A stretch of DNA of 64,000 bases from Psammoneis japonica (lineage: Eukaryota): the NCBI GenBank assembly GCA_008632985.1, contig QPGO01000060.1:310001-374000 (forward strand), given 5' to 3'. Both the position numbers and the translations under genes were made by a program. The notes beneath the pieces were generated by a model that had not been told where the DNA came from, did no database searches, and worked only from the letters and a program-made list of their open reading frames with translations. Of this stretch, positions 1 through 64,000 are shown piece by piece; the first letter of the stretch is position 1, and each line of letters begins with the position of its first letter.

Positions 1-3000
1 AGAAATCTAGAATCAACATGCAGAGCCTCACCGCATCCCCCGCTTCAAACTCTGGCGAAAGACACTTGCACCCAATCACGACCTGCTGAAACAAATCCAG
101 TATGGCGGGTACCGACTGTGAAGTTAATGACAGATTAGCCTTTTCACTGTGATAGTTATACAGGTCGGCATAGACGACGGTACTGTCGTCGTCTTCTTCA
201 GGATATTTCGAATTTGAAGAAATGCCGGAATAATCTTTCCGGCTGAATTCAGACGAGCGCAGAGCATCTCGTCTTTCGAGTAGAGTGTGGTGATGAATCA
301 CTGATTTGCGCACCATGGTTTCTACCCAAGACAGGTTCCTTGCAAACAACATCTGCTTTTCGATTGGTTGCTTCAACGGATCAACATCAGGATGCTTTGG
401 GGCGTTCGAGTCTATCTCATTGAATATTCCAATCGCAGTGTTGTACACGTTTGGGGCATTGTGCAACAAATGATTGAGCTGCCGGGAATGCCACCCCGTG
501 TCGGTATCCGTTCCTTGAAATGACTCGTAGAAATCAATTGTTTCGTCAAACTGCCTCACAATGTGTAAGATTTCAGCAGTGGCGTGGTGATGGGAGAACC
601 CTTGTTTTTGTTGCAACGTGGGCGAAAACAAAAACGAGGCTACATGCCCCCATGCTTGAATTGCATCTTCAAACGCAGAGCTCTCCACAAAGAACTCAGG
701 TCGAGACTGCTCAAGCCGAACTTGACGTAACGAATTGCACAGAGATTCAAGCTCGGAACTACAGCTCTGAGCAGCACCCACTATAGCATCAATCTCATTG
801 TTCGAATCTGAGCCATCCACGTCACTCCTCGATATTCTCGATTCTTCCCTTGCCGCTTCGACAAGTCGCTGTATTCTGGTTCGCCACGCCGTAATTGGCA
901 GTGCCTTGACTCTTCCATCGGGACTGACTTGCTGTGTCGTCTTGCTCTGCTCTTGTAATCGTTGAATCCATTCCGCAACTTTCTGTGGGCCAGTTTCATG
1001 TCCAGAATATGCCCATGCCGCCAAAATGGGGTGAAAGGTTTGCAGTCTCGGCACAATTGTTGTGGGTGCAACAAGCTGCGAAGCAATCAGACGCATGGCC
1101 AAGGCTTCTGCCTGCAACAGACCGTCCAACGTTCCCGTTCGGACCCAAGCTTGAATGACTGATTCGTACGTTTCAATATTGGGCGATACGTTGCTTTCAT
1201 GTGACGTTTCCATATCATCCATCCACTCTGCCATTCGACGAGCCTCGATCGTGAGACCATCATACATATGTTGTTGTTGCTGCTCGCGAAATCCTTTTGC
1301 AAAGATTACATCGTGTCGATCCCATGGAATATGCCGCGACCACGGGGGTACATCATGAATGCCACTGGCACGGCGTAAATGCGCATTGTACATGACCGTG
1401 TCGGGTTGCAACGTTTCATCCTGAAAGCGTTGGCTATATCGTTTGGCTCGTTCAATCCACCGTTTGGAATGCGCGTCATTGGAAAATAAGGTTGGAACAT
1501 CGTGAGGTTCTCCCGTTTTGCAACCATTGGTCCAGCAAGCCATAATGGAAAGGAACGTCTCGCGATTTGGTATCAACAATCCATCCTTGATCACAATCTC
1601 TTTCGTATTGGAGTCCACATCCCTTGTCAAAGAATTGTAATTCTTTCGAATAAAGTCCCGACCTATTTGACGTCCAACTCGTCCCCACAATTGAATGACT
1701 GTATTGTACGTTTCCACGTTTGGTTTGGGAAGAAGAACTTCATCCTGTTGTTGTTGGTACAAAGCACGGTTGTTGTTTCCATCCAACATTTTGGTCAACA
1801 AGACATCCGCTCGTCGAGCCACTTCCTCATCTGTTCCCGAAAAGCATTTCATGTACACATTGTACACGTCTGCCGTCAATTGACACTCTTTGTGTTCGTG
1901 CAGTAGCTTGACAATACCCTTGGCAAGTGGTTCGACACTGGCCTTCATTGCCAACGACTGTTGTTGTTGTGCATTAATATTGGCAAGTGCACCCAAGACG
2001 GAAATGGCTGCATCGACAGTGACAAGGTCTTTTTGTGGAAAAGGTTGAAATAGACTTTTGGCAAAGGTATTCTTTTTCTTTTTCGTGTCATTCTTGTTGT
2101 TGTTGATTCCCTTGGCTGTCCTATACCATGCCAAGGCACCATCGATAATGGCTTGGTGTTGTTGCTCGGAATATGGATACGACGCGTCATCACGAGACAA
2201 TGGTAAGGTGCTCCAAGACAAATCATCGTCTTGTTTAGTTGTTGCAGGATGCGTTTGAACACTTTTCGCCCAAGCCTTCAACACTCGATCCATGGCTGTC
2301 TTTTCTGTAGACATGTGCTGAAGAGTGTATTCTTCTTCTTCTTGTTCGTTGTTGTCCTCCACATTTTCCAAGTCATAGGTTGTTACACCCAATCGAGGTA
2401 TGGATCTTGGTGGTGGCGGCATGGTCTCGTCGGAACCAAACATCTCTACTTCATTGGGACCGTGTGGAGAAGACGAAATCAAGACGGGTGGTGGCTCGTC
2501 ATGGATATTGTCGTCTGTTTCCAATTCTACATCACTCTCCATTTCCTCATCACTACTACTCTCATCTGCTCCTTCTTCTTCTCCTTGCGTCGTCGCAGCA
2601 GCAGGCTCCACTTCTAGTATGATTGGTTCTTCTAGACACAATCGTGGTGTTGCAATTCCCGTTTCTTCAAAATAAATACAATCAAGGGCACGTGCCGATG
2701 CGGCAGAAATGGCATGTTTGACCTTTTGGTAATGAACGATCGATCCGATATGCATGCGTGGTTCGACTCCTGGCAATGTCCCCGCCGGAAAGGTACGACC
2801 CGAAACGGGACATGTAAATGTCACGGTCCACCATGAGCGATTCGATAATCGACTCAAGGTACGCGTATAGCAGGCGTCTGCATCCAAGATACAATCGGGG
2901 TGGTTTGTTTTGTAATATAAATTGAGCTTGTAATTGGGATGTTCCGAGCTAGAGACCCATAGTGGGGTTGTTGATGATGATTCTTCTGCAGGAGTAGTTT

Positions 3001-3205
3001 CAGTGTTTGTAGTTGATACTTCGGTTGATACTTTGTCGTCTTGCTCTTGTGGTTGAACTTGACTGTGTATCAACTGAAATTGTGCAGCAAACTGACGTGG
3101 TACTCGGTTTCCTGTTACTGTGAACGTTGTAGCACGACGACGAAGCACACAAGATGATGCAAGCAATCGACGACCACCACGCCGCAGTAGGGCTATTGAT
3201 GCCAT
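1..3205 (-). CDS. Large organelle-targeted PPR-like protein with an N-terminal dsRBD-like module; 3' end runs off the window
   Basis: Manually traced stop-free minus-strand frame from ATG at 3205 to position 1 (>1060 aa); absent from the ORF track because no stop is in the window. N-terminus MASIALLRRGGRRLLASS resembles a mitochondrial presequence. PPR-like motifs: ADVYNVYMKCF, PNVETYNTVIQLW, PDTVMYNAHL, PNIETYESVIQAW. Segment WWTVTFTCPVSGRTF...KHAISAASARALDC is dsRBD-like. Confidence 0.75.
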   Translation of the reverse strand, partial: MASIALLRRGGRRLLASSCVLRRRATTFTVTGNRVPRQFAAQFQLIHSQVQPQEQDDKVSTEVSTTNTETTPAEESSSTTPLWVSSSEHPNYKLNLYYKTNHPDCILDADACYTRTLSRLSNRSWWTVTFTCPVSGRTFPAGTLPGVEPRMHIGSIVHYQKVKHAISAASARALDCIYFEETGIATPRLCLEEPIILEVEPAAATTQGEEEGADESSSDEEMESDVELETDDNIHDEPPPVLISSSPHGPNEVEMFGSDETMPPPPRSIPRLGVTTYDLENVEDNNEQEEEEYTLQHMSTEKTAMDRVLKAWAKSVQTHPATTKQDDDLSWSTLPLSRDDASYPYSEQQHQAIIDGALAWYRTAKGINNNKNDTKKKKNTFAKSLFQPFPQKDLVTVDAAISVLGALANINAQQQQSLAMKASVEPLAKGIVKLLHEHKECQLTADVYNVYMKCFSGTDEEVARRADVLLTKMLDGNNNRALYQQQQDEVLLPKPNVETYNTVIQLWGRVGRQIGRDFIRKNYNSLTRDVDSNTKEIVIKDGLLIPNRETFLSIMACWTNGCKTGEPHDVPTLFSNDAHSKRWIERAKRYSQRFQDETLQPDTVMYNAHLRRASGIHDVPPWSRHIPWDRHDVIFAKGFREQQQQHMYDGLTIEARRMAEWMDDMETSHESNVSPNIETYESVIQAWVRTGTLDGLLQAEALAMRLIASQLVAPTTIVPRLQTFHPILAAWAYSGHETGPQKVAEWIQRLQEQSKTTQQVSPDGRVKALPITAWRTRIQRLVEAAREESRISRSDVDGSDSNNEIDAIVGAAQSCSSELESLCNSLRQVRLEQSRPEFFVESSAFEDAIQAWGHVASFLFSPTLQQKQGFSHHHATAEILHIVRQFDETIDFYESFQGTDTDTGWHSRQLNHLLHNAPNVYNTAIGIFNEIDSNAPKHPDVDPLKQPIEKQMLFARNLSWVETMVRKSVIHHHTLLERRDALRSSEFSRKDYSGISSNSKYPEEDDDSTVVYADLYNYHSEKANLSLTSQSVPAILDLFQQVVIGCKCLSPEFEAGDAVRLCMLILDF

Positions 3206-3921
3206 TATTTTTTTCTTTTGTAGTTTCAACAAGACATGGGATATTTGTATATAATCAACCAAAGGCTATAACGAGACAGGTAAAGGGTAGTGATAATGTG
3301 AACAACAAGGCAAAGCAAAAATAATTTTGTGGGAAGGAAGTCGCGGTCCAAAGTGGGAATTTGCAAAAGAGGATGAACGGCGTGAAGGGCAGGAAGAATC
3401 TGGTCAAACAAAGATGCCGAATTCCTCTCTGCGGACGCGACGGAGCATGACATTATCAGCTTTCGGTGGTTGCACTTGAAAGTAACCGCCGAAAAGGCCT
3501 GGGGCAATAGATGACTATCAGTTGTTGGGGAAATATATTTATATAACATTTAATATATTTTATACTCGTTTAAAAATGTCTCTCCCGTTTCCCTTTTAAA
3601 AATCTCAGATTCATAAATTTTTTAATTTACGATGAAATGGAATGATACGGAAAAAATTCAAAATGACTCCGTACATACCGCTCCACGGTAGCCGTAGCTT
3701 TTATACCACATCCTACCTGCTGTTTTGGGTGTCGCACTTGTACGCCAATTGTTCGCGTTTGCCCATGACCTCAAAACGCGTTGTAGAGTCTCCATTCAAG
3801 TGTAGCACTCCGGCTATTGTTACCAGCATCACACAAACGCATAGCTACAAGACTCCTTTGCTCATGATCCCATAGAAAAATTCAAGGATCGATATAATAT
3901 TTGTGATTTCACACAACGAAA

Positions 3922-6900
3922 ATGGCGACGAGTTCATCATCACCCCTCCATCATGCAAGGCTTGTGCATTCCGTCACGTGGCTCGGACAACATGTTCCCA
4001 CTTGTGTTTTGGTTCGACTTGGGAATGAAATTCAACAAGTTGAAGATGAAGATGAACACAGTATTGTTCATCAAGATGATACCGGTGATGATCATTTGAG
4101 TGATTTATCCGATGAATTTGAAAATGAATTTTTGTCACAATCCGAACGTGTGCGACTGCAATCTCTCAAGGAAGAAGAACAAGATGATTCGGATCATGAC
4201 GATGATGTTATTTTGAACGATTCCAAAACGAGTCGACATTCTTCTGTATACAAGGCAATCATGACAGAGAAACAACAACCTTTGGAGGACAGTGGTGGTA
4301 CGTGGTCCTCTCTAGAAAAAGATATTCCCATGAAGCGACGTCAGCTGGTGGATCAAGTCATTGCGTCTTCCAAACAACAACAACAAGAATCAGTGACGTC
4401 TTCTCCAAACGATTATCCACCAAACTCGAACACAACAAGCTACCCTATGCTTGCAAACACGAATGTGCATTGCTCTATGTCGATATATCGGGCTTTACTA
4501 AACTTTCCAATTGCTTGACCCAGAAAGTCTTTCGGAAGTAAGTATAATGTGTTTTTCGATTTATATGTTTGATAAGGTCATTCTCACCTAAAACTCCGTT
4601 CTCTCGTTAGGCAATTAATTCTTATTTTCACTTGATTGTCGATGACGTGACAGCCATGGGTGGGGATATTTTAAAGTTTGCGGGCGATGCGCTCTTTGCC
4701 GAATGGAGAGCCGTCTCCTCGGCGGCCGACGAAAAAGAGGACTTGCAGCAGCCAGATGATGGCATTCCTCATTCGGCGGATCCCATTGTACGAATGACAT
4801 TGGAAGATTGTGTCGTGGCGGCTGCCACGTGTGGTGCCTTGATTGTATCGAAATATTCCAATTTTCCAGTCTCGACAGAATCCTCGTTGTCCAACCGAAA
4901 CGCGGCAACGTTAAATGTGCATTGTGGACTCGGGGCGGGCAAGGTGGTGGGAGTGCATGTGGGGGACCATGAACACCGAAGAGAATATCTTGTATTGGGA
5001 GAACCCATTAAGCAATCGACAGAAGCCGCCAACAAGGCGGCGTTGGGGGAATTTGTTGCATCTCCACAAGCTCTGGCGGTCATGTCGAAAAAGTGTACGT
5101 TGGACCCACAAATCTCGGTGAATACCAAAGAGGCTGTCATGATTGCCAAAAAATCATGCGCACTCTTTACCGTCAATCAATACTTTCAACAACGACGTTG
5201 TTCGGTCAATTATATTTGGGAAGATTGGGACAGTGCCACGTTACAACGGTATCGAAAACTCATTTCGCTCTATGTCCATCCCGTTGTGACGAACAATGAT
5301 CAAGATGCATTCAAGACGCATCATCAACATCAACGACGACGACGTAACAGCATGCAACAACGATCCATTCAAGATGAAGCGGAACTTCGATGTGTCTATG
5401 TCATGTTTATTCAAATGCATCGTCTCAAGGTGAATGTTACGGGTAACATCAAGGAGGATCAAAAGTTGTTTCGGCTGTTGAATGATATTATGGAGCTTAC
5501 GACACGGGAATTGAATCGATTTTGTGGTCATTTGCGACAATTTATTGTGGATGATAAGGGTAAGAAGGGATACACTATTGGCCGGAACAATGTTATGATA
5601 GGACCAATTCAGTCCGTCTTACAAATTTCATGTTGCGTCGCTTTACTTTTGCAGGATTGGTTCTCATCGCGACGTTCGGTTTGAGGGGCTCGACGTTTCC
5701 AAACATGTAAGTGTTCACTGTTTCATCGATGCTCTCTATGTGTATTTCAAACTCTCATCGCAACTGACTCTGCGCAATGACTCTGTTCAAAAAGGGTGAC
5801 GGAACGAGCTTTGCCGGCAACAACCACAATTCATAATGCGCTACAATCTGAGCTTGGCGTTCACAATCGTATAGGAGCAACACTGGGGGATGCTTATTGC
5901 GGGTTAATTGGGGGCGAGAAACGACACGAGTTTGCCATCTTGGGACCGTCGGTGAATCTGGCTGCCCGACTCATGACAAACAAATCCAATCCGGGTATTT
6001 TGGTGGACGACGCGATTCGAATGAAAGCCGGCAAGTCGTTTGGATTTAATGCGCTTGATCCAGTGATTGCCAAGGGCTTTGCGGCGCCTGTTCCGATTTT
6101 TGTGCCGCTCAGCTCTCTGGAACGGGGATGGGGAAAAATTAAAACGAGCTTTGTTGGTCGCAAAGCGGAGATTAAAAAGCTTGCGGGAATTGCTCGAGAA
6201 ATGTCGTCGTCGAGGAACGCCCTGGCAAAAATGGTGCTGGTTACTGCGAAACCGGGCACGGGGAAAACCAGTATGGTCATTCATGCGATTGATTACATTC
6301 GTAGGGTGACGTCTCGAAAGCGACAGCGGGTGCTGATTGCAAAGCACGTATGCAGGGAAAGCGATCGAATGGTGCCTTTTAGGTATGGGAAGACCTCTTC
6401 TGTTGGGTGTCGTTGTTGCTGTGGCATATCTCATATTTTCTGTATCCTTTTTCAGTATGTTGCGTTCTATCCTACCCGAGATATTGGATGGAGTGCAGGG
6501 TTGGGAAGACGAAATGTCCGTTGCATCAACTTCAAAAACGTCGGTTATTTCGGGTATGACGTGGTCCACCGGTAATGATTCAGAAGCTGACATTCAATGG
6601 GAAAATGTTTCGGTCGGATCAGCAGCATCCCTCGGACAGGCTAGTCGCGCTTCACCGGATCGATTGCTTCGGCTCTTTCGCGAGATGGAGGCGCCGCCGG
6701 AATTTGTGGAACTTGTCGCGCATCACTTGTTTGGAATCGAAATGCCAGGTATACAAGAAATGTCCGAGAGAAAGGCACCTTCACTCCAACGAACAGTGAA
6801 TTTCATGGTTCAGGCCTTTCAACGGTGCACTCAGCGAGCCAATCTGGTTATTATTGCACTTGATGATGTTCACAATATGGATGAAATGTCGTGGAAAGTG

Positions 6901-9309
6901 CTCCACAGGCTGTTTGTAACGACGAGTAATCTCTTGATGATTTGCACGTCCAAACCGTTGACTTCGTACGGGCTTGCCATTGATGATGTTTTCTGGAATG
7001 ATTTAAACGAAACTTACAAGAGACAGAAGCGCTTCATTTCCATGAATTTGTCGACGCTGCGTGAAAGTGATATCCGGAGATTTCTAGCAAGGGAGCTTGG
7101 AGTAAAAGAGGAAGAGATAAGTGAACGCTTCTACCATTACGTCTTTACTCAAACTGGTGGGCAGCCTCAGTTTGCACAAGACATATTGCAGGATCTAAAG
7201 AGGCGAAGAATTGTTGGTATGGGTGAAGACCGCATGTTTGGTTGGAAGAACGACAGCTTTAGCAAGGATGACGTAAGAAGGCCGCTACTCTTGATATTTC
7301 TCGCGCTTTTTGAAAACCTTCTTGTTTCGCTCACTTTTGTTATGTATCTTTTTTTTGTTTGAAGTTGGTTGCTGCTTCCATTGGCGAACTGATTGTTCAT
7401 CGTGTCGACTCTTTTGACCAAGTGATTCGTAATGTATTAAACTTGGGCGCAGTCCTTGGAGATTCTTTTGAGCTTCTGGAACTCATTACGGTACTGCAGC
7501 AGATGGACACTCCTACTAGCTCTCAAGAGATTCCTCACGTAGAAGATGTTTGCGCTTCGTTAGACGTTCTGGTTGGTGAGGGCATATTGCGTCAAATCTT
7601 TGAAGGTGGCGAGGAGTCGTATTCATCAGAAGAAGAGGTTTCGAAAGTACCACCATCAATTCTCAACACCTCAGAGACACGTCGCGTCAATGGCACGAAA
7701 GGTCCATTTTTCATTGAGCAAGGCGACAACAGATTGTATACGTTTTGCCATGATTTGTGGAGATCGTCTATTCTACAGCTCATGCTTGATGCGCGTAAGA
7801 AGGAGATACACGAAACCATCGCTATTACACTCGAAGCGCACAGAGTTGATGACTACGAGTCGCGGGTCAAGTTGATGAACCACTGGAAGGCTTCCGGGAA
7901 CTTTTCAAAGACCGCTGCAGTTTCCTTAGTTCTGGGAAAGAGTTTCGAGGAACTAGGCATATACCATCAATGCATACAGCTTTACGAAGACACGTTGAAC
8001 ATGTGGAACGACGAAAAAGAATCGGACGAGATGATAGGTGGTGCGTGCAGTGGCGAATTCTTTTCTGGGCTCATTTTCTTTACTCACTTTCTCAATTTGT
8101 TTTACATGCTCCACTCGATAGGCTTGAATGTTGAGTCTATCGACTCTATGAGTGTTTTGGACCTAGAATATTCTATCAGACTTTACACTGCTATGGCGCG
8201 CTGTCTTGCAAGTATACATCGAGTTGCTGACAGCATGGTTGCATTCAAAAGCGCTCTAGATGTATGTGATTATCAAAGACGGCCGTACGACTAACTCGTC
8301 TCCTTTCATTCGTTCCCTCATTGTGCTTTGCGCTGTCGTTTCATTGCAGATTTTTCACGCAGCTCCGGCTAATGACGCCCTCAACGACCGATCCGTCGTG
8401 TTTCCAATCTACAGTGGTATCTGCCTCGGTCTCAAGAAGTGCAGGAGAAACGAGGAACACGAAACTGCGTACGAGGAGGAGTTGGTTGGTCAGTTTGTCG
8501 AGGAAACACGGTCGCATGGTGACAAAATACACTACGCGCGTGCCGTGGCTATGAAAGCCGACATGTACGGTCGACAGATGGATTTTAAGAGCGCTTTCGA
8601 AGCATTTGATGAACTGAAGGAGGTATACAATGTGGATCAGCACTCTCGGGCTATTTGTGAGGCATACGGAAGTGATCGATGTGCGCAATGTTTCAGTGCT
8701 TGTGCGTTGTGGCATTTACAGCAGAACAACGTAGCAGAGGCAGTTCGAAGTTGTCGATATGTGATTGATGAGCTGATGCCGAAGATGCCTCCACGAAACG
8801 TGCACAATTCATGCGTTATGCTGTATCCAATAGTCTGGGTATTCAAAGAGAACGATCTTGCGTCGGAAGCGCGAGACGTGTTTGTCAAGCACGTGATTGA
8901 GCCTTTCAACAACTATTACGGTGAAGGAGCCTTCACGTTTTACCTCCCAGTTTATGAACCAGTACTGATGCTATTGAACCTTATCGAAAGACAAGATGCT
9001 GAACTGCCGAAAATCAAGGATTATCTTGAGTTCGCAAGCAACGAAGATAACCTCAGGTTTGGCAATGTTATCAATAACTCCACTGGGATCCTTGGGAGGT
9101 CTTGTGATTCTATTGCGGCTGAAATCTGCTTGCTGTTGGCGAAACGCTTTGAAAAAGGCGAGGAAAAAGAAATGTTGTTACGCAACGGCATTTCAGTTGC
9201 CGCAGAAAGCGTCGAGTCCACGGATGCAACGACAATGGCTGTATCGCTCCGGCAAACGAAGCGCGTTCTCCGGGAGCTTGAGTCGATGAGAAACAAAGTT
9301 GAAACGTAA
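3922..9309 (+). CDS. Soluble-type (ADCY10/sAC-like) class III adenylate/guanylate cyclase with two catalytic domains, a P-loop NTPase and a helical C-terminus; about 8 exons
   Basis: Motifs ALLYVDISGFTKLS, GGDILKFAGDAL, LNVHCGLGAG, GHLRQFIVDDKG, RHEFAILGPSVNLAARLM, Walker A AKPGTGKT and Walker B IALDDVH. GT-AG introns, e.g. 4538-4610 and 5560-5654. Exon 1 needs two single-base frameshift corrections (~4400-4515). Confidence 0.88.
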
Positions 9310-9412
9310 TAAAAGATTATAGATCGATCATAGAGCTTCTAGTCTGCTTTGCTTTAATCTTGGAATGAGGACGCACTGGTGCGCGTCACATGTGCGTCGT
9401 CTTCCTGACCTG

Positions 9413-11893
9413 TTATCTGCGCGTACTCTTTTTCGATTTTCGCGTCCATTCAGGAGGCAGCGAACCGAAGATGGGCTTTCCTTTTGAAAAGTCTGCAGCC
9501 AATTCGGGTCCAAACAGGTTATCCCAAAGGCTCTGAGATCCATTCTCTCTTAAAACTCCAAGAACGAAATTGTTTACCTCTCCGTAGTCACAGCACATTT
9601 GAAACATATCCGAGACATCATTGTCTCTTTCCATTCCAGGCTGCTGAAACCGAAAGAAGCATTGAATCATTCTTCCAAAGGTCCCTGCGTCGGGGGTTGC
9701 ATAAGGGGAATCACATAGCTGCAAAAACACATTTTGGCAAATCTGCAGCGCCTCCTTCTTCTCTTCGTCTCCCAACACATAGGAACACGCAATCAAGACT
9801 GCATTGTAACAATGAACACTCGGTTTACATGACGCGGACACATCCACACCTTGCGTAAGTAGGGATTGTTCATGTCGAAACATGCTCAATTGTCGTTCCA
9901 AAATCTCAAGAGCGCGATGCACTCGAGTAATATCCCGAGTGCCGCCGTTTCTTGCCCATGCAGTCATGGCGGCATGATAACTCCTCGAGTCGGGTGCCAC
10001 AACAATGGCGGATCCGCTCGTGACGGAATCTTGAAACAAACTTTCCATTCGAAACAGGATTTGTTGTACGGCTTGCGGTGCATCCGGCAAGCTGCTCTTG
10101 GCAACCATGCGCATGACGATGTTGTACCAAAACAAGACATGACCGCCGTCGACTGCGGATTTCAAGTCTTGAGGCGATGCGTCTGGAAAGGACTGTTCCA
10201 AACGCTTCAAAACAAGCTGAGCCTGTTTGGCCGCAACATTCCAATCTCCATCGTGCTTCGACCATGCCTTGATGACGTTTCCATAACAGTACAAGTTGGG
10301 TCGTCTCGGTATTTTCTCTCGTTCATACAAGTCTTCCATTCGATCAAGCAAAGCCATGGCAACATCAGCGGGGTAGACTCCCTTGTTGTCTCTTTTATGC
10401 ACGGGAGACTTGGCAAGCGCATTCAACACGGCACTGTAACACAAGGCATCGGGTGCGGCAGCGGTTCGTATTATCTCGGATTCAGAATCGTCACTGTCGT
10501 CATCAGAATCATAGTCGTCATCATTTTCAATTGTCGAATGTTGTGCTTCCTTGCTGTTTCCATGTTGTTGTTGTTTTTGTTGTTCCTGCTCTAGTTGTAT
10601 CCACTCTTGTTCCATGGCGTTCAATACCTGCAATGCTTGATTGGCGGGATGCGTCTTGGTGTTCACCGTCCAGAGCGCTGCATGGGCTTGCCTGGCATGG
10701 GCACTCATGACCAAATAGTACGGCAGTGTATGGTTCAAAATGGGCCATGCTTCTCTCAAAAAGGCGTGTGCTCGTTTGGCTCCCGCAGGGGTTGGAACGT
10801 GCGACCACGCCTTGATTAATTCCGTATAATGAAATCGTCGAGCCACATGCTTGCCATGCTTGTTTTGCATGTGTCGAACGACCTTTATGGATTCACGTGC
10901 TGCATCTTGTGCCAATGATACGTTCTTCTCGTTGCTGGCAGCCTTTGAGGTTCGCGACAGTGCCCTGAGAATGGCCTTGTAGCTCTTTCGGGTGTTTTTA
11001 TCAAAGTTGCCCGAGTCGATCGATTCCAAAAGCTTAAACGCATGCATGGATTCGGAATAGTACAATTGAGCTGAAGAAGAGGATGAAATATGGGGTGCAC
11101 AGCACAATTCAATCACTTGATGCACCAGCGCCGCATTGTTTGGATTCGTTTTTGCTTGACTCCTCTGCAACAGCACTTCGAGAACCTTGCGAGATTGTTC
11201 GGATGCTACTCTAGAATTTCTGCTCTTGAGTCGGAACCAAGCGTGCAAGACACGCTCATGTGCTATCCAAGGAACCATTTCAGGAGAATAGTTGTGCCAT
11301 TGCATCAGTAGCTCATGAGCTTTTTCGGCGTGTTCCTTGGAATGGGCATTGGAATGATTCTTGGCACATTGAACCCAAGCTGAAAGGGCTGTCAGGTGAA
11401 GTTTTGATAGAAACTCGGAAGGAGGCGTCTCTTGTTGTTGATTTTGTTGCAATGCATGGTCAAGCATTTCCTGAGCATCCTCTGCGTAGCCAAGTAGCTC
11501 GGTCAACGGAATGGAAAGCATTGGAGGAGGAAGAGGTGCAGCAACAGCGGTTGTCGTTACCGAGGTCTCTTTTGACACTGTTTCTCTGACAGAGACACCC
11601 TGATGGCAATTTTCGTTTATTCTAAACAGATGGGCAGTATCATATGTTTTATCCTCTTGATACGAATCAACAGCTCTTTCCTCGATTCGATTGTACTGTG
11701 CATGCCTCTCATCAGAAATTTCAGAACTCAGTCCGAACCGTGTGCCATTCTTTGTCGTTAATTCCGTCAAGAAGACTGGCGATGCTTCACAGGAGGATTT
11801 GAATCTCTTTAATCGAAAGTCTCCACCACGAGGACACTGATGAACGACACGTCGAAACGATCGAGAAAGCATTGTCGTCGCCGCCATTGGCAT
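9413..11893 (-). CDS. Pentatricopeptide repeat (PPR) protein, 826 aa, probably mitochondrial
   Basis: Diatom-type PPR repeats PDALCYSAVLNALAKS, PNLYCYGNVIKAWSK, PDSRSYHAAMTAWAR, PSVHCYNAVLIAC, PDAGTFGRMIQC; typical C-terminal LPPEWTR; R/S-rich presequence. Confidence 0.88.
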   Translation of the reverse strand: MPMAATTMLSRSFRRVVHQCPRGGDFRLKRFKSSCEASPVFLTELTTKNGTRFGLSSEISDERHAQYNRIEERAVDSYQEDKTYDTAHLFRINENCHQGVSVRETVSKETSVTTTAVAAPLPPPMLSIPLTELLGYAEDAQEMLDHALQQNQQQETPPSEFLSKLHLTALSAWVQCAKNHSNAHSKEHAEKAHELLMQWHNYSPEMVPWIAHERVLHAWFRLKSRNSRVASEQSRKVLEVLLQRSQAKTNPNNAALVHQVIELCCAPHISSSSSAQLYYSESMHAFKLLESIDSGNFDKNTRKSYKAILRALSRTSKAASNEKNVSLAQDAARESIKVVRHMQNKHGKHVARRFHYTELIKAWSHVPTPAGAKRAHAFLREAWPILNHTLPYYLVMSAHARQAHAALWTVNTKTHPANQALQVLNAMEQEWIQLEQEQQKQQQHGNSKEAQHSTIENDDDYDSDDDSDDSESEIIRTAAAPDALCYSAVLNALAKSPVHKRDNKGVYPADVAMALLDRMEDLYEREKIPRRPNLYCYGNVIKAWSKHDGDWNVAAKQAQLVLKRLEQSFPDASPQDLKSAVDGGHVLFWYNIVMRMVAKSSLPDAPQAVQQILFRMESLFQDSVTSGSAIVVAPDSRSYHAAMTAWARNGGTRDITRVHRALEILERQLSMFRHEQSLLTQGVDVSASCKPSVHCYNAVLIACSYVLGDEEKKEALQICQNVFLQLCDSPYATPDAGTFGRMIQCFFRFQQPGMERDNDVSDMFQMCCDYGEVNNFVLGVLRENGSQSLWDNLFGPELAADFSKGKPIFGSLPPEWTRKSKKSTRR

Positions 11894-12179
11894 GTTTTGT
11901 TGAATTTTGTTTTTTCGGCTGGCGGGAAGAGTGCGTCTGTCATTTGTACGCTCTTGATGTGTGTGGGCACGCTACGCGCGCGGGACGTGGCGGTATGACG
12001 TCACTATTTATGGCTTTTAGGCAAGCGGTCTTTTCTTCTCAGACCTATCTCGCTCGCTCGCTCGCTCGCTCTAGTCCGTCCGTTCATCCATCCGTCCAAC
12101 GCGCTTTTCGTTCTCCAAAAACCTGGCAACCGGCGTCGCAACCCAAACCACAACGGAACAACATCGCAGCAGTTGTCCT

Positions 12180-13960
12180 CAGGTGGCCCAACAGTCCATC
12201 CATGCTCAGAAAGCCTTGGATTTTCAGACTGCCAACAAGATGTGGGAGCTGGGCATCCCCAGCAGTGTTGCTTGTGTGGCTGTCCTTGACGAAGGACATG
12301 TGGTGCCCATGCGCCCATGCCGCTGTGCTCACCCCAAGAACCTGGGCAAGATTTTCAGCTTTGGCAAGTCCATTCATGACAACACAGTCATGGGTTTGGC
12401 TCCAAAGAAGCCCAGTCTGTCCAGGCAGGTGGCAAGAGAGAGCTGTGGGACAGCAGCTGTGTGGCTGATGATGCTGCACAAAAAGTGCCCCCAGCGGGGA
12501 GGAGGTTGATGAGCTGCAAAAGAAGTTGGCTGAAAGAGGCACAAAACAGTTTGTTGTTTGCAGCATGAAAAGCACAAGGTGTCCATGGGGTGATGGTGGG
12601 CTGGGTGTGATTTCACCAATGTGTGTGAGTTGGCACAGCTGCAGCAATGGACAATTTGTGGCAGCAAGCTGCTGGCACACACACACAAGAAAACCTCAAA
12701 GCAGTTGATGCTCTGCACATCTCCTCAGCTTGTGCATGTGTGCAACACACATCAAACCACTGCTGCACTGCTCAAATCTCATGAATGAGACATGCTCATT
12801 TTGATGCGCGCAGCCCTGCAAATGCTGCTGTCATTGTTTGCTGTGCTGCCAAAAGGCTTTCATGGGTGTGCTCATTGCAAAAAAAAACAATCTCAAATGG
12901 GACGTCATCACACATTGGCTCCATTGCCCACCCACCAGGCTTTCATGCAAAACAGGTGTGTCAGCAAACTCCAACAAAATGAGCAACCCACAATGCAGCA
13001 GCTGAGAATCAGCGCCAAAATGACAGAAACATTGTTGGCTTGTCACAGCCAACAGCTTTTTTTTCAAGCTGCAAGGTTGTGTTCTGTGCTGCAGTTTTCA
13101 ATTTGGGCATGGCAGCAGTTTTCACCAGAGCAGTCTGTCATGTGACAGGACAGCCCAAGGGTTGTCTCTGGGGATGGCTCTGATGGATTTTGCTTGCAAG
13201 TGCGGGCTTTGAGACTTGTGATCAAAATGAGCAAACTGTTTGGCTCAGCAAGAGACAAAACACAGCAGAGTCAGCTGCTTGTGTTGGGCACTTCAAAAGA
13301 ATTGATTGTTGCGTTTCTTTGCAAGTTTGATGCTTGTTGTTGTTCTGACCAAAAGGCCCTGCAAGCGCCCTCTCTTCTCAGAAAGAAGGCGGCAGAACTT
13401 CGTTGAACATTTGTCCTTTTTCTTGTTCAAATTTCAGCTGCACAACAAAAACCTGCAAAGAACATGTGGTTTCAACACAAACAGAAAAGAGCATGCAATG
13501 AAGCAGCATTGCCAAGTTGTCATCTGTGTGTTGCGGCATTTTGCGACCGTGAGCATGGTGACGACACTGTGCTGCTCCCAGAGTGCCTGGGTGGCTCCAG
13601 TCAAGCCATTTCAATGGCTTGAAATGGTTTGACTGATTGCAGACAAGCACTGCCCATTTGGGTGTGACGGCAGAGGATGGCTGGACTTTGGCGTGCAAAA
13701 TTGAGCATGATGTTGCAAGTGCCAGTCCTGTGTGAAGGCTGCCTGACTTTAACTTTCCACTTTTTTCGGACTGGGCACAAATGACACTTTTGTGGCACGA
13801 AAAATTCCGTTGTTGACCCAAACTGGAGAAAAGCATCCACACAGTTTGTGTTGCCACCGGATGCGCAGATGAGCCTTTTGTTGATCATCAATGCATGACT
13901 TGCGTCTGACCGCAAAATGTTTGTGCTCTCTCCAAAATTCCATCATCATCTTTCAGTGTC
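12180..13960. other. Hypermutated domain depleted of TpA and CpG and rich in TG/CA; degenerate sequence of unknown origin
   Basis: Almost no TA and few CG dinucleotides. The six-frame ORFs here are Cys/His-rich and Tyr-free. Sharp compositional change from normal sequence at ~12150. Confidence 0.85.
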
Positions 13961-13964
13961 TCAA

Positions 13965-14772
13965 GGGGTGCCGCGGACTTGTTTTTTCCGCGTTTGTCCT
14001 AAAATTGGCAATGTGTTTGAATGCGTTTGTTCACAATTGTCAACTTTAAATGCAAGAATTGTTCGATCGCCCACGAAAACGAGAACATCAGGCACCACGA
14101 TCGAAGCACGACGATGACGGCAATTGCGCCATCTCTCAAAATTGGCCCAGCAGCACGAGGGACGAAAGCACACAAATCAATCTGCACTGTGTGACGACAA
14201 CAAAACCAATGAGCATCCCTCGTGAGGCGACACTTTGCAACTCACCACTCGTCGCGAACATCATCATTGTCGATCGTGCTTTTGTCGTGTCATTTTCTGT
14301 CGCGACACGTCAAAAACGCGGAAAAACCCGGAAAAGATGTGCGAAAAAAATGAGCCGACGGGCCGCCTTGAGGGGGACCGCCGACCTGTTTTTTCCGCGT
14401 TTGTCCTTAAAATTGGCAATGTGTTTGAATGCGTTTGTTTGCAATTGTCAATTTTAAATGCAAGAGTTGTTCGATCGCCCACGAAAACGAGAACATCAGG
14501 CACCGCGATCGAAGCACGACGATGACGGCAATTGCGCTGTCTCTCAAATTGGCCAGTGGCACGAGGACAAAAGCACGCAAATCAATCTGAACTGCATGAC
14601 GACAATAAAACCAATGAGCATCCCTCGTGAGGTGATGCTTTGCAACTCACCGCTCGTCGCGAACATCATCATTGTCGCTCGTGCTTTTGTCGTGCCATTT
14701 TCTGTCGCAACCCGTCAAAAACGCGTAAAAACCCGGAAAAGACGTGCGAAAAAAAATGAGCCGACGGCCGCC
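13965..14772. mobile_element. Head-to-tail pair of ~402-bp non-autonomous TIR elements in a TTAA site (Kolobok-like GG...CC termini)
   Basis: Copy 1 is 13965-14367 and copy 2 is 14372-14772. Junctions read TCAA (13961-64), TTGA (14368-71) and TTAA (14773-76). Imperfect TIRs: GGGGGACCGCCGACCTGTTTTTT vs AAAAAAATGAGCCGACG(G)GCCGCC. An uninterrupted empty-site copy lies at 14842-14927. Confidence 0.7.
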
Positions 14773-15310
14773 TTAAGAGACCTTTTGCAAATAAACTGCG
14801 CAAGTCTTGAGAAAAAGCAACTGCTGTTGTCCATCCTACGGGTCGTCGTCTTTCAGTGTCTTAAGAGACCTTTTGCAAATAAACTGCGTAAGTCTTGAGA
14901 AAAAGCAACTATTGTCCATCCTACGGGTAAATTGGTATTACAAACAATTAAGAGGGAAAGTCACTTAAACACTATCTTGTAGCATTTCGACGGTCGACGC
15001 CTCTTGCCTTCCCTCAAAGGGTTTCTTCTACACATTGATCGGTACTTCTGTACGCAGGCTCTTTTTTTCAATAGTGAAAATTCAATATCTCTTGTTTTGA
15101 CGTCGACGAACCGCAGGCGAACAAATTTTGTCATGATCAATCCTACAGTACAGTACAGCTCTCACGCATTTGTCTTTTTCACGTCAGCCAGGCTGTACGA
15201 TTTGTACCAGAAAAAATCTGGAGAGGGCGAGCAACTCTGGACGCCAACGCATGAGCAAAGCGTCTCACTTTTTTTGCACAGAGCCATTCGGCAAGCGAGT
15301 GCAAGAAAAG

Positions 15311-16475
15311 ATGAAGTTCTCATTTGTCTCCATCGTTAGTCTTTGGTACTTGTTGTCTGTCAACGGCCATGAGGACAGCCCAAAGTACAACGATTCGCAG
15401 GAAGCTGTCGGCGACAGGCAGTTGTTGGGATATCGTGGAGCGTGCTGCTTCACTTATGGACCTAAAGAGTGTCTCAACCTCAAGCCTTTACAATGCGCGA
15501 GCAAGGGTGGCTATTATTTAGGAAATGGCTCAGAATGTTTGCCCTACTTCCGGTGCCCACCAAAGGACCAATCTAAGCCAAAGCATAAGCCGAAACCTCA
15601 CACTCCGTATTACCCCCAAAGCCTACGCCGAAGCCTCACACTCCTTATTATAAGCCTACGCCGAAGCCTCACAAGCCTCCCACCCCGTATTATAAGCCTA
15701 CGCCGAAGCCTCACAAGCCTCCCACCCCGTATTATAAGCCGAAGCCGAAGCCTCACAAGCCTCAAACCCCGTATTATAAGCCGACGCCGAAGCCCCACAA
15801 GCCTCACACCCCGTATTATAAGCCGAAGCCGACGCCGAAGCCGACGCCTTACCCTACGCCGAAGCCGACGCCCTACCCTACCCCGAAGCCGACGCCCTAC
15901 CCTACGCCGAAGCCGACGCCTTATCCCACCCCGAAGCCGACGCCTTACCCTACCCCGAAGCCGACGCCTTATCCCACCCCGAAGCCAACGCCTTACCCTA
16001 CCCCAAAGCCTTACAAGCCTCACAAGCCGTACTATCCTCCTACCCCAAAGCCTTACAAGCCGTACTATCCTACCCCGAAGCCGAAAGAAGTTCGCGGATC
16101 TTGTTGCTTCGAAGACAAGGGCGAGTGCCTTAATCTACAGCGAGGACCCTGCTTCCGCAAAGGAGGTCACTTTGCTGGTGAAGGCAACCTTTGTAGCAAG
16201 GAGACTTGCCCAGCTGCATATGGAGCTTGCTGCACGTCGAATGATACTTGTATCGATACCAAGAAGAGGTATTGCAAGAGAATTAAAGGAGACTTCGCCG
16301 GTCTTGGCACTTTCTGTAAACCGAACACCTGCCCCCTCGAGCAGGTGGAGCCTGCTGCTTCAAGAAAGGCAAGTGCAAGATGCTAACAAAGTCCAAGTGC
16401 TGGAAGAAGGGAGGAAGGTTCAAGGGCGGTTATTGCAAACCACACACGTGTCCAAAGAAGCCTTACTATTATTAG
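15311..16475 (+). CDS. Secreted extensin-like Pro/Lys/Tyr-rich protein with Cys-rich 'GACC' repeats
   Basis: Signal peptide [19 protein letters not shown]. Four modules begin GACC/GSCC...C...C..KGG..G..C. The central tract is made of [15 protein letters not shown] repeats (~15590-16085). Two frameshifts (~15610, ~16340) are needed; the R/S-rich translation in the ORF track is the wrong frame. Confidence 0.7.
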
Positions 16476-17849
16476 ATGCAGTTGAGACTGCTGGAGATTT
16501 TGTGTTGCCCTTAAGGATACCGTGCATGCATGTTGCACTTTCGGAACGTGCAGCCAATGCCTTCTTGTCGTGATGTGACGAAACGGCTGTTGCTTCTGTG
16601 TGAAAGTGTAAAACATATTAGGTTCGTGTTTTAGTTTGACACGTGGTGTCTTTTGCAATAGTGCATTCTATATACCGGTACTTGTTTGCAACGTTTTGTT
16701 CCAATGTTCCTCGATTCCCATTTTGCGAGCTCAGCTTTGCAAGAAATTGTTTCGGGGAACAGCGTAAGTTCGGATGAGTTGAAGCGCACACTACTTGCAG
16801 AAGGAGTAGGGCCCTAGCTGCAGGGAATCAGCGAGGAGCAAGCAGCGTCGCTTCAGGCAAACTAAGCTCCGTACTATCTCTACCATTTGCTAACAATTTC
16901 TTAGAGAATAAAAGTATGGGGCGCTGCTGAATTCGACGTTGTGGATTCAATTCAACTAGCACACTCTGCTGGATTCTTGCAATGCGATCAAAGAAAGAGC
17001 AACTTTGACAACTTCGGAGGGAAACGGCAAGAGATTGAAAATCGAATCAGCCCAACCGCATGGTTTTTAGAAGCCCGGTGCACAAGCCAACATTGCTGGC
17101 ACCAGCCAGAGGAGTCAAGGACGTAAGTATGGCAAGAGAGAGGGGATTCCCGACCACTAGATTTCGATGGACAACTGCTCATGGCTACAAAATGCTTATT
17201 GCAAACATGAATGTAGGAGAATATAATATGTGCTAGAACCTGACGAGGATCTCTCGACTTGGCTTCCGGATTTCCCGTGGGCCACTATGAGCTTTTGGTA
17301 ATTCTTTCCACGTTTTGGTCGACATCAACGACAAAAGTCATCATGTGCGCTGTAGTCATTCTAAATTTGTTTTCAGAACCTTGGTATCATCGTCGTTGGC
17401 TTGCAGAGCCATGAGGAGGTCCGACAAGCTCTTTTCCGTCTTGGCAATAGCGCCTTGGAGCAAGACAAATTGCGTTTTGAGATCGGCAAGCATTTCTTGC
17501 ACCGTGTCCAAGTGGGGATTTTCGTTTGCAGCCTGTACGGAATCAGTCAGCAAATCCATCAATGGGTCCAGGGGATACTGGTACTCGTCGTTTGTGACAT
17601 CCTTGGCTGTCGCCTTCTTCGTAACTGCAACGGATGGTAAGATGGCTCGTAGTACCCATCGTGGTCAGATCTGATCAAACACGAAAACAGCTTTTTGGAT
17701 GAGAGTGGGGCCAGGTGGAGGGGTGATACGGCTGTTATCTCCGTCACAGCAGTTGTGGATAGGAGCGAACATTTCCCTGCGCCGCTGATGACCAATGCTG
17801 CAACAGTCATCTATCAAAATTCGAGAGAACGGTAGGTGTTTGCAACCGG

Positions 17850-18992
17850 AGTTGCCGCATAGATGATTATGAAGATCGAGTCAAGAAGACGCGCATCGCG
17901 TGTATTCTCGGCTTTCTGTCATACTTGCCAGTTGGGGAAAGGTCTGTGCATGTTGCTTGGACGTTCTGATGAAGTATTGGAACTTCGAGCTGGTGGAGTT
18001 GGAACAGAGCTTCAACAGTGTCTGGAAATGGGTGGACGAATCTTTTCTGGGTTTTGATCGTGAACTGGCCACATGTGTCATGAATGCCTATTGTACGCTT
18101 CCCTTTGGGATAGCACTTGGGCTGAATCTGAATGCCGATGAGCACGCCAATGAGCAACTCTCGCACCTGATGCGAAGTGAAGATCACTTGATGCCTTTGG
18201 CTTTGCACGATTGCGCAAGGGTATCGCTTGGAAGCTTCGCCACATCCACAAATCCTCCGCATTTTGATTGCCTTTATATGGATATCTTGTGTTGGAGATG
18301 GAAGCTCCGGCGCATGCCCGTGGCTCGACGTCTGAAGATGCCGATGACATGGTCTCCCTCCTGGAACAATTGAATGACGCGGGCTTACTGGAACCGGCGC
18401 CCAAACAATTTGTTGAGCAACTTGCGGGCGACCAGCTGGCAAAAAACCAGCTAAAAACTACTGTTGCATAAACCGAATCATTCTGGTTCCCAGAGCCTCA
18501 CCCACCATTGAGCTCAGTCATTCTTCTGTCTTTCCATGTCGTATCGACAAAGCACGAGGCGTGCTACCAGGATAAAGGCAAACTCGTGCTGAAAGGCCGA
18601 AAACTATTGGAACGAATTAGCCTTTTCTTTCGGAGCATCACGCAGGTAACAGCGATGAGATTTGGCGCCCAACGACAAGTCCTCGACACGGCGTTCGTTG
18701 ATGACTCGCTTGAAGGGTCAATGGTGGCAAATCTTGTCTTCGAAGGTGTCTTTGGACCAGAAGCCGGACTATGGTTTTGCTCTCTCATGTGCTCTATGGT
18801 GAAGTTGCGGTTTCTGAACAGAGCGAAAACGCTCTTTTTCGTGGTCTAGCAAGGAGCGAGGAAGGACTTCGAGTTAACGTTCGCTTGGATCCCGGCATTG
18901 CTGCTTCAATTCACGTGGCAACAGACTTATTGAACAAGGTTTACTTGTGCTTGAGTCGGGCACACATCATTGAGCTTTTCCGTGAACAATAA
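17850..18992 (+). pseudogene. Possible degenerate or frameshifted gene of unknown function
   Basis: Successive protein-like ORF fragments (17900-18373, 18268-18471, 18771-18992) in different frames; no recognizable motif. Confidence 0.25.
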
Positions 18993-19678
18993 AGTATAGG
19001 AGCGCGTGCAGTCAGTGAAGTCGATGTGATAAACTTGCATGGATGTTCCTTACCTTCTTCACAGCAATTTCAAATTTGGTAAGAATAAATTAATAAACTG
19101 CACCTGACGAGTTTCGAGATTCGGATGAAAACATTCTAACATGAGCCGCCGTCAGTTCTACTTTGGAGTTAGTTAGCATCGCTGGGGACAAAGGGGAACT
19201 AAAATTCTCTTTATCGGCCCACACTTGTTAGCCGATATATGAAAAATCAATCTTTTGAAGTTCCCATTTCTTTTCTATTCGGATGTGCTTGGATACGCAC
19301 AATTTGTATAAACGTGCCGTTGTGACTTGCCAACAACATTTTGATTCACTGATGGTAATTCAAGGCAGGAGCTGGAGAAGAGGCTTGGTTTCTTTCGTCG
19401 ACGCAGCAGTCAAAGATGGAACCTTTGCTGTGGTCCTTATTGTGGCTAGCCTAACCCGCGTTATATTTATCTCCATTTGCCCGCAAAAAGTGCGGACTAA
19501 TTTTTTTATTGTTGCTGCTATAACTGTTCATCAACACCAGATCGCCTGCATCTACATATTCCGCCATTTCAGACAGAACTGCTACGCAACCAAAGGAGTT
19601 TGTGCCTTTTAGTTGTGATCAAAAGCCCTTTGGAGTAGGTGCCATACTAGCTCCACAAACACTCTTTGAATGATCAAT

Positions 19679-21352
19679 TTACAGAAAAACCTCATTCGTC
19701 CACGTCCCATGAAATCCATACGGCACGTGAGATGGTAATCGAATTGTGGCAAGCGGGCCCTTGGACAGCTTGGCCGCATCCAAAATGACACAATCCGTCG
19801 CATGCTCGTCGGCGTTGTAGACGAGCGACAAGACGTATGCATTCAATTCGTTCATTTCTTTCCAATTACCTTTTGGCACTACAACGGGTTCCATGGCAAA
19901 CCGATTCGGACCAAAGGATGCGCGATCGACGGTATTCTTGTAAAGATCCAACCGTTCGATACAATTGACCAACTCGGATGTGCTTGGGTAAGCACAATTT
20001 GTAAAAACGTGCCGTTGTGACTTGCCAACAACATTTGGATTTACCGATGGCAACTCAAAGGCCGATGCCGAATCTGGTCCGCAATCTTGAACACTCACAT
20101 GTTTGTCCTTGTCAATCACAATGGAACGCAGCCGACATCGTTCTTGGTCTGTAAAGGTTTGAAAGTACATGTTTTTAAAGACATTTTCGACGTTTTCTCG
20201 TGGTCCATTGTGCGCCGCTATTTGAATCTCCAACAAACCATCGTCTTGTTGTAAATCATGGGCATTGACAATGTGATAAAGCGACACATACTCGTCCGTC
20301 GTCACGTCGGCTACCACGGACAAGTCACTGCGTTTCAACACGACAATTCTCGTTTTCAAATCGTCCGCCCAACGAAACCGTGCACCAAGTGGTGGTGTCG
20401 ACAATACCGACAAGAGCAAGTCCTTTCCAACGGCTGCATAGGGCGGAATGACAAACGCCACGTGCTTTTCCGAAATACACATGTCGTGAACAAAACTAAT
20501 GTTGGGCATTTCAATCGTGGTAGTCGCGTCCAACTGAAGAGAGCCATTAGTAGAAGGAACAAACTTGAACGCCTTGAGTTGTGTCAGACTGGGCCATGCC
20601 GACGGTACTCCAAGCCTCAGCCCGCACGTGTACATTTCACCCGTTTCGGGACACTCGACCGGATGTGCTGACGCACAATCTTGGGGCGTTCCAAATTCGT
20701 CGGGTGAATCATAATCATAATAACCCAACGTTTCCAATGTTTTGATATCCATCAAATGCGGCGGTCCACCCTCGGCCAAGGCCAATAAAAGGTGTTTGCC
20801 ATTTTTATCCTTTACGACTCGACAGGACGTATTGCCCGGATTGGTGGGTTTCTTGAACAAATTGGCAAACCACTTTCCATACTTGGCATCCGTCCATGCT
20901 CCACGTTGTGTCATGCCTCCTTCACCATTGCCTTCTTCGTTTTGTATTCGTTCCGTTTGAACATACTTGCCTTGCAGAATTGCTGCTTGATTGCCATTCA
21001 ACGTGAGCTTGACGACATAACCATCCCCATCAAACCAGTGTTTGTAGAGCGAGTTTTTGCCCACGCGGATCCGACCGGGACCATTGCGAAAGAGCGTCCC
21101 ATGCAAGTCCTTGGGGATTTTACCCTGAATGACGTTGCATTCCAATGGTTTTGGGATATCGACCGCCGGCTCGAGACCTCCTTTCCATGGCGATTTTTGA
21201 ATTTCATCCAGCAGAAACGACGGAGTGTCGTCCATGGCTTTTTGGGACGTCCAATACGACGATGCTTCTTTTTGCTTGACTGCAGCAAAGGAATGTGTGC
21301 TGTCAATCAACAGGACCAGCACAAGAATAAAGAGACTATTGAACAAGGCCAT
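19679..21352 (-). CDS. Carotenoid cleavage dioxygenase (RPE65/CCO family), probably plastid-targeted
   Basis: GKIPKDLHGTLFRNGPG, HWFDGDG, iron-ligand histidines in SAHP, FVHD, LYHIVNA and VPYGFHGTW, plus FELP and EPVVVP. Signal peptide MALFNSLFILVLVLLIDSTHS-FAA. Confidence 0.92.
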   Translation of the reverse strand: MALFNSLFILVLVLLIDSTHSFAAVKQKEASSYWTSQKAMDDTPSFLLDEIQKSPWKGGLEPAVDIPKPLECNVIQGKIPKDLHGTLFRNGPGRIRVGKNSLYKHWFDGDGYVVKLTLNGNQAAILQGKYVQTERIQNEEGNGEGGMTQRGAWTDAKYGKWFANLFKKPTNPGNTSCRVVKDKNGKHLLLALAEGGPPHLMDIKTLETLGYYDYDSPDEFGTPQDCASAHPVECPETGEMYTCGLRLGVPSAWPSLTQLKAFKFVPSTNGSLQLDATTTIEMPNISFVHDMCISEKHVAFVIPPYAAVGKDLLLSVLSTPPLGARFRWADDLKTRIVVLKRSDLSVVADVTTDEYVSLYHIVNAHDLQQDDGLLEIQIAAHNGPRENVENVFKNMYFQTFTDQERCRLRSIVIDKDKHVSVQDCGPDSASAFELPSVNPNVVGKSQRHVFTNCAYPSTSELVNCIERLDLYKNTVDRASFGPNRFAMEPVVVPKGNWKEMNELNAYVLSLVYNADEHATDCVILDAAKLSKGPLATIRLPSHVPYGFHGTWTNEVFL

Positions 21353-21783
21353 CCTGTGAAAAAGTAGAATACGAGTTTTGCGAGTGGTGATGCAACTGAT
21401 GCAACTGTAATGACGTTGTGAAGTGCAACGTTCAACGTGCAACGCGACGCTGTGACGTGTTGCTTAGGATTTTGTCATTTTTAGCCTCCTTCGACCTCGT
21501 GCTTGTAAAATATTATTTTATTTAGCGTATATATTTTCAGTACGAGCTTTGATTGGTGGTATCTTTGTAAACTTTCTCTGTCAGCACAACAAAATTTTCT
21601 CTCTTTAGAGCTAAAGACTGAAGAGGCAGATTGATTCAAAGATGCTATCGAACAATGCCATGGGTTTGGGATACTACTAACTAATGATATAATAGTGTGA
21701 TTTTGTTATGTCTGCAATCATGATTAACGAAATCTTTTTTCCGACAAATCAAGCACATGTCAAAACTCGTCTGATTTTTTCTC

Positions 21784-23503
21784 TCAACATTGATAGAGAT
21801 CAGTGTACTTGTTGGTCAAGTAATCAATAAAATACTTTGGGTTGAGTTTTTCGCCCAACTCGGCCTCCAAGTGTTCATCTAAACTTTTGTAGCGGCTTCC
21901 GTGTTTATGGACCTTTTCCGTCAACCACGCCTTTATTTCTTCAAAGTCACCCGCCGCTACCTTTTGGTGAAAGTCTGGAATTTGCTCTTGACAATAATAC
22001 GCCAATTGGGCAGCCGTTGCGGCTCCGAGCAAATACGTGGGAAAGTACCCGTACGCCAACATGGACCAATGCACGTCCTGCAAACATCCCTTGGCATCAC
22101 TGGGTACGTCAATGCCCAAGAGAGACTTCATTTGTTCCTTCCATCGCTGTGGAATGTCCTTGACTTCGAGTTTGCCTTGGACCAAATCACGTTCCATATT
22201 GTATCGCAAAATGATATGCAATGGATACGTCAATTCATCCGCTTCGACACGAATCAAGGAACGCGATGCAGCATTGACGGCACTGTACAATTCATCGGGC
22301 GAATGCGACAAATTCAAAAACGAATTGACCAGCGGCGTGGCATGGTTCCAAAACTCACGACTCAAACCAATGTGACGTTCCCAAAAGAGTGATTGACTCT
22401 CGTGCATGCCCATACTGAGCGCATCGTCAATGGGCAAACCGCTATTGCCTAAATTTTGTTCATACATGGCATGGCCCGCCTCATGGAGAGAACCAGCCAA
22501 TCCTGGTACCATTCGTCCTTGCGAAAACGAGATGTGATTCGAACATCGTGTGGACTAAAACTAATCGAAAAGGGATGGACACTGACATCAATACGACCAT
22601 TCGAGTCGTCAAATCCAATGGCTCGGACCAACGATTTGGACAAGTCTTCTTGAGAAGCAATCTCAAACTCTCCTTTAGGGTCCGTACTGGGAGGTGTCGC
22701 GTTGGGTCCCAATACCCTGTCAATCAAGGGTACCAAGGCTTGTTGGATTTGTTGAAAAATGTCATCAATACGAGCCGGATCCATTCCAACTTCGTATTCA
22801 TCCAACATTGTTGCATAGAGCGACTTGGATTCTTGTTGTTCAAGAGACGTTTGTTGTACCAAGGCAATTTCCTTGGCGACATCAATACAATCCTTGAGCA
22901 AATCTTGAAACATACCAAAGTCGTCCGCTTCACGTGCCTTGGCCCATACATTATACGCCTCGGCCGATAGGGCAGCCTTGCGGGATGCCAATGCCGTGGG
23001 AATGTTTACCTTCTTGTCGTAGGCCTTTTTGGCCAATTCCACGACACGGCGCTTTTCTTCATCATCTTTTGCTTGCACCGTTTCCAAGAGTTGTCCGAGT
23101 TTGGGATCGATTGATTTTTCGTGAATGACGGCCGCAAGTGCCGCTTGTTGTTTTCCTCGTTCGGCCGATGCGGCATCGGTCTGTGGCATGAAGACCATTT
23201 GATCATAATCCAAAACTGCCGCAGCACGAGACAAGTGGTAATTCCTTGTAGCGTCTCGACGAGTTCATCATAGGTTGTCGTTGTCGTTGTTTCGTCTGTA
23301 GCCACGTCATCCGCCGCCGTTGTGGTGGCAGCGGTAGCGCATGTTGCACCTCCGCGACTTGTCGTTGTTGTTGCCATGGTTGGAGCTGCCGACGCGACAA
23401 AAGCAAAAGGGAAGCGTGAAGCAAACGCAAAAGCACAACTGTTGCTTGTCACGGCAGACCAAGTGGTGAAAAAGGCGGCAGTTGCGGCTCGGCTAAACCT
23501 CAT
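21784..23503 (-). CDS. M32 family metallocarboxypeptidase (carboxypeptidase Taq-like)
   Basis: HEAGH zinc motif, VSVHPF, DVRITSR, HESQS, IRVEADE, GCLQDVHW, GYFPTY. Spread over three frames with frameshifts at ~23235 and ~22500. N-terminal targeting peptide. Confidence 0.92.
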
Positions 23504-23784
23504 GGCCGAGAGAGATTGTGTGTCTGTTTTTGCGCAAGTCTTGATTGTGAGTGAGTCAGTGGCCTTGTCCGTTTGTCGTTGTGAACTCCATCACAACGTT
23601 CCCGTCCCGACAACCGCGCGCGTCTCTCGCGGTGCTTCCGCGAGAGCTTGCGCTACCATACGCGCGCTCCTGCCACCTGTCGTCGTTCGTCGTCAGCCGT
23701 CAACAACACCCAAAAAAAGATTCGACCATGATGACACAGCGTCGCATTATTCTTTGTCACAGCAGCCCAACAAATTGTCACATT

Positions 23785-24807
23785 ATGAAAGGAATGGTCT
23801 ACCGCTATGTCTACATATATCTTGTTCTGTTAGTGATAACACCACAATTGAATGCACTGCCACGAAAAAGTATCTTGACAAAAAACCCATCATCATCACG
23901 CTTGTTGCTTCTTTCATCAAGAGGTGGTTCTTCGTCACCACCACCATCGTACAATGATGATTATCCCGGAAATCACCAAGAAACGGTCCAATCCCGTGTC
24001 GATGCATGGCGCCAAGAACAACAAAGCAAGTATGCACACATGACACCGGCACAAGAATCGAATCCTCGTGATGAGGACGGTCGTATCAAATTGTTGGCAA
24101 GTGTCTCACGTGGATCACGAGCCATTATTTTTTTTATATTAATGTGGCGGGATGTACACTTGTACGAAGTAGCCGATCAAGCCTTTGTGGGTTTCAAACG
24201 ATTGTGTTTTGTCACGCCATTGACGATATTGTTTATTGCCAACATGGCGGGCGTGGTGGCGTCCTTTACTGCACCGACCCATTCGGCCAAGAAACGACTC
24301 AAGGCTATTTTGAATCTCAATAAGCTTGTGGAGTTTCTCTTGATTTTGCACAATTTTGTGCGACTCACCTTTTTGCCGTCCAAGTATATTCCAAGAGAGA
24401 TTTATATTGCCAATACGTTGTATTCTGTCTTTATCATTGTTCAGAGTCAAGCCTTTACCAAGGTGAATTGGTGAGTAGAAGTACTGTATTGACGAGAGAT
24501 TGTTGTGCTTTTGTGTAGTTTTGTCTGTTTATTACGTTGGAGCAAATGTTGTTGTTGTGCTAATGTATACAATTGACTCATGTGAACCGAAATTTTTTGT
24601 TTTTTCCATAGGGGAGAGAACACACTCAAGAGCAGCACGCCAACACCACCGGATCCTTATGCCTCGTCGTATGCTGCTGCTCCTCCAGATAGTAGTGACT
24701 TTGGATATGCCGAATCACCACCACAACAACAACAACCACCGTCGTCTCAACAGCAACAATATTATGACGCACGTACTACAACCGCCCAACAAACATATGG
24801 TCGTTAA
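23785..24807 (+). CDS. Hypothetical multi-pass membrane protein, 2 exons
   Basis: Signal-like N-terminus and about 4 hydrophobic segments. Intron 24472-24611 (GTGAGT...ATAG); exon 2 is in frame to TAA at 24805-24807. Confidence 0.7.
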
Positions 24808-24909
24808 AAAAGAATTGAATAAAGAAACACCGGATATGCTTTTCATTGCGTGTTGTATGAATGCAATCATTCTATTATGATTTCTGTATTCCCATCCTGT
24901 AGTATGTCT

Positions 24910-25650
24910 CTACTTGCTACTAGAGCTGTTACCATTCTTTGGTTTCGTTTCTTTTCCACTCCTCTCTTCTTCATCATCCGAACTTTCTTCCAAATGTTCT
25001 AATTCCTTGTATTGTTGTTTCCATACTTTATAATGAGACGTTTTCTTCCAAATATAATAAAATTCCACAATACTTTGGTCGTTTTGGATGGTCCAATATC
25101 GGCTTGGATCAAATGAAAGTGTTTGCCATGCAACATTATCGAGGCTTCAAATTTGGCAATTTCATATGGACTCCATTGTTCAATGACAGTGGGACGTCGT
25201 AATGGACTCGACAAGTAACCCAAGGTTGTGACGCGTTCGATTGGAACATTATATGGATAATGGCCAAAGGGTAATGATGTCGACGAGGGATGATGGTACA
25301 TGAGATTACCCACCAAGCTAATGTAGTCTTCTGCCATTTGATGAGCTGTTTTATAATGAAATAGAAAAAGAAGTAAGAAGTAAGTAAGAAAATATAACAT
25401 ATAAGACGTGTGAACAAATATTGGAGAGAGAAAAGAGAGTTGCAAATGCCGCCAGCAAAATACACGGAGGTGCATAATGTTCTGTATGCGCACCTCTCCA
25501 TCGTTTCTTTGGTTGTACAGAAGAATCATCGTCAGGCCGAGGCCGTTTCCGCACCACTCCATCATTATCGCCTTCTTCTTCATCAAGAGCACGCTTAGTA
25601 TTGGTATCCACTGGCTGAGAGGATGATGATTCAACGTCCATAGTTGCCAT
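24910..25650 (-). CDS. Small SANT/Myb-like domain protein (MIER/RERE/MTA-type SANT)
   Basis: RRPTVIEQWSPYEIAKFEASIMLHGKHFHLIQ, then after one frameshift VEFYYIWKKTSHYKVWK. One intron at ~25347-25460. Confidence 0.75.
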
Positions 25651-26135
25651 GGTCAAGTCTCGTGCTTTTGTGTGTGCTTGTTTGATGGGCACTGATGTGG
25701 CGCGTTTTGATTTTACTGCTTTTCAGCCTCTTATGGTCAAAAAGGACTGTTTCTCTCATTTATGATGAAAAAAGGTGATTTGCTTTCAATTATCATTGAA
25801 AAGTGAATTTCGACCATACGGGGTACAAAATGAATCAAATCAAGGGGCAATATAATTATGTCTGCTCATGCGTTGATTGGGTGAAAGACATTTTATATAA
25901 CCTTAATATTGTATAAATATGAAAAAAATTTGTATTATCGTTACTAAACTATATTGTTAAGTTATTATTTATGGGATAACGGCTGGCGAGGGTCGTCAAC
26001 ACACCGGCATCCACTTCAAGGAGGAGTTTGCCAATGAGACGCGCACTCCGCCGTTTGTTTGTTGTGTGTGATTGAACTCTAGCTAGAGTCAGCCGTGTAA
26101 CCAATCAAGACATCAGATAAGAACCAGACTACAGT

Positions 26136-27326
26136 ATGGATCACCATCATCGTCAACAGCCGTCATGGTTGTCATCACAACTATCATCCTCCGAACAACC
26201 GCAGCAACAAGTCATTCGTTCGAGTCCGATTGCGATTGCACGGAGTCCCAGCAGTGATGATGATTCCGATAATGACGATGGCAATGATGTCTTGACACAA
26301 ATGTCTCATCTCACGGTTGGTTCGTTACCCAGTCGTTTGGCTCGTTCCATGCCGGGTGCACCGCACTTGACGTCACGTCAAGCACGTTCGAATCGACATT
26401 TACCACCCATTGCACTTTCCGAACAGGCAACCAACGACGAAATTGCGTCATCGTCGGTTCCAGTATCCTATGGATCGTTACGAGAATCGCATTTGCAGGG
26501 ACGCTTCATGGATGGACCCGCATCGTATCGGGATTCCACGTCGGGACGAATTCATAAACTCGATCAACAACGGCGCATGGTGGTACGATTTGATGATTCC
26601 TCCACCTCATACAAACGATCTCCCATGGAAACCAATCATAATTCAACAAAATATAATGATGTACCCAACAAGAAATTACTATCGGGTGATCGTGTACAGA
26701 ATGACAAGGACGACGACGACGACAAGCCGACTCCTGGAGAACGAATGCAGGAAGCACGGAAACAACGGGGTTTGTTGGATTCGTCTTCATCATCACTCTC
26801 GTCGGGCATGTCACCCAAGGAAACGACTACATCCAGTAGTGGTACACTTGCTGCCATGATGCAAGATGCTCCCAAGGAGGAAGAAAAAATTGTTGTTGCT
26901 CCACAGCAATTGCCGCTGCACGATCAATCGTTTGGACAAGAGCTACACGGAAGTAGCAGCATGCTTTCCACCTCCTTAACCGCACTCGAGGTGTTGCGCA
27001 ATGCGGCACATGATCCATTGCCACAACCACCGCCACCGGCGGCAAATGTTCTACCGTCCAATGCTGCTGCTGCTGCTGCAAATCAACAAGGAGCCATTAA
27101 TGACGAGACACAGCAGTCGTACTACCATCCACCAAACACCGATTGGAACGACGCAGCTGCTGCACGTTTGCCAGAAGAACAACAACAACAGCAACATGAT
27201 TGGACACAAGAAACGGCGCAACAACAACCATGGGATCAACCTCATGCAGTGGCTGACGACCATCGACCGCCATCTCCGGAACACAATCTGGATACCGAAG
27301 GTGCCTTTGAATTTGATGATTTTTAA
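26136..27326 (+). CDS. Hypothetical low-complexity protein, 396 aa
   Basis: Long single ORF rich in S/Q/D, with SYGSLRES and GAFEFDDF motifs. Confidence 0.7.
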   Translation: MDHHHRQQPSWLSSQLSSSEQPQQQVIRSSPIAIARSPSSDDDSDNDDGNDVLTQMSHLTVGSLPSRLARSMPGAPHLTSRQARSNRHLPPIALSEQATNDEIASSSVPVSYGSLRESHLQGRFMDGPASYRDSTSGRIHKLDQQRRMVVRFDDSSTSYKRSPMETNHNSTKYNDVPNKKLLSGDRVQNDKDDDDDKPTPGERMQEARKQRGLLDSSSSSLSSGMSPKETTTSSSGTLAAMMQDAPKEEEKIVVAPQQLPLHDQSFGQELHGSSSMLSTSLTALEVLRNAAHDPLPQPPPPAANVLPSNAAAAAANQQGAINDETQQSYYHPPNTDWNDAAAARLPEEQQQQQHDWTQETAQQQPWDQPHAVADDHRPPSPEHNLDTEGAFEFDDF

Positions 27327-30300
27327 GAAAAGGTTTTACGAAAAATACGACGCCGCTATTACGACCTTGCTCTTTATGACATATGGTCAGCATCAAAAAT
27401 TGTTGCGCAGTATCGTATAAAATTCTGGGGTCAAACATTTTTTTTAAAAAAAGGACACGTCTCGACAGGATATTGTAAACGCTCAATGGATTCATGGACC
27501 TCGTGCCGTGTGTCAATTATTTTGAGAAAGTCAACACACGGAGTGAGTTTTTGTAGCACGGTTTTGACAAGAGCTGGAGAGGTTTCTTTTGAGAGAGAAA
27601 GTGGTTTTTGCGGTTGAGATTTANNNNNNNNNNNNNNNNNNNNNNNNNNNNNNNNNNNNNNNNNNNNNNNNNNNNNNNNNNNNNNNNNNNNNNNNNNNNN
27701 NNNNNNNNNNNNNNNNNNNNNNNNNNNNNNNNNNNNNNNNNNNNNNNNNNNNNNNNNNNNNNNNNNNNNNNNNNNNNNNNNNNNNNNNNNNNNNNNNNNN
27801 NNNNNNNNNNNNNNNNNNNNNNNNNNNNNNNNNNNNNNNNNNNNNNNNNNNNNNNNNNNNNNNNNNNNNNNNNNNNNNNNNAAGTGATGAGGCCTCTACC
27901 AAAGTGCGGAATGGGTATCGTGAAAATGGTGTAGTACGAGACTCAGTGCTTTGAAGGTACGTGCCATGTGGTGCCTTGAGGAATTCAACTTGGGTTTGTG
28001 TTGGAGACGAAATCATGGGCTGTTTTCATTGATGCACGGTGACATCCGCAACTGCGATTCTTCGCCCTGCACATGCCATCCACTGCTGTTGCTTCTGTGT
28101 CAATGGTCCAAAAAACGACGAATGTTTAGATGCCTCATCTGTTGTGTCAATGTCATGTTCATCGGAATGGATTTCCACCTTGACGATCTGTTCTCTTTTT
28201 TTAAAGCGTTTTCACCACTCATCATTGCGTGTTTGTTGTTCTTTTGATGGGGTGAAACTGCCGCGAACTTGGTCCTGGGTCAATGCAGACTTCCTCTGCC
28301 ATCAATGAGATGCTTGAAAAGATGCACATGAGATCGGACCGTCATCCTTGCTTGCGAATCATGTGAACCCTGCGAAACCTCGTCCAAGGAGAACTCAATG
28401 ACTTTTCTCACATTTTCCTTGCAAAAATGTCACAATCATTTCTGCAAACTTGCCAGTTGATTCACAAGACCTTGGAATGATCTTGGCAGAGGTTGGCAAT
28501 GGTGAAGTCTTGAAGAATGCTGCAAAGAATCCCCCACCACCAAGGAAGCACAAGCCAGAGTTGGGGGTGCTGTTGGAGGTGCTCTTGGGCAAGATGGGTC
28601 CCGACTTGGTCGACAGGCATCTGCAGTTGATCAGAATCTGTTCACGGGCAATCAAGTTGGGCCACATTGATGTCCTGCATGAGGTTTCAGTCTCATCCCA
28701 GAGAATTTTTGACAGGCAATCAAGTTGCTGGGCCACAATGAACAAGGAGCCATTCACAAGACACAGCAGCCGCACTGCCATCCACCAAATGCCGATTGGG
28801 ACGACGCAGCGGCACGTTTGTCAGAAGAACAACAACAACATGACTGGACACAAGGAATGGTGCAACAACAGCAACAACCTTGGGATCAACCTCACGCAGT
28901 GGCTGACGACCATTGACCACCATCTCCAGAGCACAATCTGGGTGCCGAAGGTGCCTTTGAATTGATGATTTTTAAGAAAAGGTCATGCTCTACAAGAATG
29001 CGATGCTGTTGTGATGACCTTGATCTTGATGACATGGTCAGCATGAAAAATTTTGCCGCATCATGCAAAATCCTGGGGTCAACCATTTTTAAAAAAAGGA
29101 CACGTGTCAACAGGACATTGTGAAATGCTCGATGGAGATTCTTCATGGACCTCATGCCGTGTGTCAATTGTTTTGAGAAAGTCAACACATGGAGTGAGTT
29201 TTTGTAGCATGGTTTGTAAAAGAGCTGGAGAGGTTTCTTTTGAGAGAGAAAGTGGTTTTTGCGGTTGAGATTTAGCTTGGTCGTGCAGACGTGGCAGAAC
29301 AAGGGACAAAATTTAGGACCAGAGCATTGGTGTTAAGAAAGCAGGAGTTTCCCTGAAAGTCCATGTCATGTTGGAACGTTGGCATCACATCACCTGCACT
29401 GGTGTGATTTGCACGCCACATTTCATCCTTGTTTCGATCGCCCTGGTTCCCATGGTGCTGGAAGGGTTCCGTTGTGATGGGCAGAAGAACGAGTCAATGC
29501 CGTGGGCAGTGATGAGGCCCACCAAAGCGCGGAGTGGGTGTCGTGAAAATCGTGCAGCATGAGACTCAGTGTTTTAAAGGTGCGCACCAAAGTGCCTTGA
29601 GAAATTCAATGTGGGATGCTCTAAAGAGATCAGGTTTGTGTTGGAGACGAAACCATGGGCTGGCTCATTGATGTGCGGTGATGTCCGCAACTGAGATTCT
29701 TCGCCCTGCACATGCCATCTGCTGCTGTTGCTTCTGTGTCAATGGTCCAAAAAATGACGAATGTTTAGATGCCTCATCTGTTGTGTCAATGTCATGTTCA
29801 TCGGAATGGACCCCCACCTTGACGATCTGTTTTCTTTTTTAAAAGCGTTTTCACTGCTCATCATTGCATTTGTTGTTCTTTTGATGGGGTGAAACTGCCG
29901 CGAACTTGGTCCTGGGTCAATGCAAACTTCCTCTGCCATCAATGAGATGCTTGAAAAGATGCACATGAGATCGGACCATCATCCTTGCTTGCGAATCATG
30001 CGAACCCTGCGAAACCTCATCCAAGGAGAACTCAATGACTTTTCTCACATTTTCCTTGCAAAAATGTCACCATCATTTCTGCAAACTTGCCAGTTTGTTC
30101 ACAAGACCTTGGAATGATCATTGGAGGAGGTTGGCAATGGTGGTCTTGAAGAATGCTGCAAAGAATCCCCCACCACCAAGGAAGCACAAGCCAGAGTTGG
30201 AGGCGCTGTTGGAGGTGCTCTTGGGCAAGATGGGTCCCGACTTGGTCAACAGGCATCTGCAGTTGATCAGAATCTGTTGATGGGCAATCAAGTTGGGCCA

Positions 30301-30378
30301 CATTGATGTCCTGCATGAGGTTTCAGTCCCATCCCAGAGAATCTTTTGTGACAGGCAATCAAGTTGCTGGGCCACAAT
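27088..30378 (+). repeat. Diverged tandem duplication, unit ~1.64 kb (27088-28740 and ~28745-30378), including the 3' end of the 26136-27326 gene
   Basis: 27088-27623 aligns with 28745-29273, and 27882-28740 aligns with 29507-30378. Confidence 0.88.
27624..27881. other. Assembly gap (run of N)
   Basis: 258 Ns. By the duplication, the missing sequence should resemble 29274-29506. Confidence 0.98.
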
Positions 30379-32397
30379 GATGTGTCCTGTGTGAGGAATC
30401 AGCCCCACCCCAGCATCAAGTGAGATCAAGGAAAGGACACTCAGAGGCTTTGCATGCAACGTTTGTGCATGTGTGAAGAAGCACACCACCAGCAGAATGT
30501 GCAGCAGATTGGATTTGATCCCAAGGCACCGCCAGTGGTCGACAAGCCCACCTTCAATTTGGATGTGCAGGCTGGACCAAGTTTTGCAGAGACATTGAGA
30601 AAAGAGGAGTTGCTGCTGCCAAGAGTGCCTGAGACTCATGTCAGCTGACCCAGCAAGAGCATCTGTGCATTTTTGTTCACACAAGCCATGTGGGCAACAT
30701 TGTTGCTTGCATGTCTCACAATGGAGCTCTGATCTTTGTCAACAATGTGCTGGTCACATGGCTCAGCAAGCAAAGCAGAACATGGCTGAGTTGACAATGT
30801 TTTGGAGTGCAAATGGGTTGCAGCATGCATCCACAAGGGGCTGGTCATTGCTTTGTGTTGCAAGTTGTGGGTGTTTGACACACAAATGGAAGGGCTGGCA
30901 AGCATCTTTTGCAGTGGCTGCAGTGTGGTGAAGAGTGCAAATGTTCCCAAGCAAGCTTTTCACAAGAAGCACAATGTGATCAACTGTCTCGCATGGTCCC
31001 CAAGAGGCAATGGCTGGTGGCTGGAGTTGTGTTTCTTTCTTTCACCATGTCAGCACCCTTTTTTCAATTTTTAATTTCAGTTTCTCTCTCCAACAGCAGT
31101 GCAGTGCAGCGGTGGTGCCCTTGTCAAATTGTTGTGCATTGTGGACAAAACCCAGTGCATGGCAACTGTGTCCACTCACCACTGTCAATGCACATCACAA
31201 TGACAGAGAGATGTGCTTGCTGCAGCTGACAGCTGGAAAGGTGTCAACACACCAGTCACAAAATGGGCCACATTTGCACACTCCACACCACTCCCACAGA
31301 TCAGTGTGGCTGCATGCATTTTCGCCAAAATTTTCCACATGATTTCTGTGCTTCTTGCACAACCTGCATGCATGCCTGGCACCAAAAGCCAAGAACAACA
31401 CCTGTTTCTTTGGCTGTTCAAAAATGCCTTTTTGGCAATGGCCAAGCTGCTCATCTGGTTCTGGTGCCAAGCACGCTCAGTTGGTGTGAATCCATTGGAG
31501 CCTGGCCTGTGACCTGACCTGGCCATTGAGAGCTCAGATGATGTGCAACAGAAGCAGCCAAGTGTGTCTGTGAAACAAAAGTGTTTCTTTTTCACAGACA
31601 GAAATGAGATTGATGGGCACAAGGCACAAAATTTCTTGAGGAGAGTCATCCCCGCGTGTGTCCCAGAATTGCCGGGGCATTTGAATGAGATTTTTTGCAG
31701 TGTCCATTTTTGAATGCAAAAATTGTTCACACTCACACCCAGTCATGCATGAAAACAAAAATGTCAAGCACCATGATTGAAGCATGATGATGATGGCAAT
31801 CTTGATGTTTGGCATGCACGTGCCCTTTGATGCATCACAACAAACACAAAATGGATGAGAGTTGGTCGATGGACCACCTCCATCACAGACTTGTGGCTTG
31901 ATGTTTTCACCATGGCAAAGCGTGGTGAAATTTGCAACAGCAAGTTGTGCAGATCATGAGCTGTTTGGCCACAATCGAGCTAAAAAAAGCAGCAAATGAC
32001 CCCCCTCAAGATCTTTTCATTGCTCACAAGAGTTGATGTGCAGCTGCAAAAAAGAGTCAAATCTGGCTGCTCTTTCTTCCAAAAAGCTTCTTGTTCTCAG
32101 CTGCTGTGACCTCAAGCTGCCATTTCTTTTCTTCAACCTTTTCATTCAGAGCTGGAGGGGCACATGAATGTTGAGTTTGCAATGGCGCCATTCTCAGAGA
32201 CTGACTTTGCACCTGTTGTGGAACTGGTTGCTTCTCAGCCAGTTCTGGCATGATGGAATCAAAGCATCTCAGGAAACCATTGGTTCTTGCAAGATCCAGT
32301 CCATGGTTGGTGGCAACTGTCATGTGGAAGGCCATGCATTGCAGCGGTGATTGCACCACAGAAAGGCTGTTGCTGGCATGTTGCAGTCTGAATTTTT
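28020..32397. other. Hypermutated domain depleted of TpA and, progressively, CpG
   Basis: TA is nearly absent; CG is largely lost beyond ~30.1 kb. ORFs are Tyr-free and Cys/His-rich. Confidence 0.85.
31640..32005. mobile_element. Degenerate relative of the 13965-14772 TTAA-flanked element
   Basis: Flanked by TTGA (31636-39) and TCAA (32006-09); termini GGAGAGTCAT...ATGACCCCCC. Internal GCATGAAAACAAAAATGTCAAGCACCATGATTGAAGCATGATGATGATGGCAAT matches 14071-14125 with its CpGs converted. Confidence 0.6.
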
Positions 32398-33835
32398 GAC
32401 TTGTTCCAGACTTAGGTGCGCTCACGCGCGAAAAATGACCCTTTCGCATGAACGCGCGGTCCACACTTCGGTACCATTTCGATAGTAAAATATAACAATT
32501 TCAAATGTGTTGTTATGGTACATACAGAAAGTCTTGTGCGTGTACCCATGTATTCGAAACTGTGGATGGACTCAGTTGTTAGTCGCTAAATTGTACCGTA
32601 AGTTGAGAGCTCTGTTTTCCGAGGAGCGATTTATAGATGTCTTAATGTGTGAAGAAACGTATGAAATATTATTCCTATATATAAATTAACACGGGATCCG
32701 CGGATGCACCAGGGGAATCTGCAAATGCGGGATGAAAGGGGAAAGGGGCAAATGTGAATGGTGGAAAAGTGACATGCTATTATTTTACCTTGAGGGACCC
32801 TTTAGTCAGCCAAACACGCTTATTGCCGATTTGACCCTCGTAGGTCCGTCCTTTCGGGGGTCGTTAAATTGTGAGAGCAGACGCGGTCTCGAGAAATAAT
32901 TTTATATATTATATATTTGACCATTAATATTATATAAATCTGAAAACGACACACATAAAAAACGCGCACGTACGTTTTTCAACTTTATATAACCTTCATA
33001 GCCATATATATTATATAACGATTAATCCTCAAGACGCGTCCCGTCACAACATTTTGACACCCCCCATAAGACGGACCTATGATGGTCAGATGACAAATGT
33101 GCGTGTTCGGCTCACTAAAGGGACCCTTAAGGCACAACAATAGCCCCTTACTTTCCCAACATTCCCATTTGCCCCTTTCCCCTTTCATCCCGCAATTCCC
33201 GGGTGCACCCGTGGATCCCGTGTTAAACCTCTAACATAACATAATTAATCTTTGGTTAAAATGCGCGAATACAACTATCGTTCAACGGATCGAATAAAAC
33301 ATACGTTGATTAATAAGTTTCGGACGACGTGAGAAGAAGGGTAGCTCAGCCCACGCAATGGCGTCGACTTCGGACCATTTTTCACTGTTTAAAAGGCATA
33401 AACGATTGATACACTTCAATCAGTCGAATATATTGAGGAAATATACATGATAATGGCAAAGAAATGGTCCTTAGAGGCAAATTGTGAGTGAATTGAGGCT
33501 CAATTGTTGTTGCTGACAGATTTAGTATTATTGTGCCGCGCTGCAGCCTGTAACAAGCATTTTCACTATTTTTGTTGATGCCTTAGACTATATCAAATAC
33601 GGAGGTCCTCGTCATGACATTAAATTTTCCATAAGGCTGAAAAAAGTGGGCCGTCATGGTCACTGAAAGCCATGGCCGGTTTGGCTGTTTGTTTGTTCGA
33701 GTTTATTCTGTTTATTTTATTTATAAGCAATTAATATGATCAATATAATGAAATATGTACGATGTGAATAAAGCATAAAAATTTTTTTTTCTGCGAAAAG
33801 GGGCATGTGCGCGCCACCTAAGTCTGGAACAAGTC
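32398..33835. mobile_element. Non-autonomous DNA transposon, 1438 bp, with 21-bp perfect TIRs
   Basis: GACTTGTTCCAGACTTAGGTG (32398-32418) and its reverse complement at 33815-33835, with further subterminal similarity. T-run flanks could be a TTT/TTTT target site duplication. Interior is AT/TA-rich and non-coding. Confidence 0.8.
32690..33222. mobile_element. Nested piggyBac-like MITE (533 bp) with TTAA target duplication and ~210-bp imperfect TIRs
   Basis: TTAA(32686-89)|CACGGGATCC...GGATCCCGTG|TTAA(33223-26). 32690-32900 is the imperfect reverse complement of 33020-33222. Confidence 0.85.
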
Positions 33836-35050
33836 TTTTGCCATGCCACCTTTTTGATGATTTCTTGGATGTGGGACAGTCAGTCTTGTTCAAGATTTTT
33901 GTGTCTTTTTGGACAGTGACAAATTCAGCATGCTTTCCATTTTCATCATGTCTCCTCCATTGTTGTGAACAGGCCACGTGCTGTGTTCTTCATGCCTCAA
34001 ACAAGACACCACACATGCTTTCAGCTGCCCCAATCATGCTCCTTGAAAAAGCACTCAAGAGATGTGCTGTTTTGTTCTTTGTCTTCATTTCAAGTGCAAT
34101 TGACACACAAGTGGTGATGAACTCAGAAGCACAAATGCAACAGAGTCATCCGGCAGACACACCAAGAAGACACTGTGGCAGATGTCAGTGCAACAGCATT
34201 TCAACACTTCTGTTGATCACATCTCTGGAAGTCCAGTGCGTGTTGCAACAATGCTGAGAAGTTCCCCAGCACCACCAAAAACAGACACGTCATTGAGGAT
34301 GACCTCTCCCAAACCACTTTTGACTGAAAAAGCACCCCCAGATGCTCTGCAGATGCAACACATGTTGTCATTGGTGATGGCCTCTGCATTTGCAATTCCC
34401 CACACAATGCTGCACAGAGTGCCAACTCTGGGCGCTTGACCTGACATCAAGCCAGCCGTCAAATCTGTTTTGGTCTTTCTCCATGTGGCCAATGCTGCAG
34501 TTTGGAGATCTGGTGATGACATGTTTCTTGACTCCTGCAATGTCATCCTCAATGAATGATGCACAATGCCATCTCCACCAGAAACACAAGTTTCATGCTC
34601 TTCGACAACCTTGTGCCGTGCTTCAAACTTGCTCGTGCAGATGCATTCTGGGTTCCTCCCAGGCAGAAAGAAGACAGCAGAGTTGCCAGCAAATTTGCAT
34701 TTCTGTTCAAGTGCAGGAGGACAGGCTTCTGGGAAAGGCACAATCGAGACACCATGCAAGCAAAAACTTTCGCCCCCAGCGCCGCCTTGAGCCAGCAGCG
34801 GTGCCATTGACAATCCTTGCCGACTCAACTGTGTCATTCATGACTTCATTGTGGAAACAGACATGAGATGCTGAAACAAACCATGATTGAGCCACTCCAA
34901 AAAGCTCCTCTAAGGTCATCAATTCTGCCTCCGTTGATGGCGACACATCCAGACATCCTCCTCAAAGTTTCTTGGATCAGGGACTCCGACCGATGTCCCT
35001 GCTCCTGCTGTTGGTTGGACTCTTCTCTTTTGATGGTGTTCTCCTGTCAT
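33836..35050 (-). pseudogene. Hypermutated (TpA/CpG-depleted) relic of a coding sequence
   Basis: Protein-like, Tyr-free minus-strand ORFs (34217-34837, 34919-35050). Composition returns to normal at ~35050. Confidence 0.4.
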
Positions 35051-35386
35051 TAGAGTTTCTATCCCTGGCTCATCTTTGGTTGGAAAGTTGTGTGTGGCAC
35101 AAAGGTGATTCTCGAAATGGTGATGGTTGATGGTGTTGTTGCTTCGTTTTTTGTTAGCAGGTGACAGTCTATTTATGATGTGTATCCGACCATGTCGATT
35201 TTTATCATAATCATTTTTGAAATTTGGCAAACCCGGAAAGGAACGCATGCTCGCGTTATTTCGCTCGATGCGATGAGCCAAAGATGAAGCAAGCTTGGCT
35301 TGAAGCTGAAAGCGGCCAAGAGCAAACCCGCGTGTGGAATGCCAATCGAATCCCTTGTTGCTGATCACGCCGAAAGGCAACAAACA

Positions 35387-36438
35387 ATGAGTGAAGAAAC
35401 AGGATCTACTCTTCCCAGTAGCCGTCAGACACCCAGCAGGAAATATCGGAGGCGCCCTTCGTCAGCCGAAGAAGTTCCGTCTTATGTGCTTCATGCAGTG
35501 TATGGACTCGGAAAACACAAGGCCGAGGAACGGTGGTCTGTTCTCTGCCTTCAAGCCTTCCAAGCTGGTGTATTCAAGTCGATTGCCTGCCAAGTCTACT
35601 TGACTGTTGGGGGCGGTATTTTGGGAGCGGCGTTGTTTCCCGTTGGTTTGATTGCCATTCTCCTGACGGGAGCCGAGCTCTTCACTAGCGACTCCCTCTT
35701 TATGATTGTGACCTTTTTAGGAGGCAAGATAAAGCCGGGCGCACTTCTTCGAAACTTGTGCTTTTCATGGACCTTCAACTTTGTTGGATGCCTTTATTGG
35801 GCCCTATTCATGACTTACTTTCCCGAACAACTGGAGGATGCTGGTCAGGTTGACTTTGCCGTTTATTTTGCAGAAAAGAAAGTGAATCAGCGTTGGTACC
35901 AAATATTTCTCAAGGGGATTGGAGCTAATTTCTTGATTTCGGTTGCTGTTTGGCAGTTTACGACTGCGGGAGAGGTGGCGGGAAAGATTTTGGCTGTTTG
36001 GTTTCCGATTGTAACGTTTATGACGATTGGATTGTAAGTCTGAGCCCGAGCTTGAATCCGTCATGAAACGGTCTTCATCCATATCATCTCACTTATGATT
36101 TTCGTCCCAAACCTGTGTTTTTTCATAAAAGCGAACACTCAATCGCCAATATGTATTTCCTTCCAATCGGTATGTGGTATGGTGCCAAGATCAGCGTGTC
36201 CCAACTCTTCTTTAAAGCTCTTCTCCCCGCAACCCTTGGAAATATGCTCGGAGGCGGAGTTGGCATGGGACTCATTTGCTGGTTTTTGTATGATTCCATG
36301 GCGAGCGGAGGGCAGTTATCCAACAAAATTCGAGAAGTCTTTGCCTATCACCCAATCAGGAGTAAATTTAGTAGAGCTTCCGAGGAGGAGTCGGAAGACA
36401 GCAGTGTTCATGAGGAGGACGACATTGGAACCCACTGA
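35387..36438 (+). CDS. Formate/nitrite transporter (FNT family), 2 exons
   Basis: LFPVGLIAILLTGAELFT, FNFVG, FLKGIGANFLI, GKILAVWFPI, EHSIANM, PATLGNMLGG. Intron at ~36034-36130. Confidence 0.92.
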
Positions 36439-37591
36439 GATGTTTTTCGTTGTATGTGCTACCGTGGTACACGGTATTTTTCGAGAATGCGATGGGTACG
36501 TTGCAGAGGTGTCAATAATTGTGAACCGTTGTTTAAAGACTAGTGGAATCTAAAAGAAACGATTATTCTTAGGCTTGGTATTTGTATTGTAATGCGTGGG
36601 ATATTGATGTGGCAGTAATACCTTTGAATTAATTTGGTGAATCAACACGAGCGAGCTAGCTTGGACGTTGCTATTCAACTCGCGATGAAACATGGCGCCA
36701 CATGCTTGTGCTGAGTTGCAAGGTTGATATCTTACATAAGCATTACACACGGAAACAGCAAAATTCAAAACGACAACAGTTTTCTTTTGCCGTTGCTGTT
36801 TGTCACCTGCACTGTTTTGTTCCACTGTTTCGGCCCGTCGCGTGGAAGATTCTGCAACCACCTGCAGCGCTGCGGCTGCTTTGTAGCATGGATTGTTGGT
36901 CCACACTTGCTAGTCTCAAACTTCTGTGTGGCCGCCATACGTCCAGGAAGGACATGCTGCGCAGTACTCGACATGGAACCTTTTTGATCGCACTTAGGCC
37001 ACGTGTGCGTGCCAAAAGTGTGACTGAAGCGATCGGATGCGGGTTTCTCTTGGCGGATGAGTTGATGTTGATGATCTCGGTCTCATTTATTTTTTGGTCG
37101 CGAAGATGACGATAGCGCTCTCCTATTTAACGACAGTTACTCCCATGCGAAAAAATAGCTTCCCGTTTCGTTTACGCGCGCATTTGAGCTAAAAAAGTTT
37201 GTGTCTTGAATGCCTAAATAAAAATGACGTCACGGTCGGAGTTGTTGGTCGTTCACGCGTTCACTTTCAAAAACTTGTCATTCCTCGGCCGCACAATCTC
37301 AAAACGGTTTCAAAATCACACGTTCTCGCCTCACAACGCGGATCAATCGTCCTTTTGACAAGCTGTAAGTCGATACAAGTCGTCGTGTGTGACTATGAGT
37401 GTGCCTTGGTTGTTGCGTTGTGTTGTTGGATACGAGCGGTCACGAGTGAGCTGTTGTATGCTGTATCTTATGCTCGTTGTTCGCAAGCATGCAGATGCGA
37501 GAAGAGGCCGACGGCTTCAACTGAGATCAATCATATGCTTATCTCTCTCTGCTTCATTCTCCCTTCTTTTCATAACAGATTCAACAACACC

Positions 37592-37930
37592 ATGACTACT
37601 GCTACTACTACTACCGCAACAACTACGTCGTTTCACTCGAAAAAGAATGCTCGCGAGTTTAAGGTCTACCGTCGCAACAAGAACCAACAAGACTTCTCCA
37701 CTACCAACTATTCTCCCCACGTCTTGCACAAGATCGCTCACTTTGCTCAAGAAACCATGGGAACCGAGCGAGTCAAGATGCACCCCGCTCTCTTTTGCCA
37801 CATTTGGGAAACGGGTATTGATAACCCTCCCATTCGCGTGCGGATGAGCCGTCGTTCTACTCATTGCTCGTCTGCGCCTTATACCTTCATCGAGCTTGTG
37901 ATGACACGACATACCTCAAGAACAAGATGA
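37592..37930 (+). CDS. Divergent ribosomal protein eL31 (L31e)-like protein
   Basis: IAHFAQETMGTERVKMHPALFCHIWETGIDNPPIRVRMSRR...YTFIELV aligns by eye to the eL31 core (IKKFAQKxMGTxDVRIDxxLNKxIWxxGIxNVPxRIRVRxSR...LYTLV). Confidence 0.65.
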   Translation: MTTATTTTATTTSFHSKKNAREFKVYRRNKNQQDFSTTNYSPHVLHKIAHFAQETMGTERVKMHPALFCHIWETGIDNPPIRVRMSRRSTHCSSAPYTFIELVMTRHTSRTR

Positions 37931-38431
37931 GTGCTCTTGACCTGAAGGAATAAGGCGTCAGATATGGGGAAAACAGACCGGTGCTTTATTGGATTGTCAT
38001 CGTCAAGTCTCAAACGTCACGATTCATCGGGAGAGTATGCGGTGTCGGGGGATAGAGTTTCAATTCATATATCAGTAGGTGTCGAGTGGTGGACTCTACT
38101 TTCAAGATAAGTCAGCCTCGTACACTCAGTTTGTTTATTAGATTGTTCACAAGAATGACTCGATTGGATTCAGTGGAGAGTCTGCAAGTTTTTGTGGTAT
38201 CAAGGTATCTTTGAATATAGGTAATGCAGAAACAGTAAAGAGAGTATCTTGAACAATCATAAGTTGTTTAGTCACTTGTAGTGCATATGTACCGTAGTTT
38301 CCAACCACCGCTGTATTACCGTCCACAGTGAAGCCGTGGAGAGAGCTTGAACGGTGAACGCACCTTCAAAGACAATACTAGACTATGAGAAGCAGAGTGT
38401 CTCTGGATGCTCAATCACATACAAAAAATAG

Positions 38432-39065
38432 CTACAATTCACCACAGTCGGAAATCACAACTTTCGACCTGGTTTGTCCGCTTCTGCTTCCCACAGCTTC
38501 AATCGCCTTGACGACACTCATACCCTCGATTACTTTTCCAAACACAACGTGCTTTCCATCCAAATGGGGCGTCTTGACGGTGCAAAGAAAGAACTGTGAT
38601 CCGTTTGTGTTGGGCCCACTGTTGGCCATGGACAAAATACCGGGACCCGTGTGTTTTAATTCAAAAGATTCGTCTTTAAACTTGGAGCCGTAAATGCTCT
38701 TTCCGCCAGTGCCGTTTTGCGCTGTTATATCTCCGCCCTGAGATGCAATCAGTAGGAAGTTTGTAAGCATAGAGATACTGCAATTGAAGAAACTTATGTC
38801 TCCACTATTTTCCATACCTGTATCATGAATCCAGGAATGCATCGATGAAAGATGGAATTCTTGTAGCCAAACCCCTTTTCGCCCGTGCAGAGTGCACGAA
38901 AGTTTTCAGCCGTCTTGGGACAATGTCTTTTCGCAATTCCATTACAATCCGACCCGCATTGCTGTTTTGTCCAATGGCAATATCAAAAAAGACTTTTGGA
39001 TTGTCGGGATTGCCAGTGCCGCCAGCGTCTTGCTCTGCCGCTTCGGAAGACGATCCGCAGCCCAT
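38432..39065 (-). CDS. Cyclophilin-type peptidyl-prolyl isomerase with an N-terminal acylation motif
   Basis: [65 protein letters not shown]-terminus MGCGSS. One intron (~38740-38816) and one frameshift (~38915). Confidence 0.93.
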
Positions 39066-39441
39066 GGTTGATGCTCAGCAATCGGGGATCTTAAAAAATA
39101 AAAAATATGAAATACTATGTATTGCATCGGCTGAAGGATTTGAATATGAAAAATCGGATCTTGAATATATAATAATACAATTTTAAATATACAAAATGGA
39201 GCTTCAGTAATCGATTCACTCGAACAATTCCATCTCACCCCCTCTGGTCAGCTGCTCTGACGACTCTGGGCATGAGTTGATACCTGCCGTCCGCCTGGGA
39301 GATAGATAGGCGATGAGAGGAAACATGAAGTAGGCACTGGTAATAATGCTTAATATCATGAAGCAAGCATACTCTCACTGTGCCTGTCTGTAATGAATTC
39401 TGTCTGAAAGAATTGCTCACAATACCGTACTGTACCTAGGT

Positions 39442-41878
39442 CTAGCTTGATCCAAGCCAAGAGCGCCAAAATAGATTTAGAACACAGAGCCCGAAAACTG
39501 CTCCCATTCCCCAGAAATAATATTTTCTTCCTCTTCCTTGCTTTTGAACTGCTTCTTGTACCTCCTCAACGAATTCAGCTTGAAAGAAATGTTCCCGATC
39601 CGTGTCTTTAACTTGTTCCTCCTTTCCAACCAAACTGTCGTCATGTCCAAAGTTGGCTTGCCATGATGGCTGGGCTTGCTTAGACCCCCGATCCATGGCT
39701 TTTTCTTGCTCACCCTCTCCCATCAAACCGTCGTCGTGTCCAAAGGTGGCATGCCACGATGGCTGACTCCCATTGGTGTGAGAGGATGAACTCGTGCGCT
39801 CACTCCGGTCTTGCTTAGACGCCGATGCGTGTCTTTTTCTTGTTCCTCCTTTCCCATCACACCGTCGTCATGTCCAAATTTAGCTTGCCACGATGGCTGA
39901 TTCACATTAGCGAGAGAGGATGAAGGCGTGCGCGCACTCTGGTCTTGCTTTTGTACCGTGTAAGACTTCCCCCATTCCTTTGTAGGTACGTGTTCCTCCT
40001 TCTTCTCGTCTTCAACCGCTCGCTCTTGTGTCGGAGCAAAATCAGCTTGCCACGATGCCTCGCGCACACAGGTGGGAGAGGGTGAGTTTGCTGGTACCTT
40101 GTCGTTGCGTGAGCGTACTGATGATGGTGGTGTATATACTACAACATCACCAAAGCCTTCCTCTTGAGATTGATGAACGATCCTTTGCGGCACTTCTTCT
40201 CTTGGAGCGGAGCTTTTGAAGGAGTCGTCTTCAAAGACCATCCAACTCGAAGTTGATCCTGAAAAAGTCAACTCGTTCAAGGAGCCGGCAGTATCCTGAG
40301 GAGAAGTTTCTACTTCCGTACTCTTCATGAAGATGATCCGGTAGACGACGGTTCTAGCGGAGTAGAGGAAGATGTGGAGCTTCTTGATTTCCTGTCAACT
40401 TGTTCCTTCTTATGTTGATGCATGGTATTGTCATTCATAGTTGGAGGAAGTCGTGGGGAAGAATTGATGGAACGCGTTGGCCTGGTATTTCCAGAAACGA
40501 CGGTGGCTTTCCCATTCTGCAATGAGGTAGCTTCGAGGTGTCTCTCAAGCAAGGATTTGTTCCTCTTATTTTCCAGCTTGGCCAAGACTCCGCTTAAATT
40601 GTGAACTTGGGTTGTCGCTTCTGACGACAAGGACTTGATTCCATCCGCCGTTATGGTTGATGCAGCAGGCAAAATCTTGGCGGATGCGTTTCCAACACTA
40701 CTACCGCTACTCGAAGCGCGTTCCCGTTTACTATCTGACGGACCGCGCACCCAAGATTTGTGAGGAACAAGAACATCCTCCACACGAACGGCATCAATTC
40801 CATTCTCCTCGGCGACTGAGTAGAGATCGCTTAGAATATCAGTTGCGGATGCGGTAGTGCTGTTGGATTCCTCTGCATTCTTTAGAAACTGAGAAGCATC
40901 GGCACACTTTTGCAGAATCGCGCGACTAACGTGAACTTCGATGCAATGCTCACCTCGGGCTGATCGTGAACGAATTGAGTTTCTTGATCTTCTGGAACTT
41001 CTGGATCTTGTAGAGCCCCTGGTTCTGGTAGAAGTGACAGAGCTTGAATCCCTTGGCGCTTTCAATTGTTGAACATGAGTCCTCACCTTTGAAGTCGTTG
41101 GGTCGATTGCTTCCTTGACCGTATGCTCAATTTTCACGTCCCGTCCCACCATTTCATCAGGAGGACTAATAAGAAGAGGTCTTGGTGAAGTGACGATCGG
41201 AGACACTTTCTTGGGGGAAGGAGTGGCGTCCATGATGTTTGAATTTGACGGAGCAGTTTCGCCCGTCAGGTTTTCCTTGTCATGGCCCGATTCACTCTGT
41301 TCGCCCCTACCGTCCTTTTCCATTTCCGCGTCGTGAATGGTAACAGCAATTTCCGATTTCACGTGCTGACGATCCTTTTCATCCAGAAAAGGCGAAGAAT
41401 TCTCAGTCGTGATATTGATATCTTGTTCGCTGTCCATATTTGCTCTAGAAGAGAAAACTCGGGAGGCTTTTTCAAAGTCGGATGGCATCTTAGCTTCACC
41501 CGTTTGTTTACTGGTAGGCGTCTTTTTTGCTTTCTCGGTTGAGTGGCTCTTGCTCTTAACGACACAAGTTGTAGAAACGACACTCTTGGTAGATCGAACA
41601 GTCGCGGGACGAGATCTTGAACGGGGTACTGATACCGATCTGCTACTCGACCGAGGAGTGGTCACTTTTTGACGTTGTCGTGGAACCGATGCACTTCTTG
41701 AGCTGTTGATCTTTTTCAGTCGTAGTCGACGACTCCCGACCGTGCCGACGGATCTTGTTTCGCAAGATTGTGATTTGCCTCGAGATCTCCTCCTCTTTGA
41801 CTTTGAACTACTGTCGTCCACATTCATTTCCGCTCCTTCCTCCTTTCGAGGAGATAGTAGCTTTCGAACAGAGCGCAT
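39442..41878 (-). CDS. Large S/R-rich disordered protein with SWQAxFG repeats and a C-terminal transmembrane anchor
   Basis: Three consecutive ORFs (41878-40325, 40328-39723, 39726-39442) joined by single-base frameshifts. C-terminus YYFWGMGAVFGLCVLNLFW. Confidence 0.6.
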
Positions 41879-42755
41879 CTTGTATTAATTGTCAGACTGA
41901 TGGCTTATGAACTAGAGTGGTGACGGCGACGCAATGCTGCGGTTTTTGCTCATGAGAACCACGAATTTGTGGGAGACACGAAAAATCTAAATTTTCGACC
42001 CTCCCGCGCGACAAAAAGATTAATTATGCATACGGCCGTTGTAGGATCTTTATCTAAAATAAGGGTTGGATACACTTTATTTGGTCAATTAGGCGTTTCG
42101 TTTGTCTGAATCGGCGAAATCGCAAAATTAATATTATACATTATTTTAGGATACATATTTCTCAACGCACTAAGTATTTCGTTTGGCGAGGATGGTTGTA
42201 TCGCTGACGACGTTATTCATTTATTAAAGTGTGTTTTCCAACATTAGTATTATCGTCGCATTCGCTCCGGCGGGCACAAGAAGTGTTGTCCGTTATTTCG
42301 AATCAAACCAGTCGATTGCTTGACGGACGAAGTACAGAAGAAATTCCGCGAAATCATGTATCCGCTCCGCCCGCCAGCTCAGGCGACACCCCTTCGTTTT
42401 CAAAATATTTTTTTAGCTCTTTCCTCACCATAGTAAATTGAAGCGGTTCAACCGCAACAGTTTTTCGCGGCACTGACGAAAGACGCACACCCGGCAACCA
42501 GATTGGAAGATAGACACCAGACTGCATCATCTTGCTGTTAGGGCCCTAGCTCTAGCTACAGTAGAGAGTAGAGTTGCTTCGACTGTTCTGTCGAGACAAC
42601 TTTCATGGCCACGTACCCCTCACCTTGACACCACTCTTCGGTATCCTCTGTATTCGTCGACTTCAGTTGACACGAATGATACATTCGTTACAGAACTCAG
42701 TGGCAAGCTACCTTACAGATTCTTCGTCTTATTTCTTCAGAAGAATTGAATCAAA

Positions 42756-43536
42756 ATGGCAACTACTTCAGTTGCTCCTCCTCAGCCAGTGGCAGCAACG
42801 ACGGCATGGACGACGCCAGCGATTGTCGATTGGCCCAGCTTATTGACGAGTTCAGTCGGCAGTGCCCTCTATCAGCAATCGGTGGCTCATCATTACCACT
42901 TGCTTGAGAGCTACAACAATCACATGCCTCCGTCCTCACTCAGTGGATATGCTTTTTTCTGCGACGGTCTCGTGATTGCTCTCGACGATAAGGATTCGTT
43001 GCATTGCCAGAGTGGCGGTGATTCGTTTGATTGTGGAAGTTATGAGTACAATGCTCCCTTTTTATCCATTTCGCTGTTTGATTCACCCTGACGCCGGCAA
43101 CCGATTTGCTCTATCAGGATTCCATGTTGCTCTCCTTTGCATCGCCGAAACGGGATCGTGTCATGTAGTGAGTTTGGAGTGGAAACAGTATTCATTAGAC
43201 CATTATCTTGGCATGTCGTGTCCCAAGCATCATTTTGCCTTGGGCTTGTCTGGAGACGTGGCATTGCGATTTCAACACGACGTTTCGGAGAAACACACAA
43301 TTGTCCGTGATTCGTACGGAGTTTACAAACAAGACAGTGATTCGATTAAAATGTACTTTGGACCGCAGCAGGGAAGACAAGTGACTGTGTTGGAGGGACG
43401 CTCTCGGAGAATCAACTCGAGCTCGAGACTATTCCAGAACCCTGCACGCACGATGGATCAAGCTCCATTACATCCATCAATGAGTTGCCACGAATCAATG
43501 AGCAGAGACCAAGAGGACGAAAACGAAAACGGGTAG
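42756..43536 (+). CDS. Hypothetical protein (one frameshift or short intron)
   Basis: Overlapping protein-like ORFs 42756-43091 and 42976-43536. Confidence 0.45.
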
Positions 43537-43794
43537 CACGCGTATTTCAATCGCTCTTTTCAAAGCAATTGAGAAATGTTCAAGAAACGTGGACCGTAAT
43601 TCAGAATTCGTGGTTCTTTCTGCTGGTGCGATCGGGCATTAGGGGGCAGACTGGAATTGGAGTGACAGCGACGGCTGTTCTGTCACAGATTGTTCGAAAT
43701 TGGTCTCAGCTCCATCCAAACAGGGAAGAAACAACCCTGTAGTTTTACGCAGCTTGTGTGCAGTATATTCTTTTTTGTTATTTTAGGATTGACA

Positions 43795-45380
43795 TTACAT
43801 TCCATATTCTTTTCGTTGCAAATGTGCCTTGACACTGGATACAATATATTCCATGGGTGGTCCTCGTCGACCCGCACTCGATGCAGGAACAGTCTCTGCC
43901 AATTCAAATCCCGATGCACCGTCAACATCAATGTGAATTTGCCAATCCTCGGGATACCGTCTCAACACGACAACCTTGGGTGACTTTGGAGTTTCTTCTT
44001 CTTGTTGTTGTGATTCTCCAAACACATTTCCCTCAAGTACAGTCGGACGAGCAATGAGCGGCAACAAACTGTAAACCGTTTCGGCCTCTCGCAATTCTCG
44101 TGGCAAGGGATCCACTTTGCAATTGACAAAAACAAACGACTTGGTATCGGAATAGGTTCCCACAAGTGAACGGATGGCCATTGTTTCTTCCATTGACACG
44201 GCCGACAAGACAACAATGATTTCTTCTGAATCGGCAGGCAGAGCGTTATCCTTGAGTGCCTGTACCACGTCGGAACTCATGTCAATGCCAGTCGAAATGG
44301 TGTCAGATCCAAACAAACTCGACAACGAAAGGATTTGGAACTCTTTGGAAGCGTTCTTGGTTTTCGACGTTTGCGGGGATTTTGCTTTTCGATTTGTTCG
44401 GTTGAAATAATAACTTGATTGTCGTCGGTTGCTTTTGCCTCAGTTGTCTCTTCTTCCTCCTCCTCGTCATTGTCATCCCAATTGGCAAGCATTTGTGCAC
44501 GAAACGAGTCCAAATCACTCTTATCTGCCGACACAGGATCTGCCTTGACTTTGGGAGTACTTGGTTGATCCTTTTCGTTCGATTCTTTTTGTGGCGTGCT
44601 GCTCTCCTTCTCGTCAACTACTACTTCCGACACATCCTTCTCATTTTGTTGATTTCATTTGATCCTCCAATTTGGCCAAGGCTTCATCTGTAACGTCTGA
44701 AATTGAGTCAATGTAATCGTCCTCATCATCTTCGTCGTCAAGGTCGACAGACTCTACACTGGACGCTACATCATTATTGTCAAAATTATCTTCTTCATTC
44801 TCGTCGTCATTCTCACGCTCCATTTGTTGTTTTGCAAACTCCCGTTCTCGCGCCTCCAACACTCGTGTTGCCGTGTCGAGTGTCGTTTGGTCTCGCACCA
44901 AAACGAGCGATTGTTGTTCGAGCGATTGTACAAGTCCAATGCAAAATTCCATGGCCAACACCTCATCGTAAATGTTGGAACCCTGTTCAATGTCATAGGC
45001 TGGAAGTAAGAGGTCTACAAAGCAAATCTTTTCGCCGGCCGCCTTGGCTTGTAACAAACAAGAAGCTATACGAGTAGAGAACAACATATGTGTGGGATGT
45101 TGGAATCGAGAAAATACGTGATTCGAAACCGCTCACCGAGTGTTTTACTCACCTGCTGCACTCGCTGCCGCCTTTGAGTCTCCTGGAATGTCACCCATGG
45201 TTTGAGAGTCCCAGGACGACTCGAGCATTTGTCGCATGAGATCCATGCCTCCTTCCTCGCGATCGTCATTATCTTTTGAACTATAAAGCAGTACATCCTT
45301 GTTTTTATTGGGGCTTTATAAACGAGTGTGATGGAACAAAAGCACAGGAAATATTTATTAAGGAAAGGAACAGCACCATC
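43795..45380 (-). CDS. Plastid-targeted DUF1995-like protein with an acidic insertion
   Basis: C-terminal ETVYSLLPL...VVVLRRYPEDWQIHID...GFELA; N-terminal LFLSLINISCA-FVP motif. One intron (~45070-45153) and several frameshifts; start position approximate. Confidence 0.65.
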
Positions 45381-45746
45381 CATGGTAGCGCGATGCTTCT
45401 CCTTTGGAAATTGCAAAGCGACACGGCGGCATGTTTGCCATGGTGGTGGTTGTTGGCCGTTTTTGCGCCACAAAAAAAAAAAAAAGCGGGAAATGCCGAT
45501 CCAGTCGATTACTTCGATTGGCTTTCTTCAAACTGACGTCACCGTTGAACATTTGGCGATATACAATATATTGTGTCTGTATATATGTTTCTGACGCTGG
45601 AACACGCACGCGAATGGATCCGTTGTGCGATTTTTTGGCGGGTGATCGTGATGGTGTTGATGTTGATGGGTTTTATCTTCTTCTATCTCCTTCGCATCCA
45701 ATCAACCAGAAGATATCACGCTTGTTCTGCATACACGGTAACAACC

Positions 45747-47505
45747 ATGAGATTCAGATCGAGTGCTCTTGCCGCCCTCGTGGGCCTAGCATCAACTTCG
45801 GAAGCGTTTGCACCATGGACCGGTAGTCATAAGAAGAACACAGCTTGTTTTGTCGGTGCTCGGTTCCAACCAAGTAACGTCCCAGACCCGACCGCCGGAT
45901 TGCCCACGTCGTTACCGGCCGATTCGCCAAAGTGCGACACACCCCTCAACGACCTGATTGGCACGGCACCATCGGCAGATGCGATTCGATACGGCTCTCG
46001 GGCTCGTGAAATTTCGGATGCGGCACCCCAGCACATTGCTTCGGGGAACACCATGCCTCCGGATGCCTCGACGCTTCCTCCGGAATCGCCAATTCGAAAT
46101 ACGGCATCGGCTTCGCCGCAGAGTGGCATGTCGGCAAGTCTTTCACCCGATGTACCAGCCTGGGATAATCATGCTCAGCGGCAGCAGGGATATGTGCCAC
46201 AGCAACAGGGTCGTCCTCAGCCGAATAGGCAACAACAAAGGCCAGTCTCGCTAGAACCCGATCCAAAGGCACCGCTCCCTCCAGAAGCTCAGAATCGAAT
46301 GAGAGCTACGGGATCTCCGACTCAGGGAATGCCAACTGGCTTATCGCCGGACCCACCAAAGTGCGATACGGCCCCGGATCAATACGTGCCTCCACCCTCG
46401 AGGCATGGTATTCCAGGCTCGTTAAAATCGGATCCCAAGGGTCCTCTCCCTCCCGAAGCGCAGAATCGAATCCAGTCCACTTCCTCTCCGACTTCCGGCA
46501 TGCCGAATGCACTGTCGCCGGATTACCCCGACGAATCTCGAAGTCCCTCTCTCATGCCGGATACCGTCATGTTTCACGATCGTGTCGTGGACACTCCTCA
46601 AGGACCAAGCTATCAAATGCCGAGTGCGCTGACACCGGACTATGCCGATGGAGGCGAATTGGGTGCGCGCTCGCAACAAATTGATGCCACGAAAAAGGTC
46701 AATTTACCCATGTCACCTCTGCCGGCGGATGGTCCTCAATCGCACAGGCCCACGACGGGCATGAAGCCCGTGTCGTCGTCTTCCACCAATTTGTCAGCCT
46801 CGCTACCGCCGAATGGAGTGAACTTTAGTGACAATGTCGTGGAGGCATCCAAGCAAAAGTTACCACCCTCCTTGACCCCGATTACATGGATCCACCAACC
46901 TATGGAGTGCCTGGATTTGGTGACACGAGCGGTCCAAATCATCATCCTGGTGGTAATCTGGAGGATGCCGAATTGAATAAGGCTGTGGATTCTTCATGGA
47001 GAAAATGAAAGACAATGAAGCTTTTCAAAAACTAAGCATGGGAGAGCGTATTGCCACCGTGGCCAAGGCGATTGTGGAGCAAGACCATACGACGGCAGCC
47101 GCTCCTCCACCGAGGAGCCAGCCAGAGCCGGTAAAAGCTGCTGCAACAGCACCTCCTGTGCCATCCAATGCAATGCCAGCAAAGGAAACTACAAAACCGG
47201 CCATGCCTCCTCCTCCAAGTGGCGGACTGAATGCGAGTCCTCCGTCCTTTCCGAAACCAGGAGAAACGACGCCGAAGACCATGCCTCCAAGTGGCGGTCT
47301 GAATGCGAGTGCTCCGTCCTTTCCGAAACCAGCATCGGGAACGACGCCTCCAAGTGGTCTGAATGCGTCTCCTCCGTCCTTTCCAAAGCCAGGGTCCTTT
47401 CCGAAAGCGGAGTCACCGGCTGCTCCGCAAATGAATGCACCGCCAACATATGATGCACCTGCACACAAGGATGAGGCTACTGTGCCTACGGACGACGAGC
47501 ATTAA
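45747..47505 (+). CDS. Plastid-targeted Pro-rich repeat protein, paralog 1
   Basis: Signal peptide MRFRSSALAALVGLASTSEA-FAP. Repeats (S/A)L(S/T)PD and PKCDT. Helical domain AELNKAVDxFMEKMKDNEAFQKLSMGERIATVAKAIVE. Frameshifts at ~46880 and ~46990. Confidence 0.7.
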
Positions 47506-47520
47506 GTCGACAGCAAGCAA

Positions 47521-48490
47521 GATGGGTGGGGCGGATAGAATGAAACTGACAGAATAATTGACGCATCATGGCTAAGGAAATGTGGTCCCAGTCTTTTCTT
47601 TGGTATAGTACATATAATAAGATTGAAAAATACGTTTCTATCAACTCTAGCTGTTCTCTTCTGTCGCATCGTTGACAGCCTGAAAAGGCATGTAGGCAGA
47701 GAACAACTCGATCACACGGGACAGAAAATGCATGGGGACATCGAAGCTGGACAGCGCTGGTTTCAGTAAAACTAGGGCCCTGCGTTGATGCTTGATGGGT
47801 GGGGGCGAATAGAATGAAACTGACAGCATAATTGACGCATCATGGCTAAGGAAATGTGGTCTCAGTCTTTTCTTTGGTATAGTACATATAGTAAGATAAA
47901 AAATACGTTTCTATCAACTCTAGCTGTTCTCTTCTGCCGCATCGTTGACAGCCTGAAGAAAAGATAGAATGAAACTGACAGAATAATTGACGCATCATGG
48001 CTAAGGAAATGTGGTCCCAGTCTTTTCTTTGGTATAGTACATATAATAAGATTGAAAAATACGTTTCTATCAACTCTAGCTGTTCTCTTCTGTCGCATCG
48101 TTGACAGCCTGAAAAGGCATGTAGGCAGAGAACAACTCGATCACACGGGACAGAAAATGCATGGGGACATCGAAGCTGGACAGCGCTGGTTTCAGTAAAA
48201 CTAGGGCCCTGCGTTGATGCTTGATGGGTGGGGCGAATAGAATGAAACTGACAGCATAATTGACGCATCATGGCTAAGGAAATGTGGTCTCAGTCTTTTC
48301 TTTGGTATAGTACATATAGTAAGATAAAAAAATACGTTTCTATCAACTCTAGCTGTTCTCTTCTGCCGCATCGTTGACAGCCTGAAGAAAAGGCATGTCG
48401 GCAGAGAACAATTGGATCACACAGGACAGAAAATGCATGGGGGGCATCGAAGCTGGACAGCGCTGGTTTTAGTAAAACTAGGGCCCCACG
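47521..48490. repeat. Intergenic tandem array of a ~273-bp unit (3 full copies and 1 truncated) with higher-order A-B-A-B structure
   Basis: ATAGAATGAAACTGACAG(A/C)ATAATTGACGCATCATGGCTAAGGAAATGTGG recurs at ~47535, 47808, 47963 and 48237. Alternate copies share diagnostic variants. Confidence 0.92.
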
Positions 48491-48933
48491 TTTCTATCAT
48501 CAACAAAAGCTTTGGCCTCCAAAGTGGGGGGCGTCTTTGGAAGTGAGATCGACGAAGGCGATCTGATCGCCAGTGCGTTTGGGGGTTTTCCCAGTACAAT
48601 TTGTACGCACAAAAAAACACGTAGGATCTGTCCAGCGATCCCAAATACCCCAATCGCACTGATTGACAGACTGTTTTAGTACAAATTCTACGTAACTTTC
48701 TTCGACAGTCTCACTTCCGAAGACGTCCCCCAAAAGGAGGTGGTAGCTGAAACAAACCCGGAAAATGGAGTCTTTCGCCAGGAGCTGGACGCGCGCGCGC
48801 ACGACCAACCGTTGGAAAGCTAAATAAATCTCATAGGGAACTCAACTGCCGTGGTCCCTTCCCTTCGGGATCAGATTCTCACACCAACACATCACAAAGT
48901 GAGCGTCAAGTCATCGCCAAAGAAGGAGGCAAC

Positions 48934-50394
48934 ATGAGCCGGTGGTCTTCTGGAGCTTTAGCTCTTCTTTTATCCTTATCGTTGCAATCTTCAGATGCGT
49001 TTTTACCTTCAGGATTGACTGAGCAGGCGAATAAGCAAGTCACGAGAACTTTTCTCTTTCCCCAATCATGGAGAAAGAGCGAAGACGAGGTCAATGCGGA
49101 GAGTGACGGTGGTGCCCGACAGATTGATCCATGGGATGAGGAGGATGCATATACAAAGGCATATGCCCGGGCTCAGCGTCACAAAATGCCGTCGTTATTG
49201 CCTGATCCGCCAAAGTGCGACACCCCAGAAAGTCGATCAAACACTGTGTCGATGGAGAACAGCGCCTCGGCTTTGTGGGCAGACAGGCCTCGCCTAGATG
49301 AACCCGACAAAAGACTACAAATGGCGAGAAAAATGGGAATGCCGAAAGCGCTTAGACCTGATGTCGATGACTATTACTCTCCTACTTTTGGGAACTCGGC
49401 TGCACCAGACTATGAAAAACCCAAGTCGCTCACGCCAGATAACGTGCTTCATTTGGGAAGAAATCAACGAAATGATGGGATACCGAATGGTGTTGCTCCA
49501 GACGCAGCAGACCATTACTCTTCTAGGCGAAAAGATCCTGCTTCACAATACTACAACGAGTCGCCGTCTCTTACACCGGATGATGTGCTTCACTTGGGCG
49601 GACAGGACCAGAATAAGGCGCAAGAACGGCACCACAGAGTGCCTGGAGGGCTGTCTCCTGATCCACCAACATGGGATGCACCACGAAACAAATATCCTCC
49701 CGCACCACTCGATACCCCAAGATCGTCATTACCGGATCGGCCTAACTGGGAGGGAAAACGACGTCCTCCGACACCACAAGAATACGATCGTCTTCCACAA
49801 CCGGGCGAGGAGTACGGACGGCGTGCTGAGTCATCAGAGAATTACCAGAGACGTCCTGACCCGTACGAAGATTACACACGACGTCCAAAGCCATCAGAAG
49901 ATTTCGATCGACGCTTTCAATCATCAGAGGAATACGGTCGGCGTTCTCAACCACCAGAGGACAACCGTCGACGTTCTCAATCATCCGAAGATTTCCGGCG
50001 ACGCTCTCAATCATCGTACGAGCGAGGTCTTCAGTCGCGAGAAGACAACCGTCGAAGTCCCAAACCGTCTCAGGATCGCAACCAACGCCGCGAAATTGAT
50101 CATTACGAGCGACCGCGCATGCAACCAAAAATGAAAACACAGATGCATTCATGGAGACGAGAAGATGACATTGATGAAGACGATGTGGACGCTGCGTTGG
50201 ATTTCTTCATGCGGAAAATGGCGGAAAGTGACGAGTTTCAGCACTTGAGTTACGAAGAGCGCATCGCTCTAGCCGCTGCTGCTGTCGTTGAAAAGCAGCA
50301 GAAACCAGGGCTAATGAGCAGACTCCTGAACTTTGGAAAGCGTATTTTGGGAAGAGGGAGAGACCAAATGGAAGATCATACATACGACTACTAA
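48934..50394 (+). CDS. Plastid-targeted repeat protein, paralog 2 (486 aa)
   Basis: Signal peptide ending SSDA-FLP. LLPDPPKCDT and SLTPD repeats; 11-aa SEDxxRRSQ repeats. C-terminal DVDAALDFFMRKMAESDEFQHLSYEERIALAAAAVVE is homologous to paralog 1. Confidence 0.8.
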   Translation: MSRWSSGALALLLSLSLQSSDAFLPSGLTEQANKQVTRTFLFPQSWRKSEDEVNAESDGGARQIDPWDEEDAYTKAYARAQRHKMPSLLPDPPKCDTPESRSNTVSMENSASALWADRPRLDEPDKRLQMARKMGMPKALRPDVDDYYSPTFGNSAAPDYEKPKSLTPDNVLHLGRNQRNDGIPNGVAPDAADHYSSRRKDPASQYYNESPSLTPDDVLHLGGQDQNKAQERHHRVPGGLSPDPPTWDAPRNKYPPAPLDTPRSSLPDRPNWEGKRRPPTPQEYDRLPQPGEEYGRRAESSENYQRRPDPYEDYTRRPKPSEDFDRRFQSSEEYGRRSQPPEDNRRRSQSSEDFRRRSQSSYERGLQSREDNRRSPKPSQDRNQRREIDHYERPRMQPKMKTQMHSWRREDDIDEDDVDAALDFFMRKMAESDEFQHLSYEERIALAAAAVVEKQQKPGLMSRLLNFGKRILGRGRDQMEDHTYDY

Positions 50395-50603
50395 CTTTGT
50401 GCATCCACGGAGGCTGGTGGGACTTTGTGCATGCCTTTTGGCTGCTAATCGGCAGTCTGTGGGGGATAACTGTACTGCTTTCTTATTAACTTTTATTTTA
50501 TTCTCGTTCATTGCTACGATTTGAGGTGCGTATGAGACAATAGGCCGTCCTCACGATGACGTAAAGCTGAGGATCGTTCTTTGCCGTTATTCTACACACT
50601 AAC

Positions 50604-51350
50604 TTAGATCTCGACACGTTGAAACCTACAGCAAAAGCATGACGCCAGCTCGTCTTCCACTGGATCAATATGAAACAACACAGCAAACAGCATAATGTAG
50701 ACCGCTGCAAGTGCTACCGCTGCCCATTCATACTCCGGGAATCTAGTCGCTCCGAAAATAAGTGTGCACACTACCGCTGCTCCTGCAATCAGTACAAAAA
50801 GAATCTTTACCAACAGTGGATATTGTGTCTGTCTCCAAAGTAGATAGCTTTGTAGTATTCCGTAGACAACGATGGACACAAAGTATAACACAGTTCCTAA
50901 TCCATGGAGGCTGCCTTCAATGCCAGCTCCTCCTGCCCTGAAGAGCGCCAGGATGATAAATCCAACGTAAGCGAGAATGTTGAACAAGGCTGATACAAAG
51001 TTCAATACTGTCAGAGCCTTTGAGTATGTTTTTGCTCGAGTGTAGTACACCTTGATTTGAATATTTCTGACGATAGTGACGATAAACATGATGGAAGCAC
51101 CAATGATTGCAGGAACAAGTATCATGTTGTAAGGTTCATAGGCAGCGAGTGCATCAGAGATTGTTTGATCCTTCGGTGAAATCTGCAGCTTGGTCAGAAG
51201 TTGCACAAGCACAAGAATGACGAGACCACCACCCACAAGAGGTGATAAAACAGACAGAATGTGGCCACACCGAGAGCCCTCTTTGGATGCGTTGTTGAGT
51301 AGCGCCTGACTCTTGTTGCTTGTTCCGCGAAGGCTGCGTGTAGAAGCCAT
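50604..51350 (-). CDS. Six-TM membrane protein, Frag1/DRAM/Sfk1-like
   Basis: Six hydrophobic helices with TISD, SLHGLGTVLYF and YEWAAV motifs. Confidence 0.6.
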   Translation of the reverse strand: MASTRSLRGTSNKSQALLNNASKEGSRCGHILSVLSPLVGGGLVILVLVQLLTKLQISPKDQTISDALAAYEPYNMILVPAIIGASIMFIVTIVRNIQIKVYYTRAKTYSKALTVLNFVSALFNILAYVGFIILALFRAGGAGIEGSLHGLGTVLYFVSIVVYGILQSYLLWRQTQYPLLVKILFVLIAGAAVVCTLIFGATRFPEYEWAAVALAAVYIMLFAVLFHIDPVEDELASCFCCRFQRVEI

Positions 51351-53120
51351 TTGAGAATTCCCCTTTGTAAGACGACGAAACAGCACAGATCTCAGCAAAA
51401 CGTCGCAAGATCAAGAAGGGAAAAAAGATGAAGATGAAGAAAAAATGAAGTTAAAATTTGAAAATTTCAATCTTCATGGATATATTCAGACTCTTAGCTT
51501 ATATATCATTGACATTTATTTGTATCCGATGTTTATATTATTTTTTCATTGGCATGAAATCATCGAAGCTAGCTTCCAAACTTGGCCAAAAGCACAAATG
51601 AAACCGGAAACGGCGTTTACGTTGCATCATTGGTTGTCGCTCAACAAGGCGACTGTGTTTATATATTCTAACACTCGCCACGGCCTTCTTCATCATTTTT
51701 CTTGTTCAAGAAAATCCTTCAGGATGCCTTTCTCTTGTTGGATTTTGATTCATTCTCGTTCCGATGAGCCACATCAATCGCCTTCGGAGAAGGCGAACTG
51801 TAAGCACTATGGCCCTACTAAATTGTGCCTGGACTACCGTATGTGTATGTGTGGCAATGACAATAAAATGGCGGGTTGAATGCAACCGTACCCTCTTGCT
51901 GGAGATCTCGAGATGCCAATGCACAAATTGGCTACGTTCATGACGAGACCTAGGAGCATACGTTCGAAACCAATCCGTCCAGCTAACAACTTTGGAAACA
52001 GTTTACAGTCTGCCGGACGGACAAAGAGAAGAGGGAGTTCGTGGACATCGAGAACTATTGTGAGAATGATTTAAGCTCATCAACTTCCACAAACAGACAG
52101 AGCTGGGAGCAAGCGATCGACTCGATACCGTACGTGGACCATCGTCAAAACATGGCTTCATTGATGCTTTGCTTCGTCGTCTCCTATAGCGCTACCGGTA
52201 CCCATTGGAACAGTGAATATATTTGACGAAGAACAATAAAGTTATGCTCGATATTGTGTGCGTTCAGTGCCGTTCTCTGCTTGTTGAGCAGACTATGGCT
52301 CTTTCTACCTTTGCGGCGACGACAAGAATGTGATTGCAGAAAGCTTGCGATATGCTCTCTCTACCCTATTCGTACAGCACCATCAGATCTCGTTGAGATT
52401 TTATACAGGGAGAATAATTCGAACGTTGGCTAGCTTCGAGTCGGGTCTTGTCAGTGAATTTTTACCCAGTGAGAGACTAGCACATCAGCATCCGGGATCT
52501 CCTTTGAACTAAGAGGCTTACCGTAACAAGGTGATGTAGGTGACAGTGAATGAATGCATCGGACTCGCTTGTGTACTGCATGGGCTTTGTTCTGACCGCT
52601 ATAGGGTTCTACCGTACAAGAGCTGTACCCTCCCGTCCACAACGCATGCCTCAGGCCGCCTAGCGTCACGTGACTACCGTAAAGTACAGTATATGAATGA
52701 GCTCTCTCAATCATGCGCAGACGAATTAGTCGTACATTTCTTGCAAAGAAATGCGACAGGATGAATGCATGAGAATGCTCGCTCCGCGAACGATGCCGAG
52801 TTGCCTTCGAAAACGAACACTTCAAAAAAGCAGCCACATACATCACGATGGAACACGTCTACAAATATAGCAGACGAGGAATGCATTCGACCTCACCAAT
52901 ATCGGCTCTATCGTTCCTCTTGTATGCAATGATTGCGACATCTCCTTTGACACAAAAATGATATGCTTTCATCGCCCCAATCGGTATTTAAATCGCGCTT
53001 GAAACAATGTTACATCACAGCCTACTTTTCTTTTACATACAATGCACAAAACCTACGGTGTCTACACATAATACCCAGAATCGATGAGGAGATCAGCTAG
53101 CCAAAGCAAAGGCTCTTGGA

Positions 53121-55035
53121 TCACGGCTTTAGACTCCACATCGTTCCTTCGACCCTTTCTTGTTTGCGTAAAATGCTCTGCCTTTCCAGCTCGCAGAGTT
53201 TTTTCCGAAGATCTACTAGAGTGATCGTCTCGTCATGCATATCTTCATAGTGTTGTTTGATCTCTTTGTGGTCCCATTCCATGGTCTCACTAATCATTGC
53301 TGGCTTGCGGAGTTTAAGGATATCCATTAATCGCGACGCCAGTTCATCCTCCTGGTAGTGGTTGTCTAGATAGCGGCGACCAGAACAAAGCCTCTTGTTT
53401 CGATCATCCTCTATATCAATTGTATCGAACTCAACGTTCTCTTCGAAAGTGGGTTTAAAGTCCTTGCGTTTGCCAATCTTTCTGATACCGAGGAAGTTCT
53501 CATGGCCTTGGAATCGACCTTCTAAAAGATGCTTGATCTCAAGGCGATTAGATTTACCCGCAATGTCTTTTGATCGCTGATAGATTTCGCTTAGGAAGCT
53601 CTGGTATGCCAACGCAGAGTCCCAATCACCCGCATGCGTGAGCACCGTAATCTGGTGGAAACCATTCTTATGAAGCACATGCTTCCCATTGAACGTTGCG
53701 CGCCCAAGAGCCTGCAACATGCCTTCGACTGAATAGCCGCGTCCATGGGCAAGAAGGATGTGCGTAGGCACCCGTCGTAGACTACGAAAGGACATGCCTC
53801 TCTGCATCTTTGAGAATCCGAAAACGAACACTGGAGTTTTGAGACCATAGTTCTCGTCTAAATCTTCCAAGACCTCGGAAATGCGAGTCCCCTTTTCTGT
53901 TTCCACCCAATCACTGTTGTTATTTGTCTTGTAATGGATTCCGTTGCCGACAATTACGACAACGATTATCTCGGGAAACTTCATTTGGACACGTCTGGCC
54001 TTGATGAACACATTACCCTCCGCTTTGACGCGAGGATTGGTGGTGTCCAGGAGCAGAACGCCCTCTGCATCACAGCTCGTGGCATCTTTGTAAAGCAGCT
54101 CCACTTTCTCATTGTAGAAAGGAACAGAAGACTTGTAGCTCAGCTCGTTTTGTAAAAGGTGGACGTCTTCCCCGTCTTCATCTTTGAGGACGTTCATGCA
54201 TTCTTGCCCCACATAGTTGTCGTGCGGCTCGATGAACTGAATTAATCCAGCTACCAAATCTTGCTTATAGAAATCAATCAAGATGGGCACCAGTGTGGCT
54301 GAGATTAGTACTTCGATGACTGGGTTCATGCTCATGAGACGATCGTAGGCTTGCTCCACCTTTTGCGTTCTGCCGACGGTGCGATACATCTCGTCGCACT
54401 CATCCACGATGACCGAAAAGCGCCGCTCAGGATCCTGGCCGCGGTATTCTTCGATTGAGTCACACACCTTATTGATTTGCGCTGCAGTGTCAGCCACCAC
54501 AACACACCCGCCATTCTTGAATGTCGCGCTCATGTGGTCGCGACTCTTTCCTCGTGCTGGTACCGAAAGACAGTCAGCAATGTACCTTCCATTGTCATAC
54601 TCTGTCAAACAGTCGTGGAGTTTGCTGTGCAGTTCCTTGCTCTCGGCAACACCTTTCGTAATGATGACAAGAGGAATGTTGAGCTCAGAACAAAACAGTG
54701 CAAAGATTGCCTTGAAGGATGATTTTCCGGACTGGGTACGGCCTCCAATTAAGAAGGGCAGGCGCTCGTCACACTCCTTGGCGAACCAAACTTTGTCAGA
54801 CGATCGTTCGATCAGCGACTTGTAGACTTCCTTGAAGTGAGATGTGGTGTCTCTGAGCTCATCAGGGAGCAAGGTTTCGATCTTCTCGACAAGAGCTTTC
54901 TTCATGCCTTGGTGAGATTCTGGTTTCAAGGTGATCCTCTTCATCGTGTCGGGGTTGTTCGCGATCGCAGTTAGAACGTCGCACAAGCCGTCGAAACCAT
55001 TGCAATGCAATTTGTGGACGTCACTGAAACTGTCA
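53121..55035 (-). pseudogene. 3' part of an SF2 helicase-like P-loop NTPase gene interrupted by the LTR retrotransposon
   Basis: GRTQSGKS (Walker A), IVDECD (Walker B), LISAT (motif III), FGFSKMQRGMSF, LQALGR. Joins 61888-61656 in frame once the element and one target duplication are removed (...ESQED-LDSFSD...). Confidence 0.75.
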
Positions 55036-55039
55036 AGAT

Positions 55040-55625
55040 TGTCATGTGGCACAAGGCCTATTGTGGGTGATTGTGGTGATTTTAAGAGTCGTTCATGAAA
55101 AGTGAGACTATAAAAGTGTAAAATTATGAAGTGAATTTCTGGAGCGGTGATCTCGCGGAATGTTCTTTCGATTCTTTCTTTTCCAGAGAAATTCTGTTCT
55201 CGTTATGTAGGAACGTTCCTGGGTTCTTCTTTAAGTGTATATCGTCTAAGGGAACGTCTTGGGACTTCTGAGGAGGTCACGTATGGTGTCCGAAGGTATC
55301 ACGGGAAAAATCGAGAGATCCGATTCGCTCTTCATCGTTTCGACCGTTTTCTTGTGAGAATCGGATTGGCTGAAAAGGAACTTGAAGTTCGGCTAAGAAA
55401 TGTCTTCTCGATTTACTTAGGAAGTGATACACGTGTCCAGTTGTTTACTATCGCTTTCCGCATGTGTCCGGTTGTTTACTTAGGAGGAAGATGTTGGATA
55501 ATTGTTCATGTAGTATGCATGTCTCTCTTGATGTATGTTCACGTAGATGTATATAGGTTCTGTCCGTAGTTCTCTATTGTTCTTTATGACGTCTCGAAGT
55601 GTCGGGTCATGAGCACGACGTGACA
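55040..55625 (-). repeat. 3' LTR
   Basis: Matches 61070-61655; only one difference seen (55523 C vs 61553 G). Confidence 0.95.
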
Positions 55626-55648
55626 CGCGCCTCCTCCAATGAATCGCA

Positions 55649-58600
55649 TCAGGGAGAGAAAGGAACGAGACGCCGCGCATTGACGGTCTCGAGGTAATTT
55701 CCTTTTTGGATGATGACGGTGCCATTGGATTTTACTTCATGTATCTCGTATGGGCCAAGTCGGCGTAAGGCGAGTTTGGATCGACGAGGGTTGTCGTTTC
55801 GGAGAGAAACAAGGTCTCCTGCTTTGAAGTCATGGTCGAGTCGCCGAGAGTTTTCACGCGCGTCATCTGCTTGCGCTTGTTGTCGGCGGCGAGCATAAAT
55901 GGTCGGCCAGTGGACGTTGTATTGTAAGAGAAGGATCATATCTCTTCCAAAAGCAAGTTGGCCGGCAGAGGCTTGCATGACGGCATGTGCCGTCGAATTT
56001 ATCGCCCAAGTTGCTGAGGCTGTTGTCGCATTCCACGGATTCGGTTGATTGAATGCGTCGGGATCATCGACTTGTTGGGCCCGTATGCAGCTCCATAAAA
56101 CATCGTGGGTCCGTTCAAGTAGTGAATTCGCCTGTGGGTTCCGTGCTGTCGCAGGTTTAGACTTAATCCCACAAGAAACTGGCAGTTCTTGAAATTCAAC
56201 ACCTGTAAATTCCGCACCGTTGTCGTGTGTGCAATAGACCGGGCGCGGAAATTTGCATAACCACGCTTGGTCAAATGCTCTGGCAGCTTCCAGAGCTGAG
56301 ACTGTGGAGATCTGCTCCATGCCAAAACAACGAGTAGCTAGATCTGCCATTGTGAGGGCGGTTGACGTCAAACTTCGTCGGTTGACGCCGGCACCAGTGG
56401 CAAAGGTAATCGGTCCGACAGTGTCGACTGCCACCTGCAACCAGGGGTCGATCTCAAGGGCTTGTGTGTCCTTAAGAGGTGTTTTTCCATACACTCTGCG
56501 GTTCTCTTTTGACTGTAGACAGGTCTGGCATTGGTCCATTTTGGTCTTGACGTCTCGGGTCAAACCTTGCCAATGACAGTGCTGCCTGAGGGTCTTTTCC
56601 ATTCGTTGGATACCTGGATGGCGTAAATTGACATGATGCCAGTTCAATAGAGGTGCTTGTAAAGTTGTAGGGACAACAATCTTGTCCTTAAAAAGGACCA
56701 GGCGCAGGTGTCCATCCTGCACCATGCAACTGTAGTCAGACAATTCTTTCCGACTCGGGTCGGTTCGAGTGAGTTGCAATGCTTTTTTTGCACGTAGCAT
56801 CATCTTGCTGTGCTTCAATAATCGTGTCAAACGAGACAGGACAATGAGTGTTATCGTCGTGTTCAAAGGCGAAACACTCTTCCAGCATTGGATCTGCAGC
56901 TGGCATCTCTGGGTCGCCAGTCGTGGTCGCGGCACGTGACAAGAAATCCGCGAGCACATTTTTTGCTCCCGGCAGGTAAAGAATCGTGGGACCAAATTCC
57001 TCAACAATCAGTCGCCAACGACATGCGCGGTCTGACTTGAAATTTGCAAAGGTCAGATTCTTGTGATCCGTGTAGATCGTGATCCTGTGACCCAATGGGA
57101 TGTCACGATGCTCTCGTAGCATCACAACTGTCGACAGCAGTTCTTGTTCGACAACTGGACATCTTTTTTGCGTGTCGGAGAGTTTGCGGGAGTGGAACGC
57201 TGTCGGGCGCTTGTCTTGAATGACAACGCTTCCTGGCTGGTATTTCGAAGCATCGGTGTAGATGTAGAACATCTTGTTGAAATCAGGGCAGGCAAGAAGC
57301 ATCTCGGTAGAGATCCGTCTCTTAATTTCTTGAAACGCTTGCTCGTGTTCAGGGTTTCCACTCGAACTTGACCGCTTTCGAGGTCATGCTCGAAAGAGGT
57401 GCCAACAGATGGGCACGAAGTCGCCACATCTCGCGATAGAAGTTTATCATTCCAATGAAACCTCTGAGTTCTTTCTTTGTTTTGGGCGAAACCAAATTCA
57501 CAATCGCATTGACTTTCTTGGGTTGCGGTTTGATTCCGTTTCTAGTGACAACAAACCCCAGGCACTCCGTTTCTAGAGCGCAAAAGAAAGTTTTTCGCAA
57601 GTTTACTCTAAAGCCTGCATCATTCAAAAGCACAAATGCTTCGCGCAATTGGGCGAGGTGATCATCAAAGGATCCCTTGCCAACAATCAACAAGTCGTCG
57701 ATAAAAATCAGAACGAATTCCAAGTGTCCAGCAAGTCAGTCATGACTTCTTGGAATGTGTCTGGGGCTGGTGCAAGTCCCATTGGTAATCTGCAATGAGC
57801 ATGTTTGCCGAACGGCAGCACAGCAGTCAGACACTGCTGACTCTTCTGGCTGATCCGCATCGTAAAAAATCCCACATTCAAATCGATCGCTGTAACACAA
57901 GCACAGCCATGCAGCTTTCGGAGCATGGTTGGCATCAAAGGCAGAGGCCATGGGCGTCGTTGCATGCGTTGATTTAACAGCCGAAAGTCGGTGACAAATC
58001 GGCAATCACCACCTTTCTTCGGTGTGAACATTGAGGGAAATCCCCAAGCTGAGTCTGAGATCCTTCTCAGAACTCCTGCTCGGCACAATCTCTCCACTTC
58101 TCCTTTTGCCATGTTGCAGTTGATCTGGGGCATGCTGCAAGGTCGGCACACAATGGGCTCGGTGCCGGGCTTAAGCTCAATGTTGACCGGTGGTCGCTTG
58201 ACACAATGTCCGAGCTCTCCTTGCGTGAGACTGGAGAAGTCTTCCAGCAAAGTGATGAGAGCTTCACCTTGCTCTCTCGACAAGTGCTCGGGCACACACT
58301 CTTGTAAGTCCTCCACAGGACTGCAGTCATTTGGGCGAATGGCTTTGGCCTTACGAGACGCCACAAGCTCTTCTTGCGTCGTTGGTCGGTGCCAAAAATC
58401 CTCGGGACATCTCATTGGAAAGGACAAGTCATCCCAAGCAATGACTTTTTCCTGGAAATCAAGCTTCATTCCAAGCTTGAACAGAACATCTTGTCCTGCA
58501 ATGGCACCACAGATTCCTTGCAATGATGAAACACAAAAGCATAAATCGAATTGTCTGTGTGAGGATGTGTCAAGGAATCGACAACGAGTGAGTGCGACAT

Positions 58601-60899
58601 GAGTTGTCTGATGGGTCTGCGCAAACAAGGTCTCCCATCTTGTTGGTGCTGAGGTGGCCTCATCCAGTGCTTCTTTTGAGAGCACATCTCTCTTTGTTGT
58701 TGTTCGACTGCTGCCGCTGTCGAGCAAGGCGAGCAGAACATTGTTGCTTTTGTCTCGAGTCCCATCAACTGGATCGAGCAGTTGAAGTTGCACAATGCAT
58801 CCGGGGTTCTTCCACTCATGTTTTTGAGGCTTTCGTGCTGCGTGTCTTCTCGGCTTCTTGTTGCCACTTTGCTCCTCTTCTTGTTCTCTGAGGTGGTCAG
58901 ACATGCCATCTCCAAAGACTTCTTCTTCTTGGTGGAACCAAGTGCGACACTCTTCATCATCTAGGTGCACTGTGCCAGGTTCACAGTAAAAGAAATCATG
59001 ATCACTGGATGCACTCAAATGCTCGTAACCATCACTCTGAGGGTCTGGTTCAGGCATTCGTGCTGCTGGTTGTGGCTCAGGCGCCACGGCTGGCATAAGT
59101 TCATTCGTCATATAGATACTCTCTTCATCGGTATCGGACTCTGGAGCCGCTGACATTTTCTTATCGGACTCGCTATTCATGAGTTCGTCTGCCGATGCAG
59201 CTCGCTTCGTCTTCGAGGCAGTTGCTCGATGAGAAAGTGAGCGACATTGCTCATATATGTAGGGTTCGGTGTCTTCGGACGTTTTCGAATGTCCTTCTTC
59301 TTCTTCGAATTCGTCTGGGTCACCTGGAACACATAAGTTCCTTCTCGTAGGATATATGCCCCCATGAGGGAACACTACGTAGTCGCAATCGTCCATTCCA
59401 TCTGGATATAATGCTTCTATCAACTCCTGGGCGTCCGTGCTGTTGTCATGCTCGAAAATTGATGATGTCAGAGATGCGCACTCATCCGCGCTGTCTGCTG
59501 TAGCCTCATACTCGTCATCGGCATCTTCTCCAAAAGATGACAGCTCGTCCATAGACGACATACGTAAGGTTGTCGACGATACTGTTGACATACTACTAGC
59601 GGTACTCCACAAATCATCGCTGTCTGACGATGTTGATCCGCTGTGCGGCACGAATTCCGGCATGCTGGATGCATCAGTTGTTTCTGCTGGGTCCATGGGA
59701 GGTCTCTGTCTCTGTTGCAGCTCAAAGTCTTCTGGCAACAGAACGCAATAGTTCTCTTCCACGTAAGTATCATATTCTCCGTCTGATTCTTCATAAGAGT
59801 AGCTCGTATCGTCTTCTGGTATCTCAAGTCCGTCTTCTTGTTCATAAGATTCAGGTTCAGAATCATCTCTTATGCTGAGTTGTTCCAGTTGTTCAGCTGG
59901 GGCTGAGTCTATACTGTTGTCCGGGTTCTGGACTGGTAGAGCTTCTTCTGGCTCGTGTACGGCACGTATTTCTTGCCGGTTCGTTCGGGTACGTCCTCTC
60001 TGTTGACCATAGCCTTGAGGACGGTTCCTATCACGCTGTAAGTTGGCTTGGTATCGAGTAGGATATCTATGTGGTTGGTTGGGAGGAGCTCCGGCGTTGT
60101 TATTGTTATTATTGCTCGGTCGTGTCGCTCGGTCGCCTCCATGTCCGTATGCGGTTCGGTAGCCGTGAGTGGGGATACGTCTCTGGAATCGCCGTTGGTC
60201 ATTTGACAACCTTCTCTCTTGTTGGGCCTTCTTCTTCTGTAGGAAGGATTCAATGGTGGAATAGTATGTCTCCAAGTCTGCCATACCATACTCACCTCTG
60301 TGTCCGACGGATAGTTGGAATCTCTCTCGCCAATCATCCGGCACAGCATGCTCTGCTGCATAAGTTAACTCTTGGTCCGTGAGAGGGGCTCTCTCTTCTG
60401 CAGAGCCTCTCATGTAGGGTACTAGCTCATTGATTTCCGAAATTCTGGAGGTGAATTCAATGAAGGTAGTTTCTCTTGGCTTGCGTATGGAGCGCAAGTA
60501 CTGCTTCTGCACTGCCGCTGAGTCTCGAGGAAGCAGTCCAGCAGTGACTGTCTCTACTGCTGTATCAAACTGTTCAGGGGTAAGTTCTTCTGGATTTTCA
60601 ACTAGAGCTCTTACCGCTCTCTGATATCGGTCCTTGATGGAGCCTCTGGTTAGGCATAACATCTGGCAATGAAGTGCTGGTCCTGTTGTCCAGTGCTTGA
60701 CCGTTCTTAGCTCATTAAAGTCTTTTAAAAAGACTAGGTACTTCTCCTTGATGGAGGTATCACACTGATGGATATAAAATGCCACCGTGTCTTCCGGTTC
60801 TCCCGGGTCTGGCGCAACCTTGTACTTGATTAGGCTCGCAACGTCGTCCGCTACTTGGGGGTACGACTTGTATAACTTCACAATCGCTTGACTAGTCAT
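55649..60899 (-). pseudogene. gag-pol polyprotein, hypermutated and frameshifted
   Basis: Protease LLDSGSS; RT FVTDFRLLN, RLPMG, FIDD; RNase H TDAS...SRKL...EQELL...TDHKNL; integrase HxxxxHPG...CxxC, VDTVGP, DNGAEF, NPQANSLLER. Frameshifts at ~57720, ~57350 and ~56810. Confidence 0.9.
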
Positions 60900-61069
60900 G
60901 TCCTCCTGTACTGTATAAGTATTATCTTGAGGTAACGCTCTAAAGTACTATTCTTCAGTTCCGTCGAACTGGGGGCTACGTACGTAGGCTTTCTTCGCCT
61001 TAAGTAGAATGCTCAGCACTATGCTGAGAGGCGGTATTATTATAATGATACGCCACTGTTTGATCAAAA

Positions 61070-61655
61070 TGTCATGTGGCACAAGGCCTATTGTGGGTGA
61101 TTGTGGTGATTTTAAGAGTCGTTCATGAAAAGTGAGACTATAAAAGTGTAAAATTATGAAGTGAATTTCTGGAGCGGTGATCTCGCGGAATGTTCTTTCG
61201 ATTCTTTCTTTTCCAGAGAAATTCTGTTCTCGTTATGTAGGAACGTTCCTGGGTTCTTCTTTAAGTGTATATCGTCTAAGGGAACGTCTTGGGACTTCTG
61301 AGGAGGTCACGTATGGTGTCCGAAGGTATCACGGGAAAAATCGAGAGATCCGATTCGCTCTTCATCGTTTCGACCGTTTTCTTGTGAGAATCGGATTGGC
61401 TGAAAAGGAACTTGAAGTTCGGCTAAGAAATGTCTTCTCGATTTACTTAGGAAGTGATACACGTGTCCAGTTGTTTACTATCGCTTTCCGCATGTGTCCG
61501 GTTGTTTACTTAGGAGGAAGATGTTGGATAATTGTTCATGTAGTATGCATGTGTCTCTTGATGTATGTTCACGTAGATGTATATAGGTTCTGTCCGTAGT
61601 TCTCTATTGTTCTTTATGACGTCTCGAAGTGTCGGGTCATGAGCACGACGTGACA
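61070..61655 (-). repeat. 5' LTR
   Basis: Near-identical to 55040-55625. Confidence 0.95.
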
Positions 61656-61888
61656 AGATCCTCCTGCGACTCGGGAGGACGATCACGGGTGTCTTCAAAC
61701 TCCTCAACCCAACGGAAGAACTTCCTGAATCTTTTGCGGGTGTCGTTGTCCATGCCCGGAATCCTGCCATTTCGCACGTCGTCAGACATTTTCATGAGGG
61801 TCATGAAGTCATCAACGCCTTTGTCCTTCAGCGCGTTCTTGACATTTTCGGCAATGCCGACGGCAGCGAAGATGGAGTCGAGTTCCAT
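61656..61888 (-). pseudogene. 5' part (about 77 codons) of the interrupted helicase-like gene
   Basis: ATG at 61888; MELDSIFAAVGIAENVKNALKDKGVDDFMTL...RKFFRW resembles a SAM-like helical domain. In frame with 55035-53121. Confidence 0.75.
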
Positions 61889-62462
61889 GGTCCGTCGGTG
61901 CGTGGAATGAAAAGAAAGAAAGATAAAGATACAAGGATTAGGAGCGAGGAGCGAGGAGCGAGAATAGAAAGATACCGGTACAAGGAGAAAGATACACCTT
62001 TGACAGATTTCGAAATTCTTTTGAAAAAAAAAAAACAGCTGGTGGCGTGACATGACTGAGGGCGGTTCGATCCAATTGCGTCCGAAAATCGTCCAAAAAC
62101 GGATGTAATTTAGACAGTCGAATGGATCAATCGCACGTTTTGTACGCCTTGAAAGAAAGAAACCCAGCCAGAATTGCTTATTATCGTTTATCATAGGGTG
62201 AATTTTACAAATTCATCATTAGACTGTATTCTTGTTCGATTATTCTTTGCAAAAATCGGCCATAAATCCAAAACTCCTTGGGATGGATCGATAAATCGAT
62301 GATCGAGATCGATGAGCAATCAAAATATTGCAAAGATACAGCTGTGCATGTCGGTGTGCCGTGTGCTGTGCATACCAACTTTAGTAACTCCCTGGCTCGT
62401 TGTTGCGTTCTTGTTGTCGGCCCTCTAGCATAGAAACCATTTGCGCGAAACAAGTCTGAAAA

Positions 62463-64000
62463 ATGCTCTCTCGAAATCAAGAAAAGAGACAAAGGTGTCT
62501 GGAGGCGATCGGACGATTGCAACATGGTGGAATCGAACATACTGCTATTGAGAACGCGGACTGGGATGGGCTGAGACATGACTTGTGCCGAGCATTCCCG
62601 AGCGAGAGCGAGAAGGAGGAAGACGAAGAAGCTTCGAGTGGAGAGGATTCGTCTTTGAGTGAGGCGAGGCCACGAAACAAGAATAAGAGAAAAGTTGTTG
62701 AAGTTATTTCACTTCTCTCTGGGTCTGATGATGATGACGACGACGGCCCAGCCGAAACTGAACCACAGCAGACTAACAAAAGACGATCTATTGACAGCGA
62801 TTCGTCGTCAACAGCTTCGGAAAACACAGATCGGACCGATCAGTCGTTTGACAACAACAGGCAGGATGAAAACGAGCCCAACACAGACGACTTGAGCGAC
62901 AAAGATTCCAGTGACGGCGATTCCAGTGACGGCGATTCGAGTGACGATTCGTCAACCGACGATAATGCGTCGAGGTATGATGAAGTGATTCCGGGTGACA
63001 ACCCTCGTGCTTCAGAGAGCCACACAGACAGCACCTCTTCACTTCACGGAGAACAAGGAGCTACACCTCATGATGTGCAGGACGATCAAGTTGATGTGCA
63101 GGACGATCATGTTGATTTGCCCTTTCCCTCAATCGACGACAGTTCGGTTCGAGTAGGCGATTCTGGGGCCAGTGATCATGAAACAAACGAAGATGGACTA
63201 GAAGAAGATGAATACAACATTGAAGGTCTTGATCTAGAGGAGGATGAGGAAGAAGAAATTGTAAAACAGTTTCGAAAGAGAGTGAGACCAGTGGGCGAGG
63301 CACAAGCTGAGCCAAGTGTGTTGGAACGGACTGGGGAGATTCTGACCGAGCCCGATGAGGACTTAGAAGACTTTGAAGAGATTGAAAGCCACGGCTATTC
63401 TTTTCGAGTTGGGAAAACATATCACTTTCAAGCTCGAGACGGAGGAACGTATCTCTACGGCATACAAAGACTATATCGTCGGTCCGACGGAAGGTCGTTC
63501 GCTGAATGTTTTCAAGTCCTGCGTCTTGAGGAAACGTTTCTGGGCATACAGTCGACCCAGTATCCTTACGCACGTTTTGCGGAAAAGGACAGGTTTCCGC
63601 TCGATAAGAGGTTTGGCCAGGAAGCCGAAGATGTGGATGGCATTCCGACTTTGACGTACGAAGACTATCGAGGAAAAGGCCTGCACGTCTGTTACTATCC
63701 ACCAAAGCCGGGGCAACCGCTGAAAATCCATCCGTTCGAGAAACCCACATTGGTCGATCTGTTTGCCGGTGCTGGTGGAATGCACAATGGATTTCATGCC
63801 GCTGGCTTTGGAACTGCCATTGCCGTTGAGAAGAATCCGTTTGCTGCGTGGACCTTGTCCGCTGCAACCAAGAATATTTTCACAGGCGACGTGGCGGCGT
63901 TTCTGGAGATGTGCCATAATCCGTCCTTCCGCAGGCAGCTGGGTTGGGTATGGCATCTTCATCTGTCTCCTCCCTGCCAAGGCTTCTCTGCTGCAAATCG
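62463..64000 (+). CDS. C5 DNA cytosine methyltransferase, RID/Masc1 (DNMT4)-like; truncated by the window edge
   Basis: Manually traced stop-free frame from ATG at 62463; absent from the ORF track. Long acidic N-terminus, a BAH-like segment (GYSFRVGKTYHF...ETFLG), motif I LVDLFAGAGGM, motif II AVEKN and catalytic motif IV HLHLSPPCQGFS. Confidence 0.85.
   Translation, partial: MLSRNQEKRQRCLEAIGRLQHGGIEHTAIENADWDGLRHDLCRAFPSESEKEEDEEASSGEDSSLSEARPRNKNKRKVVEVISLLSGSDDDDDDGPAETEPQQTNKRRSIDSDSSSTASENTDRTDQSFDNNRQDENEPNTDDLSDKDSSDGDSSDGDSSDDSSTDDNASRYDEVIPGDNPRASESHTDSTSSLHGEQGATPHDVQDDQVDVQDDHVDLPFPSIDDSSVRVGDSGASDHETNEDGLEEDEYNIEGLDLEEDEEEEIVKQFRKRVRPVGEAQAEPSVLERTGEILTEPDEDLEDFEEIESHGYSFRVGKTYHFQARDGGTYLYGIQRLYRRSDGRSFAECFQVLRLEETFLGIQSTQYPYARFAEKDRFPLDKRFGQEAEDVDGIPTLTYEDYRGKGLHVCYYPPKPGQPLKIHPFEKPTLVDLFAGAGGMHNGFHAAGFGTAIAVEKNPFAAWTLSAATKNIFTGDVAAFLEMCHNPSFRRQLGWVWHLHLSPPCQGFSAAN

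Follow-up and report, generated by a model that had tools for sequence, protein, structure and literature searches.

To our knowledge, the DNA-level hypermutators of repeats and retroelements described so far, RIP and APOBEC, all act on cytosine. Fungal RIP (RID/DIM-2 in Neurospora, with a TCG variant in Pucciniomycotina) is triggered by duplication, requires a RID/DNMT4-type methyltransferase, operates before meiosis and produces local, near-saturating transitions in repeat-derived DNA, which are fixed in the genome on both strands and arise independently in the two duplicates. These transitions are only C->T and, owing to the preference for CpA (or TCG), they raise TpA, which RIP creates from CpA. 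Decay of 5mC likewise converts CG to TG/CA on both strands of silent repeats. APOBEC3 enzymes edit C in the minus-strand cDNA of LTR elements (G->A on the sense strand), leaving kb-scale patches with a gradient and intact LTRs. Adenine is the substrate of the TadA/ADAT family, whose natural RNA target is U-A-C (U-A-C-G for the natural TadA site): TadA, ADAT2/3 and the TadA-derived adenine base editors turn A into I, read as G, with a required 5' T(U) and a favoured 3' pyrimidine; in nature, members of the family are known to act on tRNA and on some mRNAs. As far as we know, DNA activity of the TadA type is restricted to engineered variants, together with C-to-U change on DNA by trypanosome ADAT2/3, and no enzyme is known to us that naturally deaminates adenine in DNA in this way. 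ADARs, which are metazoan, produce clustered A->G changes in double-stranded RNA with a 5' U preference, but they also edit A preceded by A. Finally, polymerase eta (WA motif, phase 2 of somatic hypermutation) yields A->G at both TA and AA.

The DNA analysed here, a single stretch of 64 kb from a diatom-like organism that is hereafter called the window, has very probably undergone a local, context-specific transition hypermutation of TpA, by which TA becomes TG or CA. RIP, ADAR, APOBEC and polymerase eta each fail at a defining feature, and we could not find any described hypermutation matching this process in the literature searched. That search, whose coverage excluded subscription journals, yielded no account of repeats hypermutated at TpA in DNA, and the available parts of five articles (PMC9998398, PMC2806351, PMC5124317, PMC3145265, PMC6313786) make no mention of it. 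The explanation that we prefer combines TpA hypermutation, an enzyme-driven A-to-G change and 5mC decay; taken as a whole, its probability is roughly 0.6. The features on which the argument is built are collected in Table 1.

Table 1. Coordinates, within the window, of the features discussed in the text.
Feature	Position	Strand	Remarks
Core of hypermutated domain 1	12073..13900	.	TA 0, CG ~1/100 bp, TG/CA doubled; single-copy depth in run X1
R408, high-copy repeat of 405 bp, two units in tandem	13950..14800	+	CG-rich, TA loss only
Copy A, 3' end and downstream of ORF 26136-27326	27081..27623	+	Unmutated, 20 TA, 28 CG; polarity reference
Copy B of tandem duplication	27883..28741	+	TA kept in first ~80 bp
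Copy A', gene-tail duplicate within domain	28737..29274	+	TA/CG converted to TG/CA
X' and B', remainder of duplicate copy 2	29275..30380	+	Compared with B
Core of domain 2	30381..32396	.	Includes converted R408 copy at ~31635-31990
Later insertion, TA-rich non-autonomous 1.44-kb element	32397..33836	.	21-bp terminal inverted repeats (TIR); unmutated
Core of domain 3	33837..34911	.	Resumes domain 2 past the insertion
Ty3/gypsy-type LTR retroelement	55040..61665	-	LTRs 55040-55635 and 61070-61665, 4/596 differ
TA-only depleted patch in retroelement (PR-RT part; domain 4)	56000..59050	+	CG ~normal
gag-PR-RT ORF of retroelement	57711-60947	-	RT, RNase H, integrase in shifted frames
DNMT1/DNMT4-like ORF	62463-63998		Best solved relatives are DNMT1

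The window contains on average 3.4 TA/100 bp and is interrupted by TA-free runs of 1678 bp (12072-13750; P ~6e-26), 1232 bp (29840-31072), 1092 bp (33819-34911), 909 bp and 771 bp. In the core stretches taken for composition (12100-13900, 30400-32396 and 33837-34911; 4,873 bp in total), 3 TA are left vs ~186 expected (o/e 0.01, background 0.54), CG is reduced to 63 occurrences (o/e 0.22 vs 1.03 in the background), and TG and CA are each increased to ~1.9 o/e. AA (o/e 1.24 vs 1.17 in the background), more generally AA/TT, AC and the remaining dinucleotides are unaltered, which excludes polymerase eta. When the TA and CG rules alone are simulated on ordinary DNA of the window, the 16-dinucleotide profile of the core is obtained (r 0.98; rms 0.09 vs 0.38). 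The genes adjoining the depleted domains have a normal composition, and TA remains at normal or elevated levels in the LTRs, the TIR insert and intergenic DNA, so that a genome-wide mutational equilibrium is ruled out.

The earlier note had described four discrete domains nearly devoid of TA. The TA loss is real and the neighbours are indeed normal, but the count does not hold, as domains 2 and 3 are a single domain, cut by the later insertion of a transposon. This insertion, the one TIR element that was delimited, is bordered by T runs and contains a 540-bp palindrome. The left edge of domain 2 lies at ~27980, where copy B turns TA-free. The note had also reported the loss of TA only, which is adequate for R408 and domain 4 but overlooks a parallel loss of CpG in the oldest domains. 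The depleted stretches contain no microsatellite detectable by TRF, their sole tandem being the 405-bp repeat (13964-14774); neither Pfam, searched with 59 ORFs or frames of the depleted domains, nor tblastn of the LTR element proteins against the window gives a credible match in domains 1-3.

The direction of change is provided by the duplicated gene tail, and all the polarised DNA evidence comes from this one 64-kb window. When the tandem copies are compared (A with A', and the first 120 bp of B with B'), 16/20 TA and 16/30 CG are found converted to TG/CA; half of the context events (16/32) are thus TA->TG/CA, i.e. A:T->G:C. Between A and A', transitions affect 11/33 TA-site bases vs 12/244 other A/T (odds ratio 9.7, P 7e-6), and 15/52 CG-site bases vs 3/169 other C/G (P 3e-8), with 15/26 CG sites converted in A'. 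The TA changes are all in one direction (11 vs 0 in reverse) and the CG changes nearly so (15 vs 2). Similarly, at three sites where X' reads CA, the gap sequence recovered from reads carries TA (twice) and CG (once). B is separated from B' by 45 transitions and 9 transversions, and both copies have been hit independently, in B/B' as in the R408 units, the CA/TG double differences amounting to 6 in the former, 5 in the latter and 0 in a young 430-bp tandem. No significant strand-coordinated clustering is detected among the 32 polarised events (runs test, P 0.24). The TA->TG/CA change is fixed in the DNA, local and on both strands. On all these points, including the alteration of the gene tail relative to its intact original, the reading first made from the sequence is borne out, and so is its conclusion that neither fungal RIP nor plain 5mC decay accounts for a process that changes A:T to G:C at TpA and erases TpA.

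The surviving TA are in a particular context: 19/25 of them are YTAR, vs 14% in the background (P 7e-12). Among polarised sites, 4/5 YTAY have become TG, 2/2 RTAR have become CA and 2/2 YTAR are kept, and the TG excess of the core domains is greatest at NTGC. The outcome thus depends on the flanks: TG for YTAY, CA for RTAR, one or the other for RTAY, and resistance for YTAR (TTAA, CTAA, TTAG). This pattern fits a single-strand motif, 5'-TAY-3', in which A is read as G, equivalent to T->C at 5'-RTA-3' on the other strand; as the double-stranded end product is identical, the two formulations are not distinguishable. TTAA target sites reading TCAA and TTGA, as previously claimed, were not reproduced, YTAR being the most resistant class. 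A flank preference for CpG loss, with RCGY as the most resistant context, is marginal (P 0.053).

TA loss is separable from CG loss in three instances, namely R408, domain 4 and the protein P0230 (see below). The R408 units, whose summed word depth of 2639 vs ~55 indicates a high-copy repeat, contain 0 TAY on the + strand and YTAR at the background rate, and have 30/37 CG in common. When they are compared with the copy at 31635-31810, in which most CG have become TG/CA, transitions are found at 10 or 11 of the 25-27 CG-site bases, and 1-2 of the 2 TA read TG or CA. A weak purine/pyrimidine-coded match of R408 to 60086-60164 was lost on alignment, and a metagenome scan with a degenerate R408 pattern gave 0 matches.

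The concomitant loss of TpA and CpG could alternatively be due to a thymine-directed route, which we consider unlikely although it is the best of the rival explanations. A TET/JBP-type dioxygenase would oxidise T in TpA to 5-hydroxymethyluracil (5hmU) and 5mC in CpG to 5fC/5caC, and the oxidised bases would mispair or undergo faulty repair, resulting in T->C and C->T. One enzyme would thus produce both losses at two self-complementary YpR steps, which do become TG/CA in the same domains, with the same double-strand outcome as the adenine model; CpG would be spared where unmethylated, and elements losing TA without CG are expected if their CG is unmethylated. The base J of kinetoplastid telomeres and the 5hmU of dinoflagellates occur preferentially at the T of TpA. 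5hmU opposite A is, though, weakly mutagenic, the high-copy R408, which keeps its CG, would have to be unmethylated, and no TET/JBP gene is seen within the window. In dinoflagellates, 5hmU replaces 12-68% of T, the context not being given in the part of the article available (PMC6313786), and among the literature entries listed, none reports 5hmU in diatoms.

Where the mutated sequences lie appears to matter more than whether they are repeated. The same sequence is untouched beside an expressed gene (contig 15 of run X2 spans 26035-27623) and mutated once duplicated into the domain, and the process is therefore position-dependent rather than homology-dependent. The two LTRs (596 bp, 99.3% identity, 4 differences, all of them away from TA and CG) and the 430-bp tandem at 47534-48392 (no substitution) are near-identical yet untouched, which makes a homology trigger as in RIP unlikely. 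The proposed targeting of repeats is thus only partly right: A', R408 and the retroelement are hit, whereas neither copy A nor the LTR pair nor the 430-bp tandem is; position in a silent domain fits better.

These results bear on a true RIP-like system, in which a RID/DNMT4-like methyltransferase would be triggered by duplication and both copies mutated around sexual reproduction. The affected DNA does include a tandem duplication, a high-copy repeat and a retroelement, the duplicates are mutated independently, and diatom DNMT4 is related to fungal RID, its function being unknown according to the part of the source available (PMC9998398). The nearest Atlas clusters of the DNMT encoded in the window, which are DNMT-only and commonest in Ascomycota (score 0.89), provide a lead only. 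The likeness to fungal RIP in locality, near-saturation, fixation on both strands and independent mutation of duplicates is genuine, but the mechanism of a C5-methyltransferase yields C->T, not A->G, and here A:T pairs are hit, TpA is erased and CpA/TpG are doubled in a non-fungal, diatom-like host. Furthermore, A is untouched while A' is mutated, the TIR element is, like the LTR pair and the 430-bp tandem, unmutated, and no partner of domain 1 is detectable within the window, even with transition-blind purine/pyrimidine coding; nothing points to a trigger by homology. A RIP-like system is accordingly improbable. Ordinary decay of 5mC resembles the CpG half of the process (15/26 in A', core o/e 0.22), but that half only, as TA is lost at least as fast, and also where CG is kept. 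Diatom transposable elements are CG-methylated (PMC9998398, PMC5124317), and CpG decay is expected for them.

In the retroelement, the depleted patch is sharply bounded near 59050, and from there the depletion grades off to ~56000. TAY on the + strand, which is antisense to the element, falls to 1.9/kb vs 25.7/kb elsewhere in the element, and represents 4/26 TA vs 61.5% in the background (P 2e-6), although TA is depleted on both strands at 58000-59000; CG and C content are normal. The change in the patch is thus mainly A->G on the antisense strand, i.e. T->C in the element RNA. Its consequence for the protein is the disappearance of tyrosine: the ORF has 34 Tyr in its first 654 residues and then 0 in 425, no Tyr codon being found from 58985 to 57440. 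As claimed previously for pol, conserved Tyr codons are altered, 0/7 conserved Tyr columns of RT being kept (now C, W, C, F, F, H, H) vs a median of 71% of these columns in 100 homologues. Since the changes destroy conserved residues, coding selection is an unlikely cause. The patch is reminiscent of APOBEC3 editing in its kb scale, its gradient, the intact LTRs and the concentration of the loss on the minus-strand-cDNA strand; it differs in that A->G at TAY on the antisense strand replaces the editing of C. Moreover, its gradient from a sharp 5' edge to 3' (sense) is opposite to that left by APOBEC3G on HIV minus-strand cDNA, so that cDNA editing fits poorly, and the process reaches beyond retroelements, having also altered A', domain 1 and R408.

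The window does not stand alone, as two Tyr-free RTs of the same diatom Ty3/gypsy family are present in public databases, P0230 (699 aa) and P0262 (397 aa), out of 277 family members fetched. Compared with three relatives that are 62-67% identical, P0230 shows 14 Y>H, 9 Y>C and 7 L>P among 94 differences, and no such excess is seen when the relatives are taken as the odd one out. A scan of genome contigs with P0230 recovered a single relative (L001, 45%) and not the DNA of P0230 itself.

Tyr-free RTs and a strand-biased, Tyr-free patch are also what could be expected if retroelement transcripts were edited from A to I at the RNA level by an ADAR- or ADAT-like enzyme and the changes fixed by reverse transcription, and fungal ADAT2/3-type mRNA editing and bacterial TadA do prefer U before the edited A. 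This is nevertheless very unlikely. The main change in the patch is T->C in the element RNA, Y>H and Y>C are both present, and AA is not depleted, contrary to the tolerance of ADAR for A after A. The tandem DNA duplication of the gene tail is affected, so that RNA editing alone cannot be sufficient, as had already been argued; domain 1 and R408 are no more retro-copies than the gene-tail duplicate is, and domains 1-3 already contradict such editing.

A total of 80 related loci were examined, 79 from a metagenome scan with alignment A3 plus L001, and one of them, L070, contains a 1-kb window with TA o/e <0.1. L070 is a weaker case of TA depletion: its TA-poor block is a tandem array of higher G+C than the flank (0.57 vs 0.45), its survivors are RTAR (12/17) and not YTAR, and an old repeat pair has 11 CA/TG double differences beside 80 transversions. 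CG-only depletion (CG o/e 0.09-0.20, TA normal) is observed in 4/80 loci.

The depleted domains are well supported by reads. Logan contigs of run X1, which is possibly from the same sample as the assembly and then not independent of it, agree with the assembly: they cover 30/30 bins of 12001-32000 at a word depth of ~50-60. A 9,279-bp contig shows 8 differences and 0 gaps against 12101-13832, 5 of the 8 being polymorphisms of CG or TA vs TG/CA in domain 1, and one contig joins a depleted domain to the adjoining genes. Run X2 is RNA-like, with one GT..AG joint (24469/24611); it leaves 12001-14001 and 28009-32000 uncovered, from which no sign of silence can be read. A sequencing or assembly artefact, foreign DNA natively devoid of TA and CG, or selection against both is barely credible: the possible common origin of X1 and the assembly, the assembly gap at 27624-27881, the origin of domain 1, unassigned by Pfam, and the G+C-richer block of L070, which could be native, are outweighed by read-rebuilt contigs that match the assembly at normal depth and link the domain to its gene neighbours, by the presence of the changes in copies of host sequences (A', the R408 copy) and by that of the TA-loss signature in both NCBI and ENA records.

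The preferred explanation, TpA hypermutation with an enzyme-driven A-to-G step and 5mC decay, can then be set out as follows. The TpA process reaches near-saturation in two silent intergenic domains, where both strands are hit and CpG->TpG/CpA decay is superimposed; it acts without CpG loss in the high-copy tandem repeat and in the 3-kb retroelement patch, in the latter with a strong bias to the antisense, or minus-strand-cDNA, strand. The CpG component would be ordinary 5-methylcytosine deamination in methylated repeats. The TpA component could be driven by an enzyme deaminating adenine to hypoxanthine on transiently single-stranded DNA, most likely a TadA/ADAT-like (CDA-fold) deaminase serving in defence against repeats and retroelements, or acting as a by-product of such a defence. 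The adenine-deaminase step is tentative, the likeness to TadA/ADAT being one of motif, and no deaminase, TET/JBP or MT-A70 gene is found within the 64-kb window. One possibility, to which we give clearly less than even odds, is that a natural DNA adenine-deaminating defence exists in diatoms, or at the least in the present lineage and in the organisms from which P0230 and P0262 derive; a TadA/ADAT-like enzyme would there turn A into hypoxanthine at 5'-TAY-3' wherever silenced repeats or replication intermediates of retroelements expose single strands.

If true, a natural, motif-specific A:T->G:C process would add a new chemistry of mutation to genome defence, the equivalent for adenine of what APOBEC and RIP do, wiping out every Tyr codon of a transposon, and it could point to a natural DNA adenine editor, so far only engineered. 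It would account for TA-free, Tyr-free dead transposons that are missed by homology search, as in domains 1-3, where Pfam is empty, and the finding of such relics would be made simple by purine/pyrimidine (transition-blind) alignment and by a search for Tyr-free ORFs. For diatom epigenetics, it would provide a read-out of which chromatin is exposed, and of whether the orphan DNMT4 or other enzymes take part.

The TA-free stretches are real. The whole window contains 2,180 TA dinucleotides (approximately 3.4 per 100 bp; observed/expected, o/e, 0.49), and its longest TA-free runs reach 1678, 1232, 1092, 909 and 771 bp, the first having a chance probability of about 6e-26. The core stretches (12100-13900, 30400-32396 and 33837-34911; 4,873 bp), which are no microsatellites, contain 3 TA versus the approximately 186 predicted from the background rate. 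Logan contigs of a public read set, X1, cover 30/30 bins of 12001-32000 at a word depth of ~50-60, which is that of the flanking genes, and a single 9,279-bp X1 contig aligns to 12101-13832, where it shows 8 substitutions, before extending into the adjoining region. As a raw-read check, these contigs reproduce the domain sequence and exclude an assembler artefact, but X1 is possibly the assembly's own sample and hence no independent replicate.

Depletion is observed in all four domains of the earlier note (approximately 12180-14830, 28020-32397, 33836-35050 and 55900-59050, here domains 1 to 4), but their layout has to be revised. Domains 2 and 3 form a single domain (~27980-34911), divided by a very TA-rich element with terminal inverted repeats (TIR), which is evidently a later insertion into the TA-free domain; T runs on both of its flanks obscure any target-site duplication. 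The end of domain 1 (13950-14800) is TA-poor, as claimed, but is a separate, CG-rich tandem of a 405-bp repeat, R408. Furthermore, the loss had been described for TA, and a parallel loss of CpG in the core stretches had been overlooked. These retain 63 CG (o/e 0.22 vs 1.03), TG and CA each rise up to ~1.9, and the remaining twelve dinucleotides shift little. The opposite extreme to the TA-free domains is found at 15170-16573, notably 15578-16082 (local G+C 0.58, TA o/e 1.86), in a 467-aa plus-strand ORF consisting of tandemly repeated short units (periods 6, 21, 24 and 42) and without Pfam match.

The window is eukaryotic nuclear DNA, with many genes and few introns (see the table). For its carotenoid oxygenase, the top named relative comes from Attheya, a diatom (57% identity across 57% of the query), followed by dinoflagellates and other diatoms. 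Together with the relatives of the retroelement family (see below), this would place the source among the diatoms or close to them. The C5 DNA methyltransferase ORF, 800 bp from the LTR retroelement, has a long N-terminal part without known domain before the start of the methyltransferase domain. Among proteins of solved structure it is closest to DNMT1, and the Atlas clusters nearest to it, as a lead only (score 0.89), comprise DNMT-only proteins that are most frequent in Ascomycota; the ORF may belong to a diatom DNMT4 gene, related to RID.

Features of the window considered in this analysis
Feature	Position	Strand	Remarks
R408	13964-14774 (within 13950-14800)		Two tandem 405-bp units, CG-rich
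RPE65-type carotenoid oxygenase	19679-21442	-	
M32 carboxypeptidase			
Formate/nitrite transporter			
Ribosomal protein L31e			
A (duplicate copy 1)	27081-27623		End of ORF 26136-27326 and downstream sequence
B (duplicate copy 1)	27883-28741		
A', X', B' (duplicate copy 2)	28737-30380		
Non-autonomous DNA element, 1.44 kb	32397-33836		Perfect 21-bp TIR; internal palindrome of 540 bp (32686-33226, 74%)
Tandem array, 430-bp unit, ~2.3 copies	47521-48492		Two full units (47534-48392) with 0 substitutions; TA normal
Ty3/gypsy-type LTR retroelement	55040-61665	-	Contains domain 4; LTRs 596 bp, 4 differing positions
C5 DNA methyltransferase ORF	62463-63998	+	Truncated by window end

All the polarised DNA evidence is drawn from this one 64-kb window, and polarity rests on four comparisons within it: a tandem duplication, an R408 copy, CA/TG double differences and the retroelement ORF. 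The duplication is laid out as [A - gap - B][A' - X' - B']. A is covered by a contig of a second public read set, X2, a run behaving like RNA: elsewhere, an X2 contig omits 141 bases with GT..AG ends (24470-24610), a spliced intron which suggests that X2 is a transcriptome, despite its 'DNA?' record. From A to A', transitions affect 7/16 A and 4/17 T in TA sites versus 12/244 other A/T (P 7e-6), and 9/26 C and 6/26 G in CG sites versus 3/169 other C/G (P 3e-8), and changes in the opposite sense, creating TA, number 0. The TA to TG or CA direction proposed from this duplicated gene tail is thus upheld. When the first 120 bp of B versus B' are added to A/A', 16/20 TA and 16/30 CG are converted, and the rate at TA in A' is estimated at roughly 40 times that of other transitions (~65% of TA sites lost, others changed 0-5%). 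An assembly gap (27624-27881, 258 N) coincides with the junction of the unmutated part of copy 1 and its mutated part, and an X2 contig extends 58 bases into it. The read-derived continuation of A into this gap shows TA, TA and CG at sites that are CA, CA and CA in X'.

R408, whose tandem has few TA and 36-37 CG per unit, is marked as a high-copy family by its summed word depth in X1 (2639 at 13964-14774 and 1064 at 31635-31990, versus ~55 in flanking DNA), which suggests some 20-50 copies; its two parts are connected by contig joints in other copies, and it may be a SINE, a satellite or a fragment of an LTR. A transition-blind (purine/pyrimidine) self-comparison revealed a copy within domain 2, at 31635-31810, where the majority of CG and TA sites now align as TG or CA. 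Double substitutions of CA versus TG, of which there are 6 in B/B', 5 between the R408 units and 0 in the 430-bp tandem, would be expected if an ancestral TA or CG had been resolved independently in each duplicate. As the two R408 units keep 30/37 CG in common, their double-difference sites almost certainly descend from TA.

Survival of TA depends on the flanking bases (R, purine; Y, pyrimidine). RTAY, YTAY, RTAR and YTAR occur at 13.0, 10.5, 9.2 and 5.5 per kb in the background, at 0, 0.4, 0.8 and 4.6 in the partly mutated 27990-30400, at 0, 0, 3.5 and 5.9 in the R408 tandem and at 0, 0, 0 and 0.6 in the core domains. YTAR makes up 19 of 25 survivors, versus 14% in the background (P 7e-12). 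The simplest rule suggested by these counts is a single-strand motif, 5'-TAY-3', in which A is read as G, on either strand. The polarised events match this rule: YTAY goes to TG in 4/5 cases and RTAR to CA in 2/2, RTAY is split 5:4, and YTAR in A is kept in 2/2. The TG excess of the core domains is greatest before C, and no depletion of AA/TT is seen there. When two rules, the motif-based TA loss and a 78% CG loss, are imposed on ordinary window DNA, the core dinucleotide profile is reproduced (r 0.98; rms 0.09, vs 0.38 for unmutated DNA).

The two losses can be found apart. TA is lost without CG in R408, in the retroelement patch and in a retroelement protein from the public databases, P0230; CG is lost without TA in 4 of 80 related loci (L016, L032, L040 and L060, metagenome retroelement loci; CpG o/e 0.09-0.20, TA normal), and from these CG-only loci each depletion occurs independently of the other across organisms. 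Two studies describe 5mC decay of methylated repeats in diatom TEs (PMC9998398; PMC5124317). In our reading, the CpG component reflects such ordinary 5mC decay in putatively methylated repeats; its flank preference is marginal (P 0.053). All these results show a local, DNA-fixed process of A:T to G:C transitions at TpA that is specific to a motif, and on which CpG decay is superimposed in the oldest domains.

Domain 4 is a patch of TA-only depletion in the retroelement, sharply bounded near 59050 and grading off toward 56000. The ORF of this element, whose named relatives are from the diatoms Nitzschia and Mayamaea, has 34 Tyr among its first 654 residues and 0 in the next 425, the protease-RT part. 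When the latter is aligned with 100 homologues, retrieved by a full HMMER search, none of 7 conserved Tyr columns is kept (C, W, C, F, F, H, H), versus a median of 71% in the homologues. A single transition in TAY turns Y into either C or H, so that the Tyr to Cys/His conversion previously claimed for pol holds in part, but the two F and the W are not accounted for. On the window plus strand, that is, the antisense or minus-strand-cDNA strand, TAY falls to 1.9 per kb versus 25.7 elsewhere in the element, RTAR is merely halved in the patch, and at 58000-59000 depletion affects both strands. This strand bias points to a single-stranded substrate, but the gradient of the patch is unlike that of APOBEC3G on HIV; the patch may have arisen during reverse transcription, have been inherited from a master copy already mutated, or have formed in place.

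Outside the window, 2 of 277 fetched family members are Tyr-free: P0230 (699 aa, NCBI) and P0262 (397 aa, ENA), both public Ty3/gypsy polyproteins with C or H at conserved Tyr positions, whose NYYRD-type motif reads CH. P0230 has 94 differences in the 505 columns where three relatives (62-67% identical) agree, including 14 Y>H, 9 Y>C and 7 L>P, without excess of Arg changes; when each relative is taken as the odd one out, nothing comparable is seen (maximum 4 Y>H, in one relative). At the protein level, the same TA-specific signature is therefore present in further members of this diatom-type element family from public databases. L070, a metagenome contig and one of the 80 related loci, is a weaker case: its 3.2-kb TA-poor tandem array (1-3200, units ~490-660 bp) has 17 TA versus 170 in the next 2.5 kb, a normal gypsy-type RT region, with CG retained and a sharp boundary near 3200, but G+C is higher in the array, and the TA surviving there show another pattern.

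The process does not seem to be triggered by homology. Mutations are seen in A' but not in A; the boundary in copy 1 lies near 27980, just past the transcribed gene end, and the equivalent sequence of copy 2, inside the domain, is mutated. The LTRs, 99.3% identical, have 33 TA each and 0 converted, the young 430-bp tandem is untouched by the process and so is the TIR insert. Taken together, these contrasts argue for a position-dependent or episodic process. Targeting to repeats, as previously proposed, is upheld only in part, near-identical repeats being left intact; location inside a putatively silenced domain, as for A', agrees better. In domain 1, process sites are still polymorphic: of the 8 positions at which the X1 contig departs from the window, 5 are CG or TA versus TG/CA, one of them TTAA-type.

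From the ~40-fold rate in A', the strict flank dependence and the strand bias in one element, we infer that the TpA process is enzymatic. TadA/ADAT deaminases target U-A-C, and the motif found here resembles this in that the target base needs a T on its 5' side and prefers a pyrimidine on its 3' side. This likeness favours adenine deamination on exposed single strands, in which adenine would be deaminated at 5'-TAY-3' and read as G; by this analogy a TadA/ADAT-like activity is our tentative main reading, at a probability of about 0.3. The main rival is an oxidation directed at thymine, carried out by a TET/JBP-type enzyme, which would explain the TA and 5mCG losses by one process, the adenine and thymine routes being inseparable by sequence data. 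RIP, which the earlier note had rightly set aside, is at odds with the data in a defining feature, and so are editing by APOBEC or ADAR and polymerase eta.

A literature search, with most subscription journals outside its scope, found no description of a TpA-directed process. The process observed here is a variant of repeat- and retroelement-directed hypermutation, and if a DNA adenine deaminase is responsible, it would be categorically new.
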